Assembly (NCBI RefSeq): GCF_019393635.1
Contig: NC_057863.1
Coordinates: forward strand, 490,520,948-490,584,947
Direction of reading: 5' to 3'
Source: Dromiciops gliroides
Taxonomy: Eukaryota
DNA length: 64,000 nt
The position numbers were made by a program, and so were the translations under genes. The notes under the pieces were generated by a model. That model was not told the DNA's origin. It saw only the letters and a list, made by a program, of their open reading frames with translations, and made no database searches. This document shows positions 1 to 64,000 of this stretch, piece after piece (positions within the stretch are counted from its first letter, which is position 1; each line of letters opens with the position of its first letter).

Positions 1-1871
1 TTGTATGGGTGTGATACTTCAGATCCACATAGCTTTTTGAATGAAATATCTCTATATCTGGACTTTAAAAACACTATGAGGTTCTACCTTCCAAACTTCT
101 ATCGATGAGACCAACCCTCTCTTGGTCCCAGGCTCCTCAGATAGACATCCACCTTTTTTCCCCCTCTCTTTCCCCTGGCAATGTAAAGTTCTGTCAATTC
201 TACCTCCCCAATCTATCTTCCATCTGCCTTAAAAGAAGAGTAAGAAGAAATTATAATAAAATGGAAACCACGAATTTATTTTCTATTAAGTCTCTTACTA
301 AATGATGGTTCATTAAATAAGTTATATTCTTGAAGAGGGCCTAATATTTCTCTTTCTTTTAAAGCAGTATATAAATGTGGCCTACTATTATTACTCCAAC
401 AAATAGAGGGCTGACTGATGGGGCAATATGCAGTAGTGATAAGGTTGAGAATTATGAAGACCTAGGCTCAAGTATTCCCTCCAATATGTATTAGCTATGT
501 TACCACAGGCATGCTGCAACCTTTATGAGCCTGTTTCCACACTTATAAAGTAGGGGTGATAATAATAATCTACATCACTGGATTTTTCACCATACTTTGC
601 TAATCTCAAGGTTTTAGGCATTAGTGTGTAAGTAGGAACAGAAATATATAAATATTGAGCAAATTCCTGTATTTTCTGTAATACAGATCAATTTTATCAG
701 CAAATATTTATTGTCTATCTCCTATATCCAAAGTACTATATATATGCACAGAGAATATGAAGAGGTTCAAAACAGTTCACTAGAGCCAAGGCAATCAAGA
801 AAGAGAGCCACACAAAGCAGTGTATAATAGAATTAAATGAGTGTTTAGAAAACTCCCATAAGAATTGGAGGGATGGGGAGAGGAGAGATGATCACAACTG
901 GCTATGGGTATCCTATCATTTCAAACTAAAGATAAAGATTCTGTTCTTCCATTTAATAATAATTCATTCATACGGACTTTTGCTTTATACCTTCAACCCT
1001 CTGTACCTTCCTCAAAATGTTTACCAAGGCCCCAATCCATTCCAGCCTATAGGCAAGTACTCCTATCATCATCTTCCTATACTCAGTGCCATTCTTAACA
1101 TTCAGCCGAAGTCCTCATCCAGGCCCTAAATATTTCACATCTTAACTATACTAATCCCCAAACCCACCACCACCATTAGACTCCTCACCTGAATTCCTAT
1201 TTCCAATCTATTCCACTCAGCAAGTGAAAAGATCTTCAAGCTTTTTTAAAATATCACCTTTCCCACCCCATACCTGCCAAAGCTCCAGTGGCTTCTCACT
1301 CACTGCCTCTTTATCATTTCTGACTGCCTAAACCAATGCTCCCTTGCAGAAATCTCTCTCCTCAGCAGACCCCATTCCCATTTCACTGGCTCACGTGAAC
1401 CCTCGACAGTCAGTCAATTAGCATTTTATTAAGCTCCGATTATGCGCCGTGCACGGTGCTTAGGCCAGGGGATACAGAGCACCCCTCCCTCACTCCAGGC
1501 AAAGGGAATAATCCCAGTTCTCAAGGAGCTCAGTCGAATGCCCATGCCAGAAATGACCTCAGCCCTCTGCTGGACACTCACCTCTGTCTAGAGGCTAAGC
1601 ACACAGAGAAGAGGCCCATCGGCGCTATCCCAGCTCTGGCCACTCTAGCAATTTCCCCGTTTCCACGGCCCAAAGCCTAGACAGGGCTATGCCAACGTCA
1701 GCCCCTGCAAGGTGGGCTTCCTAGGACGACAGGGTGGGCAGAGATGGGCGTCGACAAGACACAGGAAGCTCCCAGCAGAGGCAGGGGGTGAAAGGAGGCC
1801 GGGCTGGCTAGACTCCCCCCGGCCTGAGCCGGGGGAGCGCCGTCCCCACCCCTGGGAGACCGGGCCCTGGC

Positions 1872-1885
1872 GGGGGGGGGGGGGG
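1872..1885. repeat. Homopolymer G14 (C14 on the gene strand) in MPHOSPH8 intron 1, inside the CpG island.
   Basis: Direct read: cggggggggggggggc at 1871-1886. Confidence 0.9.
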
Positions 1886-2073
1886 CAGGGAGGAGGGTCG
1901 AGGCCCAGCAGCTGCTATTCCCACCCCCGGGGCAGCCCAAGGGTTTGGGAGCAAGGGCCAGCTCCTTTCCCGGGCCCTTCAAGGGGAGAGAACTCGGCCT
2001 GACCCACCGCCTCTGAGGAGGAGGGCGGGCCCGCGGTGTGGGTCCCGCAGACTCCGGGGTCTCCCTTACTCAC

Positions 2074-2295
2074 CGCCTCGGTCTTCACGTCCAGGATCTT
2101 CTCCACCTCGAACACATCCTCTTCGTCTTCCTCGCTCTCCCCCACGGCCTCGGCCGCCCGCATGACATCCTCCTTTTCCAGGCCTCCCGCTTCTTCCCCT
2201 ACTCCCCCCGACGCATCCTCGCTACAGCTATCCGAACCCGAAGCCACGGCCGCGGCACTGACAGCGCCCCCGCCCGCGCCAGTCGCCGCCGCCAT
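2074..2295 (-). CDS. MPHOSPH8: MPHOSPH8 (M-phase phosphoprotein 8, MPP8) first coding exon. Encodes MAAATGAGGGAV…AEAVGESEEDEEDVFEVEKILDVKTE(A), the N-terminus and start of the chromodomain.
   Basis: The minus-strand ATG at 2293-2295 has a good Kozak context (ATCATGG) and an in-frame TGA 15 nt upstream. The translation matches human MPP8 (…AEAFGDSEEDGEDVFEVEKILDMKTEG…). The exon ends at a consensus donor GCG|GTGAGT (plus-strand actcac at 2068-2073). The rest of the gene lies below coordinate 1, outside the window. Confidence 0.8.
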
Positions 2296-2520
2296 GATGT
2301 AGGAATTTCAAACCAACAGAGGAAAAGTGGCTGCGACACACGCCTCTCCGGGGTATCTCGCGGGGCAGCGGCCGTCACCAATTGGCTTTGACGGCCGAGC
2401 CACGCCATAGCGACCGGGCACCAATGGGAGCGACTCTGCCGCTCAGGAGGAGGCGATTCGCCGGAGCCAATCATCGTGCACGCTGATGGAAACGGGGGCG
2501 GGTCTGACTGCGAAACTCCG
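2296..2520 (-). promoter_or_regulatory. MPHOSPH8: Putative MPHOSPH8 core promoter and 5' UTR region. TATA-less CpG promoter with CCAAT boxes.
   Basis: Region immediately 5' of the start codon on the gene strand. Three CCAAT/ATTGG motifs lie within 200 bp and it is embedded in the CpG island. The TSS cannot be placed exactly from sequence. Confidence 0.45.
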
Positions 2521-2600
2521 GAGAGGAAGGCGGAGTCACGGGACCACATGGGGAAAGCGGGAGGGGTTGATGGCCGACTGGGCGGAGGAGAGACGAAGAG

Positions 2601-2662
2601 AAGAGGAGGAGGAGGAGGAGGAGGAGGAGGAGGAGGAGGAGGAGGGGGGGGGAGGGGAGGAC
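2601..2662. repeat. (GGA)n microsatellite of about 14 units followed by a G9 run, just distal to the MPHOSPH8 promoter.
   Basis: Direct read: gaggaggaggagg…ggaggggggggg at 2601-2662. Confidence 0.9.
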
Positions 2663-3699
2663 AGTGGGGCTAAACAGCAGGAGAGAGGAAACCGAGCCTG
2701 GAGCTCTTTTAAGAGGAAAGGTGGAGGGAGAGGAAGAAGTGAGGCTTTCTCTAGGAAAGAGGCTAGGGCTCCAGTGGGAATTTTTCAATGAAAGGGGGTG
2801 AGCCGAAGATGGGTCGTTTTGGGGGTAAAAGAGAGGAGCTCAGTGGGTGGGTATTAGAATGTGTCTTGAAGGTTGATAGGCCCTGCTTAGGACCCTGGGA
2901 AGCGAGAGGAGGCGGAGCTGACAGGAGGGGCGGGGCTGCTGCGTTGTCGTCACAGCTGGGAGGGGCTGGAGGGGAGGTCTTGCTCAGGGTTATGGGGCGG
3001 GGCTAACTCTTCACCAGTCTTAGAAGGCCGTTAGGATAAAGGGGTGTGGTGGACAGTTCGGGGGTGTGGCCTCCTTAGCTAGGGCCACCGAGATCACGTC
3101 CCTTTTTCCCGGCCTGCCTTCTGGATGGCCACTTCCTCCCAACCCCCACTCTTGTCTTCACTCCCAGGAGTTGCAGTCTTCTACCTATGTTAGCGCTTCT
3201 CTGTGGTTCACCCAGGATATTTAAAATATTTCATCATCCTTTCTAATTGAGGTCATCCTTCTTAGGCACTTTAAGTTTTGTCCACTTCAAACTCTTTAGT
3301 CCCTTGATCCCAACACCCTTCCCTAAATTCTTAAAGCAGCAAGGTGACCCGAAAAGCACGACCCCCTTGACTATTGCAGAGAATATAACCAGGGCCAAAA
3401 GTAGAACCTGTCAACGAGATCAGGAATAGCTTTGGGTGAATCATTACAGTTGATATTCATTTCCCACAAGTGAAAAAAATTACTAAGATAAATCATGTAA
3501 ATGATGATATTGTCCAGTGGTCATCAATAGTGGGGGAAAGGTGGTTGGGAAGTTGTTGGTTTTTTTCCTTATTTCACTTGGCTAAGCCTTTTAAAAATGG
3601 TAGCAGTATTTTAATTGAGAATAGGCAGAGTGATAGGGGCTAGAAGATTAGATTCAACAAGTATTTATTGTGTACCTAGGAAGTATCAGTAGTGTGTTG

Positions 3700-4260
3700 C
3701 CATTAATGGCCCAGCTCAAATAACTTAAGTGCAGTCAGTCAATAAATATTTTATTAAATGCCTGTTATGTTGCCAGTCACTATGGGCTATGCTCTGGGAA
3801 TACAAGGAAAGCAAGAGTCCTTGCTCTTAAGGAGCTTACAGTCTAATGGGAGAAAGAACATGAAAACTACATACAAACAAGATGTATGTATGTAGAATAC
3901 ACTGGCATAATAGAGGGAAACTATTAGGAAGCATTAGGAAAGGCTTTAGAGAAATTATTAAGGCCTTACTAAGATGGCCAGCACTGTGCTAAGTTTGGGA
4001 AATACAAATAGAGGCAAAAAGAATCCGATGAAACTACTGATCTAATAAAGTTGAAGTGAAGAAATACTGGGTGCTAGATCACTGAGGAGGGTGCAAGGCA
4101 TCTGAAGCATAGTTCCAATGCTTAAATAACTTAGAATATTAGATTTAGAGCTGGAAGTTACCTTAGAAGTCATCTATTTCAAGCTTCTCCTTGGCAAGAT
4201 GAGGAAACAGGTGAAGGGAGTTAAGGGATTCCTACCAGTGCAACACTGATTAACCTTTAT
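3700..4260 (+). repeat. Copy of an unclassified long interspersed repeat family. Its 5' motif is CAGTCAGTCAATAAA[CT]ATTTATTAAAT… and it recurs at 28975-31900, 34300-34900, 45540-46950 and 48134-48426.
   Basis: Shared sequence blocks with the other copies in the window (cagtcagtcaataaa…ctcttaaggagcttacagtctaatgg…). Confidence 0.5.
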
Positions 4261-4833
4261 CCTGGCCCCACTGCCTGAAAGACAAAGTATGTTTCATCTC
4301 ACCCCTACTGCAGGGTTTTCTGGTATCCTTAAAAGGATTTTTGGATTAACTAGGGTCTCTGCAAATGGCTGGAAGGGTGACAAGAATAGACATCTTTAGC
4401 ATCTTCTCTCTTTACCTTTTTGCAAGGATTTGCTTGATTCCTGCCAAGAAGGAAAAGCAGTAGGCCAGGACCAGAGGTTGGTCACTCTCCTCTCAGAGAG
4501 AGGGTATGTCTCAGCTTCCTTATTTTGGTTGATTTCATTAGCACTCATGAATTTAATTACCATCTCTATGCTTTTGATTCTCAAATCTACCTATTCTGCC
4601 CCAAACTCTGCTGACTTTCAATCTGCCATCTCCAACTGCCTTTCAGACATCTTAATATATCCAAAACACAAATCATTATCATTCTCCCTAAACCTTTCTC
4701 ACCTTCTTGTTGTTTAGTCATGTGTGATTCTTCATGCCCCCATTGAGGTTTTCTTGGCAAAGATACTGGAGTGGTTTGCCATTTCCTTTGTCATCATTTC
4801 TTCTTCCTCATTTTTTTTTAAAGCTGAGAACTG

Positions 4834-4985
4834 GGGGCAACTAGGTGGCGCAGTGGATAGAGCACCAGCCCTGGAGTCAGGAGGACCTGAGTTCAAATCT
4901 GGCCTTAGACACTTAACACTTACTAGCTGTGTGACCCTGGGCAAGTCACTTAACCCCAATTGCCTCACCAAAAACAAAAAAAAAA
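4834..4985 (+). mobile_element. Marsupial tRNA-derived SINE (SINE1/MAR1-type). Full-length with an A-rich tail.
   Basis: tRNA-like head GGGGGCAACTAGGTGGCGCAGTGGATAGAGCACCAGCCCTGGAGTCAGGAGGACCTGAGTTCAAATCTGGCC…, then a MIR-like core and A-tail. Confidence 0.85.
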
Positions 4986-5127
4986 TGAGGAAACTGAGGC
5001 AAACAGTTAAGTGACTTGCCCAGAATCACACAGCTAGTACGTGTACGAGGCCAGATTTGAACTCAGGAAGATAAGTCATCCTGACTCCCAGGACCTGGCA
5101 CTCTATCCACTTTGTTATCTAGCTGCC
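4986..5127 (-). mobile_element. Diverged SINE1/MIR-like copy in reverse orientation. It abuts the previous SINE tail-to-tail.
   Basis: Reverse complement of the SINE core (gaggaaactgaggcaaacagttaagtgacttgcccagaatcacacagctagta…ctatccac…ctagctgcc). Confidence 0.7.
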
Positions 5128-6835
5128 CTTCCCTAGTACTTGATAGGGCAACAGTATCCTCCCAGTCCCTTAGGCTCACAACCTAGGAATCATCCTGGAC
5201 TTCTCACTCTCTCTCATCCCCTGATATTTAAAGCTGTTTCCAAGACATGTTGATTTCACCTTTGCAATATCTCTTGAATATTCCCCCTTGTGTTCTCTGA
5301 TACTGCTACCCTTCTGGTGCAGGCCCTCACCACCTCAGGCCTGCATTAGCATGATAGCCTGCTGGAAGGTCAGCCTGCCTCCAGTCTCTCCCTACTCCCA
5401 TCCATCCTCTGTTCAGCCACCAAAGTGATTTTCTTAAAGAAGGTCTGATCATAGCACTCAACCTCTGTTCCCCTACCCCCCAATTCAATAAGCTCCAGTG
5501 GCTCCCTATTGCCTCCAAGATCAAATACAAAATGCTCTATTTGGCATTCAAAGCCCTTCACAGCCTATCCCCCCCTGACCTTTTAGTCTTCTTATAACTT
5601 ATTCCCTTGCCATGTTCTCTTTGATCTTGTGACACCACCCTCATTGCTGTTACATGAATCAGATATTCCATCTCTTGACTCCAGACATTTTCTCTGGCTG
5701 TCCCTTATGCTTAAACATTCTCCTCTCCTCTGCCTACTGACCTCCCTGATTTATCTTAAGTCCCAACTATAACTCCACCTTCTACAGAAAGCTTTCCCCA
5801 ATTCCTCTTAATTCTGATGTCTTCCGTCTCTTAATTTATTTATCCTGTATATAGGTTGATTTGTATATATTTGTTTGTTGTCTCTGCCATTGGATTGCAA
5901 GCTCCTCAAGGGTCAGGCACAGTGCCTAGCACATAGTTGGTGCATAATAAATGTTAATTGGTTGTTAACCTAGGAAAAGCAATTTTTAGATTCAAGCTAA
6001 GTTTCTAATTGCTATTCTTTAAGAAGAAAGGAGGGCATCCAAGCTATATATACAGGATTTTACTCCCTATCAAATGACAGTTCCACAGTGAACACACATA
6101 GCAAACAGCAAGCAAACCCATTTATCTATGCCAATAGCAAAACAGAATTCAGTGAAAGCATACATAGGAGAATATATACCTGACAATACAAAGAATGAAT
6201 GAGGTCTCCCTTTGGAATTGAGATAACTCAACCGAAAGAAAAACTCCCAGATCTCACCCAAGAGGAAAGTCCTTGAAGTCTCTAGTTCTACATGTCAGCT
6301 TCTTCCCAGAGTCTTTCCCTTTGTGGACTTGGAGAGATCGAAATGGTATTTCTTCTCTGTTGAAGCTGTAATCCAGAAAAGCCCAGATCTCTCTTCCCTC
6401 TAGCTCTAACCAACTCAGCTTAACCCTAACACAGGTGCAGGGCATTGGGTAATCAATCTCCTCAAATGAGGAGAGAATCCCATACAAATGGCCATTTGAA
6501 CCAAGGGACACAGGGTACACAGGGTATCACAAGGTACACAGGGATCACTGACTTTCTAACTCAAGAACTAGCTTGCTTTCCACTACTCCAAATCTCATTC
6601 TAGGAGGGAAGATCAAATGTATATGTAATCCACAGATCAAAAGCAATTTACATAAGATGTTTCTTATTGGTATCATTTGATTACTCAGTGCTCTAGGCCC
6701 AAGATAAGGAGGAGTGGAACAGGCAAGAGCTTGAGAGAGAAAAAGAGCTTGATTTTGTGGATTCTAGCTTCCAGATGGTTCCAAATTCTCTTCAAGTCCC
6801 TAAAAGAATATTAAGACTTTAAGAAAAAGCTGAGA

Positions 6836-6966
6836 AATAGCACTGGCCCTGGATTCAGGAGGACCTGAGTTCAAATCCGGTCTCAGACACTTGACACTTA
6901 CTAGCTGTGGGACCCTGGGCAAGTCACTTAACCATCATTGTCCTGCCAAAAAAAGAAAAGAAAAAG
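6836..6966 (+). mobile_element. SINE1/MAR1-type SINE, 5' truncated.
   Basis: agcactggccctggattcaggaggacctgagttcaaatccggtctcagacacttgacacttactagctgtgggaccctgggcaagtcacttaacc… with A-rich tail. Confidence 0.8.
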
Positions 6967-9016
6967 CTGACATGTAGAGAAACCAGCACCTCAATCCCTA
7001 TACCCAACTTGCTACAGTAGAGACTTAGGAGAATTTTCCTTGAATAAGATCTGGGATTCTTGGGCTGAAATATCTTGCTCCCAATAAAAGAACTTTGTAT
7101 ATTGTCTAGTATGTTTTAAGCTATGTAATTTCTCTGGTTTCTGTTTGCTATTGGTTTGGATATAGAAGTTGATTTGCCATTGGCTACATGTAGTCTTTGT
7201 AAAACTGCATTTGATGGGAAAAGGTGCCAATCTTTGGAAATATAGCTTGGGGTACTCCTTCCCTGTAGCAATCAGGAGCTCGGGCTGAACCTAAAAATGA
7301 TTTCCTCTACACTTATTTAGAGGGGGCAGATATAATTCCAACCTCATACTCTTTCTCTGAGGAGTGCAGAGCCGTCAGCCCTTGTATATAGAACATCCCT
7401 CTGAGAAGGGTGGGTGGAGGAGACCCTAGAGATAATCTTATGTTCATGCCTCTGTGTGAATTGCATATAGACAGACCCATGTGGATACATAAATCCTACA
7501 TGGGAAACACACACCACCCTCCCAAAAAAATAGAATAAATGTCCAAGGCACAGAAAGTCCTAGGACAGAGTCATTCCAGCTTGTTAGGAACTGCCAGATC
7601 TAGGAATCACTAGCATAGCTTTTGAGAACTCCATGTCCTTTGAGAACCTGGAGTCGGACTTTAATAGAAGTAGTACAGAATAAATACATGAAATATCACC
7701 CTTAGTTATAGAAAAATAACTTCCAGGAAGATAATAATAATAGATGTATAAAGTGCTTTAAGGTTTGCAAAGCATTTTACAAGTTATCTCATTTAAGATA
7801 CTAGTTTCTTGATATCCTTAAGATATCAAGAAATACTAAAAAGTAATAAAATTATGAGAAACTTTAAAAAAAGTTTTTAGGAAAAAGTGTTCAAAGAAAT
7901 GAACAAAATGGGCCCAATAGTGGGGAAAATATTGTTAATTAATAGAAGGGGAAGTAGTTAAAGTGAAGCAAAAATATAATCAACAGTAAGAGCAGAAATG
8001 AAGTTAGACCTCAAGACATAATAAAATGGATAATGGGCTATATTAGGGGGTATTGCTTCTGTCCACTTTCCTACTTGCCATCTCATAGATTCAAGACACC
8101 TAAACAAAGAAATACTGAAGAAGAGTCCTTGAATAAAAATTAACTTAATATTAGTTCACTGAACCTACCTCATACCTTTGTCAAGAAATTGTCTCACTAG
8201 AATTAAGAGTTAAATAAAATTTTGGAGCAGAGGCAACAGAAAGTGCCTTGCTTCTCTACCAGTCATTGCTTTAGATTGCCAGAAAATGAGGGAGATCGAC
8301 TATAGACATTCAAGTGATGAGACCTTTCCTATACAAAAAGGGAAAGTTGAAAAAGACATCTTTGTGAGGTTCTACCCCATCCCCCTATATAGCGTTGGAT
8401 GCAGATTTAGAGTTTTAAGTTGTATCTTGCTTTATGCTGCTTTCAGCTGTAAAGAAGATCCTCTATGATCTCATTTAAATATCTAATTTTTGTTTCTAGG
8501 TTCTCTCTTTCCTCTTCCCTAGCATTGAAACTAATTTGCCACGGAATTACTTTTAGAGAGATATCTACAACCAAAAGTAGGAATTAAAATGGGTAGGAGA
8601 ATATGACCAAGTCACTTTATTTCAAAAATCCTATAAACAAAGAAAGAGAACAGCTTTATGGGCACAATGAAGGAATTTAAGGAGAAAATGAAATTAACCA
8701 AAATATTATGACATGCAAAATTAAGAAGGAACTGAGTATACTGAAGAAATCTCATGTTAAATTGTTAATGAGATTCAACAGAAATGCCCATAAAAATATA
8801 AACATAACAATTACTTTAATGAAAACCAGAATTATTTCATAGCACCACAAAATTTCAGGGAGGTTTCTCAGTGGCTGTCTAGTTCAACTGATAGCTGAAA
8901 AACGAACAAAAGCTCTACAATCTATTTGACAAGTAAGTGGTCATCTAACATCTGCTCATTGTTCTTAAGTGAGAAAAAAACCATGATGTCCCAAGGCAAC
9001 CCATTACACTTTTAAT

Positions 9017-9162
9017 TTTTTTTTTTTTCAGGGCAATGGGGGTTAAGTGACCTGCCCAGGGTCACACAGCTAGTAAGTGTCAAGTGTCTGAGGCTGGATT
9101 TGAACTCAGGAACTCCTGAATCCAGGCCAGTGCTTTATCCACTGCGCCACCTAGCTGCCCCC
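9017..9162 (-). mobile_element. SINE1/MAR1-type SINE, reverse orientation, flanked by a 14-bp TSD (cccattacactttt).
   Basis: Poly-T then gcagggcaatgggggttaagtgacctgcccagggtcacacagctagtaagtg…ccactgcgccacctagctgccccc. Direct repeats on both flanks. Confidence 0.85.
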
Positions 9163-9499
9163 ATTACACTTTTGAATAATTTTGATAGGCTTCTTTTGTC
9201 TTCTGATATCAAACTTAGATTTGTCCTGTTTGAAACTTATGTCCCGTTATTTATGATTCTGAATCCTGGGACTAAGGATAAAGTCTAATGTTTCTTCCAC
9301 ATGACAAATCTTTAAATATTTAAGACAAAAATAATAATATTTATATGGTGCATACCATGTGCCAGGGACTGTGCTAAGAACTTTAAAAATATTACCTTAT
9401 TTAATCTTTACAACAATCCTGGGAGAGAGGTACAATTATTATCCACATTCCACAATTGAGGTCCCTCTGGTGGTGGTGGTGGCAGCAGCAGCTGTTGTT

Positions 9500-9790
9500 G
9501 GGGCAGCTAAGTGGTACAATAGATGGAGCACTGGCCCTGAAAGTTGGGAGGACCTGAGTTCAAATCTCACCTCAGACACTTACTAGATATGTGACCCTGG
9601 GAAAGTCACAACCCCAATTACCTTAAAAACATCCAGAGCCATCTCCAGTCATCTTGATATATATCTTGCCACTGGACCCAGATGGCTTTGGAGGAGAGGG
9701 TGAAGTTGTTGATTTTGCACAGCCCTCTCTCACTTAAATCCAAGTCACTGAAAGTCATGACATCACTCCAATGTCCTAGTCCTCTTGGAG
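9500..9790 (+). mobile_element. tRNA-derived SINE of a longer subfamily. SINE1 head plus an extended 3' domain shared with 18385-18680 and, inverted, 28270-28380.
   Basis: ggggcagctaagtggtacaatagatggagcactggccctgaaagttgggaggacctgagttcaaatctcacctcagacacttactag… then atccagagccatctccagtcatcttgatat…. Confidence 0.6.
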
Positions 9791-9809
9791 AACGAAGGAC
9801 AAACAACAA

Positions 9810-9946
9810 TTGAGGAAACTGAAGCAAATAGCTTAAATGACTTGCCCAGAGTCACACATCTAGTAAGTGTCTGAGGCTGGATTTGAATGCAGATCTTCTT
9901 GACTCCAAGCACAGCACTCTATCTACTGAACCATCTAGCTATCTCC
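9810..9946 (-). mobile_element. Diverged SINE/MIR-like copy, reverse orientation.
   Basis: gaggaaactgaagcaaatagcttaaatgacttgcccagagtcacacatctagtaagtgtctgaggctggatttgaa…ctagctatctcc. Confidence 0.65.
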
Positions 9947-10902
9947 AAGTTAAATTAATCCACAATTCCTTCAACTGATCCACATTTAACATGAATTCAA
10001 TCACCACTTTAATTGCCTTCCTTTAGATGGTCTCTAGCCCATCAATGTTCTATGGCACCCCGGAAAGCCAGAGCAAGAGAAGACAAAGAAGCTAATGGCT
10101 TCCCAGGTGACAGAGTAAACAAAGACTCGCCCATACTGCAAAGACAGTCATCTAGGTCCAGAGCAGCAAGAACAAAGGGCACCATCCAGAAAGCCCTTGA
10201 GCCCTCATATAGCCCCAGGATGGAGAGCTTGGAAGTGCTGGACAACAGCAGTGAGCAGTGCAATCCATGCTGAGATCACGACTTAAGACCATGGTTCTGA
10301 TGTCCCTAACACTCTGTCTAGAGATGTCAAAGAGGGCACTGAAGACCTGGCACTCTGAAGCTCAAAGATTAAAGAAGTCCAAAGCCTAAGAGGTAGAGAT
10401 AGTTCAAGAAATCAGGGGACCAAGGGGAAAACCAGACAGGGCCAACCACCCTACCCCAAAGCTGGTAGAAAAGCCTGGCCCTGGCACAAAGCCACAGTCC
10501 AGTAAATAAAGCTTGGGAAGGAGAGTAAATCAAAGAAAATATCAATTAATATGAAAAAAAGATCACAAATCTAAAGATTCTTCAAAAGAAGGAGCAAGTT
10601 TCTCCTTCAAGCAGAGGCTCAAAAGAAAAAATAGACTATTAACAAGGACTATATGAATACCTAGAAGAAATAAAACAGGAAATAAAAAAATTAAAAGCAT
10701 TTGAGGAAAGAATCAGAAAGAGAATAAATATCTTAGAAGAGAAAGTGGTAAGCCTTAGTCAAGTAGTAGACTCCCTGAAAACTAGGATAGACTAAACAGA
10801 AATTAATGAATCCATGAAATAACAAGAAACATTGGAACAAAAATCAAAAGATTAGAAAAAATGGAAGAAAACGTAAAATATCTGACATTTTTTAAAAAAG
10901 TG

Positions 10903-11545
10903 ACCTGTTCTTTTCCCCAAAGAGATCATAAAAAAGGGAAAAGGACCCACATGTTCAAAAATATTTATAGCTGCTCTTTTTGTGGTGGCAAGGAATTGGA
11001 AATTGAGGGAATGTCCATCAATTGGGGAATGGCTGAACAAGTTGTGGTATATGAATGTAATGGAATACTATTGTGCTGTAAGAAATGATGAGCAGGCAAG
11101 TTTCAGAGAAGCCTGGAAGGACTTAAATGAACTGATGCTGAGTGAGATGAGCAGAACCAGGAGAACATTGTACACAGTATCAACAACATTGTGTGTTGAT
11201 CAACTGTGATAGACTTGACTCGTCTCAGCAATGCAATGGTCCAAGATAGTTCCAAGGGATGGAAAGTGCTCTCCAAATCCAGAAAAAAAAAAGAATTGTG
11301 GCATCCAGATGCAGATTGAACCATACTATTTCTATTTTCTTTGTTGAGGTTTTTCCCTTTTGCTCTGATTCTTCTTTTACAGCATGACTAATGCAGAAAT
11401 ATGTTTAATGTGATCGTACATATATAACCTATATCAGATTGCTTGCTGTCTTTGGGATGGGGGAGAGAGGGAGTAAAATGTGAAACTAGAAATCTTATGA
11501 ATACAAATGTTGAAAACTAAAATAATAAAATACTTTTATGATTTA
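10903..11545 (+). mobile_element. L1 (LINE-1) 3'-terminal fragment. Covers the ORF2 C-terminus and 3' UTR, with a 13-bp TSD aaaaaagtgacct.
   Basis: Encodes …AALFVVAKNWKLRECPSIGEWLNKLWYMNVMEYYCAVRNDEQ…MLSEMSRTRRTLYTV…, the L1 ORF2 end. The 3' UTR matches the other L1 3' ends in the window (e.g. 53150-53860). Direct repeats at 10890-10902 and 11546-11558. Confidence 0.8.
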
Positions 11546-12678
11546 AAAAAAGTGACCTAAAAGACAAGGAGAGAGAATTTAAGAATCACTGAACTCCCTG
11601 ATATCCATGACCCATCATCAAAAAAAAAAAAAAATGGACATCATATTTTAAGCAACAGGAAATGAAAACTACCTGGATGTACAGGAAGTAAAGACAGAAA
11701 GAATCCATCAAGCACATTCTGAAAGAAAACCCTAAAGGAAAAGTCTCAGCCAAAATCCAAAGCTCCAATGTAAAGATAAAATGCTGTAATACCTGGAAGC
11801 TTTTATTATAAATAAGAAGAGATCTTGAATATTACAAAAGATAAAAGAGAATAACTTTGCCCTGCAAAATTGAGCATAATGCTACAAGAGGAAAAGATAG
11901 ATCTTTAATGGAATAGAGGACTTCCAAGCATTCCTGAGAAAAAGAAAAGAGCTGAGTAGGAACTCTGAAATATAAACATAAGAATCAAGAAAAACCTGTG
12001 GGCAAAAAGAAATATACATTTTCGGGCATGTCTGTGGTTTACATTCATTTTGCTTGACTATGTTTGTTTTTTATTTTATTTTAAAATTTTCTTCTTTTGA
12101 GGTAGGACCTCCTATCTTGCCCAGGCTGGAAACTGCTTAAAAAGATCAGTTTTCTGAGTTTCTTCTTTTTATTTCCAAATGATTCTATACCTAGTATAAA
12201 TTTATTTAAAAGCAACAGCTTTTGATGTTAAAAGTCTTTAAAGCAAACATCTTCTGGAGTTAGGTCTTAGCACTAAAATTTTATTTTATTTTAAAGGCTG
12301 CCTCTCCCAAGCTTGAATTGAAAGGGGCTACTCATGAGCCACTCCTACATTGATGGGCACAGGAACTTTGACCTACTTCATTTCAGAGCTGGGCTGATTT
12401 GTCCTTTCTTAGGCAACCTGGCAGCCAGGCTTCCAGGAGGCTCAGCATATTCATGACAAACTTCTAATGCAGACAGTCAATCAGCATAGCCAATTTCAGC
12501 TTAGAACTCCAGGACTTAAGATCTAGCAGCCCCAGCCTTCTGTGTAGCTAGTATTACAACTGTGCACCACTATTACTGGTTGCTTATTTGTTACATTGTT
12601 GTTGTTTTTTCTCTTGATTTTAAAATTGAGGTGGGAGAGCAGAGGGGGCAGTGATACAGAGAGAAAAAGAAAGGGTAG

Positions 12679-12807
12679 CGTCAGCTAGGTGGCACAGTGG
12701 ATAAAGCATTGGCCCTAGATTCAGAACCAGAGTTCAAATCTGGCCTCAGACACTTGACACTTACCAGCTGTGTGACTCTCAGTAAGTCACTTAACCCTCA
12801 TTGCCCT

Positions 12808-12812
<5 letters not shown>
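12679..12812 (+). mobile_element. SINE1/MAR1-type SINE followed by a (GA)n microsatellite.
   Basis: gtcagctaggtggcacagtggataaagcattggccctagattcagaaccagagttcaaatctggcctcagacacttgacacttaccagctgtgtgac…. Confidence 0.8.

Positions 12813-12859
<47 letters not shown>
12811..12859. repeat. (GA)n microsatellite, about 24 units.
   Basis: Direct read: agagagagag… at 12811-12859. Confidence 0.9.
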
Positions 12860-12862
<3 letters not shown>

Positions 12863-13605
12863 AAACACAGAGAGAGCCACAGAAACAATTTTTAAAATAC
12901 ACAGAACAAAGTTCAGAAAGAAGCATAGACATGCATTTATATCTTTGAAACTAAAATGTGGAATTTGGCTTTTTTTTTAAAAAGGAAACAGCATGAAATG
13001 GAGATTTATGGTTTCATGTAAAATCCTTTTTGTTTTCTCCTACATACATGTTTCTTGGTATTTAAGTAAGTGCAGAATTTTTAAAATTAAAAAGATGGAA
13101 GACAGCCAGCAACAAGACGATGGGCCAAAGTCCTGATATGGTCAGCTAGAAGACATTGAGGGAAACTCTGCAGGACCAAGGTGAAATGTCAATTGCTTTA
13201 TGTTCTTAAGTGTCAACTTCCCAGGGGCATATAATTATGCATATCATTTATTGAATCTCCTTTTAAGAAGTTGTAGATTTTTTGTGTCTTGTAGGATTTC
13301 TTTTTTGTGTGTAGGAAATACTGATTCATATTCTACATTGAGTACTGTTCTACTCCCCACTTTTTGGGAAGACCAGGGACTAAATTACTCTAAGTAATTT
13401 TCTTTCAGGGCATCATGGCAGGGCTTTAGGGAGCTGAAAAATATGAGAAAAGGGAGACTAGTCCCCTGTCTTTGGAGGTCAGGCTCCCCAATACTGAATC
13501 AGGTAGGAATCAAATGCATGAGTTTACAGTTGAAAGGGGCCCCTTGGAGGAAAGAGAGAAGGGCCAGTGCCACAGGTCTTTCTTGTTAGATAGGCCTTTC
13601 TTTTT

Positions 13606-13734
13606 TCGGGGGGGGGGGGGGGGAGGGGCAGTGAGGCAATTGGGGTTAAGTGATTTGCCCAGGGTCACACAGCTAGTAAGTGTCCTCCTGACTCCAGGGC
13701 CAGTGCTCTATCCACTACGCCACCTAGCTGCCCC
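13606..13734 (-). mobile_element. SINE1/MAR1-type SINE, reverse orientation, with an internal deletion and a short TSD (ggcctttct).
   Basis: G-run then gcagtgaggcaattggggttaagtgatttgcccagggtcacacagctagtaagtgtcctcctgactccagggccagtgctctatccactacgccacctagctgcccc. Confidence 0.75.
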
Positions 13735-15372
13735 AAGATGGGCCTTTCTAATGTAGCCCAAGATCACACTGGCTTTCTTGGCTACCAATTACACTGGTAA
13801 CTCATTCATTCCTTGGTAGTATACACAACCTTTCATATATATTTTTTAGACAAGCTGATGGCCATGAATTGTGAATGTGGTTTCATTGGTAAGGGAAACA
13901 TCCAGGAAGGAAACTCCCTCTGCCAATGCCTATCAGCACTTGCTCTACAAATGACAATCTCAGAGAGATGCAGCATTGAGAAGTTAAGTGACTTGCCAAG
14001 GTCACACATCCAAGATGTGTCAGAGGCAGAACTTTAACTTTAACTCCTGACTGATTGTGAGATAGGCTATTTATCCATTACACCAAAGCCAGATCAACAA
14101 AATCAAACTGCATACACAATGACTACAATGATCTGAAAGAAGAAAAGGCCAAAGGCAGTGGAACTGTGGGTAGACCTATTAGCAGACATACACACAAAAG
14201 GCATATTTAAAATTTTTTTTCTTTGTTAATTTATTTGGTTCTAGCCTGTTAAATGCTAAAGGCTTGTTAAAACATTAATTTTACTCTTTCTTCATGGGTG
14301 TATGGTTATTTGATTATTTGTTTTTGTTGATAGTTGTGAATTTGGGTTTTCTTTAAACTTTTGAACATAGGCACTGTCTTCAGAAGATGAGGATTGAACT
14401 TCTAATTCTGCCACTTGCTAGGACAAATTACTCACCTTCTCTGAACCTCAGCTTCCTTCTCTGTAAAATGGGAGTGATATTACTTGTAGTGCTTACTATG
14501 TCATAACTCAATAACTCACTGTCTCTGGGAGCCAAATTAAATCATGTGAAAATACTGAAGACTCCTGAAGACTTAGATTATTTTAGATGTCAAGTTTATT
14601 ATATTCATTGAATTTGTGCACATAGAATAAAAATTTTTTATTTTCTGGTTCTTAGTTCTAAATATGACATACTTGATATTCCTTTTCTAACTCACAAAAC
14701 AATGATTTCCTTTAGATGAACTTAGTGACAACATGAAATATTTATGTGTTAAGAATAAGCATTTAAGAATTACGAAGAATTAATCACATTAAAATATCAG
14801 TGTTAAAAACTAAAATTTCTACATCATAATTATTCCTTTGTTATTACCAACAGATAACATTTGTTTATTATGAAGCGGCTTATTTTATCTGATTTTCTTA
14901 TAGACTGAATACAATCATAATTTCAATTATATTTTAGTAACTTTCTATTCAAATTAAAGTACTTTATATACCCAAACATGAAAAAGCTTCAAATACAACT
15001 TGACAAAATTTAGCCTTGACTATAATTAAGTACTTTGTGAAGAGGAGATCTGGTGCTTATTGGTTGAATTCCCAACAGTTGTTTAGTGGCAGAGTCCCAG
15101 TCTTTACCCAATTCAAGCCGAGAGCAAAGAGATGGATATTGTGCTTCTGTTCTTCTTACCCATTCCACTGCTTTCTTTACGGAATAAAAATTCCAGTAGC
15201 TGGCACAGGATCTAAGAATAAATGGGACTGTTAAACCTCAAAATATGGCTATATAAGATGGCAGGCTTGAAGACTACTTTTACATTTAATAAAAAACAAC
15301 TAGTTGAGACAATAAAAGTCTTTTGCCTGTCCTTCACATCCCTTTATTTTTATTTATTTATTTATTTTTAAT

Positions 15373-15514
15373 TTTTTTTTTGCAGGGCAGTGGGGGTTAA
15401 ATGACTTGCCCAGAGTCACACAGCTAGTAAGTGTCAAGTGTCTGAGGCCAGATTGAACTCAGGTACTCCTGAATCCAGGGCCGGTGCTTTATCCACTGCG
15501 CCACCTAGCTGCCC
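15373..15514 (-). mobile_element. SINE1/MAR1-type SINE, reverse orientation, with TSD acatccctttat.
   Basis: Poly-T then gcagggcagtgggggttaaatgacttgcccagagtcacacagctagtaagtgtcaagtgtctgaggccagattgaactcaggtactcctgaatccagggccggtgctttatccactgcgccacctagctgccc. Confidence 0.85.
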
Positions 15515-15983
15515 TCCCCCCCCTCCCCGCCCCCAACATCCCTTTATAATAATAATGGCATTTAGTCCTTGTCCTTGGAATGGCCCTTATTTCCACATCT
15601 GTACTATTTCCCTGAACAACCTTCCAAGGGCTTTCCATTTCCCTTCATCCTACCCATCTTTCAAGGCCAAACTTAAATAACACCTTTTCTGTTAATTTTT
15701 CCCAGACTGTTCCAGCCCATATTGACCTCCGCTTTTACTTGAATTCAAATTGCACTGGTAACCAGTATAATAAGTTAGCATTTAATTAAAGATGGTTTAT
15801 TACAGAACAAATATAGTTATTGGGAAAATATCACATCTGGAATCAGAAAGAGCTGTATTCAAATCCACTTCTGAGAATTATTAGCTATGTGATTATGGGT
15901 AAACACTTAATCTCTCTGAGTATCAGATAGGGACAATATCTGCAGCACCTACCTCACAGGGTTGTTGTTAGAAATGTATGCCA

Positions 15984-16137
15984 GGGGCAGCTAGGTGGCG
16001 CAGTGGATAGAGCACCGGCCCTGGAGTCAGGAGTACCTGAGTTCAAATCCGGCCTCAGACACTTAACACTTACTAGCTGTGTGACCCTGGGCAAGTCATT
16101 TAACCCCAATTGCCTCACTAAAAAAAAAAAAAGAAAA
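15984..16137 (+). mobile_element. SINE1/MAR1-type SINE, near-consensus, with a 14-bp TSD (gaaatgtatgccaa).
   Basis: GGGGCAGCTAGGTGGCGCAGTGGATAGAGCACCGGCCCTGGAGTCAGGAGTACCTGAGTTCAAATCCGGCCTCAGACACTTAACACTTACTAGCTGTGTGACCCTGGGCAAGTCATTTAACCCCAATTGCCTCAC + poly-A. Flanking direct repeats. Confidence 0.9.
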
Positions 16138-16713
16138 AGAAATGTATGCCAAATGTCTCCCAAATTGTAAAGTGCTATATAAATGTAATATTATTATTGA
16201 CCATTTCATCTATGTTAGTTCTGCCTACCAATTTACCTGCAAATTAACAAAGCCAGCTTAATGTTGCAGTAGATAAAGTACTGGAGTACTTACTGGAGTA
16301 AGTAAGTTCAAATCCTACCTCAGATACTTTGTGAACTTTGTAGCTTTGTGAACCTGGGTAAGTCACTTCTTTGCCTGTCTCAGTTTCCTCATTTGTATAA
16401 TACAGATACAAATAACACCTACTTCCAGGATTGTTATAGGGATAAAATGGCATATTATTTATAAAGCACTTTACAGTTTATATAAAGCATATATATGTAT
16501 ATTATATATCCCCCAAATTATATATAAATGTATATATTATGTATATATATATGTATATAGCCGAAATTTATGCCACTAATATCTCCCCTTCCACTGACAG
16601 CCCCTAGGGCTAGGATCAGGTGCTTATCAAGCCAAGAATGAAATACTTCTGGCTCCTTGCCTCTTGACCCAGGCCCCTCAGGTTTCCTTAGACTCTGCCT
16701 ATGACAGTCATTC

Positions 16714-16714
<1 letters not shown>

Positions 16715-16744
<30 letters not shown>
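16715..16744. repeat. (CAG)10 trinucleotide repeat, intergenic.
   Basis: Direct read: cagcagcagcagcagcagcagcagcagcag at 16715-16744. Confidence 0.9.
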
Positions 16745-16745
<1 letters not shown>

Positions 16746-17149
16746 CCCCTTCCCTTGGGCATGAATGACATGAAACTAGAACTTCTATTCTCTATCTGTC
16801 ATGCCTAACTATCCTGGACAGAATGCTGTGGTTCCTCCAGAGAACTGGCTTACTTTTCTTTCATGTAACTCAAGGAAAACAGTGAAGACCAACACCAATC
16901 TGTACCCCTAATGCCCATGGATCTATCATGGAGGCCTAGAAGAGAAGTCTGAAGAGAAATTCTGAATTTCTATCTCTAAGGAACCAGTGAAGGAGACACT
17001 GAGAGGAGATGTGTCTCTGAGTGATTCAAGTAGAGATGACCCCTGTGGGTGAACTTTGCTCATTTTTTAATTTGTGCCTTTGTGTGTAGGTTTTGAGGGG
17101 AGAAGAACTAGAGAAAGCAGATTCTCTCCTATTTCTTAGGACACTTAGC

Positions 17150-17305
17150 TAATTTTTTTGGGGGGGGGGACAATGAGGGTTAAGTGAGTTGCCCAAGGTC
17201 ATACAGCTAGTGTCAAGTGTTTGAGGCCAGATTTGAACTCAGGTCCTCCTGAATCCAGGGCCAGTGCTTTATCCACTGCCCCACCTAGCTACCCCCCCCC
17301 CCCTT
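17150..17305 (-). mobile_element. SINE1/MAR1-type SINE, reverse orientation.
   Basis: ggggggggggacaatgagggttaagtgagttgcccaaggtcatacagctagtgtcaagtgtttgaggccagatttgaactcaggtcctcctgaatccagggccagtgctttatccactgccccacctagctacccc. Confidence 0.8.
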
Positions 17306-17336
17306 AGCTCATTTTTTACTCAACTTTTTAGATTTT

Positions 17337-17480
17337 TCTTTTTAAGTGAGGCGATTGGGGTTAAGTGACTTGCCCATGGTCACACAGCTAGTAAGTGTTA
17401 AGTGTCTGAGGTCAGATTTGAACTCAGGTACTCCTGACTCCAGGGCCGGTGCTCTATCCACTGTGCCATCTAGCTGCCCC
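17337..17480 (-). mobile_element. SINE1/MAR1-type SINE, reverse orientation, TSD tttactcaacttt.
   Basis: gtgaggcgattggggttaagtgacttgcccatggtcacacagctagtaagtgttaagtgtctgaggtcagatttgaactcaggtactcctgactccagggccggtgctctatccactgtgccatctagctgcccc. Flanking direct repeats. Confidence 0.85.
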
Positions 17481-18101
17481 TTTACTCAACTTTAAAAAAA
17501 AACTCTTTTCTTTAAAGAAAAAAATGATGTGGCTAGCTGGCCAACCTTAGAAAGAGATCTCAGGTGCCCTTAAAGTGGGTCTGGGTGCCTTCCTTCATAG
17601 GGGGATGGGCATCCTGGAATAATCAGATTTAGAGGTGATAGTGGAGGGGAGTGTTATTTTATGACTAGATTTTAAGCAGGGAGTATGGTGTGGGTGATAC
17701 AGGAAGTTGGGCAGGCTCCACCTAAGGTACAGAACTTCAACGGGATAGCAATCTCAGTGCGGCTTGTTCCTCTGGGATACCCCGTCTCTGCTGGGAATGA
17801 GTCAATGTGCTAACCATCCCACCACCACCACCCCTGCTTACCTTTTGAAAGGCAGCTCTCATTTCTACCACCCCCAGTCCAGGCCTGCCGGAGGACCACT
17901 GTGCTATGTAGCTAGAGTGTTGCTGTTCGAGATCCTTAGCAGAAGACTGGTTGAAGTCTTTCTGGTTCTGCTCCTTTAGGACCTTAACTCCTCAGTTTGC
18001 TCTCATCTTCCACGAGGGAGGAGGAACAGGGGCAGCTTCTCCTATTTGGCAACTCTTCTTGTTTCAGAGCTCAGTTACTTTGGTGAAGGACTTTGCCCTA
18101 C

Positions 18102-18336
18102 CTAAAGGTATTCTGAATATACCCAAATTCCTGGATCTAGGCAAATGAATGGCGGGGAATGGTTCCCAAGGGTTTTTTGGTTCTGGTTCATTGTCAATTC
18201 CAGCCTTTTCACAAGCAATTGGCCATGTTTGGTCCTCCAAAAGATGTAAAATGTTTTATTTGCACTTGAAAGAGCCTCAATCAGCCATTTCACCATCTCT
18301 ATCTTTGCCCCTTTAGACTTAAAACTTTGCTGAAAT
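18102..18336 (-). CDS. PARP4: PARP4 terminal coding exon, including the TAG stop at 18102-18104. Encodes (R)FQQSFKSKGAKIEMVKWLIEALSSANKTFYIFWRTKHGQLLVKRLELTMNQNQKTLGNHSPPFICLDPGIWVYSEYL*.
   Basis: Acceptor ttccttttTAG|A. The frame continues from the previous exon (phase 2). It matches the human PARP4 C-terminus (…NIPWAFEAIKQASEWVRRTEGQYPSICPRLELGNDWD…). No canonical AATAAA lies within ~600 nt downstream. A variant AGTAAA lies at ~17481-17486 (-). Confidence 0.7.
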
Positions 18337-18384
18337 CTAAAAAGGAAAAATCCTTAAATAAGGATCTAAATTTTGCAATGGGAA

Positions 18385-18680
18385 GGTAGGTGATGAAGTG
18401 GATAGAGCACTAGCCCTGAAGTTGGGAGGACTTGAGTTCAAATCTCACCTCAAACACTAGCTGTGTGGCCCTGGGCAAGTCATTTAACCCCATCCTGATA
18501 TACATATATACATATACATACACACACATATATGTATGTATATCTTACTACTGGACCCAGACAGCCCTGGAGGAAAGAGTGAGGTTGATGATTTTGTACA
18601 GCCCTGCCTCACTTAAATCCAATTCACTGCAAGTCATGACATCACCCCAAGGTCATGGAACTCTTTGAGAATGAAGGGCA
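18385..18680 (+). mobile_element. tRNA-derived SINE of the long subfamily (same as 9500-9790).
   Basis: ggtaggtgatgaagtggatagagcactagccctgaagttgggaggacttgagttcaaatctcacctcaaacactag… then ctactggacccagacagccctggaggaaagagtgaggttgatgattttg…. Confidence 0.6.
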
Positions 18681-18745
18681 TGTTCTGCAATATTCTGGAC
18701 ATAGTCCTACAATATAGGCCAATTTAAACTTTAATTTAATATAAC

Positions 18746-18893
18746 TGGGGGGCAGCTACGTGGTGCAGTGGATAGAGCACTGGCCCTGGATTCAGGAGGA
18801 CCTGAGTTCAAATCCAGCCTCAGACACTTGACAATTACTAGCTGTGTGACCCTGGGCAAATCACTTAACCCCAAATGCCTCACCAAAAAAAAA
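18746..18893 (+). mobile_element. SINE1/MAR1-type SINE, near-consensus, with a perfect 16-bp TSD (aatttaatataactgg).
   Basis: GGGGGGCAGCTACGTGGTGCAGTGGATAGAGCACTGGCCCTGGATTCAGGAGGACCTGAGTTCAAATCCAGCCTCAGACACTTGACAATTACTAGCTGTGTGACCCTGGGCAAATCACTTAACCCCAAATGCCTCACC + A9. Identical 16-mer on both flanks. A second 24-bp motif (ctacaatataggccaatttaaact) also appears on both sides. Confidence 0.9.
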
Positions 18894-19574
18894 TGGAATT
18901 TAATATAACTGGTCTACAATATAGGCCAATTTAAACTAACCCCATAACATAGGACATAGGACTTTACCTCTATATTATCTTAGAAGAAGAGCTAATGTTT
19001 CTATATTGCTTTAATATTGCTTTTGCAAAATATCTTCTAGACCTCATCACACTTGAGTCTCACCATAATTCTGTGAAGGGTTCCATGACTTGCTCATGGG
19101 TCCTAAAGCTTAGTGAGTATCAGAGACAGGATTTTAACACAGTTCTCTGCTAACCTCAAGTCCAAAACTCTGTAAACTACACTGTACTGCTTGAAAAAAT
19201 TAATAAGACCATAAGAAAAATGTCTCACCTACGTAAGAAGAAAAACGGATTCCAGGGACTGTACAAGTACTCATTTACATAGTAATAGGGCAACAAGAGG
19301 TTCCCATTCCCAATCATTTATTGAAACACATTGCCAAAAGATCTCTACGTGCTCATATTCATTGACCTAATCATTTTTACTACATCTGCTGCATGTCCTT
19401 GAAAGCAGTACACCTGATTATCTTTAAAATATTACATAATTCAGATTGGCTTTTCCTCAATCAAAAAAAAAATTTTTTTATTGGGTACCTACTATTCATT
19501 CAGAGAGGTCAAAAAGGATGTGAACTAAAAAAAAGGTCACTGGATTTAGCAATTAGGAAGTTGATGGTACTGGG

Positions 19575-19717
19575 TTGTTTTGGTTTTGGTGAGGCAATTG
19601 GAGTTAAGTGACTTGCCCAGGGTCACACAGCTAGTAAGTGTCTGAGGCCGGATTTGAACTCAGGTACTCCTGATTCCAGGGCTGGCGCTCTATCCACTGT
19701 ACCACCTAGCTGCCCTG
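19575..19717 (-). mobile_element. SINE1/MAR1-type SINE, reverse orientation.
   Basis: ggtgaggcaattggagttaagtgacttgcccagggtcacacagctagtaagtgtctgaggccggatttgaactcaggtactcctgattccagggctggcgctctatccactgtaccacctagctgccc. Confidence 0.85.
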
Positions 19718-20465
19718 TCAATGGTACCTTTTGGACACAGCAGTTTCTGTAGAGTGGTGATATCAGAAGCCAGATTATAAGAGGGTGAGGGATGAGGTGT
19801 GAATAGGAGATAAGGAAGTAGACACATCAAATGGAAGCTTTACAGTGAAAGCAGAGAGAGAGAAAGGAAGATAGCTTTTTGGGGTGCAAGGTGGTTTTTT
19901 TTAAGATTGTGATTAGCACCATACTAAATTCTATGAGGTAGAAAGAAGCAACTTGTTAGTCTTATTTAAAGATGTTTTAATACTGTCTTACGGTTAGAAG
20001 TGGGGAAAAGAGAAAGGAGAGAGAGGCTAGAATCTAGTAGAGGGATAGTCATTGAAAAACCTCTCTAGTAGAAAAACTGTACTATTATGGATTTGGATCT
20101 GGAAAGTCCCTTAGAGGTCATCTAGTCCAGAGGTGTCAGCAGAAGGACAAATATACCTTGACCAGCAGTTCATTACTTCTCCCAACCATCAGTTTAGTGA
20201 CTAACAGTCATAATATATATCTTCCAGGGGGAAGATGAAAAATCCCTCTCTCTCAGAGATCTTTATATGCTTAGGAGTGTAGGAGGGTTTCTTAAAGTTT
20301 CATTTAATCAATGTTTAAATATAAAATTGAGCTGCTTCTTGAAAGCAAGGATTATTTCATTCTTTATATTTATATTTCTAGCACCTAGCAGGGTTCCTGG
20401 CTCAAAGAAGGCACTTAGTAAATGCCTGTTGATCGAATGATTGCTCAATACTGTCTAAAGCATAC

Positions 20466-20598
20466 CTGTAAGCAGCTGAATCATCTAATTTCATCAGTGA
20501 CTTGACTGCTATCCCTTCTAGCTCCAGCTTAGTTCGAATGAGCTGTAGTACCAGAAATGTGGCAATCAGCTGTAATACATCTTCTTTTCCTTTGGAAC
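20466..20598 (-). CDS. PARP4: PARP4 penultimate coding exon. Encodes (G)SKGKEDVLQLIATFLVLQLIRTKLELEGIAVKSLMKLDDSAAY(R).
   Basis: Acceptor cttttcttttAG|GTTCC, donor TACAG|GTATGC. Matches human …GVKGRECLLDLIATMLVLQFIRTRLEKEGIVFKSLMKMDDASISR…. Phase 1 in, phase 2 out, consistent with the neighbouring exons. Confidence 0.85.
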
Positions 20599-22271
20599 CT
20601 AAAAGAAAAGTCCTAACAGTCATTTCCAACTGAAAATATTAATACCACTAAAATATGAAGACATGATAGTAGATCATGAAACAATATGCAGAATGGCACT
20701 CTGAAGAAACATTCTGCAGAACACATTTAATTTAATGTACTTAATATTAAATAAGAGTAATATACAAAAGTGACACTCACTATGTTATGTCACCACAAAG
20801 ACAGCCAAATTTGTCACCAAGTCCTGAAAATAGTACTCCACATATGGTCTGACCATTTTGATGTATAATAGGACTATCACCTGCCATGTTCTCACATGAT
20901 CATCACAGCCTCATTTGGGCCCTTAATAAAGTCTAGCATAGAGTCTTGCAGTTGTCTCATATTTGCTCTTCCTGCATCCCACAACTTCCCTCTCTAATTC
21001 ATGTTTGACATGTCTGCCAAATTAATATTACTGAAACAACAGGTTATTTCTCATTTTCCTGCTCAAAAACTTCAATGGCTTCCTGTTCCTAGGAGAACAT
21101 ACAACCTCTCCTCAGGCTGACATTTTCTTTCTTTGTAAATGTTTTCTTGATGCCTTTTTTAAAAGATCACTGTCATTTCTCAGTGTCTCTCCACCCCCAC
21201 CCAGAAAGAACCTTCTCTGAGTTCTTGTTAGAGTCAAGCAAAACAAACCAACAATACATTGTCAATCTGACTTTTGAAGCACTTTCAGTCTGGCTCTGGC
21301 CTCTTTTTACAGATTTATTCCCCATTATTCACTCTATATTCCAAAGTGGCTCACTTCCTGTGCTTAGGACATAACATTCTGGCTTTCATCTTTGTACCCC
21401 AGGCTGCCTCCCTGCCTAGAACACCACCTCCCTTTTTGCCTTTGCCTCCTAAGATGTTATCTTCCTTCCAAGGTTTTGGCTCTTCCTGATGTTATTGTTC
21501 CCATAAATGTTAATGCTTTCTCTTCTCAAGTGATCATTTATTTACTTCTCTGTGTCCATGCTGTACCCCACCCCCAGTAGACTAGAGGACAGAGATTGTT
21601 TCATTTCTGTATTTCCATGACCTAACAGCATGCTTTGCACACAAGCTTAATTGACACTTATTGACCAATCACAAAGAGAGGCATAAATTCAGATATCACT
21701 TTGGACTATAACTTTTCAGCATTTCCCCCTGAGAGGTAGTGGAATTAAGCCAAAGTCTATGTTTAGCCTAGAGACTAGTGGTTTGCCAATCTGTGTTTAT
21801 TAGCATTCTTTTGATCACAGGACCATAGGTTTGGAGTTGGAAGGGATATCAGAGATCATCTAGTTCTATTGCCTCATTTTACAGCTGAGAGAACTGAAGC
21901 CTAGAGAGATGAAGGGATTGCTCAAAGTCACCCAAGCAGTAACAATAGAGAACGGTTCAAACCCACACCCTCTTAACTCCAAATGCCCCCTTCTTTTCAC
22001 TGTAGCACATTTTCTCTTCCCAGTTGAGGGTTTCAAATTCAAGAGACAAAATTTTGAATTTGTATCAATATCTTCCACCTAGCAATACAATCAGGATATT
22101 AACAATGTGAATCCTTTGACTAATTTCAAAGTATTTAACCATTTAAAAGTTTTAAGGGCAAACACAAAAATATATTTATTCTGAACACAGCACCCCCCAA
22201 ACTTCCTTTATATAAGTTAATATAAATATAATCATTCCATTTGATGAATACTAGAAAGGAACTGAGTTTAC

Positions 22272-22371
22272 CTAGGGATTGAATGCCTTTTTGTACAAGA
22301 AAGATGTTTACATTATTCACATTCAGGTTTAAAAAAAGCCCAAGTTCAGGGCTAAGTTTCCAGAAGCCCTC
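22272..22371 (-). CDS. PARP4: PARP4 exon. Encodes EGFWKLSPELGLFLNLNVNNVNIFLVQKGIQSL(G).
   Basis: Acceptor ccccttaattttacAG|GAGGGC, donor CTAG|GTAAAC. Matches human …EDGFWKLTPELGLILNLNTNGLHSFLKQKGIQSLG… in the MVP-interacting region. Confidence 0.85.
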
Positions 22372-23644
22372 CTGTAAAATTAAGGGGAAAATAAAGAATA
22401 ACAATTAGAATTTCATCTCATAATGAAAAAAGTAATGAATTTTACATATTTTAATTCATTAATTTTATGTTTTAATTCAATCAAGATTTTAAAAAATCTT
22501 TATTTCTACAGTGTTAAAATACATGAGTCTAATACATCTTACTAATGAAAATATGATACCACACTGTAATTTTTTGAATACTACAAAAATTAAAGTAATG
22601 GTAGATAATATAAAATACTTGGGAGTCTACTTGCCAAGACAAACCCAGGAACTCTATGAACACAATTACCAAACACTTTTCACACAAATAAAATCAGATC
22701 TAAATAATTGGAAAGATATCAATTGCTCATGGATAGGCAGAGCTAATATAGTAAAAATGACAATTCTACCTAAATTAATTTACTTATTCAGTGCCATACC
22801 AGACTACTTAAAAATTATTTTATAGGGCTAGAAAAAATAATAACAAAATTCATCTGGAAAAACAAAAAGTCAAGAATATCAAGGGAAATAATGAAAAAAA
22901 TGCACAGGGAGGTGGGTTAGCTGTATCAAATCTGGAGCTTTACTATAAAGCGGCAGTCATCAAAACTATCTGGTACTGGCTAAGAAATAGAGTGGAGTAT
23001 CAATGGAATAGGCTAGGCACAGGAGACACAGTAGTATATGACATTAGCAATGGAGTGTTTGATAAACCCAAAGACTCCAGCTTCTGGGATAGGAACTCAG
23101 TATTTGACAAAAACTGCTGGGAAAACCGGAAGATAGTATGGCAGAAATTAGGCATAGACCAACATCTTACACCTTATACTAAAATAAGGTCAAAATGGGT
23201 ACATGATTTAGACACAAGAGGTGATACCATAGGTAAATTAGGAGAGGAAGGAATAGTCTACCTTTCAGATCTTTGGAAAGGAGAACAGCTTATGACCAAA
23301 CAAGAGACAGAGAATATTATAGAATGCAAAGTGGATGATTTTGATTATGCTAAATTTAAAAGGTTTTGTACAAACAGAAGCAATACATCCAAAATTAGAA
23401 GGGAGGCAGAAAGCTGGGAAACAATTTTTATAGCCAGTACTTCTGATAAAGGCCTGATTTCTAAAATATATAGGTAACTAAATCAAATTCATAAGAACCC
23501 AAGTCATTCTCCAATTGAGAAATGGTCAAAGGATATGAATAGGCAGTTTTCTGATGAAGAAATCAAAGCTATCTATTCCCATATGAAAAAATGCTCTAAA
23601 TCACTATTGATTAGAGAGATGCAAATTAAAACAACTCTGAGGAG

Positions 23645-23805
23645 GGGGTGGCTAGGTGGTGCAGTGGATAGAGCACCGGCCCTGGATTCAGGAGTACCTG
23701 AGTTCAAATCTGGCCTCAGACACTTGACACTTACTAGCTGTGTGACCCTGGGCAAGTCACTTAACCCCCATTGCCCTGCAAAAAACAACAACAAAAAAAA
23801 ACCCC
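23645..23805 (+). mobile_element. SINE1/MAR1-type SINE nested inside the L1 ORF2, with TSD aactctgagg.
   Basis: GGGGTGGCTAGGTGGTGCAGTGGATAGAGCACCGGCCCTGGATTCAGGAGTACCTGAGTTCAAATCTGGCCTCAGACACTTGACACTTACTAGCTGTGTGACCCTGGGCAAGTCACTTAACCCCCATTGCCCTGC + A-rich tail. It splits the L1 frame …IKTTLR|…|YHLTPVR. Confidence 0.9.
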
Positions 23806-24529
23806 CAACTCTGAGGTACCACCTGACACCTGTCAGATTGGCTAATATGACAAAAAAGGAAAATAATAAATGTTGGAGAAGCTGTGAAAAAATTGGAACA
23901 CTAATGCATTGTTGGTAAAGCTGTGAACTGATCCAACCATTCTGGAGAGCAATTTGGAATTATGCCCAAAAGGCTATAAAGCTGTACATACCCTTTGACC
24001 CAGTAATACCACTTTTGGGTCTTTTCCCCAAGGAGATTATAGAAAAGGGAAAAGGACCCACATGTTCAAAAATATTTATAGCTGCTCTTTTTGTGGTGGC
24101 AAGGAATTGGTAATTGAGGGGTTGCCCATCAGTTGGGGAATGGCTGAACAAGATGTGGTATATAAATGTAATGGAATTCTATTGTGCTATGAGAAACAAT
24201 GAACAGGAAGAGTTCAAAGAAACCTGGAAGGACTTGCATGAACTGATGATAAGTGAGATGAGCAGAACCAGAAGAACATTATACACAGTATCATCAACAT
24301 TATGTGGTGATCAACTGTGATAGACTGGATTCTTCTCACCAATACAATGCTACAAGAAAGTTCCAGGGGACTCATGATGGAAAAGGCTCTCCGGAGGAAA
24401 ATCCAGAAAAAAAAAAAGAACTATGGAATATGGACGCTGATTGAACCATACTATTTCTTTTGTTTTTGGTACTGTTGTTTTTCTATTTTAAGGTTTTTCC
24501 TTATTGCTCTGATTCTTCTCTTATAGCAT

Positions 24530-24640
24530 GACTGTTGTTATGTATGTATATGTGTATGTATACATATCTATGTATAGATATGTATATGTATATATACATG
24601 TGTGTGTATGTGTGTATATATATATATATATAGGATTTCC
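24530..24640. repeat. TA/TG-rich low-complexity microsatellite in the L1 3' UTR.
   Basis: Direct read: gtatgtatatgtgtatgtatacatatctatgtatagatatgtatatgtatatatacatgtgtgtgtatgtgtgtatatatatatatata. Confidence 0.85.
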
Positions 24641-25372
24641 TGTTGTCTGGGGGAGGGGGAAGGGAGGGGAGGGAGGGAGAAAAATTTGAAATTTGAAATC
24701 TTACGTAAACAAATGCTGAAAGCTATCTCTACATGTAACTGGAAAATAACTGAAAACCTCTACCTGGCCCATATGGAACTTTGGGCATCCTGATCTCCAT
24801 CCAAACGGAGGGATTCTTAGTGGTTTAGAGATAAAAAAATACTAAGACAGGCAGAGACACAGGTTAAAGGGCAGATATTTATGCAGGCCTGACCTTTAGA
24901 ATGTTACTGGTATGGTCGATCACTTATCATCAGTGTTGCCAATAAAATTAATAATTATAGCTAATGAGCTTGGCTTTATTACCACTACAGGAGTTGAATA
25001 TATAGAATGTCCATCTTCTTAGTCTATGATAGGATGATTTTGTGACTGTTATTACATTTGGAAACCTATCTATATTCTAAAGAGATGATACATGGAAAAA
25101 TATACATGCTATAGATAGACATATATATATATTTAAGATTATACTTACAACAAAGAATTTATACTTGGCTATGGTTCATCATATATAAACTAAAAAACTT
25201 ATTTAGAAACAAAATATCAGCCTAGAGCCTCAGAAAATATGCCTAATTCCATGGCCTTTGCACTGATCCTAATTTTTCCTTAAGAGGAACAGCAATGTCC
25301 AATAGCACAGTATGTTAACCAGCTGGGACAAGCAGTCACTATCAGAGAAAGATGTAGAGGAAAGACAGATAC

Positions 25373-25474
25373 CTCACTTTGAAGACTAAAAACCTGAGTC
25401 CAAAACACCACATTCTCTTTAATACCATTCAGCCAACTTTCTCTGTGGGTCATATAAGTCTGGGGTGTTTGTTT
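25373..25474 (-). CDS. PARP4: PARP4 exon. Encodes KQTPQTYMTHRESWLNGIKENVVFWTQVFSLQSE.
   Basis: Acceptor tttatttttgcttttcAG|AAACAA, donor AGTGAG|GTATCT. Corresponds to human …IQHWQDAVPWTELLSLQTE. Phase 0/0. Confidence 0.75.
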
Positions 25475-25570
25475 CTGAAAAGCAAAAATAAAGTCAGTAC
25501 AAGAATTTTTTCATGTTAATGGTTATACAGATCTAATCCAAGTTTATGTTTCCATAACACATTGCCTTAC

Positions 25571-26674
25571 CTTAGCAATTGATGGAGTAACATGCTGTAC
25601 TACAAAACTCTTCTCTGTAAATGAGAAAGCCGGAGTCTCTGCTTCTGATCTAGTATATTTGCATGGAGAAAATGAACGCTGATGGGGCCATGGCAGTTGT
25701 TCGTCATTTTCCATTTCAAAAATATGTTCATGACTTGATGAATCCACTTGAATTTTTTTTCCAAATAATGATGAGCTTGTATAATCAACAACTGCAGGGG
25801 AGGCAGACTGCTCCTTAAGTGCTAAAAGTGATTGATTCATTCTCTTAGATCTTGGAAATGAGTCCACCTGAGACCTAGGACAAAGTTTGGCAGAACCAGG
25901 AAGAGGAGGAGGAGGTGGAAGAGGAAGAAAAGAGTGAGAACTAGGAACAAAAGAACAAGGAGAAAAAGAAGAGCCAAGACTACGATGAGAAGCAGCAAGA
26001 GGAGTCTGATGGGAAAGAAAAGAAAAACGAAGTGGAGGAGGAAGAGGAGCAGGAGGAGGAGGAGGAGAAGGTGGTGGTGGAGGAGGGGAGCAGGAGACTG
26101 AAAAAGAAAAGTTTTGGGGAAGAAAACTAGGAGTAGGGAGGGTACTAGTAGGTAAGGCAGAGTCTGAATAAAGGGAACAGGAGGAATTGGAAATTGAGAG
26201 ATTAGTCAGAGGAGGAGGAAGGGGAGGGGGAAGAATTGGAGAGAAAAGAGTGAAAGGGGTTGCAGAGTGCTGATCCTGTTCTTCATGTTTACTAAATAAA
26301 AATGTTGCATCTGAATCTTTCTTAGTTAAATCTAACGCTTTGGCATTGCCATACTGGTCAGAAGCAAGGAGGAACTTGTCTGCTGATGGTTCTGGTAATG
26401 CACCAAAGGAAAGCTCTAAGAAATGAGATGGAGCAGAACAGAATTCCTCCATAGGAGAATCCAATGATAAATCCTCAGCCATGCTTGAGCAAAAGTCTAG
26501 TTGAATTTCTTTTTCCGGCCTGCCCTGGAAACCTTGTGGTGCTGAATGTTTCTTCAAAGGAGAAATAATGTCTGAAAAAGTAGTGTTCCTTGACCTTAAC
26601 TGAAAAACAGCTGAAACTTTTTTAGGAGCTGTAGAATGTTTTTGCTTCTTTCTTTTGGAATATTTCCTCTGAAC
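25571..26674 (-). CDS. PARP4: PARP4 large exon, 1104 nt or 368 codons. Encodes a lysine-rich segment followed by a long proline/serine-rich low-complexity region.
   Basis: Translation VQRKYSKRKKQKHSTAPKK…PPPPPPSPPPPPAPLPPP…VTPSIAK. Acceptor tttccctttccttcatgaaataccacAG|GTTCAG, donor AAG|GTAAGG. It lies mostly inside the 337-aa track ORF 25544..26557, whose M is really a TTG. Collinear with the human PARP4 region SKRKHRKIPFSKRK…proline-rich…. Confidence 0.8.
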
Positions 26675-27399
26675 CTGTGGTATTTCATGAAGGAAAGGGA
26701 AAAACAGAAGAAAATACAGAATTTCAGTCTTTCAAGCAGTTGAATAACTATGTTATTTACCAAGGAAAGAACATTTGAGAGAGGTGGTTTCCAAAGTAAC
26801 CTAAATTAAGATAACAGGCAGCAAAAACACAAGGTACTGTGAGAAAATATTAATAACTGATATATTATTATCATTTTCATAGTTCTCCCTCCCCCTCCAC
26901 TCAAAAGGCCAGCTCTCCTTGAGAGATTCTATTAAATCTCATCTAGCTCAAAACCACCTGACCCTATGCTCACAAAAGGAGCTTTGGGTAGAGATAGATT
27001 TTTTCTGTCTACATAGCCCAAGGATTTACTGATAAGATTAAAGCACACCTAGACGAATGGATTTTGCCCTGACCAACTTGAGTGGGGGTCTTGCATTCCT
27101 TTCTCTGATGTCATCTCTGGAGTTCATTATAATATAACCAACCTTCAAGTAGTGTAAACCAATTAGATTTAAATGATGCTAACCAATTAGATTTGTTTGA
27201 TTGATATATAATGACCTGCCTCTTATCAAAAGAGATAAAAAACCTGGACAGGTAGCCTTGTGGGCTCTCTACACCCTTTCTCATGGATCTCCTTGGGACC
27301 ACATACTGTCTCTCTGGGGGACCACATGTGCTTTTGGGGGGCTTTTCTCATGCTCGAGCTAACTGGCATGGTAGTATCTTCACCTTTCTCATTTTTGAT

Positions 27400-28165
27400 A
27401 CTACTAACTTGATTTTCTCCTTTTAGAAAATTAAATTAAATAATGATTTCTCTATTTCATTTTTTCACAAAACCAACTCCTAATTTTATTTATTAATTTA
27501 ATGTTTTTTTAAGCTTTCTATTTTATTAATCTCTTCTTTGATTTGTAGGATTTCTATTTTGGTAACTACTTAGGGATTTTTAATTTGTTCCTTTTCCTAG
27601 TTTTCTTTAGTTGTATGCCCAATGCATTGATTTGCTCTTTTTCTCTTTTATTGATGTAAGTAAGCATTGAGACATATAAATTTCCCCCTAAGTTCTGCAT
27701 CTCACAAATTTTGGTACATTGTCTTATTGCTATCATTTCTTTAATAAGTTTATTGATTATTTCTAGGAATTGTTCTTCAACCCATTCATTTTTAAGATTA
27801 AAATATTTAGTTTCCAATTAATTTTAATCTATGCTTCAGAGGCCTCTTATTGAATAGATTTTTATTGTATTATCTGAAAAGGATACATTTAATATTTCAA
27901 ATTTTCTTCATTTTTGAGCTTTTTAATGCCCTAATACAATTTATGTTTGATTTTTTATGAAGATGCAATCAACACCTGAGAAAAGGTATGTTTGTCTCTT
28001 TTTCTATTCAGAGATCTCTCCAGAGATCTATCATACCCAACTTTTCTACAGTTCTATTATCTTCTTATTGCCCTTTTAATTTTCTTGAAATTTTTTCTGT
28101 TTTCTTTCACAATCTAACTAATATGGAAATGTTTTGCATGAGAAAAATCTTCCCCTCCCCACTAT
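27400..28165 (+). mobile_element. LINE/L1-like fragment. It ends in an L1 3' UTR motif (…ttttctttcacaatctaactaatatggaaatgttttgcatga…).
   Basis: The 3' end, ~28000-28165, matches the L1 3' UTR consensus seen at 46200-46440 and 53640-53860. The upstream part is T-rich and L1-like but diverged. Confidence 0.45.
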
Positions 28166-28974
28166 CCTCCAGCAAGGACATTGATGGCTCTTGACTCAGC
28201 GGCTGTGACTGGATTGAATACTTTAAGAATCACACAGGGACATATACGATCACTGTTTGTTCAGTGACAATTCTCTCTTCAGATTCGCTCAGGAGGCTCC
28301 TCTGGAGCCATCTGGGTCCAGTGGCAAGATATAGATCAGAATGACTGGAGATGGCCAGTACCTACATTCTCCTCAGATCACCCACACATTATATAGAAGG
28401 TAGAAAACTAGAGGTGAATGTAATGACCAAATTCCAGTTTTAGAATAAAATAGATTTTGTATTTGTTTTCACTATGAAAAAAAGAGGAACAATAGCATAT
28501 GTGGAACTGGGGCACTGACAATGCAATCATGGCAATTAATGATACTTTACTATAACTATTTTGATAGAGATGGGTATAAGGACTGGGCCTGTGATGTTAA
28601 TGCACATAAAATTCTCCGATGAGGAAATTCCCACTACCATTGCAGGTCGGTACCTCTTCTGTAACTTACCGTCTTCAGAGAGTTGCCCTGAGCTCTGATA
28701 TTAAGTAACTTGCCCAGAGTCGCATAGCCAGTATTTATGTGTCAGAGGCTGAACTTGAAGCTGGGTTTTCCTGACTTCGAGGCCAGCTTCTATTCCCTGT
28801 GCCATACTGCCTCTCTCCTTAGAAAAGTAAAAACGTTTTTAAAAGCCTTTTCAATGTAGCTATGGTGCTCTGGGAATTGAATAACAAAATAAGAGTCCTT
28901 GATGCATACTTTCATACTCCTTGTAGAGCTGGGGGTGTAGTACAAAGACTATCAGCTCTCTCTTTAATATCAAT

Positions 28975-31900
28975 CTAAATGACATCTATTCATATCTTCT
29001 ACTCTGAAATGTCAGTCAGTCAGTCAATAAACATTTATTAAATATCTACTTTGTGCCAAGAACTATGCTAAGTGCTAAGGATACAAAAAGGGGCAAAAGA
29101 TAGTCTCTGCTCTCAAGGAGCTCACTATCTAAAGGGCAGGGGGGAGATGGTAAGCAAACAAATGCGAACAAACAAGCAGAAAAAAAACCTCTGTGTGTGT
29201 GTGTAGGAAATAATTAGAGGGAAGGTGATAGAATTAAGAAGTGTTGGGAAATGCTTTCTGCAGAGGATGGGATTTTAATTCGGTCTCAGAAGGAAGCCAG
29301 AAAACCAGGAGGCTTCCCAGAGATGAGTAGAAAAAGCATTCCAGGGATGGAGGACAGATAGAGAAAATGCTGGAGCCAAGAGATAGAATGTCTTATTTGA
29401 GGAACAACAAGGAGGCCAGTGTCACTGGACTGAAGAGTACATGGTGTAGAATAAGCTGTAAAGAGATGGGGAAATGGTGGGGCAGGGGGAAGGGGTTAGG
29501 AAATGAAGGGCTTTGAATGACAAACAGAAGATTTTGTATTTGATCCTGGAAGCCACTGGAGTTTACTGAAGAGGGGTGGTGGTGACATTATTGGACCTGT
29601 GCTTTAGGAAAATCACTTAGACAGCTGAAGGGAGAGACTCAAGGCAGGCAGACCCACCAGCAGGATATTGCAGGAATCAAGGTGTTGTGGCCATGTTGCA
29701 TTTAAAATATCTACAGAACAACCAGTTGAAGATGTCTGAAAGGCAGTTAGAAATGAGAAATCGTAGGTCAATAGAGAAGTTAGGGCAGGAAAAGTAGATT
29801 TGAGAATCATCAGCATAGAAACGCTAATTAATTCTATGGGAACTGATGAGATCATCAAGTGAAGTGCTACAGAGGGAGAAGAGAAGAAGGCTGAACTCTA
29901 AGGAATACCTACAAGTTAGAGGACATGATCTGGAGGAGGATGCAGCAAAAGAGATAGGTTAAAAAGGTAGGAAGAAAATCAGGAGAGAGTGGTGTCCTGA
30001 AAACCTAGAGACAAGAGAGGACGAGATTGTGATCAACAGTGTCAAAGACTACAGAGAAATCAAGGAGAATGAGGATTAAGAAAACTGGATTTGGCAACTA
30101 AGAGGATCCTCAGTAACTTTGGAAAGAGCAGTTTCGGTGGGATGGTGAGGTCAGAAGCTCAACTGTAAAGTGTTAAGAAGTGAGCAAGAGGAGAGAGAGT
30201 GGAAGTACCTATTGTAGATGGCCTTTTCAAGGAGTTTGGCTATAAAGGGAGAAGAGATATAGAATGATAGGATGGAAGGATCAAGAAAGGGTATTTTGGA
30301 GATAAGGTAGACACAGACATGTGCCTAGGTGGAGAGGAAGGAGACAGTAGACAGAGAGACAATGAAGATAAGTGAGAGAGTAAGAATGAGAAGGGGGCAG
30401 TCTGTTGGAGGGTATGGGACAGGATAAGATAGTTTATGGAAGGGTATACTTTGAGAAGGAGCAAGACTACCTCATCATGTGAGACAGGGGTGAGGGAAGA
30501 AATAGTACCAGGGAGGTCAAAATAAATAGCCTCAATTTTTTTGTAAAATAAAAGGCAAGGTTCTCTGATGAATGGGTGCGGGCAGGGAGGTATGAAATTG
30601 AATGCAAAGATTTGGAAGAACTGCTATGGAGAGTATGAGACAATGATTCGATTGGGGAGGTACAGAAGAACTGCCTAGTGGCAGTGAGGGCCCAGTTAAG
30701 GTTATCTCCACTGTCATTCAGCAGCATGGGTGTCAGAGTTAAGGGAGCCAATGGTAGGAGTCATCTAAGGCTGAAGCTTGCTTGGGAGGATACAACTGTT
30801 GATATGATAAGGGGGCCAAGGACTCAAGAGAAGAAAAGTATAGAGTTGAATTAACCAAGGGATCAAGATGTAGAAAATCCCCCAGTACAGGAGATATGGC
30901 CTGGGAGAGAACTGAGAGGTAGAGAGACTGGAGGTCATGATGTGAAAAAGGACTAGAGTTTGGTAAGGGAAGGCAGATGAAGAGGCAGAAAGACATTAGA
31001 TTATGGTCAGATATGGGGACTTCACAATTCTTGACTATGAAGATGGTTCATCTGTGGGGGATGGGAAGATCAAGAGTAAAATCATCTATGTATGTAGCTG
31101 AGGTGAGGTGGAGGAGTAGGACATGGCAAGTAGGTTGACTGAAGAACTGAGTGGTTAGGATGCTTGAGGGAGAATCAATATATATATGTTGGAGTCCCCT
31201 AGTAGGAAAAGAGGAGTTGAATAGGAGAGAAAAATTGTGAACCAGGTACCAAACTCTTTTAGAAAGGAAGGAGAGTGAACTAGACATCTGTAGACAACAT
31301 TTACCTGGATTTTGATAGAGTGGTAAATATGAATAACATGGACCTTAAAGGAAGAGAGATTACTTAAAGATAAAGGTAGGGACAATGAAAGTGGCATTGA
31401 GGAGCAAGGAATATTCTAATTCTTCTGCCTTAACCTGTGAACTGAGGGCAATAAACAAAGGTGCAGCCAGTACTGGAAAAGGTGCAGCCAAGGAGGCTGT
31501 GTCATCAGGAGGGAGTCATGTTTCAGTGATTACTAATTGCCAAAAGGGATGGGAGAGGAAAAGTTTTAGGAGGAAGGGAAATTTGTTGCCTATGGAAGAG
31601 GTATTCCAAATGGCCCAGTGGAAGGGGGGGGTGGGGTCTGGTTGGGATTTGGGGGTAGCAGGGTTGAGGACAATGGGAAAGTGGGGTTCAGAATCATTGG
31701 TATACGTAGGTCTAACCATATGAGAGAATGTTCATCACTGAGTGGAAGGCAACATTCCTCTTTACAGAGGAGGCTAGGGATCAGGCAAGAGACAAGTATA
31801 TGAAATGGAAGACATTTGGTTAAATATTCAGATGGGAGGCCTTATTTCACCATTCCTCTTCACTCCAAAGGCTGGAATGCCATTATATTTATTTTCTGTA
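28975..31900 (+). repeat. Long (~2.9 kb) copy of the unclassified interspersed repeat family (CAGTCAGTCAATAAACATTTATTAAATATCTAC… 5' motif).
   Basis: Extensive sequence similarity to 3700-4260, 34300-34900 and 45540-46950. The purine-rich low-complexity sequence produces spurious ORFs on both strands. Confidence 0.55.
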
Positions 31901-32139
31901 TCATTTATTCTAGGAATTAATCATGATATTTTATACTGTTATTTAAATGATTCATAAACACACACACATATATATATACATATGCATAAAATATGTGTGT
32001 ATATTTATACATAAAATTTCCCCTTCTGGATATGGGTACTATATAAATTATTTGACAGCAGGAACCATTTCTCTTTTTTTTTTCATCATTTAAAGAACCT
32101 TGCACAGTTCAGTAGATAGTTGTTGAATTTAATGGAGGA

Positions 32140-32830
32140 TATGGTATATGCAAAACTGTGCTATTTTCATTGTGGCAAAGAATTAGAAACTTAAAGGGGC
32201 GCCTATCAATTGGGAAGTTGTGTTTATATTTGTGATGCAATGCTATTGTGCTGTAAGAAATGAATAATATGATTTTAGAAAAACCTGGAAAGACTTTTTA
32301 TGAACTGATGAAAAGTGAAGTAAGTAGAACCAGGAGAATAATTTATACAATACCAATGGTATTGTAAAGACAAACAACTTTTAAAGACTTAGAAACTCTG
32401 GTGAACACAATGGAACCAGTCTCAGTTCTCCAGGACTCATGATAAAGCATACTACCTATTTCCAGATTGCTAGGGGATGGATTTAGAGTGTAGATTGAAG
32501 CATTTTTTTTTATATGGTTAATACAGGAATTTTTTTTTTGTTTGACTAGATATATTTGTAATAGCTTTGGGGTTTTCTTTTTCTTTTCTTTTTTTTTTTT
32601 AGTGAGGCAATTGGGTTTAAGTGACTTGCCCAGGGTCACACAGCTAGTAAGTGTTAAGTGTCTGAAGCCAGATTTGAACTCAGGAACTCCTGACTCCAGG
32701 GCTGGTGCTCTATCCACTGCGCCACCTAGCTGCCCTGGGGTTTGCTTTTTCAATAGTTAGAGGAGAAAAAAGTTGGAGGGAGAAAATTTGGAACTGAAAA
32801 TAAAATAAAACTGAATTTTTTTAAAAAAGT
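32140..32830 (+). mobile_element. L1 3'-end fragment interrupted by a SINE insertion at 32590-32737.
   Basis: …gtggcaaagaattagaaacttaaaggggcgcctatcaattgggaagttg…gtaagtagaaccaggagaataatttatacaat… is an L1 ORF2 end plus 3' UTR. The UTR resumes after the SINE (…gaaaatttggaactgaaaataaaataaaactg…). Confidence 0.7.
32590..32737 (-). mobile_element. SINE1/MAR1-type SINE, reverse orientation, nested in the L1 3' UTR.
   Basis: Poly-T then agtgaggcaattgggtttaagtgacttgcccagggtcacacagctagtaagtgttaagtgtctgaagccagatttgaactcaggaactcctgactccagggctggtgctctatccactgcgccacctagctgccc. TSD ggggtttKcttttt. Confidence 0.9.
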
Positions 32831-32855
32831 AAAGTTGTGGGAAAAGAACACAGTT

Positions 32856-32858
<3 letters not shown>

Positions 32859-32914
<56 letters not shown>
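32859..32914. repeat. Compound microsatellite (GT)17(GA)11.
   Basis: Direct read: gtgtgtgtgtgt…gagagagagaga. Confidence 0.9.
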
Positions 32915-32916
<2 letters not shown>

Positions 32917-33030
32917 ATGAGTGTGTGGGGGGCACTAACAAACTTGGCCCAAGAAGGTCCATTTTGAAAAATAATTATTTATTATAAATAAAGGCTATAT
33001 CACAAGCTTCTTTTTCACATTAAAACTTAC

Positions 33031-33153
33031 CTCCACCATTGCATATTCTGGCTGTTCCACTTCCCAATCCATATATGGCAGAAAGTCTATATCTTCTGTG
33101 GTGATAAGTTCCAAAATATTTGGAGTGTAGGGATCCAGTGATTTATTGTCATC
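33031..33153 (-). CDS. PARP4: PARP4 exon. Encodes DDNKSLDPYTPNILELITTEDIDFLPYMDWEVEQPEYAMVE.
   Basis: Acceptor cacttgtttttactcAG|GATGAC, donor GTGGAG|GTAAGT. Matches human DENESPFPDIPKVSELIAKEDVDFLPYMSWQGEPQEAVRNQ. Confidence 0.85.
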
Positions 33154-33454
33154 CTGAGTAAAAACAAGTGAATGTAGAACTTATTTTTATAATAAAGCTT
33201 TCATGATTCCATAGACCACAAAAGACAAGCCCCAACTTGGGACTGCTCCTAGAATTAGAGTGTCAATAAATGTCACACTCTAAAACTGAAGCTAATCAAA
33301 ATAAACCATGAGATGAATTAGTTGCAAAAGTAGATGAGCTATTCATGACTAGGTAGCTTTAAAAAATCAGGAAAATAACCAATATGTAACTTACTGTAGT
33401 CAATTCAATTCAACACAAGTTTTTGCTGGAAACATATACATTTTGTTTTTTAGG

Positions 33455-33605
33455 GTTTTTTGGGCAGGGCAGGGCAATGAGGGTTAAGTGACTTGCCCAG
33501 GGTCACATAGCTAGTTAAGTGTCAAGTGTCTGAGGCTGGATTTGAACTCAGGTCCTCCTGAATCCAAGGCCAGTGCTTTATCCACTGCGCCACCTAGCTG
33601 CCCCC
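33455..33605 (-). mobile_element. SINE1/MAR1-type SINE, reverse orientation, with a 15-bp TSD (aaacatatacatttt).
   Basis: gcagggcagggcaatgagggttaagtgacttgcccagggtcacatagctagttaagtgtcaagtgtctgaggctggatttgaactcaggtcctcctgaatccaaggccagtgctttatccactgcgccacctagctgccccc. Identical flanking repeats. Confidence 0.9.
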
Positions 33606-33685
33606 AAAACATATACATTTTAAAGGCCAGGAACTTGGCTGGCAAGGGAGAAGTGGTCTTTTCCTCTGCTTCTCCTTTTTAAAGA

Positions 33686-33834
33686 TTTTTTTTTTTGGTG
33701 GGGCAATGAGGGTTAAGTGACTTACCCAGGGCCACACAGCTAGTAAGTATCAAGTGTCTGAGGCTGGATTTGAACTCAGGTCTTCCTGAATCCAGGGCCG
33801 GTGCTTTATCCACTGCACCACCTAGCTGCCCCCA
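33686..33834 (-). mobile_element. SINE1/MAR1-type SINE, reverse orientation.
   Basis: Poly-T then ggtggggcaatgagggttaagtgacttacccagggccacacagctagtaagtatcaagtgtctgaggctggatttgaactcaggtcttcctgaatccagggccggtgctttatccactgcaccacctagctgccccc. Confidence 0.85.
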
Positions 33835-34140
33835 ATGTCAGGGCTTCTTAAACTTTTTCTACTTGCGACTTCTTTTTGCCCAAGAAATTTTTATGTGACC
33901 TTGGGTATACAGGTATATAAAACAGCATACATACATAACCTTTTACTGTGGCCAGATTTTTTGTGTCCCCCACATTCAGTTACACAACCCCATATTGATT
34001 TTTTGTGACCCTCACGTTCAGTTATACAACCCCATATTGGTTCACATTTTGAGAAGCTTTGGTCTATGTGACATTCAGTTTGAAATTTCTAATAGGCAGT
34101 TGGAAATATGAGACTGGGTGGTCAAGAAAGAGGTTGGGGG

Positions 34141-34280
34141 GAGGGTAGCTAGGTGGCACAGTGGATAGAGTACCGGCCCTGAATTCAGGAGAACCTGAGT
34201 TCAAATCTGGCCTCAGACACTTGACACTTACTAGCTCTGTGACCCTGGGCAAGTCAATTAACCCCAATTGCCCCGCAAAA
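34141..34280 (+). mobile_element. SINE1/MAR1-type SINE with TSD gaaagaggttRgg.
   Basis: GAGGGTAGCTAGGTGGCACAGTGGATAGAGTACCGGCCCTGAATTCAGGAGAACCTGAGTTCAAATCTGGCCTCAGACACTTGACACTTACTAGCTCTGTGACCCTGGGCAAGTCAATTAACCCCAATTGCCCCGC. Confidence 0.85.
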
Positions 34281-36638
34281 GGAAAGAAAGAGGTTAGGGC
34301 CAGACAAATAAAATAGAGACCTATCTGCATAGAAATGATAATTGAAACCAAGGGAACTGATAAGATAAAAAAATTGAAAAAGTAGAAGAAAAATACCCAG
34401 GCCAGAGCCTTAGTGGACATTCGTGATTAATGAGCAAGCCCTTCATGAAGATCCAGCAAAGGAAACTAAGGAGAAATGGTCAGACAGGTACAAGGAGAAC
34501 CAGGAGAGAATGTTAGGGAGAAGAGGGTAATCCAAGAAAACACGCTGCTTATTATGAGGAAGAGGGAGCACCTCAGGGGAGATTGTGGTTTAAATCAGAA
34601 ACCAGAAGCGGAGAGGAACTCTGCAGCCTCATGACTGTGCCTGACAGTGATCATGACAAAGGCAGACTACCATCATGCAGTGGCTTTGAGAGAACAGAGA
34701 GCTGGCCCCAGCAGGGGTTACATACTTCCTATGTAGAGAACTAGCAAAAAGAACACACTGGTAGCCCTACAGCTCCAAAAGTATGAGCTGTTTCTACACC
34801 TGGACTATGACCATACATCTTCTCCATCTATGAGCTGGCCACATGTATTCTACGTTTCCTACTAGTGTTGGAATTTGGGGGTAAATGTGCCCCAGTTTTA
34901 TGGAGGAACTATTTTATTAGAGGGTAGTGAGGTGATACAGTAGATAAAGGGCCCAGAGTTAGGGAAATCTGAGTTCAAATCCAGCTTCAAACACTTAATA
35001 CCTGTGTGACCCTGGGCAAATCACTTATTTGCTATCTGCCTCACATTCCTCATTTATAAAATGGGGAGAAAAACAATATCTACCCCACAGGTCTATTGTG
35101 AGGATCAAATGATATAATAATTGTAATTGTGTTTAACACAGTGCCTGACAAGTTGTAAGCTAACATATAAATGCTAGCTATTATTTTTATTATCATTATT
35201 CTTGTGGCTGTTGCTTTTTTTCTTATTATACTATTCATGAAATGCTTTTGCTTTGAATTAATTGTGCCCTCTGGTTAAACAGTAAATGTAAACATATCAA
35301 TGGGGGGTTGTGAGCTATGGTCTTAAATGAGTTAACTTGGGGTACTCTGGTCTGGGGGATCTACTGTGTGATTTGATGAGTGCCCCCCAGGTGACAAAGG
35401 TGTTAGGGATGAAAAGATTTAAAAAGAGGATAAATTAGATTTCCCCTTGCTCTCAAGGTGTTTGCATTTGAATGTTTACAAAGAAAACTAAAATCTATTC
35501 AATTGTATTGTAACATGTCCAAGAAATGTTATTACTGAAAATTGATGGCCTCCATGGAGTCTAGACAAGGTAGAGCCAAAGAGTAAGAATTTGTCATTGT
35601 TTACCTAGGAAAGCTGGAGAAGGAAATGGCAAACCACTCCAGTACCTCTGCCAAGAAAACCCCAAAGGAGGTCTTGAAGAGTTACATGAGACTGAAAAAC
35701 AACTGATCAATCTAGGAAAGTGGGTTGTCTTATTTTAGCCTACCCGCATCAATTCTTCAGTCAAAAACATTCCTACAGTAAATTCAGCAGAGCCTAATAG
35801 TGTTTTGCAATTAGTAGGAATTTAATAAGTATTTGTTGAATTCTAATCAAGGTACCCTATTTTTATGGGAAAGTCTAGGAGTCAAGAATAAGAACAGGAT
35901 GGTTCACTTTGCATTGGTTCAGCTAACGCAAAATTACTAACCTTTAAGAATCAATACATATTACACAGGGGGTGACATGAATCCTGCCATCAGGGTGGTA
36001 TTCTTCAGATACTCACATATCCCATTAGACTCTCACATTCTAAGTATGATATGGGCTCAAAGCCAGTACTCCAGACAACTTCATAAAGTTGAGGCAGTCA
36101 GATATGCAAGACAATATTTAACAATAGATGAGACCCCCAGATGGTCTTTATAATTGCCCACCATCATAGGAATGGGCTGGCATATTTCACTAGGTCCTGT
36201 TGATAGGCCCTTATCATTGGTCACTTGAGCCATAGGGATAGTCTACCACTTCTGCAATGGTCAAAAGATCAGCCTCAAACCTCAGGTCCATCCTCACTAA
36301 GGGAGAAAAATATTTGCATTACCTGTCTCTAAACACTGTGTTGAAGAAAGCACTTTGGAAGCTGGAAAACACTATGGGAATGTGAAATGTTGTAATTTAC
36401 TATTAATAAAATAATAGTTACATGATTGTTAATCATAAATCTGTGCTTTGTAATATCCTAGAAGATATCAGCTTTCCAGCAAAATGTCACTTAGTTTTCC
36501 CACTTTACCACATAATTAAAGTTCATGATAAATTTAACAACAAATATAATTAACTATGATTTAATAGGCTTAAGTTTTCTTGTTTTCTTATTTAGGACAA
36601 TTATAATAATTTAATCACCTATTAATAACAATACTTAC

Positions 36639-36734
36639 CCTTTTTTCAACTGCCACAAAACTTGTAAATTGTGTTATAATAGAGTTCTCCTTGCTGAGTT
36701 TAATAATCATAGACTTCAAAATTTGCTTCTTCAT
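36639..36734 (-). CDS. PARP4: PARP4 exon. Encodes MKKQILKSMIIKLSKENSIITQFTSFVAVEKR.
   Basis: Acceptor ccttccaaccTAG|ATGAAG, donor AAAAGG|GTAAGT. Matches human (E)MKKQTLKSLIIKLSKENSLITQFTSFVAVEKR. Phase 0/0. Confidence 0.85.
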
Positions 36735-38199
36735 CTAGGTTGGAAGGTTTTAAATAGAAATATTATACCAAACAGATGTATTTTGTATTCAAGGTGCATA
36801 GATACTTAATTCACATAGACACACACACTATGATCCTTTTTAATTCCAGTTTTTATTACTCCTTAAACAGAAATTCTAGAAAACTTTTTCCCTTTAGGTA
36901 AGGAAGTATGATCCTATGTTCAGAAAGAATACTGGACTTGGAATAAGAAAGTGTGGGTTCAAGCTTTGGCTTTTGCACATTTTTCAATATGTCACTTTAT
37001 CTCTCTTAGCTTCAGTTTCCTCATCTATAAAATGGGCACAATGCTACCTGCTTTTTATCTACTTCACAGATTTGCTGTGAGAATTAAATTAGAATGTAAG
37101 TGAAAATGTTTTCTAAATTGTAAATGTTCCTCAAATGTAAGATTTTATTATTGTTATCTATGGATAAAACATATTTTATGATTAATGTTCCAAACAAAAC
37201 ATCCATGCAAAAGTTTTCTTCTACATTTTTCACTTTTATAAGGTAAGTGACTCCATGTCACCCACTTAAGAGATCTGATAAATCATATTCAAAGGGATAG
37301 TAAATACCTTGATAAAAATCAAATAAAGAAAGCTGCCTAATCTAAGGACAAGACTAGAAAATCTTGAAAATAATTTATTTAGTTTATCGACCCAAAAGTC
37401 TGATAATTTAGTGTTAGGTTAATTGAGGATCACCCTCTTTAAGGATCACCCTCTTTAATAGCAACCTTTTACCTACCCGTAATCTGGGGCTTTAGATAGC
37501 TTTTATTCTATGTTAAAATCTATGAAGTCAAGACATCTGTTCTAAGGTTTCGCCTTTTGAAAGCAAAATTACAGATCTATAGCTTTCTGAATCCAAGCAA
37601 GATTATAATAATAAAAATCTTCTGTCAGATATTTCACAGGATCATAGACCTAGAGCTTGAAAGGACTTTAAAAGTGATTTTGTCCAACTTTTTCATCCTA
37701 ACGAGGAAGAAAATGAAGCCAGAGAGCTTAGATGATTTATCCAAGATCATATAAATAAGAAATGGGATTTGAACTCAGGTTCTAAGACCCTCAGTTAAGA
37801 GCTCCTCTCAGATCAGCTTTTTTTTTTTCCACTGAGACTTAATAGGTTTGCTCTTGCTGTTACCCTAGTCTTACAGGACTAGAAATCTCTGTTAGTTTTC
37901 CTTTTAAATGAAAACATAATTGAAGAAAATAAAGTGGGGCTTTCTCTCTAAAAGAAATAAAATGAGATGAAGGATATTCTTCCTCAGGTTGTGCTTCTAT
38001 TCTGGGAGAAGATTATCTCTAAACATTCTTCCACCTGTAAATTCTATGATTCCATAACTCTATTTAAGACAAATTCCTTTTACCCTAACACATAGACTTA
38101 TTCTTTATCCATTTTACCTAACTTCACATGTTGTTAGCTACATCAGTTTAAGAAAGATTGTCTAAAAATCAAAGAAAACTTTCTATAGAAAAAGCAAAC

Positions 38200-38280
38200 C
38201 TCATGTTTTGTTTCATCCTCATGGAGTATTCCATCTTCATAATCTCTGATGATCGCTCTAGCTGTTAACTTGTGAAGCAT
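38200..38280 (-). CDS. PARP4: PARP4 exon. Encodes MLHKLTARAIIRDYEDGILHEDETKHE.
   Basis: Acceptor ccccgaaatgTAG|ATGCTT, donor CATGAG|GTTTGC. Matches human MIHKLAARALIRDYEDGILHENETSHE. 81 nt, phase 0/0. Confidence 0.8.
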
Positions 38281-38539
38281 CTACATTTCGGGGGCAAAAG
38301 AAAACGACTTTACCTTTTTTATTACCACTTTACCTCCTTAACTTTTAAAAGTCATTAATTAATTTCTTTGGTTTCTTAATTTGATTATCTTTTTTTATAA
38401 GCAAGTAGTAGGTTTGTCCCTGGGACTCCCACCCAGTCCTAGGAGGATGTTTGCACAAATGTTCTCAGAGGAAAAAAAGAAAATATTGTAACCTAAAGAT
38501 TTTCTCCTCTCTTTATAGGTTATTGCTAAAGAGAATTGA

Positions 38540-41250
38540 CCTTAGGAAATGACTTTGATGACTTTTTTCTCAAACTAATACTCTGCTTTTACTATTTATT
38601 TTTATTTTTTAAATTAAAATTTCTTTTTTCATCATCAAAAATCTTCCTTATCTCCTTCCACATTCACCCCCTAGAAACTGAGAAAGAAAAACAAATCCCC
38701 AGTTATAAACATGTAATAATGAAGCAAAACAAATTCCTATATTCGTCAAGTAAAAAAAAAGTTTGTCTACACTCTGAGTCTATCATCTCTCTATGAGGAG
38801 GTAGGTGAGATATTTCATCATGGACCCTCTGGAATCATGATTCGTTATTGCAATGGACAGAGTTCCTAAGTCTTTCAAAATTGTTTGTTTTCTCAACAGT
38901 GTTGTCATTGTGTAAAATATTCTGTTGGTTTTGCTCACCTCACTCTGCGCTGGTTCATATAAACCTTCCTAGGCTTCTCTGAAATCATCCCCTTCAACAT
39001 TTCTTGCTGCACAAAAGTATTCCATCACCATTATAAACCATTCCATCCTTAATTATTCCCAAATTGGTGGGCACACCTTCAATTTCCAATTCTTTACCAC
39101 CACCAAGAGTTGCTATAAATGTTTTTGTACATCTTTAGAGTTTGTTTTGTTTTATATTACTCTCTCCCTTAACTTACATTCCCCAACCTATTCCTCTCCC
39201 AGTTGCTTCCCCTTTCCCTCTTGTTTCCCTGTTGAACGAAATGAATTCCTATACATAACTTTGCATGTGTATTTTTTCCTTCTTTTTACCAGTTGATCAG
39301 AGAGTGACATTCAAGACTTTTGTTCCTCTCTTCTGCTTCCTCTTTCCCACATTTCCATGTTGAATGAAATGTACTTTTGTACCCATTTGTGTGTGGATAT
39401 ATGTGTATGTAAGTATTTTGCCTTCTTTTGATGTGTTTAGACGAGAATGAGGTTCAAGTATCAACCAATCTCCCTACCCCTTCTTCATTGTTTATACTGA
39501 TTTCTGCATCCTGATTATTTGAGATGTTTTCCCTCATTTTTCCTCTTCCTCCCCCTGCCTGTATATTCCTCTTCACCTCGTTTTCCATTCTCCTTTTAAG
39601 ACTGCCAAAATATAAGAACCACCCCTAGTTGCTCTGTCTAATTAATTAGACTGCTTCTATGATCTTTGATAGGCCACTAGGTGGCACCGTGGATAGAGCA
39701 CCTGGTTTGGAGTCAGGAAGACCTGAATTCAAATTTGACCTCAGACACTTTCCTCATCTGTAAAATGAGTTGGAGAAGGAAATGACAAATCACTCCAGTG
39801 TCTCTGCCACGAAAACCTCAAATGGGGTTGCTGATCCTTTTTTAGTCCCTTATTATTTCTCATTCATGTTTGCTTTTTTTCTCTCTGACTCCTGTGTTTG
39901 CACTTCAGTTTTTCTATAGAGTTTTAGTCTTTTCATTCGCAATGCTTAGAAATTCTGTATTTCATTAAAATTCCTTTTTTTTTTTTCCTCCTGTAGGACT
40001 ACACTCAGGTTTGCTGGATAGGTTATTCTTTGTTGTAAGACTATATTCTTTGTATTATGTAATATTGTATTCTAAGCTCTGTGTTCCTTTGTTGTGGTAA
40101 ATGCTAAGGTGTATGTGATTTCTGACTGTGGCTCCAAGGTATGTGAATTCTTTCTTTCTGGCTGCTTACAGTACTTTTTCTTTGACCAGGAAGCTCTGGA
40201 TTTTGGCTATGATGCTTCTGGGAGTTTTCATTTTTGTTTTTTTTTTACTTGTTTGTTTTTCAGAAGGGGACCTGTAGATTCTTTCTACTTCTACTTTGCA
40301 CTCTGGTTTTGTTTTTGTTTTTGTTTTTGTTTTTGTTTTTGTTCTTTGGCGAGGCAACTGGGGTTAAGTGACTTGCCCGGGGTCACATAGCTAGTAGGTG
40401 TCAAGTGTCTGAGGCCATACTTGAACCCAGGTCCTCCTGACTCCAGGGTCGGTGCTCTATCCACTGTGCCACCTAGCTGCCCCTGCCCTCTGGTTCTAAG
40501 ACATCTGGGCAGGTTTTATTTTATGATTGCTTGAAATAAGATGTCTAGACTACTTTTCTGTTCTTGGCTTTCAGGTAGTACAATGATTCTTAAATAATCT
40601 CTCCTTGATCTGTTTTCCAGGTAAGTTGTTTTTGCTATGAGATACATACCTTACATTTTCTTCTATTTTTCAGTCTTTTGACTATTTTAATATTTCTTAT
40701 TGCCTTAGGGACCTATTGGTTCATTATTATTTTCAGCGAGTTTGTTGCTTCAGGAAAATTTTGTATTTCTTGTGTCAAGCCATTAATTCCCCTTTCAATT
40801 CTTTCTCTCATAACTCTCATTTCCTTTTCATTTCTCCTTCTAGTGCTCTTATTTAATTTATAACAAAAAATTAAACTATTAAAAACCTCTTGCTTCATCT
40901 TTTTTCAAAAATTCTAGTTGAATTTCCCCCATGCCAAATTTTTCTTTGAGGCTTTGCTTACAAATATCTTAGAGGCATTCTGTTCATTTGAGTTTGTATA
41001 TTGAGCTTCATTGTCACTATAATTAATAGATTTTTATGGTGGGATTTTTTTTTGCTCAATTTTTCCATCCTACTCCCTGACTGTGGACGTTATGCTAGGT
41101 CAGGCTCTGTGCCCTTCCAGAGAGAATGTCTGGGCTGGTCTTGTTGCTACTTTCTTGAGGTACTGAATTATTCTAGGGACAGCTCATGCTGGAGAACTGC
41201 AAGTTTTCAATGCAAATATGGTATTAGTTTTAAAACCAGGCAAAGATAAC
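38540..41250 (+). mobile_element. Old L1/LINE-like region. It is diverged and interrupted by a MIR-type SINE at 39675-39800, a SINE1 at 40347-40483 and a (TTTTG)n run at 40300-40345.
   Basis: Segments such as ttctcaacagtgttgtcattgtgtaaaatattctgttggttttgctcacctcactctgcgctggttcatataaacc…ttcccaaattggtgggcacaccttcaatttccaattctttaccaccaccaagagttgctataaatg resemble conserved L1 3'-region sequence. No intact ORFs. Confidence 0.4.
40347..40483 (-). mobile_element. SINE1/MAR1-type SINE, reverse orientation, preceded by (TTTTG)n.
   Basis: ggcgaggcaactggggttaagtgacttgcccggggtcacatagctagtaggtgtcaagtgtctgaggccatacttgaacccaggtcctcctgactccagggtcggtgctctatccactgtgccacctagctgcccc. Confidence 0.85.
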
Positions 41251-41831
41251 ACTAAAAAAGAAAATAAAGATCAATTTCTCTAATGAATATACAAAAATAC
41301 TCAATAAAATATTAGTATAATACAGCAGCGTATTAAAAAAACTATTTATCATAATTAAGTAGGTTTTATATCAGGCAAGTAATCTAAACTCTGTGCTTCA
41401 GTTAGATAACAATAATAACACTACTTACATATTAGAAGGTTTTTGTGAACAAAACACTTTATAAACCCTGAAGCACAACATAAGGGTGAATCTTTCTTGC
41501 ACTATACTGAATAAAATTTAATTTTGATTAATTCAGAAAACTTAGAAACTAATAATAGAGATAAAGTAGATATGAATTTTATCTAACTAGGTGAATAAAA
41601 TATGTGGGTTCCTCAATATACTACTGTTAAACTAAATGTTTATAGGTGTAGAAAAGTGAGCTCATATGTCCAATTCCTTCCCTGAGTGAGATACTTAGAT
41701 TTTAATATGTAACAGAAGTAAAAATATTAAGTAATAGTGTATATTAAATGACTAAGGATATGTTTATTAAAACATAAAATTATGAAAATTGATTACTATC
41801 ATAGGTATATAGATGAAGTCTTAAATCTTAC

Positions 41832-41912
41832 AGTTCCAGTTGTTTTCTGTAATTCGGTAGTTGATACCATTGTGTGAAATTCTCTGTCTTGAATGAAAGC
41901 ATGTAGGATGGC
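41832..41912 (-). CDS. PARP4: PARP4 exon. Encodes AILHAFIQDREFHTMVSTTELQKTTGT.
   Basis: Acceptor cctcttttttttccaatgtcatccAG|GCCATC, donor GGAACT|GTAAGA. Matches human ATLCALIQEKEFRTMVSTTELQKTTGT. 81 nt, phase 0/0. Confidence 0.85.
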
Positions 41913-42162
41913 CTGGATGACATTGGAAAAAAAAGAGGTATCTGATTACTTTTTCCTATCCATATTCCCAACCTCTTAGCTGCTGAAACGTTTAGCAGTG
42001 ATTATCCCCATGATTAACAATTAACAATCACTTAAGTGAAGATAGAAGCAAAAACCACTTTCCCTTAGTTGCAAAAGGTATCCATCAAAGGGGAAAGTTT
42101 CAAAAGAAGCCATGGCTAAATATTCAAACATACAACCTGTGCTTCTTTGGACAATTCCTCAC

Positions 42163-42333
42163 CTGTGTACAATGAGGGATGAATCCATACACAAGCAGTC
42201 TATCATTGTTGAATAAGGCCTGAATTTCCGTGGGAGCCTGAATGGGCTCTGGTGAATTTAGATTTAGTTGCTGCCATTTAATAGACACAGAGCTGCATCC
42301 TGGAGAAAATATTCTTGTTATCTGGTCTTCAAT
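42163..42333 (-). CDS. PARP4: PARP4 exon. Encodes IEDQITRIFSPGCSSVSIKWQQLNLNSPEPIQAPTEIQALFNNDRLLVYGFIPHCTQ.
   Basis: Acceptor tctttttccttcgtaaaTAG|ATTGAA, donor ACACAG|GTGAGG. Matches human IEDQMTRLCSPSCHSVSVKWQQLNPDVPEALQAPAQVPSLFLNDRLLVYGFIPHCTQ. 171 nt, phase 0/0. Confidence 0.9.
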
Positions 42334-42597
42334 CTATTTACGAAGGAAAAAGATTTGGATTAGGTCTTGATTTTATTCCATGAAAAAATAACTTTCTTGC
42401 TAATTAAAAATATTTATATTCTCATCATTTTACAGTTTTTCCTTCTATATGAAAGGAAAACATTGGAATAAAGTTGACAAATGCCCCTTTAAAATTATTA
42501 CAGTATTACTGTTACCCACTTTACATATGAAAAAGTCACTGCAATGCCTTCATTAATTTCTCTAGTGTGCAATTTTCATAGTAGCTTTCAATTAAAA

Positions 42598-42760
42598 TAT
42601 TCATTTTAATAATACAGGATTATATAACACTTAGCTTTAATAATACAGGTATTATATAATACTTATCTTTAATAATATAGACATTACAATTATAATAATA
42701 TAGGTATTACATAACACATAGCTTTAATAATACAGGTATTACATAGCACTTTATAAAGCT
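42598..42760. repeat. Tandem repeat with a ~37-38-bp unit in about 4 copies (…aataatacaggtattatataacacttagcttt…).
   Basis: Direct read of four successive, slightly diverged copies of tttaataatacaggtattacataaca[ct]ttagc. Confidence 0.8.
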
Positions 42761-45290
42761 CTGGGAATAAAATGATTTGTGGGAGAACCATTCAACAAAT
42801 ACTTCTTATCTACTATACGCAGGGTAAATTACAAAGACCAATCAATACAGGGGAAAGAAGCCTGGTAGTTCAGAGGTAAGGGGGTTCTAATTCTGGCTCT
42901 GTGTCCCTGTAGGTCACTTAGTATTTCTGGGCACACCTAAGATTTAGGGTTGGAAGGGATGTGAGAGGTCATCTTTAGTTCAACCCCTTCATTCTACTGA
43001 TTGGGAACTTGAGGTTCAAAAAGGTTAAATGACATGCCCTAGGTCACATAAGTGACAGAAGCAGTATTTGAACCCAGGTCCTATGACACCCAAACCAGTG
43101 ATTGTTCCATTATATCACCAGTTGGACCAAATGATTACCAAGGTTCTTTGCAGACCTAAACTTTTGTGATGCTGTGGCAGGTGATTCAGTGAATTCACCT
43201 AGGGACTATTCTGCTCCCTTTCAGATTTCCTTTTCATTCCTTCTCCTCCAGTGAAGAAAGAGAATTTGTTTAAATTTTATTATTCTGGACAGTAATCCTA
43301 TCTAGTCTCTATTTTATTTAATTCTTCTCTTAGGCCCACCCTGTTCTAAACACAAAAAAGAACATCTTGTTTTTCAAAACAACAAAAAAAAGAACTTTAA
43401 ATTTAGTCACTTAACATGGCTAAAAGAGCTCAAACTTCCCAAATTAGAAAAAATGATACTAGTCATAGTTATAAGTTACATTTATATGGTGCTTTGAGGC
43501 TGATAAAGTGTTTATCTCACAAGACCCTTTAAGTGCTACAATCCCCATTTTATAGATGAGGAAACTGGCCTTCAGTGAGTTTACTAAATATCAGGCCTGG
43601 AATTCAATCTCAGGACTTCGGATCACAGGATCATAGATTTTACTAAAAAGGTCCATCAAAGGCCATCTAATTTTTTCCTCCAGTGCTTATTTATATGGAA
43701 ATTAAGAATGGTAGATGTAAAGCTGAAAGTGACCTTAGATGCCTTGTTGTCTAACCCCTTCAAATTTTAGCTGAGGAAACTGATGTTCAAGGAAGTTTAA
43801 GTGACTTGTCCAAGGTCACACTGGTAGTAACAGAAGCAGAATTTGAACCTAGGCCCTTAAACCAGGATTCTCTCCATCATACCACACAATGTTGCCTTCC
43901 TTATTCCCAGTCAAGGCCTCTTTTCATTACACCAGTCATAATGGACTCCAGCATCCTTTCTTGTGGTTTATACAAGGTGTAGTCACTGAGTAATGAAACT
44001 TGTTTTTAACAAACATAGACGAATGATTATAATAATAACAAATAACACTGATATGTTGCTTTAAGGTTTGCCCAGAATTTAACATGCAACATTATATGTG
44101 GTTCTCACAACACCATCAAGTCAATTATTTGTTTATACACATGAGAAAACTAGGGCTCAGAGGTTAGATGACTTGTCCAAGGTCACACAGCCAGTGAGTA
44201 TCTCAGGTGGGATTAAAATCTAGGTCTTCCTAATTCCATATATAGTATTCTATTCACTACATTAAGATGGCTCTGAATTCTGTGTCAGAATCCATACATT
44301 CAAGTGAATGCTGTCTTGAAAGCCTTTTCTTGGGAAACTCCATATTTATTCCAATAATGCGGCTATAACCTGAACTCATTGGACCTCACTCTTTGGAACA
44401 GCTTCAAAGACAGTTTATAAGCCATGAAACTGCTTTAGAGTCACATTTCATTTGTCATTCCAAAGAGAAGCAGCCACCTTCTTTCAAGAACTGGCTTTGG
44501 ATAATTTTTGTTTAAAAATGACCAGCCTCTGTCATGTTAGAAACCTTGGTATTTTCATTATCACTCCTCAACTCCCATGGCCAATCAGTTACCAATTCTT
44601 ATTGATTCCATCTCTGAAAGATCTCTCAAATCTATTCCTTTTTTCCTCTATTTCCATAGCCATCATCCTAGTAAAGGTTTCCATTACTAATGCCCTGGAT
44701 ATTACAACTTTTTAACAAGACTTCCCATCTCCACTTTCCATCTCTGAATAATCCATCTGTCACAGTGCTGTCAGAGTTATCTTCCTTATATGTAGATCTG
44801 ATCATGTTACACATCTGTGCAAGTATTAGAGTAGTTTCCTCTTACTTCTAAGTAGTTAAACTCCTCTGCCTGTTATTCAGACTCTCTATATGTGGCACTT
44901 ATTACAGCCTTATCTAATACAAATCTCTCATGTACTCTATCCCAGCCATACTAAACTACTTGTTGACCTCTAAACATACCCCATATTTGCCCATTTCTCT
45001 ACGTTGTGCCATGGCTCACACTGTTCCCTATGCCTAGGCTGTTCTACCAAAAATAAGACTGGGAATTTCTACCTATTCTTTACAGCCCAATTCAAAAGCC
45101 ACTTACTCCAGGAAGGCTTCCCTGATTTCCTAGATTAGTAACTAGCTACCCTCCCCGTTCAGACATGCAAAGCACTCTGTACCCTTGTTAACTTATAGAA
45201 TATTTTGTTTTAGTTTTACACATCATAGTCTCCTCTTCCATTAAAGTTCTCTTCTGATGCCCAGTCATGGATAAGGGTAACCATGGATTC

Positions 45291-45436
45291 TTTTTTTTGG
45301 GTGGGCAATGAGGGTTAAGTGACTTGCCCAAGGTCACACAGCTAGTAAGTATCAAATGTCTGAGGCTGGATTTGAATTCAGGTCCTCCTGAATTCAGGTC
45401 CAGTGCTTTATCCATTGTGTCAACTAGCTGCATCCA
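45291..45436 (-). mobile_element. SINE1/MAR1-type SINE, reverse orientation.
   Basis: Poly-T then ggtgggcaatgagggttaagtgacttgcccaaggtcacacagctagtaagtatcaaatgtctgaggctggatttgaattcaggtcctcctgaattcaggtccagtgctttatccattgtgtcaactagctgc. Confidence 0.8.
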
Positions 45437-45539
45437 TAACTCTGGATTCTTGAAGGCTAAGCAACCTGCTAAGTATAGCTTCCTATCAAGCTGGAAATGC
45501 TTAAAATATGAGCCTGGTGCTGGATTCAATTAATCAACA

Positions 45540-46950
45540 AGCATCAAACACCTCCAAATATGCTAGGCTCTATGCTAGGCACTAGTGATACAAATAAAAA
45601 CTGAGATAATCCCTGTTCTCAAAGAGCTTATATTTTTATCAAGGGATATAAGCAAAGATAAAATTAAAATAAAATAAATACAAAGTAATTGGGAGAGTAT
45701 TAAAAACTTGGACAATCAGGAAAAACCTATTGAAGAATGTGGAACTTGAACTGAGCCTTGAAGGGAGCCAGAGGCTCAAAGAGGTAGAGGTAAAGAGGAG
45801 AACATTATAGACATATGCCAAGGTCTGGGGGAAGAAATGCAATGTTGTGAATGAGAAATAGTAAACACGCCAGTGGAACCTGAATGTGTAGTACAAGGAG
45901 GGGAATAAGGAGGAATCAGCCTGCCAAAATGGGCTGAAGCCAGATTATGGAGTAGAGAAATTTGTATTTGTTCCTAGTGGCAGCGGAGAGCCACTAATGA
46001 TTCTTAAGCAGAAGACTGATGGTTAGACCTGTCCTTGAGGAATATTAATTTGATAGCTGTGTGAAGGATGGATTAGAAGAGGAAGAGACAAGATAACTCT
46101 AAAGGACTTATGATGAAAAATGTTATCCACCCTGGAAAAAGAATTGATGTCTGAATACAGATTGAAGCATAATTTTTTTTACTTTATTTTTCTTGAGTTT
46201 TTCTTTTGTCTGTTTTCTTTCACAATCTGACTAATGTGGAAATGTTTTTCATGACTACACATGTATAATTTACATTGAATTGCTTACCTTCTTGAAAGAG
46301 GAGTGGGGAGGGAGGAAGGGAGAGAATTTGGAACACAAAGTTTTTAAAATGGATGTTAAAATTGTTTTTACATTTAATTGAGGGAAAAATGCTAACCCCC
46401 CCAAAAAAAACTCCCAAATAACAACAATCAACATAATGAAATGGTCCAAGCAGGAAGTAAGTAATGAGGCCCTGAACAAGAGTAGCCATGAAGTGAATAC
46501 AGAGAAAGGAACAAATGTGAGAGATATGGAGGAAGGGGGATTAGATATGGGAGGCAAATAAGGGCAAGGAGTAAAGTGTGACTTCCAGATTGTAAACCTG
46601 GGGAACCAGAAGAATCCTGGTGGTTCTGAACTAGTGAGAGCTGAGGAGATACTCAAGGGAAAGACTGTAGAAAGAAGTGGGCCAAAGAGTTTTCTTTGAT
46701 TAGGAGACCTAGAATGGATGGCAAATCAGCAAAGGAGACTAAGAAGGAGGACTCAAGCAAGAAAAGAACTAGGAGAGAGCAGGATTACAGAAGCTGTGGG
46801 AAAAAGAAGGTGTTTGTTTTTCCTTGGTACTTGGGTTAGGCACAGGCATTATTTGGAAGTATAGGTATAAGTGATAACTATCATTTCAGGCCCTGCCCCT
46901 ACTTCTGGTTGAAAAGAGATTGGTCCCTACTTAGAAAGAAATTAGAGGGA
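45540..46950 (+). repeat. Copy of the unclassified long interspersed repeat family, interrupted by an L1 3' UTR fragment at ~46165-46420. Its 3' portion is the left arm of the inverted repeat.
   Basis: …aaacacctccaaatatgctaggctctatgctaggcactagtgatacaaataaaaactgagataatccctgttctcaaagagcttata… and downstream blocks are homologous to 28975-31900. Confidence 0.5.
46629..46939 (+). repeat. Left arm of a ~300-bp inverted repeat (partner 48134..48426). It lies in the PARP4 intron downstream of exon 47758-47857.
   Basis: By eye-alignment, the plus strand of 46629-46939 equals the reverse complement of 48134-48426 at roughly 93-95% identity (gaactagtgagagctgaggagatactcaagggaaagactg…tggtccctacttagaaaga). 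Confidence 0.8.
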
Positions 46951-47158
46951 GGGGTAGGTATAGAGAATGGGGATGTTTGAGAAGTCCAGCCAGCATTGGA
47001 TGTTTGTTGAATGAGGACCAACATAGTTAAGTGTAAAGAGGCTCATCAATAGGTTAGTCAACAACTGATGGGGGTTTTTTTGGTCAGTTTTCTGACTAAC
47101 TCATGATGACTATCTACCAAAGAGGTGGGAAATTGGTATTTGTGTGAGTAGAGGGAAT

Positions 47159-47312
47159 TCTTTTTTTTTTTTTTTAAGTGAGGCAGTTGGGGTTAAGTGA
47201 CTTGCCCAGGGTCACACAGCTAGTAAGTGTTAAGTGTCTGAGGCCGGCTTTGAACTCAGGTACTCCTGACTCCAGGGCTGGTGCTCTATCCACTGCGCCA
47301 CCTAGCTGCCCC
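47159..47312 (-). mobile_element. SINE1/MAR1-type SINE, reverse orientation, with a 14-bp TSD (agtagagRgaattc). It lies inside the spacer of the inverted repeat.
   Basis: T15 then aagtgaggcagttggggttaagtgacttgcccagggtcacacagctagtaagtgttaagtgtctgaggccggctttgaactcaggtactcctgactccagggctggtgctctatccactgcgccacctagctgcccc. Confidence 0.9.
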
Positions 47313-47757
47313 AGTAGAGAGAATTCTTACACCAAAAAAGTCAGGGATCTCTAAAGGACTAAAATTATAACTCCTTTCTTCCTACTATACTTTAAGATCC
47401 ATGAGGCCAAGGACCAGGGCTTATCTAAACTTTCTATCTTTTAAACCTATATAAAATAGTTAATATGTTTATGGAATTGAATGGAACCTTTAGAAAAATG
47501 TTAGAAAACAAAATTAAGAGTGACATGAATGACATTTGTGAGCATTCTGTATTTATTCAAGGACTAAAATGAAGTGATTTACTCATTAGATATTAGAGCC
47601 CAGATAGTAGATAGTATATATCTAATTAGATAGAGCCCAGAGATCCATTTCACTGATTGTTGCATAAGATTTAAAAACATACACAATTAGTGTTTGGGAT
47701 ATTTCCTATTCCCATAAGGACACTTTAAAAAAAGATTAAAAAGGTCAAGAAACTTAC

Positions 47758-47857
47758 CTGTTTTTTCCAACTATATTTAGATTTTGTGTTAAAGAATTCA
47801 AATGCTCCAGCACCATACTGTGACAAAGTCCTTAGGATATGACGATTTGCAGTGGAC
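47758..47857 (-). CDS. PARP4: PARP4 exon of 100 nt. Encodes (G)STANRHILRTLSQYGAGAFEFFNTKSKYSWKKQ.
   Basis: Acceptor aaatttgaccAG|GTCCAC, donor AAACAG|GTAAGT. Matches human GSTANRHVLRILSQCGAGVFEYFNAKSKHSWRKQ. Phase 2 in, phase 0 out. Confidence 0.9.
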
Positions 47858-48133
47858 CTGGTCAAATTTTAAAGGTTTAGTTTCAAAGATTTATGAAAAT
47901 AATTTCAAGAGTCTTTACAACGAAGTGTGTCAAAGCACAAAATGTCAACAGATGGTGCCATGCCCCAATGGGTGGTTTGGGGATTTGTAATTCAAAAGAA
48001 AAAAATAAAGCATATTAGGGAGAACATATGTAATTTAAATTCCTCAGACTAATGGATATGCTGATCTTTCTCAAGAAAGCTACTGGAAAATGATGATAAC
48101 AGATGGTCTTTCAGATGATACTTCTTTCTAAGT

Positions 48134-48426
48134 AGGGACCAATCTCTTTTCAACCAGAAGTAGGGGCAGGGCCTGAAATGATATTTACCACTTATACCTA
48201 TACTTCCAAATAATGCCTGTGCCTAACCCAAGTACCAAGGAAAAACAAACACCTTTTTCCCACAGCTTCTGTAATCCTGCTCTCTCCTAGTTCTTTTCTT
48301 GCCTGAGTCCTCCTTCTTAGTCTCCTTTGCTGATTTGCCATCCATTCTAGGTCTCCTAATCAAAGAAAACTCTTTGGCTCTTTCTGCAGTCTTTCCCTTG
48401 AGTATCTCCTCAGCTCTCACTAGTTC
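48134..48426 (-). repeat. Right arm of the inverted repeat. It lies in the PARP4 intron upstream of exon 47758-47857, 130 bp from the donor of exon 48556-48743.
   Basis: Reverse complement of 46629-46939. See the left-arm entry. Confidence 0.8.
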
Positions 48427-48555
48427 CTTCACCTTTTGGAAGTTATCTGTGTAACCTCTCTATTCTGTCCTAATTCCCTGTCCTGTGTAAACAACTGACT
48501 GTTGGCTGCTTACCACTTGATTTTCCATTGACATGATGATTTTTCTTGCACTTAC

Positions 48556-48743
48556 CCAATGCCACATGTAAATATGCGGGTGTGTCTAACATTTCTTTTT
48601 ACAATCTGCAATGTCAGGCTCTCATTCTGGATATGCCCATCAGATAGAAGAAGAATGTTGCGCATCCCTTGAGAAGGATAAAGTAAGTTTAAAAATCGAA
48701 GGATTTTCCAGAAGTCAGTATTTCCCATGGTAGGTGTAGCAGA
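48556..48743 (-). CDS. PARP4: PARP4 exon in the vWA domain. Encodes SATPTMGNTDFWKILRFLNLLYPSQGMRNILLLSDGHIQNESLTLQIVKRNVRHTRIFTCGI(G).
   Basis: Acceptor cttttcattttttccAG|TCTGCT, donor ATTGG|GTAAGT. Matches human SATPTMGNTDFWKTLRYLSLLYPARGSRNILLVSDGHLQDESLTLQLVKRSRPHTRLFACGIG. 188 nt, phase 0 to 2. Confidence 0.9.
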
Positions 48744-49792
48744 CTGGAAAAAATGAAAAGAAAGTGGTTTTTATTCACACTTTGTAAACTTGCTATTAAA
48801 TATTTCTTCTTTGGAATATGTCCCCTTCTTTAGAGAACCCCCCCCCCCCCTTATTTTTTCATTAAACACTTTTAAAAAATGACATAGTTGTTATTGTGCC
48901 TGGGGAAGAACAGCTAGACTAATATAATTTCATTTCTGCACTGAGTTTATAAAAAGAGGATTCTCACATTTCCTTTTAGATAACTAGAAAATACAAGCAT
49001 TCTCTTCAAGTGCCTAAATTAAGTGAGAATGTGTCCTTTTGTTACTGTTTGTTTTTACTAGGTCATTACACACCTAAATTTAAATGTCCACAAAAACAGT
49101 TAAACTTACATTTGCCACTAATTAAACTTTTTAATAAAGTATACCAGTGTATATTTACCTTTTCCCCCAACTTACAAACTATCCCATTAATACCCTCTAC
49201 AGCTAGCACTTTTTAAAGACAAAATGAAAGAGCTACTATCAAATTGTATTTTTACTTGCTTTATCATTGCTCTTAATTAGTGGCTGCAATCTTATTTTAG
49301 AGTGAGAAAATAGGAAAAATGAGTTTCTTTTGAATAAAAGTCACAAGAGCTCTTTGTGGCTGCTAGTCTCAAATTGCACATCATACATCAAGCTCTTTAT
49401 AGACCAATTGTTCAGGTCCATGGTTTAATTGGCTTACCTCCCCATCTGTGACTGACTCTCTGTAAAAATTATCTCCTGCCTTAAGTTGCCTGTCTACCAA
49501 AGATCACCAGTGTCTGCCTTCCTGCCTACCCATCTGTGAATATATCACCTTTTCCTCCTTCCTACCTCTTTATATAATGGTCACTGTTACATACTGGTTG
49601 CAATGCCTTTTCCAGATTGGAAAAATCAGCATCAAAAGTACAAAAGCTACATAAATAAATGGGATAGGAGCAGGCAATTGAACAAAAACAGGGATGAATA
49701 CCCAGGGCCTCAGAGGCAGAAAAGTGCTAAATCCTGGGAATGTCACTGAAATTTCGTAGGCAAAGACTCAAGAGATTAAGAAAGTGTTTTAG

Positions 49793-49960
49793 GGGCAGCT
49801 AGGTGGTGCAGTGGATAAAGCACCGGCCCTGGATTCAGGAAGACCTGAGTTCAGGTTGGACCTCAGACACTTGACACTTACTTAGCTGTGTGACCCTGGG
49901 CAAGTCACTTAACCCCTGTTGCCCCGCAAAAACCAAAAAAAACCCAAAACCAAACAAACA
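49793..49960 (+). mobile_element. SINE1/MAR1-type SINE with TSD aagaaagtKtttta. It inserted about 10 bp downstream of the splice donor of PARP4 exon 49973-50040.
   Basis: GGGGCAGCTAGGTGGTGCAGTGGATAAAGCACCGGCCCTGGATTCAGGAAGACCTGAGTTCAGGTTGGACCTCAGACACTTGACACTTACTTAGCTGTGTGACCCTGGGCAAGTCACTTAACCCCTGTTGCCCCGC + A/C-rich tail. The 3' TSD ends at ~49964. The donor GTGAGT occupies 49967-49972 on the minus strand. Confidence 0.85.
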
Positions 49961-49972
49961 AAAAAGAAAGTT

Positions 49973-50040
49973 TTTTACTCACCATAATAAACTCTGTCAG
50001 TTTAGGGTTGCTTGTGGAGTACTTAGGATATGGAAATAAT
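49973..50040 (-). CDS. PARP4: PARP4 exon of 68 nt. Encodes (T→S)FTELFPYPKYSTSNPKLTEFIM.
   Basis: Acceptor aaatttcattatacAG|GTTTTA, donor ATTATG|GTGAGT. Matches human GYKELFSYPKHITSNTMAAEFIM. Phase 1 in, phase 0 out. Confidence 0.85.
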
Positions 50041-52471
50041 TCTGTAAAACCTGTATAATGAAATTTGTTTGAAACTTCTATTAAATATTTATCCACAGTA
50101 TCATCATAGGATTCTATTTCTGTCAATAGAAATGTCTTAGACACTTGTTTATATACATTTATTGAGTTGGGCCTCACTTTTAGGACATCGTATTTATAAA
50201 AATCTTAATTTGTAATTAAAACAGAGGAATGACCTATGAGGGCCAGTCCCAGGGGCATGCACATGGATGTTTGGTGAATCCATTTCTAGAAATTCACGAT
50301 GATGTAGAACAAAAGTGTGTAGTTCTCCACTAAACACTGGTAAATGCTTCTTCTGTGACTGTTCCTGTGTACTTGCTGCAAGGTGAAGAAAGGCCTTTTG
50401 ACAAGGGGCTGAATAGAAACTGAGAGTTCATACAAAAGGCCCTAATACAAAAACTCCTTTTTCCCTTCCCCCTGGCCATTAGATATGAGGATGCCTCTGA
50501 TCTCTGGAGAGCCAGTGGTGAGGAGGGAGGTATCCTTTTCCCCTTTCCCCTTACCAGGTTAGCTGGTGAGTGTATGGCTTTGAAAGCAAGTCTGTATCTG
50601 GGATGGGGTTGCCTCCTGTTTATATTTTCTATTTGTTGGTACAGGACTTTCTGAGACTTTGAAAGGTCTAAGGATCAGAGGTCTAGTGACAGGTTACCAT
50701 ACTAAAGTTTGCTGACACTAGCTGAGAGCATCAACACCATCCTGAGAAACAACTCAGCCCAGTAGCGAATGTAAACATCCAGCTAGGATGCTCTCACCCT
50801 GAGCTGAGGGATCTACGTGGTCCAGTCTTAAAGTAGTTGCCTTGTTCCATCTAAATGTCATTGTCCAGCAGTAGTATCTACCAAGTCTTGTGGGGAGCCA
50901 GCACAGCCACCAAGTGACTTCACAACTCATCCCAGCAGAAGCCTGGCCCCTCCAGTGGAGATATTACATCTCAGTGTGAGTAAAGCCAGATGAGCTACTG
51001 GTGCCCTGGAGACCCCAGACCGTGTGAGGACCTAGCTCAGCTGAGCAGCAGAGTCCTTCATCCATCCCCAGTACTGAGCCTTCCTCACCACCAACACTGA
51101 GAGCACCCTCCAGAAAAAAGAAAGAATGCAGAGGCTCTGTAGCTTCATCCTTGTGAAGTGCCTTGGCCACCTATGTTCCCAACATGTGCACCTCACTGCT
51201 ATTGTGTTTTAAATTCATACTCACTCTTCTCCTCTTCCTACCCCCCCCCCCGATATATTTGGGGCAGAGTCTGCTGCTGGTGTTGGGGGAAATGCTTGGT
51301 AATTACAGTCGTTATATCATACGACTAAAGAACTGACTTTGCAGGAGTAAAGATGAGTGTGCCAGTGGAAGCACCTCTGGGGCAGTATTAGAAGACTCTC
51401 TGCCCACAGGATTCCTCTTAGAACCCTCAAGCAGTAGCATCCAAGCCTGTGGGTTTCCAACCTGCCAGCACCAGTAAGAGCTGGGCAAGTGAGACTTGAG
51501 AGGCATTAAAAAAAAAAAGATAAATTAAGGGGTAGCAAAGAGATTCAATTAACAATTTTGCCAATACATTTCCACCACAAAATCACTCATGTAGAACTCA
51601 ATTATAATGTAAAACAAGGTGTGTCTATATCTAACATGGCCCTTTATGTTTCTATAAAAATAGTAGGGCTGCACGTCCCCCTCTAGTTCTCCCAAGCATT
51701 CAGATTACTTGGCCAACACTAAGGCACAGGAGAAACTGTAAGTTTATGCCTTTCTCAGAATGATGTGGGCACATGGACTGATGGAGCACAGAGACCCATT
51801 TTCTCCTGTTCTATGTATCTTGCCTCCTCTTTAGAAGCAGTGCCTGATCCTCTTTCTCTTATGACTTTCACTGTCCCCACCTGGTGTAGAAGATCTGATT
51901 ACATATCTTTTAATAGCATTATGTTCCTCAAATAGAACTACAACCTAACAGTATCCCAAGGGATCTTAACCCCTTTTATGCCATGCACCCTTCTGGCAGT
52001 CTGGAGAAACCTATGGGGCCTTTCTTTAAAGGCTTTCCATTTAAATAATGGAAAGAAACACTAAATTAAGGTTAGAGGTTAGGAAAAATAAAAATGTGAT
52101 TTTTCTTCTTCCCATCTGAGTTCACAGACCCTCTGAATTATCCACAGATGCCAGGTTAAAAATTCCTGTTGCACAGACTCAGAATCCCAGAGTTGAAAGA
52201 GATCACAATCCAACCTGTACCTGGACAGAAGTTTTCAATATGACATACTCCATTATTGTTATCCTGCTTCCATTTAAGGTCTCTAGTAACAAGGAGCCCA
52301 CTACCTCTTGAGGGAGCACACTACACTTTCTGACAATTCTAATACTTCTAATACTAATACAGTTGCAAATTTTCCCATCAAGGTAATTCACATCCTTCCT
52401 TTTCACTCTTACCTTTTCAGTTTAATTTTAGAAAGTCATAATGTCAGAGCATAAAATAACAGAAAACTTAC

Positions 52472-52667
52472 TTGTGCCAAACTTGATAACATTTATTTTT
52501 TGGTTCTCGTGGATGAGAGACAGAGCATGTAAGGCAATTTGTTTTGCTTGCAGTAATTCTGAGCCCTCCATAGAGTTGGAGCAATCCAGGCAAATAATAA
52601 CTTCACTAGTAGGGGTCTCTTCTGGCAATGCAGTACTGAAGTCTGGATGGAACACAAGCATGCAGGC
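52472..52667 (-). CDS. PARP4: PARP4 exon, start of the von Willebrand factor A domain. Encodes ACMLVFHPDFSTALPEETPTSEVIICLDCSNSMEGSELLQAKQIALHALSLIHENQKINVIKFGT.
   Basis: Acceptor ctccttcTAG|GCCTGC, donor GGCACAA|GTAAGT. Matches human ACMLVFQPDLDVDLPDLASESEVIICLDCSSSMEGVTFLQAKQIALHALSLVGEKQKVNIIQFGT. The vWA metal-binding motif is present (D-x-S-x-S). Confidence 0.9.
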
Positions 52668-52790
52668 CTAGAAGGAGGAGGGAGACAACAGCTGAAATGT
52701 AGCAAATGCATCTTATAACTTCAACTGGAAATGAAAAAAATCTTTATTGTGAAAGAAATTGTTTTACTAATATGTTTTTTAAATTAAAAA

Positions 52791-52938
52791 AAATTTTTTT
52801 GCAGGGCAATGAGGGTTAAGTAACTTGCCCAGGGTCACACAGCTAGTAAGTGTCAAGTGTCTGAGGTTGGATTTGAACTCAGGTCCTCCTGAATCCAGAG
52901 CCAGTGTTCTATCCACTGTACCACCCAGCTGCCCCCTA
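52791..52938 (-). mobile_element. SINE1/MAR1-type SINE, reverse orientation, TSD ctaatatgtt. It lies ~125 bp 5' of the acceptor of exon 52472-52667.
   Basis: Poly-T then gcagggcaatgagggttaagtaacttgcccagggtcacacagctagtaagtgtcaagtgtctgaggttggatttgaactcaggtcctcctgaatccagagccagtgttctatccactgtaccacccagctgcccc. Confidence 0.85.
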
Positions 52939-53149
52939 ATATGTTAATAACCAATTATTAAATTAGTATCTAGACTTTTTGCCTTTATTTCCTCATTTAA
53001 AGCCCAGCTCCTCTAAAAAGTCAGTTTCTGAAGGACATGAGTGATCAATGCTATTGCCTTAACCCTCAAGGAACATGTTCTTCAATCTCGGGTATGACCC
53101 CCACCCAACCAGGAGACCTAACTTCTGTTTAGAGTGAAAATAGAATCCA

Positions 53150-53862
53150 GTGGGGGAGGGTTTACCCCAGGGAAATGGGGCCCTCTCAGAGATCATAAAA
53201 AAGGGAAAAGTACCAACATGTACAAAAAATATTTTTAGCAGCTCTTTTTGTGGTAACAAAGAATTGGAAATCAAGGGGATGCATACCAATTGGGGAATGG
53301 CTGAACAAGCTGTGGTATATGAATGTAATGGAATACTATTGTGCTATAAGAAATGATAAATAGGCAGATTTCAGAAAAATCTGGAAAGACTTTTGTGGAC
53401 TGATGCTGAATGAAGTGAGCAGAACCAGAACATTGTACACAGTAACACCAACATTGTGTGATGATTAACTATGATAGACCTAGCTCTTCTCAGCAATACA
53501 ATGATCCAAGACAATTCCAAAGGACTCATGATGGAAAATGTTTTCCACATCCAGGAAAAAAGAACTGTGGAATCTGAATGCAGATTGAACCAGACTGTTT
53601 CTACTTTTTTTGTTTGTTTTTTATTTTTTGAGGTTTTTTCCTTTTGTTCTGATTCTTTCTTCACAACATGACTAATGCAAAAATATGTTTAATGTGATTT
53701 AACATATATAACCTATATAAGATTGCTTTCTGTCTTGAGGAGGGGGCAAGAAAGGAAGGGAGGGAGAAAAATTTGGATCTCAAAATCTTATAAAAACAAA
53801 TGCTGAAAACTATCTTTACATGTAACCGGAAAAAAAAATACTATTAAGATTGAAAAAAAAAG
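53150..53862 (+). mobile_element. L1 3'-terminal fragment, ORF2 end plus 3' UTR.
   Basis: Encodes …KGKVPTCTKNIFSSSFCGNKELEIKGMHTNWGMAEQAVVYECNGILLCYKK… then a 3' UTR matching the other L1 ends (…gactaatgcaaaaatatgtttaatgtgatt…gggggcaagaaaggaagggagggagaaaaatttggatctcaaaatcttataaaaacaaatgctgaaaactatctttacatgtaaccgg). Confidence 0.8.
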
Positions 53863-54507
53863 GTATTTAAGACATTCAGTGTCTCCATGGGTTTGTCTTT
53901 GGTTACCTAGAAAAAATACTAACCATCAAATTATCGATTGCCAGCTGGTCTAATTAATAAATTATTAATTCTCCAGAAATTCTGTCTCTCGCCTTTGTTA
54001 CAATTATGACTTTCAGTTGGTCTTTCATTTAAAAGTGAAAATAATTTTTACTTTGCTACTTGAGGTATCAAGTCCATAAAATTTAATTTTAAAGTATTGA
54101 CAGAATTCTAGTTTTAAGTTCCAAAATGAAGAAGGCAAAATTAAACTAAGCAACATAAAAAGAATTACACAATAAAAATAGTAGCGTGAAGTGACCAAAA
54201 CCAGGAGAACAATTTATGCAATAACAACAATGTTGTAAAGAAAAAGGACTTTGAGGAAATGAAAAGTTCTGAGCTATGTGATGACCAGCCATGGTTCTAG
54301 AAGCCTGGTGAAGCAACATGAAAATAGAGGTGGTGAGCTCAAGTAACAAGAATAACACTCAATTTTGGGGAATTGGTTTTCCTTAACTATTGTGGTAAAA
54401 TTATTAGGATTCAGCTGACTCATTTGGGAGGGGCCACACCTGGCCCGCCCTGAAGTTACATATGCTACTATGGTCAGAAGGAGAAGCCTCTCTCCATAGG
54501 CAGTTTG

Positions 54508-54664
54508 TTGTTGTTGTTTTTGTTTTTGCAGGGCAATGAGGATTAAGTGAATTGCCCAGGGTCACACAGCTAGTTAAATGTCAAATGTCTGAGGCTGTAT
54601 TTGAACTCAGGTCCTCCTGAATCCAAGGCCAGTGCTTTATCCACTGCGCCACCTTGCTTCCCCT
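54508..54664 (-). mobile_element. SINE1/MAR1-type SINE, reverse orientation, 15-bp TSD ctccataggcagttt.
   Basis: T-rich run then gcagggcaatgaggattaagtgaattgcccagggtcacacagctagttaaatgtcaaatgtctgaggctgtatttgaactcaggtcctcctgaatccaaggccagtgctttatccactgcgccaccttgcttcccc. Confidence 0.85.
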
Positions 54665-54920
54665 CCATAGGCAGTTTTTGAAGGACCTCCCCTTTTGGGG
54701 GAGGAAAATTGGATGCTCACTGAGGGGGAGATTGAGTCTCTTCCGGAGCTTGAGCTCTTCTTCCTTCTTCTTCCCTGGCAGTGGTGGGAGCAGGAGCAGC
54801 AACAGCCAAGTCACTCAAGCCTGGTGGTTGTAAGTTGTGCCTTCCATTGAAGCTAAAAGCTCCAGGTGGTAAGATGCTCTGTTCCTTTGAATAGGCTTAG
54901 GTTAGAGCTAGGAGGTTTGG

Positions 54921-55075
54921 GGTTTGTTTGTTTTTTTTTGCAATGGGCAATGGGGGTTAAGTGACTTGCCCAGGGTCACACAGTGAGTAAGTGTCAAGTG
55001 TCTGAAGCCGGATTTGAACTCAGGTCCTCCTGAATCCAGGGCCAGTGCTTTAGCCACTTTGTCACCTAGCTGCCC
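54921..55075 (-). mobile_element. SINE1/MAR1-type SINE, reverse orientation, TSD tagagctaggagg.
   Basis: T-run then gcaatgggcaatgggggttaagtgacttgcccagggtcacacagtgagtaagtgtcaagtgtctgaagccggatttgaactcaggtcctcctgaatccagggccagtgctttagccactttgtcacctagctgcccc. Confidence 0.85.
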
Positions 55076-57954
55076 CTAGAGCTAGGAGGATTAACTGTAT
55101 TTCCTTTTCTCTATTTCCTTGTCTTTGATTTTATTAATTTCACCTTTGCTGTTTACTTTATTCTCCCCAATAAAACATCTGTGGAACAGAGGCTGTAAGG
55201 CTCCTTTCTTATTGGCCTGGGAGAAATATCTAAAAAGGCAGTTTCTGAAGGGAGGGAGCTTTAAACCTAGAGGTCCCTCATTATCTCCAGGACCCCAATA
55301 TTTAGGCAAGCCACCCAATTAACTCTTCATATATTAAATTTGGCCCCCACACTATGCATATCTTGTGGAGTTTTTCTCCACCAGTGGAGGAGAGGTGAGA
55401 TGCAGAAAATAAGATTTTTAAGCAAAAACAAAAACAAAAATAAAGAAAAGAGAATTGAGGACATGAATTGTTTTTTATTTTTGTTTTTATTTTTCCTTTG
55501 TCTCCGTATCACTTTCCACAGTCCTTGGCACATAGTAAATGTTTAATAAATGCTTGTTGATGAATTGAAGAATAAAATGGAATATTACTGTACTGCAAGA
55601 AATGATGAGAAAGAATTCAGAGAAAACATGAACTGGTATAGCAAGAAGCAAGCAGGACCAAGAAAACAATAGACATAATGATCACAATAACATAAATAAA
55701 AAGAACAATAAAAAGAAGTCAAGTGCTATATAACTGAAACACCTTGTCTTGGTCTACTAGAGTAGATATAGAAACATGATTCCCTATTTTTCTTGGAGAA
55801 ATATGAGGTTGTGGACAGGGAATGCAGCATTTGGGGCAACATGTGGCTGCTGGGTCCAGTGGTTTTGCTGAACTGCTTTTTTGTTTGTTACAAGAGAAGG
55901 CTCACTGGGTAGGAATGTCCAGAAATGACTACGATATGAAAACAAAAGTTACCAATAAAACTTTAAAAAAAAGTGAGGGTGTTGGGCTAGATGGTCTGTA
56001 ACTTCCCTTCTTGTTCTCAAACCTAGTAATTTATGTAAGCATTACAGCAGGAATTTCTTGGTACCTTGAAGAATCAACTGTTTAAAATGCTAATTGACAA
56101 AAAAAGGAACACAAAAAACCCCCCTAAAACCCTCTGCAATTTCTTCTTCAATATCAAGCAAGTCCCTCACAATCTTACTGAATTTTAGGAGTTTAGAAGC
56201 CATTCGATCAGATTTATATTTGATCAGATTTATAACTGGGAAGGATCTTACTGATCACCTAATCTTTTACAGCTGAGGAAAAATGAGACTTAAAAGTTAA
56301 TCCAAATCCCTTATGTTACAAATAATGAAATATAATTAAATTCAACCGAACACCTATTTATTAAAGGTCTACTATGTGCAAAACTGTGATAAGTAGCAGA
56401 GCTACAAACACAAAAACAAAACAGCTCCTGCTTTCAAGGAGCTGACAATCCATTGACATCCTGGGAGCAAAATGATACCTAGGGATACATATCTAATAGC
56501 AGAGACAGGATCTGAATCCAAGATTAGAGTGTATTCTGTCACAGTAATTAAATGAATATACAAAGATAGATTTAGAATGGGAAGGCACTTTGGAAGTCAT
56601 CCAGTCTAATGTCTGCATTTTATAGATGAGGTCACTAAGACCCAAAATTTAAGTGACTTGTGCCCAGTCATCCACAGAATAAATGGGAGAGCTGAGAAAT
56701 GATTCCAGGTCCTTTGACTTCAAACCCATTATCCTCCATACCTGATTTTTTCTTCTTTCTTCAAAGAAGTTCAGTACTGAGGTCAAGTTAGGTATAACTA
56801 ACATACAATTATGCTATGTATAATTATTCTACATGTGGTGAGAAATCACAAATATCCTATTGGTTTTTTTAGAGGCCTGCTAAGTCAGAAAAATGCCATA
56901 GATATGGCGTATTTGATTTTCTAAAAATCATTTGACAAAAAATTAAATAAAAATGTCTTAAGTTAAAAAAGATTTTAAAAAATAAAATCACTTGATAAAA
57001 ATCTCCTGTTATCTTTGTGTATTAGATGGTGAAATAAGGGCTAGGTTATAATACAGTTAGATGAATTTACAGAGTTAAACAGTTGCACCCAAAGAATGTT
57101 GATTCATAAATCATTTTCAGCTTAGATAAAGGCCTCTAGGGGAAGGCCACAAAGCTCAGTGCTTGGCTCAGATTTCTTTCAATTACTTGTCAATCACAAC
57201 CAGCCTATGTCTATCAATTTTGTAGATGATACAAAACCTTAAAGATATAGCCAATATAATAGGTGACAGAAAAAATTCAAAATTATCTCAACAGGTTAGA
57301 AAATTGAGAAGTAGGAACTTCCCACAAATAGGAATCTTGGGATAAGATTACTGAGGGCCAACAACCTGATGTTCTATACTATCTGCTTCTGCTAGTTTTA
57401 GGGTTTGCAGGCAGAGAAATTTAGTTATACTCCATGACAGGAGTCAACCTCAAGGATCACAAGGAGAAGAGGCAAGATATTGTCAACAATTCCAAAACAA
57501 TAGAACCATGGCAGATATCAACAAACATCCAGGAGGTTCTGGGTTTGGGGAGAGAAAAGGGGAGGGGGGAGGGAGGAAAGAAGGGAGAGAGGAATGGAGA
57601 GACAGATAGAGGCACAGAGACATACAGACAGAGAGACAATGAGACAGAAAGAACCAAACCATTTAATTATTTAATTAAAAAAGAAGCAGAAACAAAAAGA
57701 AAGAGTTGTCTTCTTTGAAAGGAATGGATTATTTGTTATATAGGATAACTCTCTGGGAGTGGGAAGAAGAGGAACACTAGGAGAAATACTGGTGATATAA
57801 AAAACAAAAGATAGCAATAAAAATTATTTTAAAAAAAGTCATAGTGATAAAATAATTTTAAAATAAAAATAATTTTTAAAAAGGGACAGATTGGGTAAAA
57901 GGTATGCTAAAATAATACTGTATATCAAGAAAACATACCTACGTGGAAACCATC

Positions 57955-58090
57955 AACTTTTTAAAAAAAATCTATTTATTTACTTATTTATTCAATCATC
58001 CATCCATCCATTTTATTTATTTATTTGTTCATTGATTGATGGATTTGTTCATTCATTCGTTTATTCATTTATTTATTTATTTATTTATTT
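57955..58090. repeat. (TTTA/TTCA)n-type low-complexity microsatellite.
   Basis: Direct read: tttatttacttatttattcaatcatccatccatccattttatttatttatttgttcattgattgatggatttgttcattcattcgtttattcatttatttatttatttattt. Confidence 0.85.
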
Positions 58091-58225
58091 GTGGGGCAAT
58101 GAGGAATAAGTAACTTGCCCAGGGTCACACAGCTAGTAAGTGCCAAGTGTCTGAGGCCGGATTTGAACTGAGGTCCTCCTGAATCCGGGGCTGGTGCTCT
58201 ATCCACTGCACCACCTAGCTTCCCC
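58091..58225 (-). mobile_element. SINE1/MAR1-type SINE, reverse orientation.
   Basis: gtggggcaatgaggaataagtaacttgcccagggtcacacagctagtaagtgccaagtgtctgaggccggatttgaactgaggtcctcctgaatccggggctggtgctctatccactgcaccacctagcttcccc. Confidence 0.85.
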
Positions 58226-58417
58226 CAAAACCATTAACTTTAAATGGATATACGGTAGACAGTATTTGGGTGAGGGTCAATGGAAAGAGAAACAAGAAGT
58301 ATTGTAGGGGAAACGGGGGACAATAAAAATTGCCTAGCCAGGAAAAGGAAAAGGATTATGAATTTGATAGATTTTGAAAAATTAGAGAATGGGACTAAAT
58401 CTTGGCAAATTTCCTTA

Positions 58418-58565
58418 TTTTTTGTTTTTTGCGAGGCAATTGGGGTTAAGTGACTTGCCCAGGGTCACACAGCTAGTAAGTGTTAAGTGTCTGAGGTCAG
58501 ATTTAAACTCAGGTCCTACTGACTCCAGGGCTGGTGCTCTATCCATTGTGCCACCTAGCTGCCCC
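58418..58565 (-). mobile_element. SINE1/MAR1-type SINE, reverse orientation.
   Basis: T-rich run then gcgaggcaattggggttaagtgacttgcccagggtcacacagctagtaagtgttaagtgtctgaggtcagatttaaactcaggtcctactgactccagggctggtgctctatccattgtgccacctagctgcccc. Confidence 0.85.
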
Positions 58566-58692
58566 AAATTCAAAAAGGGGAAGAATTAATTTTTAAACTA
58601 TAGACCAATAAGTCTGATAGTGATTTCTGACAAATTTCTAGAATGAATTAATAGTATGATTGACAAGCTCCCAGTTAAGAAAAAGGTGATTG

Positions 58693-58850
58693 AGGGGCAG
58701 CTAGGTGGTGCAGTGGTTAAAGCACCAGCCCTGGATTCAGGAGGACCTGAGTTCAAATCCGGCCTCAGACACTTAACACTTACTAGCTGTGTGACCCTGG
58801 GCAAGTCACTTAACCCCCACTGCCTGCAAAAAACTAAAAAATAAACAAAA
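58693..58850 (+). mobile_element. SINE1/MAR1-type SINE with TSD gaaaaaggtgat.
   Basis: GGGGCAGCTAGGTGGTGCAGTGGTTAAAGCACCAGCCCTGGATTCAGGAGGACCTGAGTTCAAATCCGGCCTCAGACACTTAACACTTACTAGCTGTGTGACCCTGGGCAAGTCACTTAACCCCCACTGCCTGC + A-rich tail. Flanking direct repeats. Confidence 0.9.
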
Positions 58851-59224
58851 GAAAAAGGTGATCATTATAAATTAATAAGAATTCAACAAGAACAAGGTGG
58901 CTCACTCTAACCTCATTTCTGTACTTAATAGGATTAATTCACATGTGGTAGAACGAGAGAATGTAAAAGACATAGTATAATTGGATTTCCATAAAGTATC
59001 TGACAAAATTTTCCATGATATGCTTGTTGACAGGATAGAGAAATGATGCATGGTAAAAGAATAGGATCACATAATTGTAGCACTAGGAGGGGCTTCAGAG
59101 GACATCTAGTCTAACCCCTACTCAAAGCATGTAACCCCTATATAATAGTTTTGACAAGTGATCATCCATCCTTTTCTGGAAAACATTGAGTGATAGAGAA
59201 CTCTATCTCTTAGTTTTTGGACAG

Positions 59225-59445
59225 CTCTAATTGAGTGGTGGTGTAGTGGATAGAGCATGGGGCCTGAAGTCAAGATAACTTGAGTTCAAATCCAGTCTCA
59301 GATACTTACTAGCTGTGTGACCTTGGGCAAGTCACTTAACCCTGTTTGCCTCAGTTTCCTCATCTGTCAAATGAACTGGAGAAGGAAATTGCAAACTACT
59401 CCAGTATCTTTGCCAAGAAAACCCCAAATGGAGTCATAAAGAATC
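59225..59445 (+). mobile_element. Older MIR-type (CORE/MIR-like) SINE with the characteristic 3' domain …ggagaaggaaattgcaaactactccagtatctttgccaagaaaaccccaaatggagtc…. Similar copies at 39675-39840 and 35590-35700.
   Basis: tRNA-like head gagtggtggtgtagtggatagagcatggggcctgaagtcaagataacttgagttcaaatccagtctcagatacttactagctgtgtgaccttgggcaagtcacttaaccc… plus the conserved MIR-like 3' domain. Confidence 0.65.
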
Positions 59446-60419
59446 AGACATGACTAAAGTGACTGAACAACAAAAACTACTACTGTGGGCTAAGTACTAC
59501 AAAACTAATTGCTCTTTTACATTCTTCCAATTCTTTAAATATATTTTTTTAAGACAGAGGTCATGTGCTAGCAAAAGTTCTCTTTTCTCTAGGCCAAACA
59601 TCCTCAGTCCTTTGATGAATCATTGGATGGAATAATTTCAAGTCCCGTTACCATCTTGCTTCCTTTGATCAAGTTTGTCCATGTTTGCTTTAAAATCTAG
59701 TATCAGAATTGGCCATAATGTTCTTGATGTAGTCTGACCAGGGTAGAATCCAGTTGCATCATCATTTCCCTTGCTGTCAGCAGAGTTCTTCTATGAATGC
59801 AGCAGACCACATTAGCTTTTCCGGCAGCTCCCTTACATGAATGATTGATTCTTAGCTTGTAGCCCACAAAAATCCTTAGGTCTTTTTCACATGAAATGCT
59901 ATATAGTCATGTCTTTTCATCCTTTGTACAGTTGAGCTTTTTAAATCTAAGTATAGACCTTCACATTGATCTCTGTTCAATTTCATCTTTCAAGCTTTAG
60001 TTCTGCTCACCACCATTGTAATTTGTTGAGATTTTTTAGCCCCTGTATTATTTATCTCTCACAGTTTCATTTCATATTGAAAAACATGCAGTCTGTGCCT
60101 TCATCCTTTTGCTTAAGTTATTCACAAAGTTTTTAACTAAATTAGACTGTGTTACTACATTAGAGATTTTCTTTCAGGTAGACATTGATATATTAGCTAA
60201 TATTCTTTAATTTATTATACAAAACCAAACCATAATTACCCCAAATATTGTTTAGCAAGCACAAGATTGTCAATTCTTGTATTTGATGGATCTGTAATAA
60301 TGTCAAGTGACAACAGATTCAAATGAAACTGTAATGAATTTGGTCATTTTTCCTTCCAAATGTTTTTTAAATAGTTGCACTGGTTGATAACTAATTTTTT
60401 CCAATAAAAAAGGATTTAC

Positions 60420-60557
60420 CTCACTTTCCTTGTTTGGGTGCTTTTCAACCCACATTCTTGGGAGGTAAGCCTCTCCTATATGGATCTGAAGAGAGAAGCC
60501 TTTGCTGTCTAAGGAACTGTTATCCAAAGTACTGATTACAGCTTTGCAGTCTGTTCT
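60420..60557 (-). CDS. PARP4: PARP4 exon. Encodes RTDCKAVISTLDNSSLDSKGFSLQIHIGEAYLPRMWVEKHPNKESE.
   Basis: Acceptor tttcttttgttgtaTAG|AGAACA, donor AGTGAG|GTAAAT. Matches human RTDCKAVISTMEGSSLDSSGFSLHIGLSAAYLPRMWVEKHPEKESE. 138 nt, phase 0/0. Confidence 0.9.
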
Positions 60558-61038
60558 CTATACAACAAAAGAAAAAACAATATTTGATTTTGTTGAATAT
60601 TGTCCATTTTTCCCAGTCATTACAGCATAACATTATTTTCAAAGCAGGGTTTAAAGGAGAGCTAAAAATAAATTCTGAAGTTATGGGTTTCTGATCAGTT
60701 GAAAGATATTAATTCTTAGGGCAAGACTTTCATTTCAGTCACATTCAGGTATATCATGAAATTAAAAATTTGTATTTATCTACATAGCCAAAATAAAGTA
60801 GAAAATAACACTTTTAATTAAGTCATTAGGTACGTAGACTGTCCTCCAATATGCCTTTCTTTAAATTATCTAGTGTGGTCCAGAATATACCTGAAAGTCA
60901 CATTTTAAAAAACTTATCTTACAATTTAAAAATCTTACAAATGAGTCTCACTGATGGTAACCTTTATAATAGACATTTTTACAAATATGAAATGATTTAA
61001 AAATATAGATAATAAAGTTTTAAAAAAGACTTACATAC

Positions 61039-61117
61039 CTTTAGTTTGAGTTTATGTGTATCACTGGTAATTAATTCAATTATATGTGGCATCTCAATTG
61101 ATATATTTAAAGAGAAT
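61039..61117 (-). CDS. PARP4: PARP4 exon of 79 nt. Encodes (R)FSLNISIEMPHIIELITSDTHKLKLK.
   Basis: Acceptor ttttttcttcatatttgaTAG|ATTCTC, donor CTAAAG|GTATGT. Matches human SFSLTMSIEMPYVIEFIFSDTHELKQK. Phase 2 in, phase 0 out. Confidence 0.85.
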
Positions 61118-61289
61118 CTATCAAATATGAAGAAAAAAGGAATTCAATTTAATATACAGAAAGATATTACTTTCCTTCACATACTCTAGTTTTCAGCAAA
61201 AATATACTACAAGTTGTCCTTCAGATTTTATATGCTAGCTACTAGTGTTTCCCAAATTACCTTGTATTTATTTTGAATATACTGATATG

Positions 61290-61600
61290 TGCTGTTGTCT
61301 CCTCTACTGAATGTAAGCTCCTTGAGGGAGGGACTATTTCATTTTTGTCTTTGTGTTCATGGATTGATCACACCCTTTAGAATTCACACAGGCTATCTCC
61401 CATGCCTAGAATACATAACCTTTTCATTACTCCTTTGTAAGCCTTATCAGCTAAGTTACCATCTCCTTTGCAGGATATTATTTGATTCCCTCCATCCAAA
61501 GGTATTCTCTCCCCTTAAAATTTTGCTAGAACACTTTGGAGTTCTTCTTTGCTCCTATGAAACTTGGCCTTGTATCAAATACTTATATGTATATACTGCT
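61290..61600 (+). repeat. Interspersed repeat of the family also seen at 1080-1400, 5100-5900 and 44700-45250 (…gaatgtaagctccttgagggcaggga…-type element). Intronic.
   Basis: Shared blocks such as aatgtaagctccttgagggagggactatttcatttttgtctttgt… and …ctcctttgcaggatattatttgattccctccatccaaag… recur at several places in the window. Confidence 0.45.
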
Positions 61601-61701
61601 TTTCAAATGGAACCTTAAAATATTAAACTAATGTCCATTAAATTCAGTCACTGAAATATTAAGGCTCTATATTTTATATGTTAAGGCTTTAAGCAACTTA
61701 C

Positions 61702-61748
61702 CGTTGCTGCATTCCTAATTCCTTAATACAAACTTTATCCACTGTATC
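61702..61748 (-). CDS. PARP4: PARP4 exon of 47 nt. Encodes DTVDKVCIKELGMQQ(R).
   Basis: Acceptor gttcttattttgacAG|GATACA, donor CAACG|GTAAGT. Matches human DTVEKICIKEIGTKQ. Phase 0 in, phase 2 out. Confidence 0.8.
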
Positions 61749-62047
61749 CTGTCAAAATAAGAACATTATCATGAATTTTCAGAGTGAGTTTAATAGAACA
61801 ATTGGCATATAAAGAAAATGCTAGGCCACTGAATATACTCACATCAAGTAAACTCCTGGTAACATAAATAATGCTATCAGTTTGTGACTTTGCACATCTG
61901 CAAACATTTCCATGGTTTGCAAATGTTGTCCTTTGTGAAATAGGAGTCACTGTCAATTCAACTAATTATTGAGCAATATACTCAGAAAAGTTAATGAAAT
62001 AACAACTAACAGCAAACATTTATGTAGTACTTACTATATGCTAAGCA

Positions 62048-62210
62048 CTTGACAATTCTCTCTCTCTCTCTCTCTCTGCAGGGCAGTGAAGTTTAAGTGT
62101 CTTGCCCAGGGTCACACAGCTAGTAAGTGTCAAAATCTGAGTCTGGATTTGAACTCATGTCCTCCTGAATCCAGGGCTGGTGCTTTATCCACTGCTGCCA
62201 CCTAGCTACA
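62048..62210 (-). mobile_element. SINE1/MAR1-type SINE, reverse orientation, preceded by (CT)n. TSD ctgacaatt.
   Basis: (ct)10 then gcagggcagtgaagtttaagtgtcttgcccagggtcacacagctagtaagtgtcaaaatctgagtctggatttgaactcatgtcctcctgaatccagggctggtgctttatccactgctgccacctagctaca. Confidence 0.85.
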
Positions 62211-62623
62211 CTGACAATTATTATCTCTTTTGATCCTCTTAACAATTCTGGGAGGTAGGTAATATTATTAACCCCATTTTACAGATAAAGAAATTGAGGT
62301 GAACAGGTAAAGTGACTTGCCCAGGGTCATATATCTACTAAGTATCTTCAGGGGGGATATGAAATCAGGTCTTCCTGACTCTAAGCCTGATGCTCTCTCT
62401 GCCATACCATTCTAGCTGCCTCTAATTGCTACTGATATTCAAAAGAGGGCAACTGAAAATAATTTTTTTCTCATTTTTCTCACTGTCATATATGCTAAAT
62501 TCTGTTATCTTCAGGAAACGTTACCTATTTATACCAAGGACATTAGATTCCTTTTGATAATTAATTTTAAAACTATAACTCCAAAGAAAATATCACTTAA
62601 AATGTAATGTTAAATAAACAAAC

Positions 62624-62788
62624 CTGCAAGTTTTCAGTTAAAGCTTTGTCCTGCTGCCATGGTGCTACAGTAGCGGGCATGAAGAAGTTGGCACATCCAT
62701 GATGAAAACTGAGCTCAGTGATATAGGTAATTTTGATAAGAACTTTGGCCTGTGGTGGTAAGTTTCCAATGCTCACAGTAAAGACATC
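62624..62788 (-). CDS. PARP4: PARP4 exon, C-terminal part of the VIT (vault protein inter-alpha-trypsin) domain. Encodes DVFTVSIGNLPPQAKVLIKITYITELSFHHGCANFFMPATVAPWQQDKALTENLQ.
   Basis: Acceptor ataatgtttccatttcAG|GATGTC, donor TTGCAG|GTTTGT. Matches human DVFTVSVGNLPPKAKVLIKITYITELSILGTVGVFFMPATVAPWQQDKALNENLQ. 165 nt, phase 0/0. Upstream exons lie beyond 64000, or are undetected in 62800-64000. Confidence 0.85.
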
Positions 62789-63980
62789 CTGAAATGGAAA
62801 CATTATTCACTTTACCAATCTAAGACCTATTTAGTTCAAGGTCACCATTTAATGTTCTATGTTAATAAACAATTCAAATAAAGACATTATACCTAGCTTC
62901 TGAAAAACTTTTCCTAGGAAAATGGTAATAGTGTTTAAACTTATTTTGAAGATTCACAATTTTGCTAAGGTTGGCACTCCTTTCATCAATTCAGACTTTG
63001 ATCTTTCTATGCCTTAGTAGGTGAATTGCTGTAGTCAAAAACAAGTTATCACCTGATAATGTAATGTTAAGCCTTTCTTAATTTCTTACATAACACACAG
63101 AGTATCCATTGCTAGGCCCCTACATGAAATCTTTCCAGCTTGGTGCAATCTGCCAAAATACTACCTATATTAATCCTTATAATTTTTAAATCTAGATTAA
63201 GACCTTTCCCTGACTCTTGGTGAACCCACTTACTGTATTTTCTTTTCTTTTTTAATGGAGAAAAGGAAATATTAATCCAAACAAGATAGCTTGGTGAACA
63301 TCTAAGAAATGTCTTCCTCCCTCCCCCATACTTGTTAATTCTTCAGAGGTCCTACACCAACTTCAAATAGATAACAGACCTAGCACTACACCCTACTTCT
63401 TGGCTCAAAGGACTGCCTTCTGGGAGAGATTGATAGTCTCATTTTTAAAAATAAATTTCCCTGGAAAACCTCAGGCTTTCAGGTTAAAATTTACTCCCAC
63501 AGAATAATAAGTCTAGTACCAAAGATAGTTCAAGAAGGCTATTAAAATAGTGTTGCTTCATCATATGTAAACTTATTTTTTCTTTATGTTAAGGCATTTG
63601 AAAGTTAAAGAAAGGTTTTTGATATCATCTGGTTCCTCTTCTAGTTAGTTCAATCGAAAGACTGTAAAAAATGATGGGCTTGGACATTATAATCTCAAAG
63701 CTCCCTTTGAACTTTGCAATTCTATAATTCTAAAGAAGTCAATAGAACATCATATTTAGAGAAGGGTTTACAATCCTTCTAGGAACCTAATTTTATTTAT
63801 TTATCTATTTACTTATCCATTCATTCATTTTTTTTAAGTTCCTGAATCTCTGAAGCAAAGACTGATTGACCATTCATGGTTTATGTTCAAGTTAGACTCA
63901 ATGGTATCAGAGATTCCTTCTAACTTTTGAGATTCTTTTATTTATTTATTTATCTATCTATCCATTTGTTTATTTATTTA

Positions 63981-64000
63981 TTGTTTTGCAGGGCAGTGAG
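63981..64000 (-). mobile_element. Start of another reverse-orientation SINE1, truncated by the window edge.
   Basis: ttgttttgcagggcagtgag at the extreme 3' end of the window. Same start as the other reverse copies. Confidence 0.5.

Follow-up and report, generated by a model that had tools for sequence, protein, structure and literature searches.

How far can an exon chain be trusted when it has been assembled by hand from splice signals and reading frame? The question is raised by the minus strand of a 64,000-nucleotide stretch of the Dromiciops gliroides genome (here called the window), where a first-pass annotation had joined 18 segments into the 3' part of PARP4 and considered that nothing was missing between the VIT domain and the stop codon. 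Gene, strand, exon count and domain order were all named correctly, and 17 of the 18 exons stand; the final one, at 18336–18102, encodes a peptide unlike PARP4. In the corrected model the minus strand almost certainly carries the 3' 59% of an intact vertebrate orthologue of PARP4, a vault-associated ADP-ribosyltransferase, in 18 predicted coding exons running from 62788 to 15010 (Table 1), whose 1057 residues very probably correspond to human PARP4 712–1724. All junctions are predictions from splice consensus, frame and homology, and intactness refers to the 3' part of the gene within the window.

The locus is that of an already known, routine protein-coding gene with nothing unusual about it, and as such it carries little biological weight. 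With the correction, the coding sequence ends at 15010 instead of 18102, and 65 conserved C-terminal residues of the vault-docking domain are regained. There is also a methodological value, as a hand-built chain whose AG/GT sites were perfect and whose phases agreed failed at the terminal exon after 17 correct ones.

Table 1. Predicted features of the PARP4 model in the window, in order of transcription.
Feature	Position	Strand	Length (nt)	Remarks
Exon 1 of window	62624..62788	-	165	phase 0 to 0; VIT domain end; human 712–766, gapless alignment
Exon 2	61702..61748	-	47	ends phase 2; gapless vs human
Exon 3	61039..61117	-	79	phase 2 to 0; 73% identity to orang-utan PARP4-like
Exon 4	60420..60557	-	138	78% identity to orang-utan PARP4-like
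Exon 5	52472..52667	-	196	ends phase 1; vWA domain begins
Exon 6	49983..50050	-	68	phase 1 to 0
Exon 7	48556..48743	-	188	ends phase 2; vWA core
Exon 8	47758..47857	-	100	phase 2 to 0; vWA ends
Exon 9	42163..42333	-	171	
Exon 10	41832..41912	-	81	
Exon 11	38200..38280	-	81	
Exon 12	36639..36734	-	96	91% identity to orang-utan PARP4-like
Exon 13	33031..33153	-	123	end of gapless human alignment, residue 1218
Exon 14	25571..26674	-	1104	368 codons; Lys/Arg-rich start, then Pro/Ser-rich linker, poorly conserved
Exon 15	25373..25474	-	102	MINT domain begins in its 3' half (human from ~1569)
Exon 16	22272..22371	-	100	ends phase 1; human ~1583–1616; S1614 counterpart
Exon 17	20466..20598	-	133	phase 1 to 2; human ~1616–1659; K1618 counterpart
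Last coding exon	15010..15211	-	199 + TAA stop	stop at 15012–15010; human 1660–1724; R1689 counterpart
AATAAA polyadenylation-signal candidate	14864..14869	-		140 nt past TAA stop; consensus match only

The exon chain from the VIT domain to the linker

Spliced in silico, the exons of the corrected model give 3174 nt, or 1057 codons and a stop. All 17 introns are of the GT..AG type with consistent phases, and 14 of the donors have the form GTRAG or GTAAN. The end phases of the 17 AG/GT-bounded minus-strand segments that share one frame (0,2,0,0,1,0,2,0,0,0,0,0,0,0,0,1,2) are exactly those listed in the first-pass annotation. Exons 1–13 encode 507 residues (model residues 1–507), which align gaplessly with human PARP4 712–1218 over the 12 splice junctions between them (E = 2.7e-253), and the last 158 residues align with human 1569–1724 through the final residue (YSQG) with a single 2-residue indel (E = 1.5e-63). 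With these two E-values, the chain is far beyond what chance would produce.

The VIT end and the vWA domain described earlier are both found in the model. Positions 90–111 of the 111-position Pfam VIT profile, the last 22, match model residues 1–22 (E = 0.0015, under the cut-off because the domain is truncated), in an exon with acceptor ttcag/GAT and donor CAG/gtttgt. Model residues 165–319 score above the cut-offs of the Pfam families VWA, VWA_2 and VWA_3. The short exon 2 encodes DTVDKVCIKELGMQQ(R), compared with DTVEKICIKEIGTKQ(S) in human, and was the sole one to resemble PARP4 when 34 AG..GT candidates with the right phase were compared. At exon 13 an alternative donor at 33037 was dropped in favor of a site that has the better consensus and reproduces the nucleotide total of the first-pass annotation. 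No further PARP4-like exon was found upstream in 62789–64000 (best E = 0.12); the exons for the N-terminal BRCT and PARP catalytic domains and for most of the VIT domain lie beyond position 64000, outside the window.

Exon 14 contains the lysine-rich linker and the proline/serine-rich segment of ~200 residues that had been noted before: its start is rich in Lys and Arg, and a stretch of 200 aa consists to 42% of Pro and Ser. The statement that no long open reading frame exists in the region does not hold, as this exon lies within a 395-codon stop-free run at 26731–25547, the longest across the six frames (P ~2.6e-11 per start). Nor does the described residue-by-residue match to human PARP4 extend here; it is valid for human 712–1218 and 1569–1724, whereas the middle of ~350 residues aligns poorly to primates: a global alignment, when forced, yields only ~30% identity. 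Both ends of exon 14 were placed by splice consensus and frame only, and an alternative acceptor at 26668 was dropped on the same grounds as the exon 13 donor. The acceptor of exon 15, likewise placed by consensus and frame only, is the least certain boundary of the model: the intron before it is just 96 nt long, and 18 residues of the exon stand opposite a gap in the primate (orang-utan) alignment.

The terminal exon and the MINT domain

In the first-pass annotation exon 17 was spliced to a 235-nt exon at 18336–18102 ending in TAG (18104–18102), for a total of 3207 nt and 1068 codons. The arithmetic can be reproduced with this segment, but the probable true product has the 3174 nt given above and ends in TAA. 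When the chain was spliced and aligned to PARP4, a check set beforehand, the parts from exons 1–13 and 15–17 aligned and the 78-residue end did not: nothing in human, orang-utan or fish PARP4 resembles the peptide of 18336–18102 (best E = 2.6), and a protein database of 5.8 billion sequences contains no homologue of it. No AATAAA or ATTAAA occurs within 1 kb of the TAG, the nearest poly(A) hexamer being 1030 nt off. The segment was rejected as a PARP4 exon on the homology and the missing poly(A) signal.

The last exon of the corrected model lies 3 kb further downstream, outside the range that had been called complete, and in the right phase. Its peptide matches PARP4 C-termini of a read-archive assembly (P0031, E = 1.2e-32) and of orang-utan (P0032, E = 3.8e-32), and of fish with E-values of 1.9e-16, 7e-14 and 1.4e-13 (two sequences named PARP4-like and one fish-like sequence). 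An acceptor at 15199 would also fit the phase, with 4 residues fewer, but it has a weaker polypyrimidine tract and loses the junction Arg shared with human (S-R-N-I-P-W), and 15211 was kept. The last intron would extend from 20465 to 15212 and hold the open frame 18336–18102 within it.

The MINT domain comprises human PARP4 1562–1724, with contact residues S1614, K1618 and R1689 and with helices 4, 5, 7 and 8, of which helices 7–8 are reported to bind the major vault protein, MVP (PMC12280208). Exons 15–17 align to human 1569–1659, and with the exon at 15211–15010 all three contact residues are identical in the model, which they are not with the exon chosen earlier. The MVP-interacting C-terminus of the first-pass annotation is present, then, given the downstream exon. 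Pfam PF26156, a C-terminal PARP4 family in precomputed annotations, gave no match in the Pfam copy searched, even for orang-utan PARP4, and the MINT assignment is therefore based on the PDB alignment and the cited study.

Could exon 17 nevertheless be joined to 18336, with the protein ending at the TAG after 1068 codons? The acceptor there (tttttcctttttag/A) carries a favourable polypyrimidine tract (0.72) and is in the right phase, with 78 open codons behind it. Such a splice would, however, remove human 1660–1724 including R1689 from the MINT domain in exchange for a peptide with no relative, while a perfectly conserved C-terminal exon follows downstream. As the canonical form it is effectively ruled out by homology, and we assign it next to no probability.

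The same acceptor and open frame could instead belong to a real but minor, lineage-specific alternative terminal exon used beside the canonical 15211–15010, giving an isoform with a truncated MINT domain. The segment 18102–18336 is unique within the window and separate from the SINE copy that adjoins it immediately upstream (~18380–18493), which would suit this reading. If it were true, PARP4 would have an isoform without the last 65 MINT residues, including R1689, that might not dock in vaults. Against it stand the lack of a homologue and of a nearby poly(A) signal, and open frames of such length after an AG should arise by chance. Among 724 phase-compatible AGs counted over the 10.4 kb downstream of exon 17, 11 lead into frames of 66 codons or more, and a good polypyrimidine tract accompanies 3 of the candidates that reach 60 codons or more. 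We consider an alternative exon of this kind very unlikely.

These counts bear on the earlier view that phase consistency is strong internal evidence of completeness. Terminal exons are free of the donor constraint: an AG followed by an open frame is enough, and decoy frames of this sort are frequent, so consistent phases are not strong evidence that a chain has reached its end. The first good-looking acceptor after exon 17 was taken, and 65 MINT residues (human 1660–1724) were consequently swapped for 78 unrelated ones.

The predicted product would run from about the final strand of the VIT domain through the vWA domain and a conserved region of ~190 residues into a disordered, fast-evolving linker, Lys-rich and then Pro/Ser-rich, encoded by a single 1.1-kb exon, and end in the helical MINT domain. 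Within the vault cage, this domain would, by orthology, dock PARP4 onto MVP repeat domains 3–5; we infer the function of the protein from orthology as well.

Comparison with known PARP4 proteins

Several database relatives carry the name "PARP4-like" and the window shows the gene only in part, which raises the possibility that the locus is an unprocessed duplicate or pseudogene of PARP4 rather than the functional orthologue. This appears highly improbable, as each of the 18 exons is open, every splice site is canonical, the MVP-contact residues are conserved and 507 residues are gap-free against human. Exon 1 of MPHOSPH8 was moreover found downstream of PARP4; Parp4 and Mphosph8 are presumably neighbours in mouse as well.

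For the preferred reading, an intact orthologue, the top hit and sole strong match in the PDB is human PARP4 (VPARP; 9bw6, 9bw7 and 11jf chain P; 1724 aa). The model is collinear with human 712–1724, gapless over 712–1218 and near-gapless over 1569–1724, with an identical C-terminal YSQG, and it shares the domain order of VIT end, vWA, disordered linker and MINT. The differences are a strongly diverged linker of somewhat different length (human ~1219–1568; exon 14 here), where gaps face 65 residues of the model in the forced alignment, and a 2-residue insertion at the junction of exons 17 and 18.

The PARP4 references from the protein database are partial or distant entries. The orang-utan PARP4-like isoform X4 (P0032, 934 aa) shows 51–91% identity over exons 3–13 and 64–74% over exons 16–18, gap-free save for a 2-residue indel in exon 18. 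Partial vertebrate entries (P0032, tuatara P0001, jaguar P0003, and fish P0028 and P0033) match in exon-by-exon blocks, and their tblastn matches coincide with exons 1, 3–13 and 18. The divergence of the model from the orang-utan and the other partial entries is typical of distant vertebrate orthologues.

Identity and exon structure of the gene

Concatenated stop-free minus-strand pieces were searched against a protein database and the PDB. All matches in the former were incomplete PARP4 or PARP4-like proteins with VIT and vWA Pfam domains, and the latter gave a single strong match, full-length human PARP4 (11jf_P, 9bw6, 9bw7; 1724 aa; E = 3.1e-159). The gene is an ordinary, already known one, and its identification as PARP4 in the first-pass annotation is right. 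Searches by tblastn with partial PARP4 references located minus-strand homology blocks in the window, one of which (15201–15013) lay unexpectedly downstream of the originally annotated range. Enumeration of splice sites around every homology block gave one consistent chain of 18 exons, with all introns GT..AG.

Exon chain of the PARP4 portion in the window (exons numbered within the window only) and example SINE copies
Feature	Coordinates	Strand	Evidence
Exon 1	62788-62624	-	tblastn block 62788-62624
Exon 2	61748-61702	-	peptide DTVDKVCIKELGMQQ
Exon 3	61117-61039	-	tblastn block 61116-61027
Exon 4	60557-60420	-	tblastn block 60557-60417
Exon 5	52667-52472	-	tblastn block 52667-52470
Exon 6	50050-49983	-	tblastn block 50054-49983
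Exon 7	48743-48556	-	tblastn block 48755-48555
Exon 8	47857-47758	-	tblastn block 47856-47737
Exon 9	42333-42163	-	tblastn block 42342-42160
Exon 10	41912-41832	-	tblastn block 41933-41832
Exon 11	38280-38200	-	tblastn block 38280-38197
Exon 12	36734-36639	-	tblastn block 36734-36639
Exon 13	33153-33031	-	tblastn block 33171-33037
Exon 14	26674-25571	-	1104 nt; boundaries by splice consensus only
Exon 15	25474-25373	-	acceptor by splice consensus only
Exon 16	22371-22272	-	22.3-kb piece, PDB match human 1579-1616
Exon 17	20598-20466	-	20.5-kb piece, PDB match human 1615-1659
Exon 18 (corrected)	15211-15010	-	tblastn block 15201-15013; PDB match human 1664-1724
SINE copies (examples)	18380-18493, 15979-16108, 47188-47311, 58441-58564		

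The end phases of exons 1–17 (0,2,0,0,1,0,2,0,0,0,0,0,0,0,0,1,2) are exactly those listed originally, and the earlier observation is largely right, with 17 of its 18 exons correct and only exon 18 misplaced. Exons 1–13 encode residues 1–507 of the corrected product and align without gaps to human PARP4 712–1218 (E = 2.7e-253), which validates 12 junctions. The small exon 2 was the sole PARP4-like candidate among 34 of the required phase. Identity per exon to the orang-utan PARP4-like isoform X4 is 51–91% for exons 3–13 and 64–74% for exons 16–18. Exon 14 is weakly conserved (~30% identity in a forced alignment); it is nonetheless coding, since it lies inside a 395-codon stop-free run (P ~2.6e-11) that exceeds every other in the six frames of the window (the second longest has 221), so the earlier statement that no long ORF exists here was not quite right. 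No exon was detected in 62789–64000, upstream of exon 1.

The exon 14/15 intron (25475–25570) measures 96 nt, a multiple of three, and carries an in-frame stop at 25546–25544, so its retention would truncate PARP4 before the C-terminal MVP-interaction (MINT) domain.

Position of the last exon

The C-terminus was sought with one PDB query comprising every stop-free stretch of 30 aa or more on the minus strand from 14000–25600, including both frames over the originally proposed terminal region (18067–18353). Three pieces matched human PARP4, at 22.3 kb, 20.5 kb and 15013–15195, the last reaching residue 1724, the final one of the protein; neither frame of 18067–18353 gave a match in the same query. 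Exons 1–17 total 2972 nt, and the 3207 nt first reported leave 235 nt for a final exon whose end is 18102. The sequence does have a matching acceptor site (tttttcctttttag/A), located at 18336, as well as a TAG at 18104–18102, so the original chain is the 17 exons plus 18336–18102.

With 15211–15010 as exon 18, the CDS is 3174 nt (1057 codons plus TAA). For its peptide (RSCASYWNFYSVKKAVEWVRRTEAQYPSLCSRLELGKDWDSATKQLLGIQPISTRSPLHKVLNYSQG), PARP4 C-termini of primate type give E-values of 1.2e-32 and 3.8e-32, and those of fish type 1.9e-16 to 1.4e-13. Over its final 158 residues, which span three junctions, the corrected product aligns with human 1569–1724 at E = 1.5e-63 with a single indel of 2 residues. 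The Arg spanning the exon 17/18 junction (15211 acceptor) is conserved with human, and AATAAA lies 140 nt past the TAA. The peptide of 18336–18102 gave E of at least 2.6 against every PARP4 reference and had no relative in a 5.8-billion-protein database, and the closest poly(A) hexamer past its TAG is 1030 nt away; on these three grounds this candidate was rejected. Frame closure at the TAG and the 3' limit of 18102 must be abandoned, as the coding region runs to 15010.

Phase agreement had been taken as strong evidence of a complete chain. The argument failed because an AG followed by an open frame is all that a terminal exon requires: within 10.4 kb downstream of exon 17 there are 724 phase-compatible AGs, 38 of them open for at least 50 codons and 11 for at least 66. 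Among candidates open for 60 codons or more, three show a good polypyrimidine tract (18336, 15211 and 10237), and the first had been chosen.

Repeats and the downstream neighbour

The window is AT-rich (GC ~38%) with a CpG observed/expected ratio of 0.13, in line with a vertebrate genome. About 35 diverged copies (70–80% identity, both orientations) of a ~120-nt SINE, whose translation reads '...GQLGGAVDRAPALESGVPEFKSGLRHLTLTSCVTLGKSLNP...', occur window-wide; it looks like the common, abundant marsupial tRNA-derived SINE family, which would fit the marsupial source guessed in the first-pass annotation. Some L1 fragments are also present. On the plus strand at 22992–23918, a pair of open frames, one of 161 aa and one of 127 aa that is broken by a SINE copy, resemble the C-terminal part of LINE-1 ORF2. 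Judged by eye only, they form an L1 fragment that lies in the exon 15/16 intron and runs antisense to PARP4. The exon 13/14 intron shows strong strand asymmetry at 28001–32000 (GC skew +0.30, AT skew +0.14), with abundant Ser/Leu/Pro low-complexity translations in minus-strand frames, and this is probably a large strand-biased interspersed repeat. A perfect (AG)24 simple repeat is intergenic (12812–12859).

An ATG-initiated minus-strand exon (2074–2295; MAAATGAGGG...EDEEDVFEVEKILDVKTEA; donor GCG/gtgagt at 2073) follows PARP4 in the same orientation, some 12.7 kb downstream of its stop. Its end matches the chromodomain start of M-phase phosphoprotein 8 (MPHOSPH8/MPP8), and its top three PDB matches are all MPP8 (best E = 0.0033). 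GC in the surrounding region 1–4000 is 49% vs ~38% elsewhere. The first exon of MPHOSPH8 and its promoter probably lie here; a (GGA)27 simple repeat occupies 2584–2661 in the putative promoter or 5' region.

Domains and vault docking

The claimed domain order is borne out. Residues 1–22 of the corrected product match the final 22 VIT-profile positions and residues 165–319 match Pfam VWA families, followed by exon 14, which starts Lys/Arg-rich (VQRKYSKRKKQKHS...), corresponding to the proposed lysine-rich linker, and contains the proline/serine-rich segment, in which Pro and Ser make up 42% of 200 aa. Exons for the catalytic and BRCT domains are located beyond the window.

According to the vault-PARP4 cryo-EM study, the MINT domain spans human PARP4 1562–1724, and its helices 4, 5, 7 and 8 together with S1614, K1618 and R1689 contact repeat domains 3–5 of MVP, the major vault protein (PMC12280208). 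The R1689 counterpart is encoded by exon 15211–15010, so the product first proposed would lack 65 of the 163 MINT residues. By orthology, the PARP4 encoded here would be expected to dock inside vaults. Compared with human PARP4, S1614, K1618 and R1689 are all identical in the corrected model.
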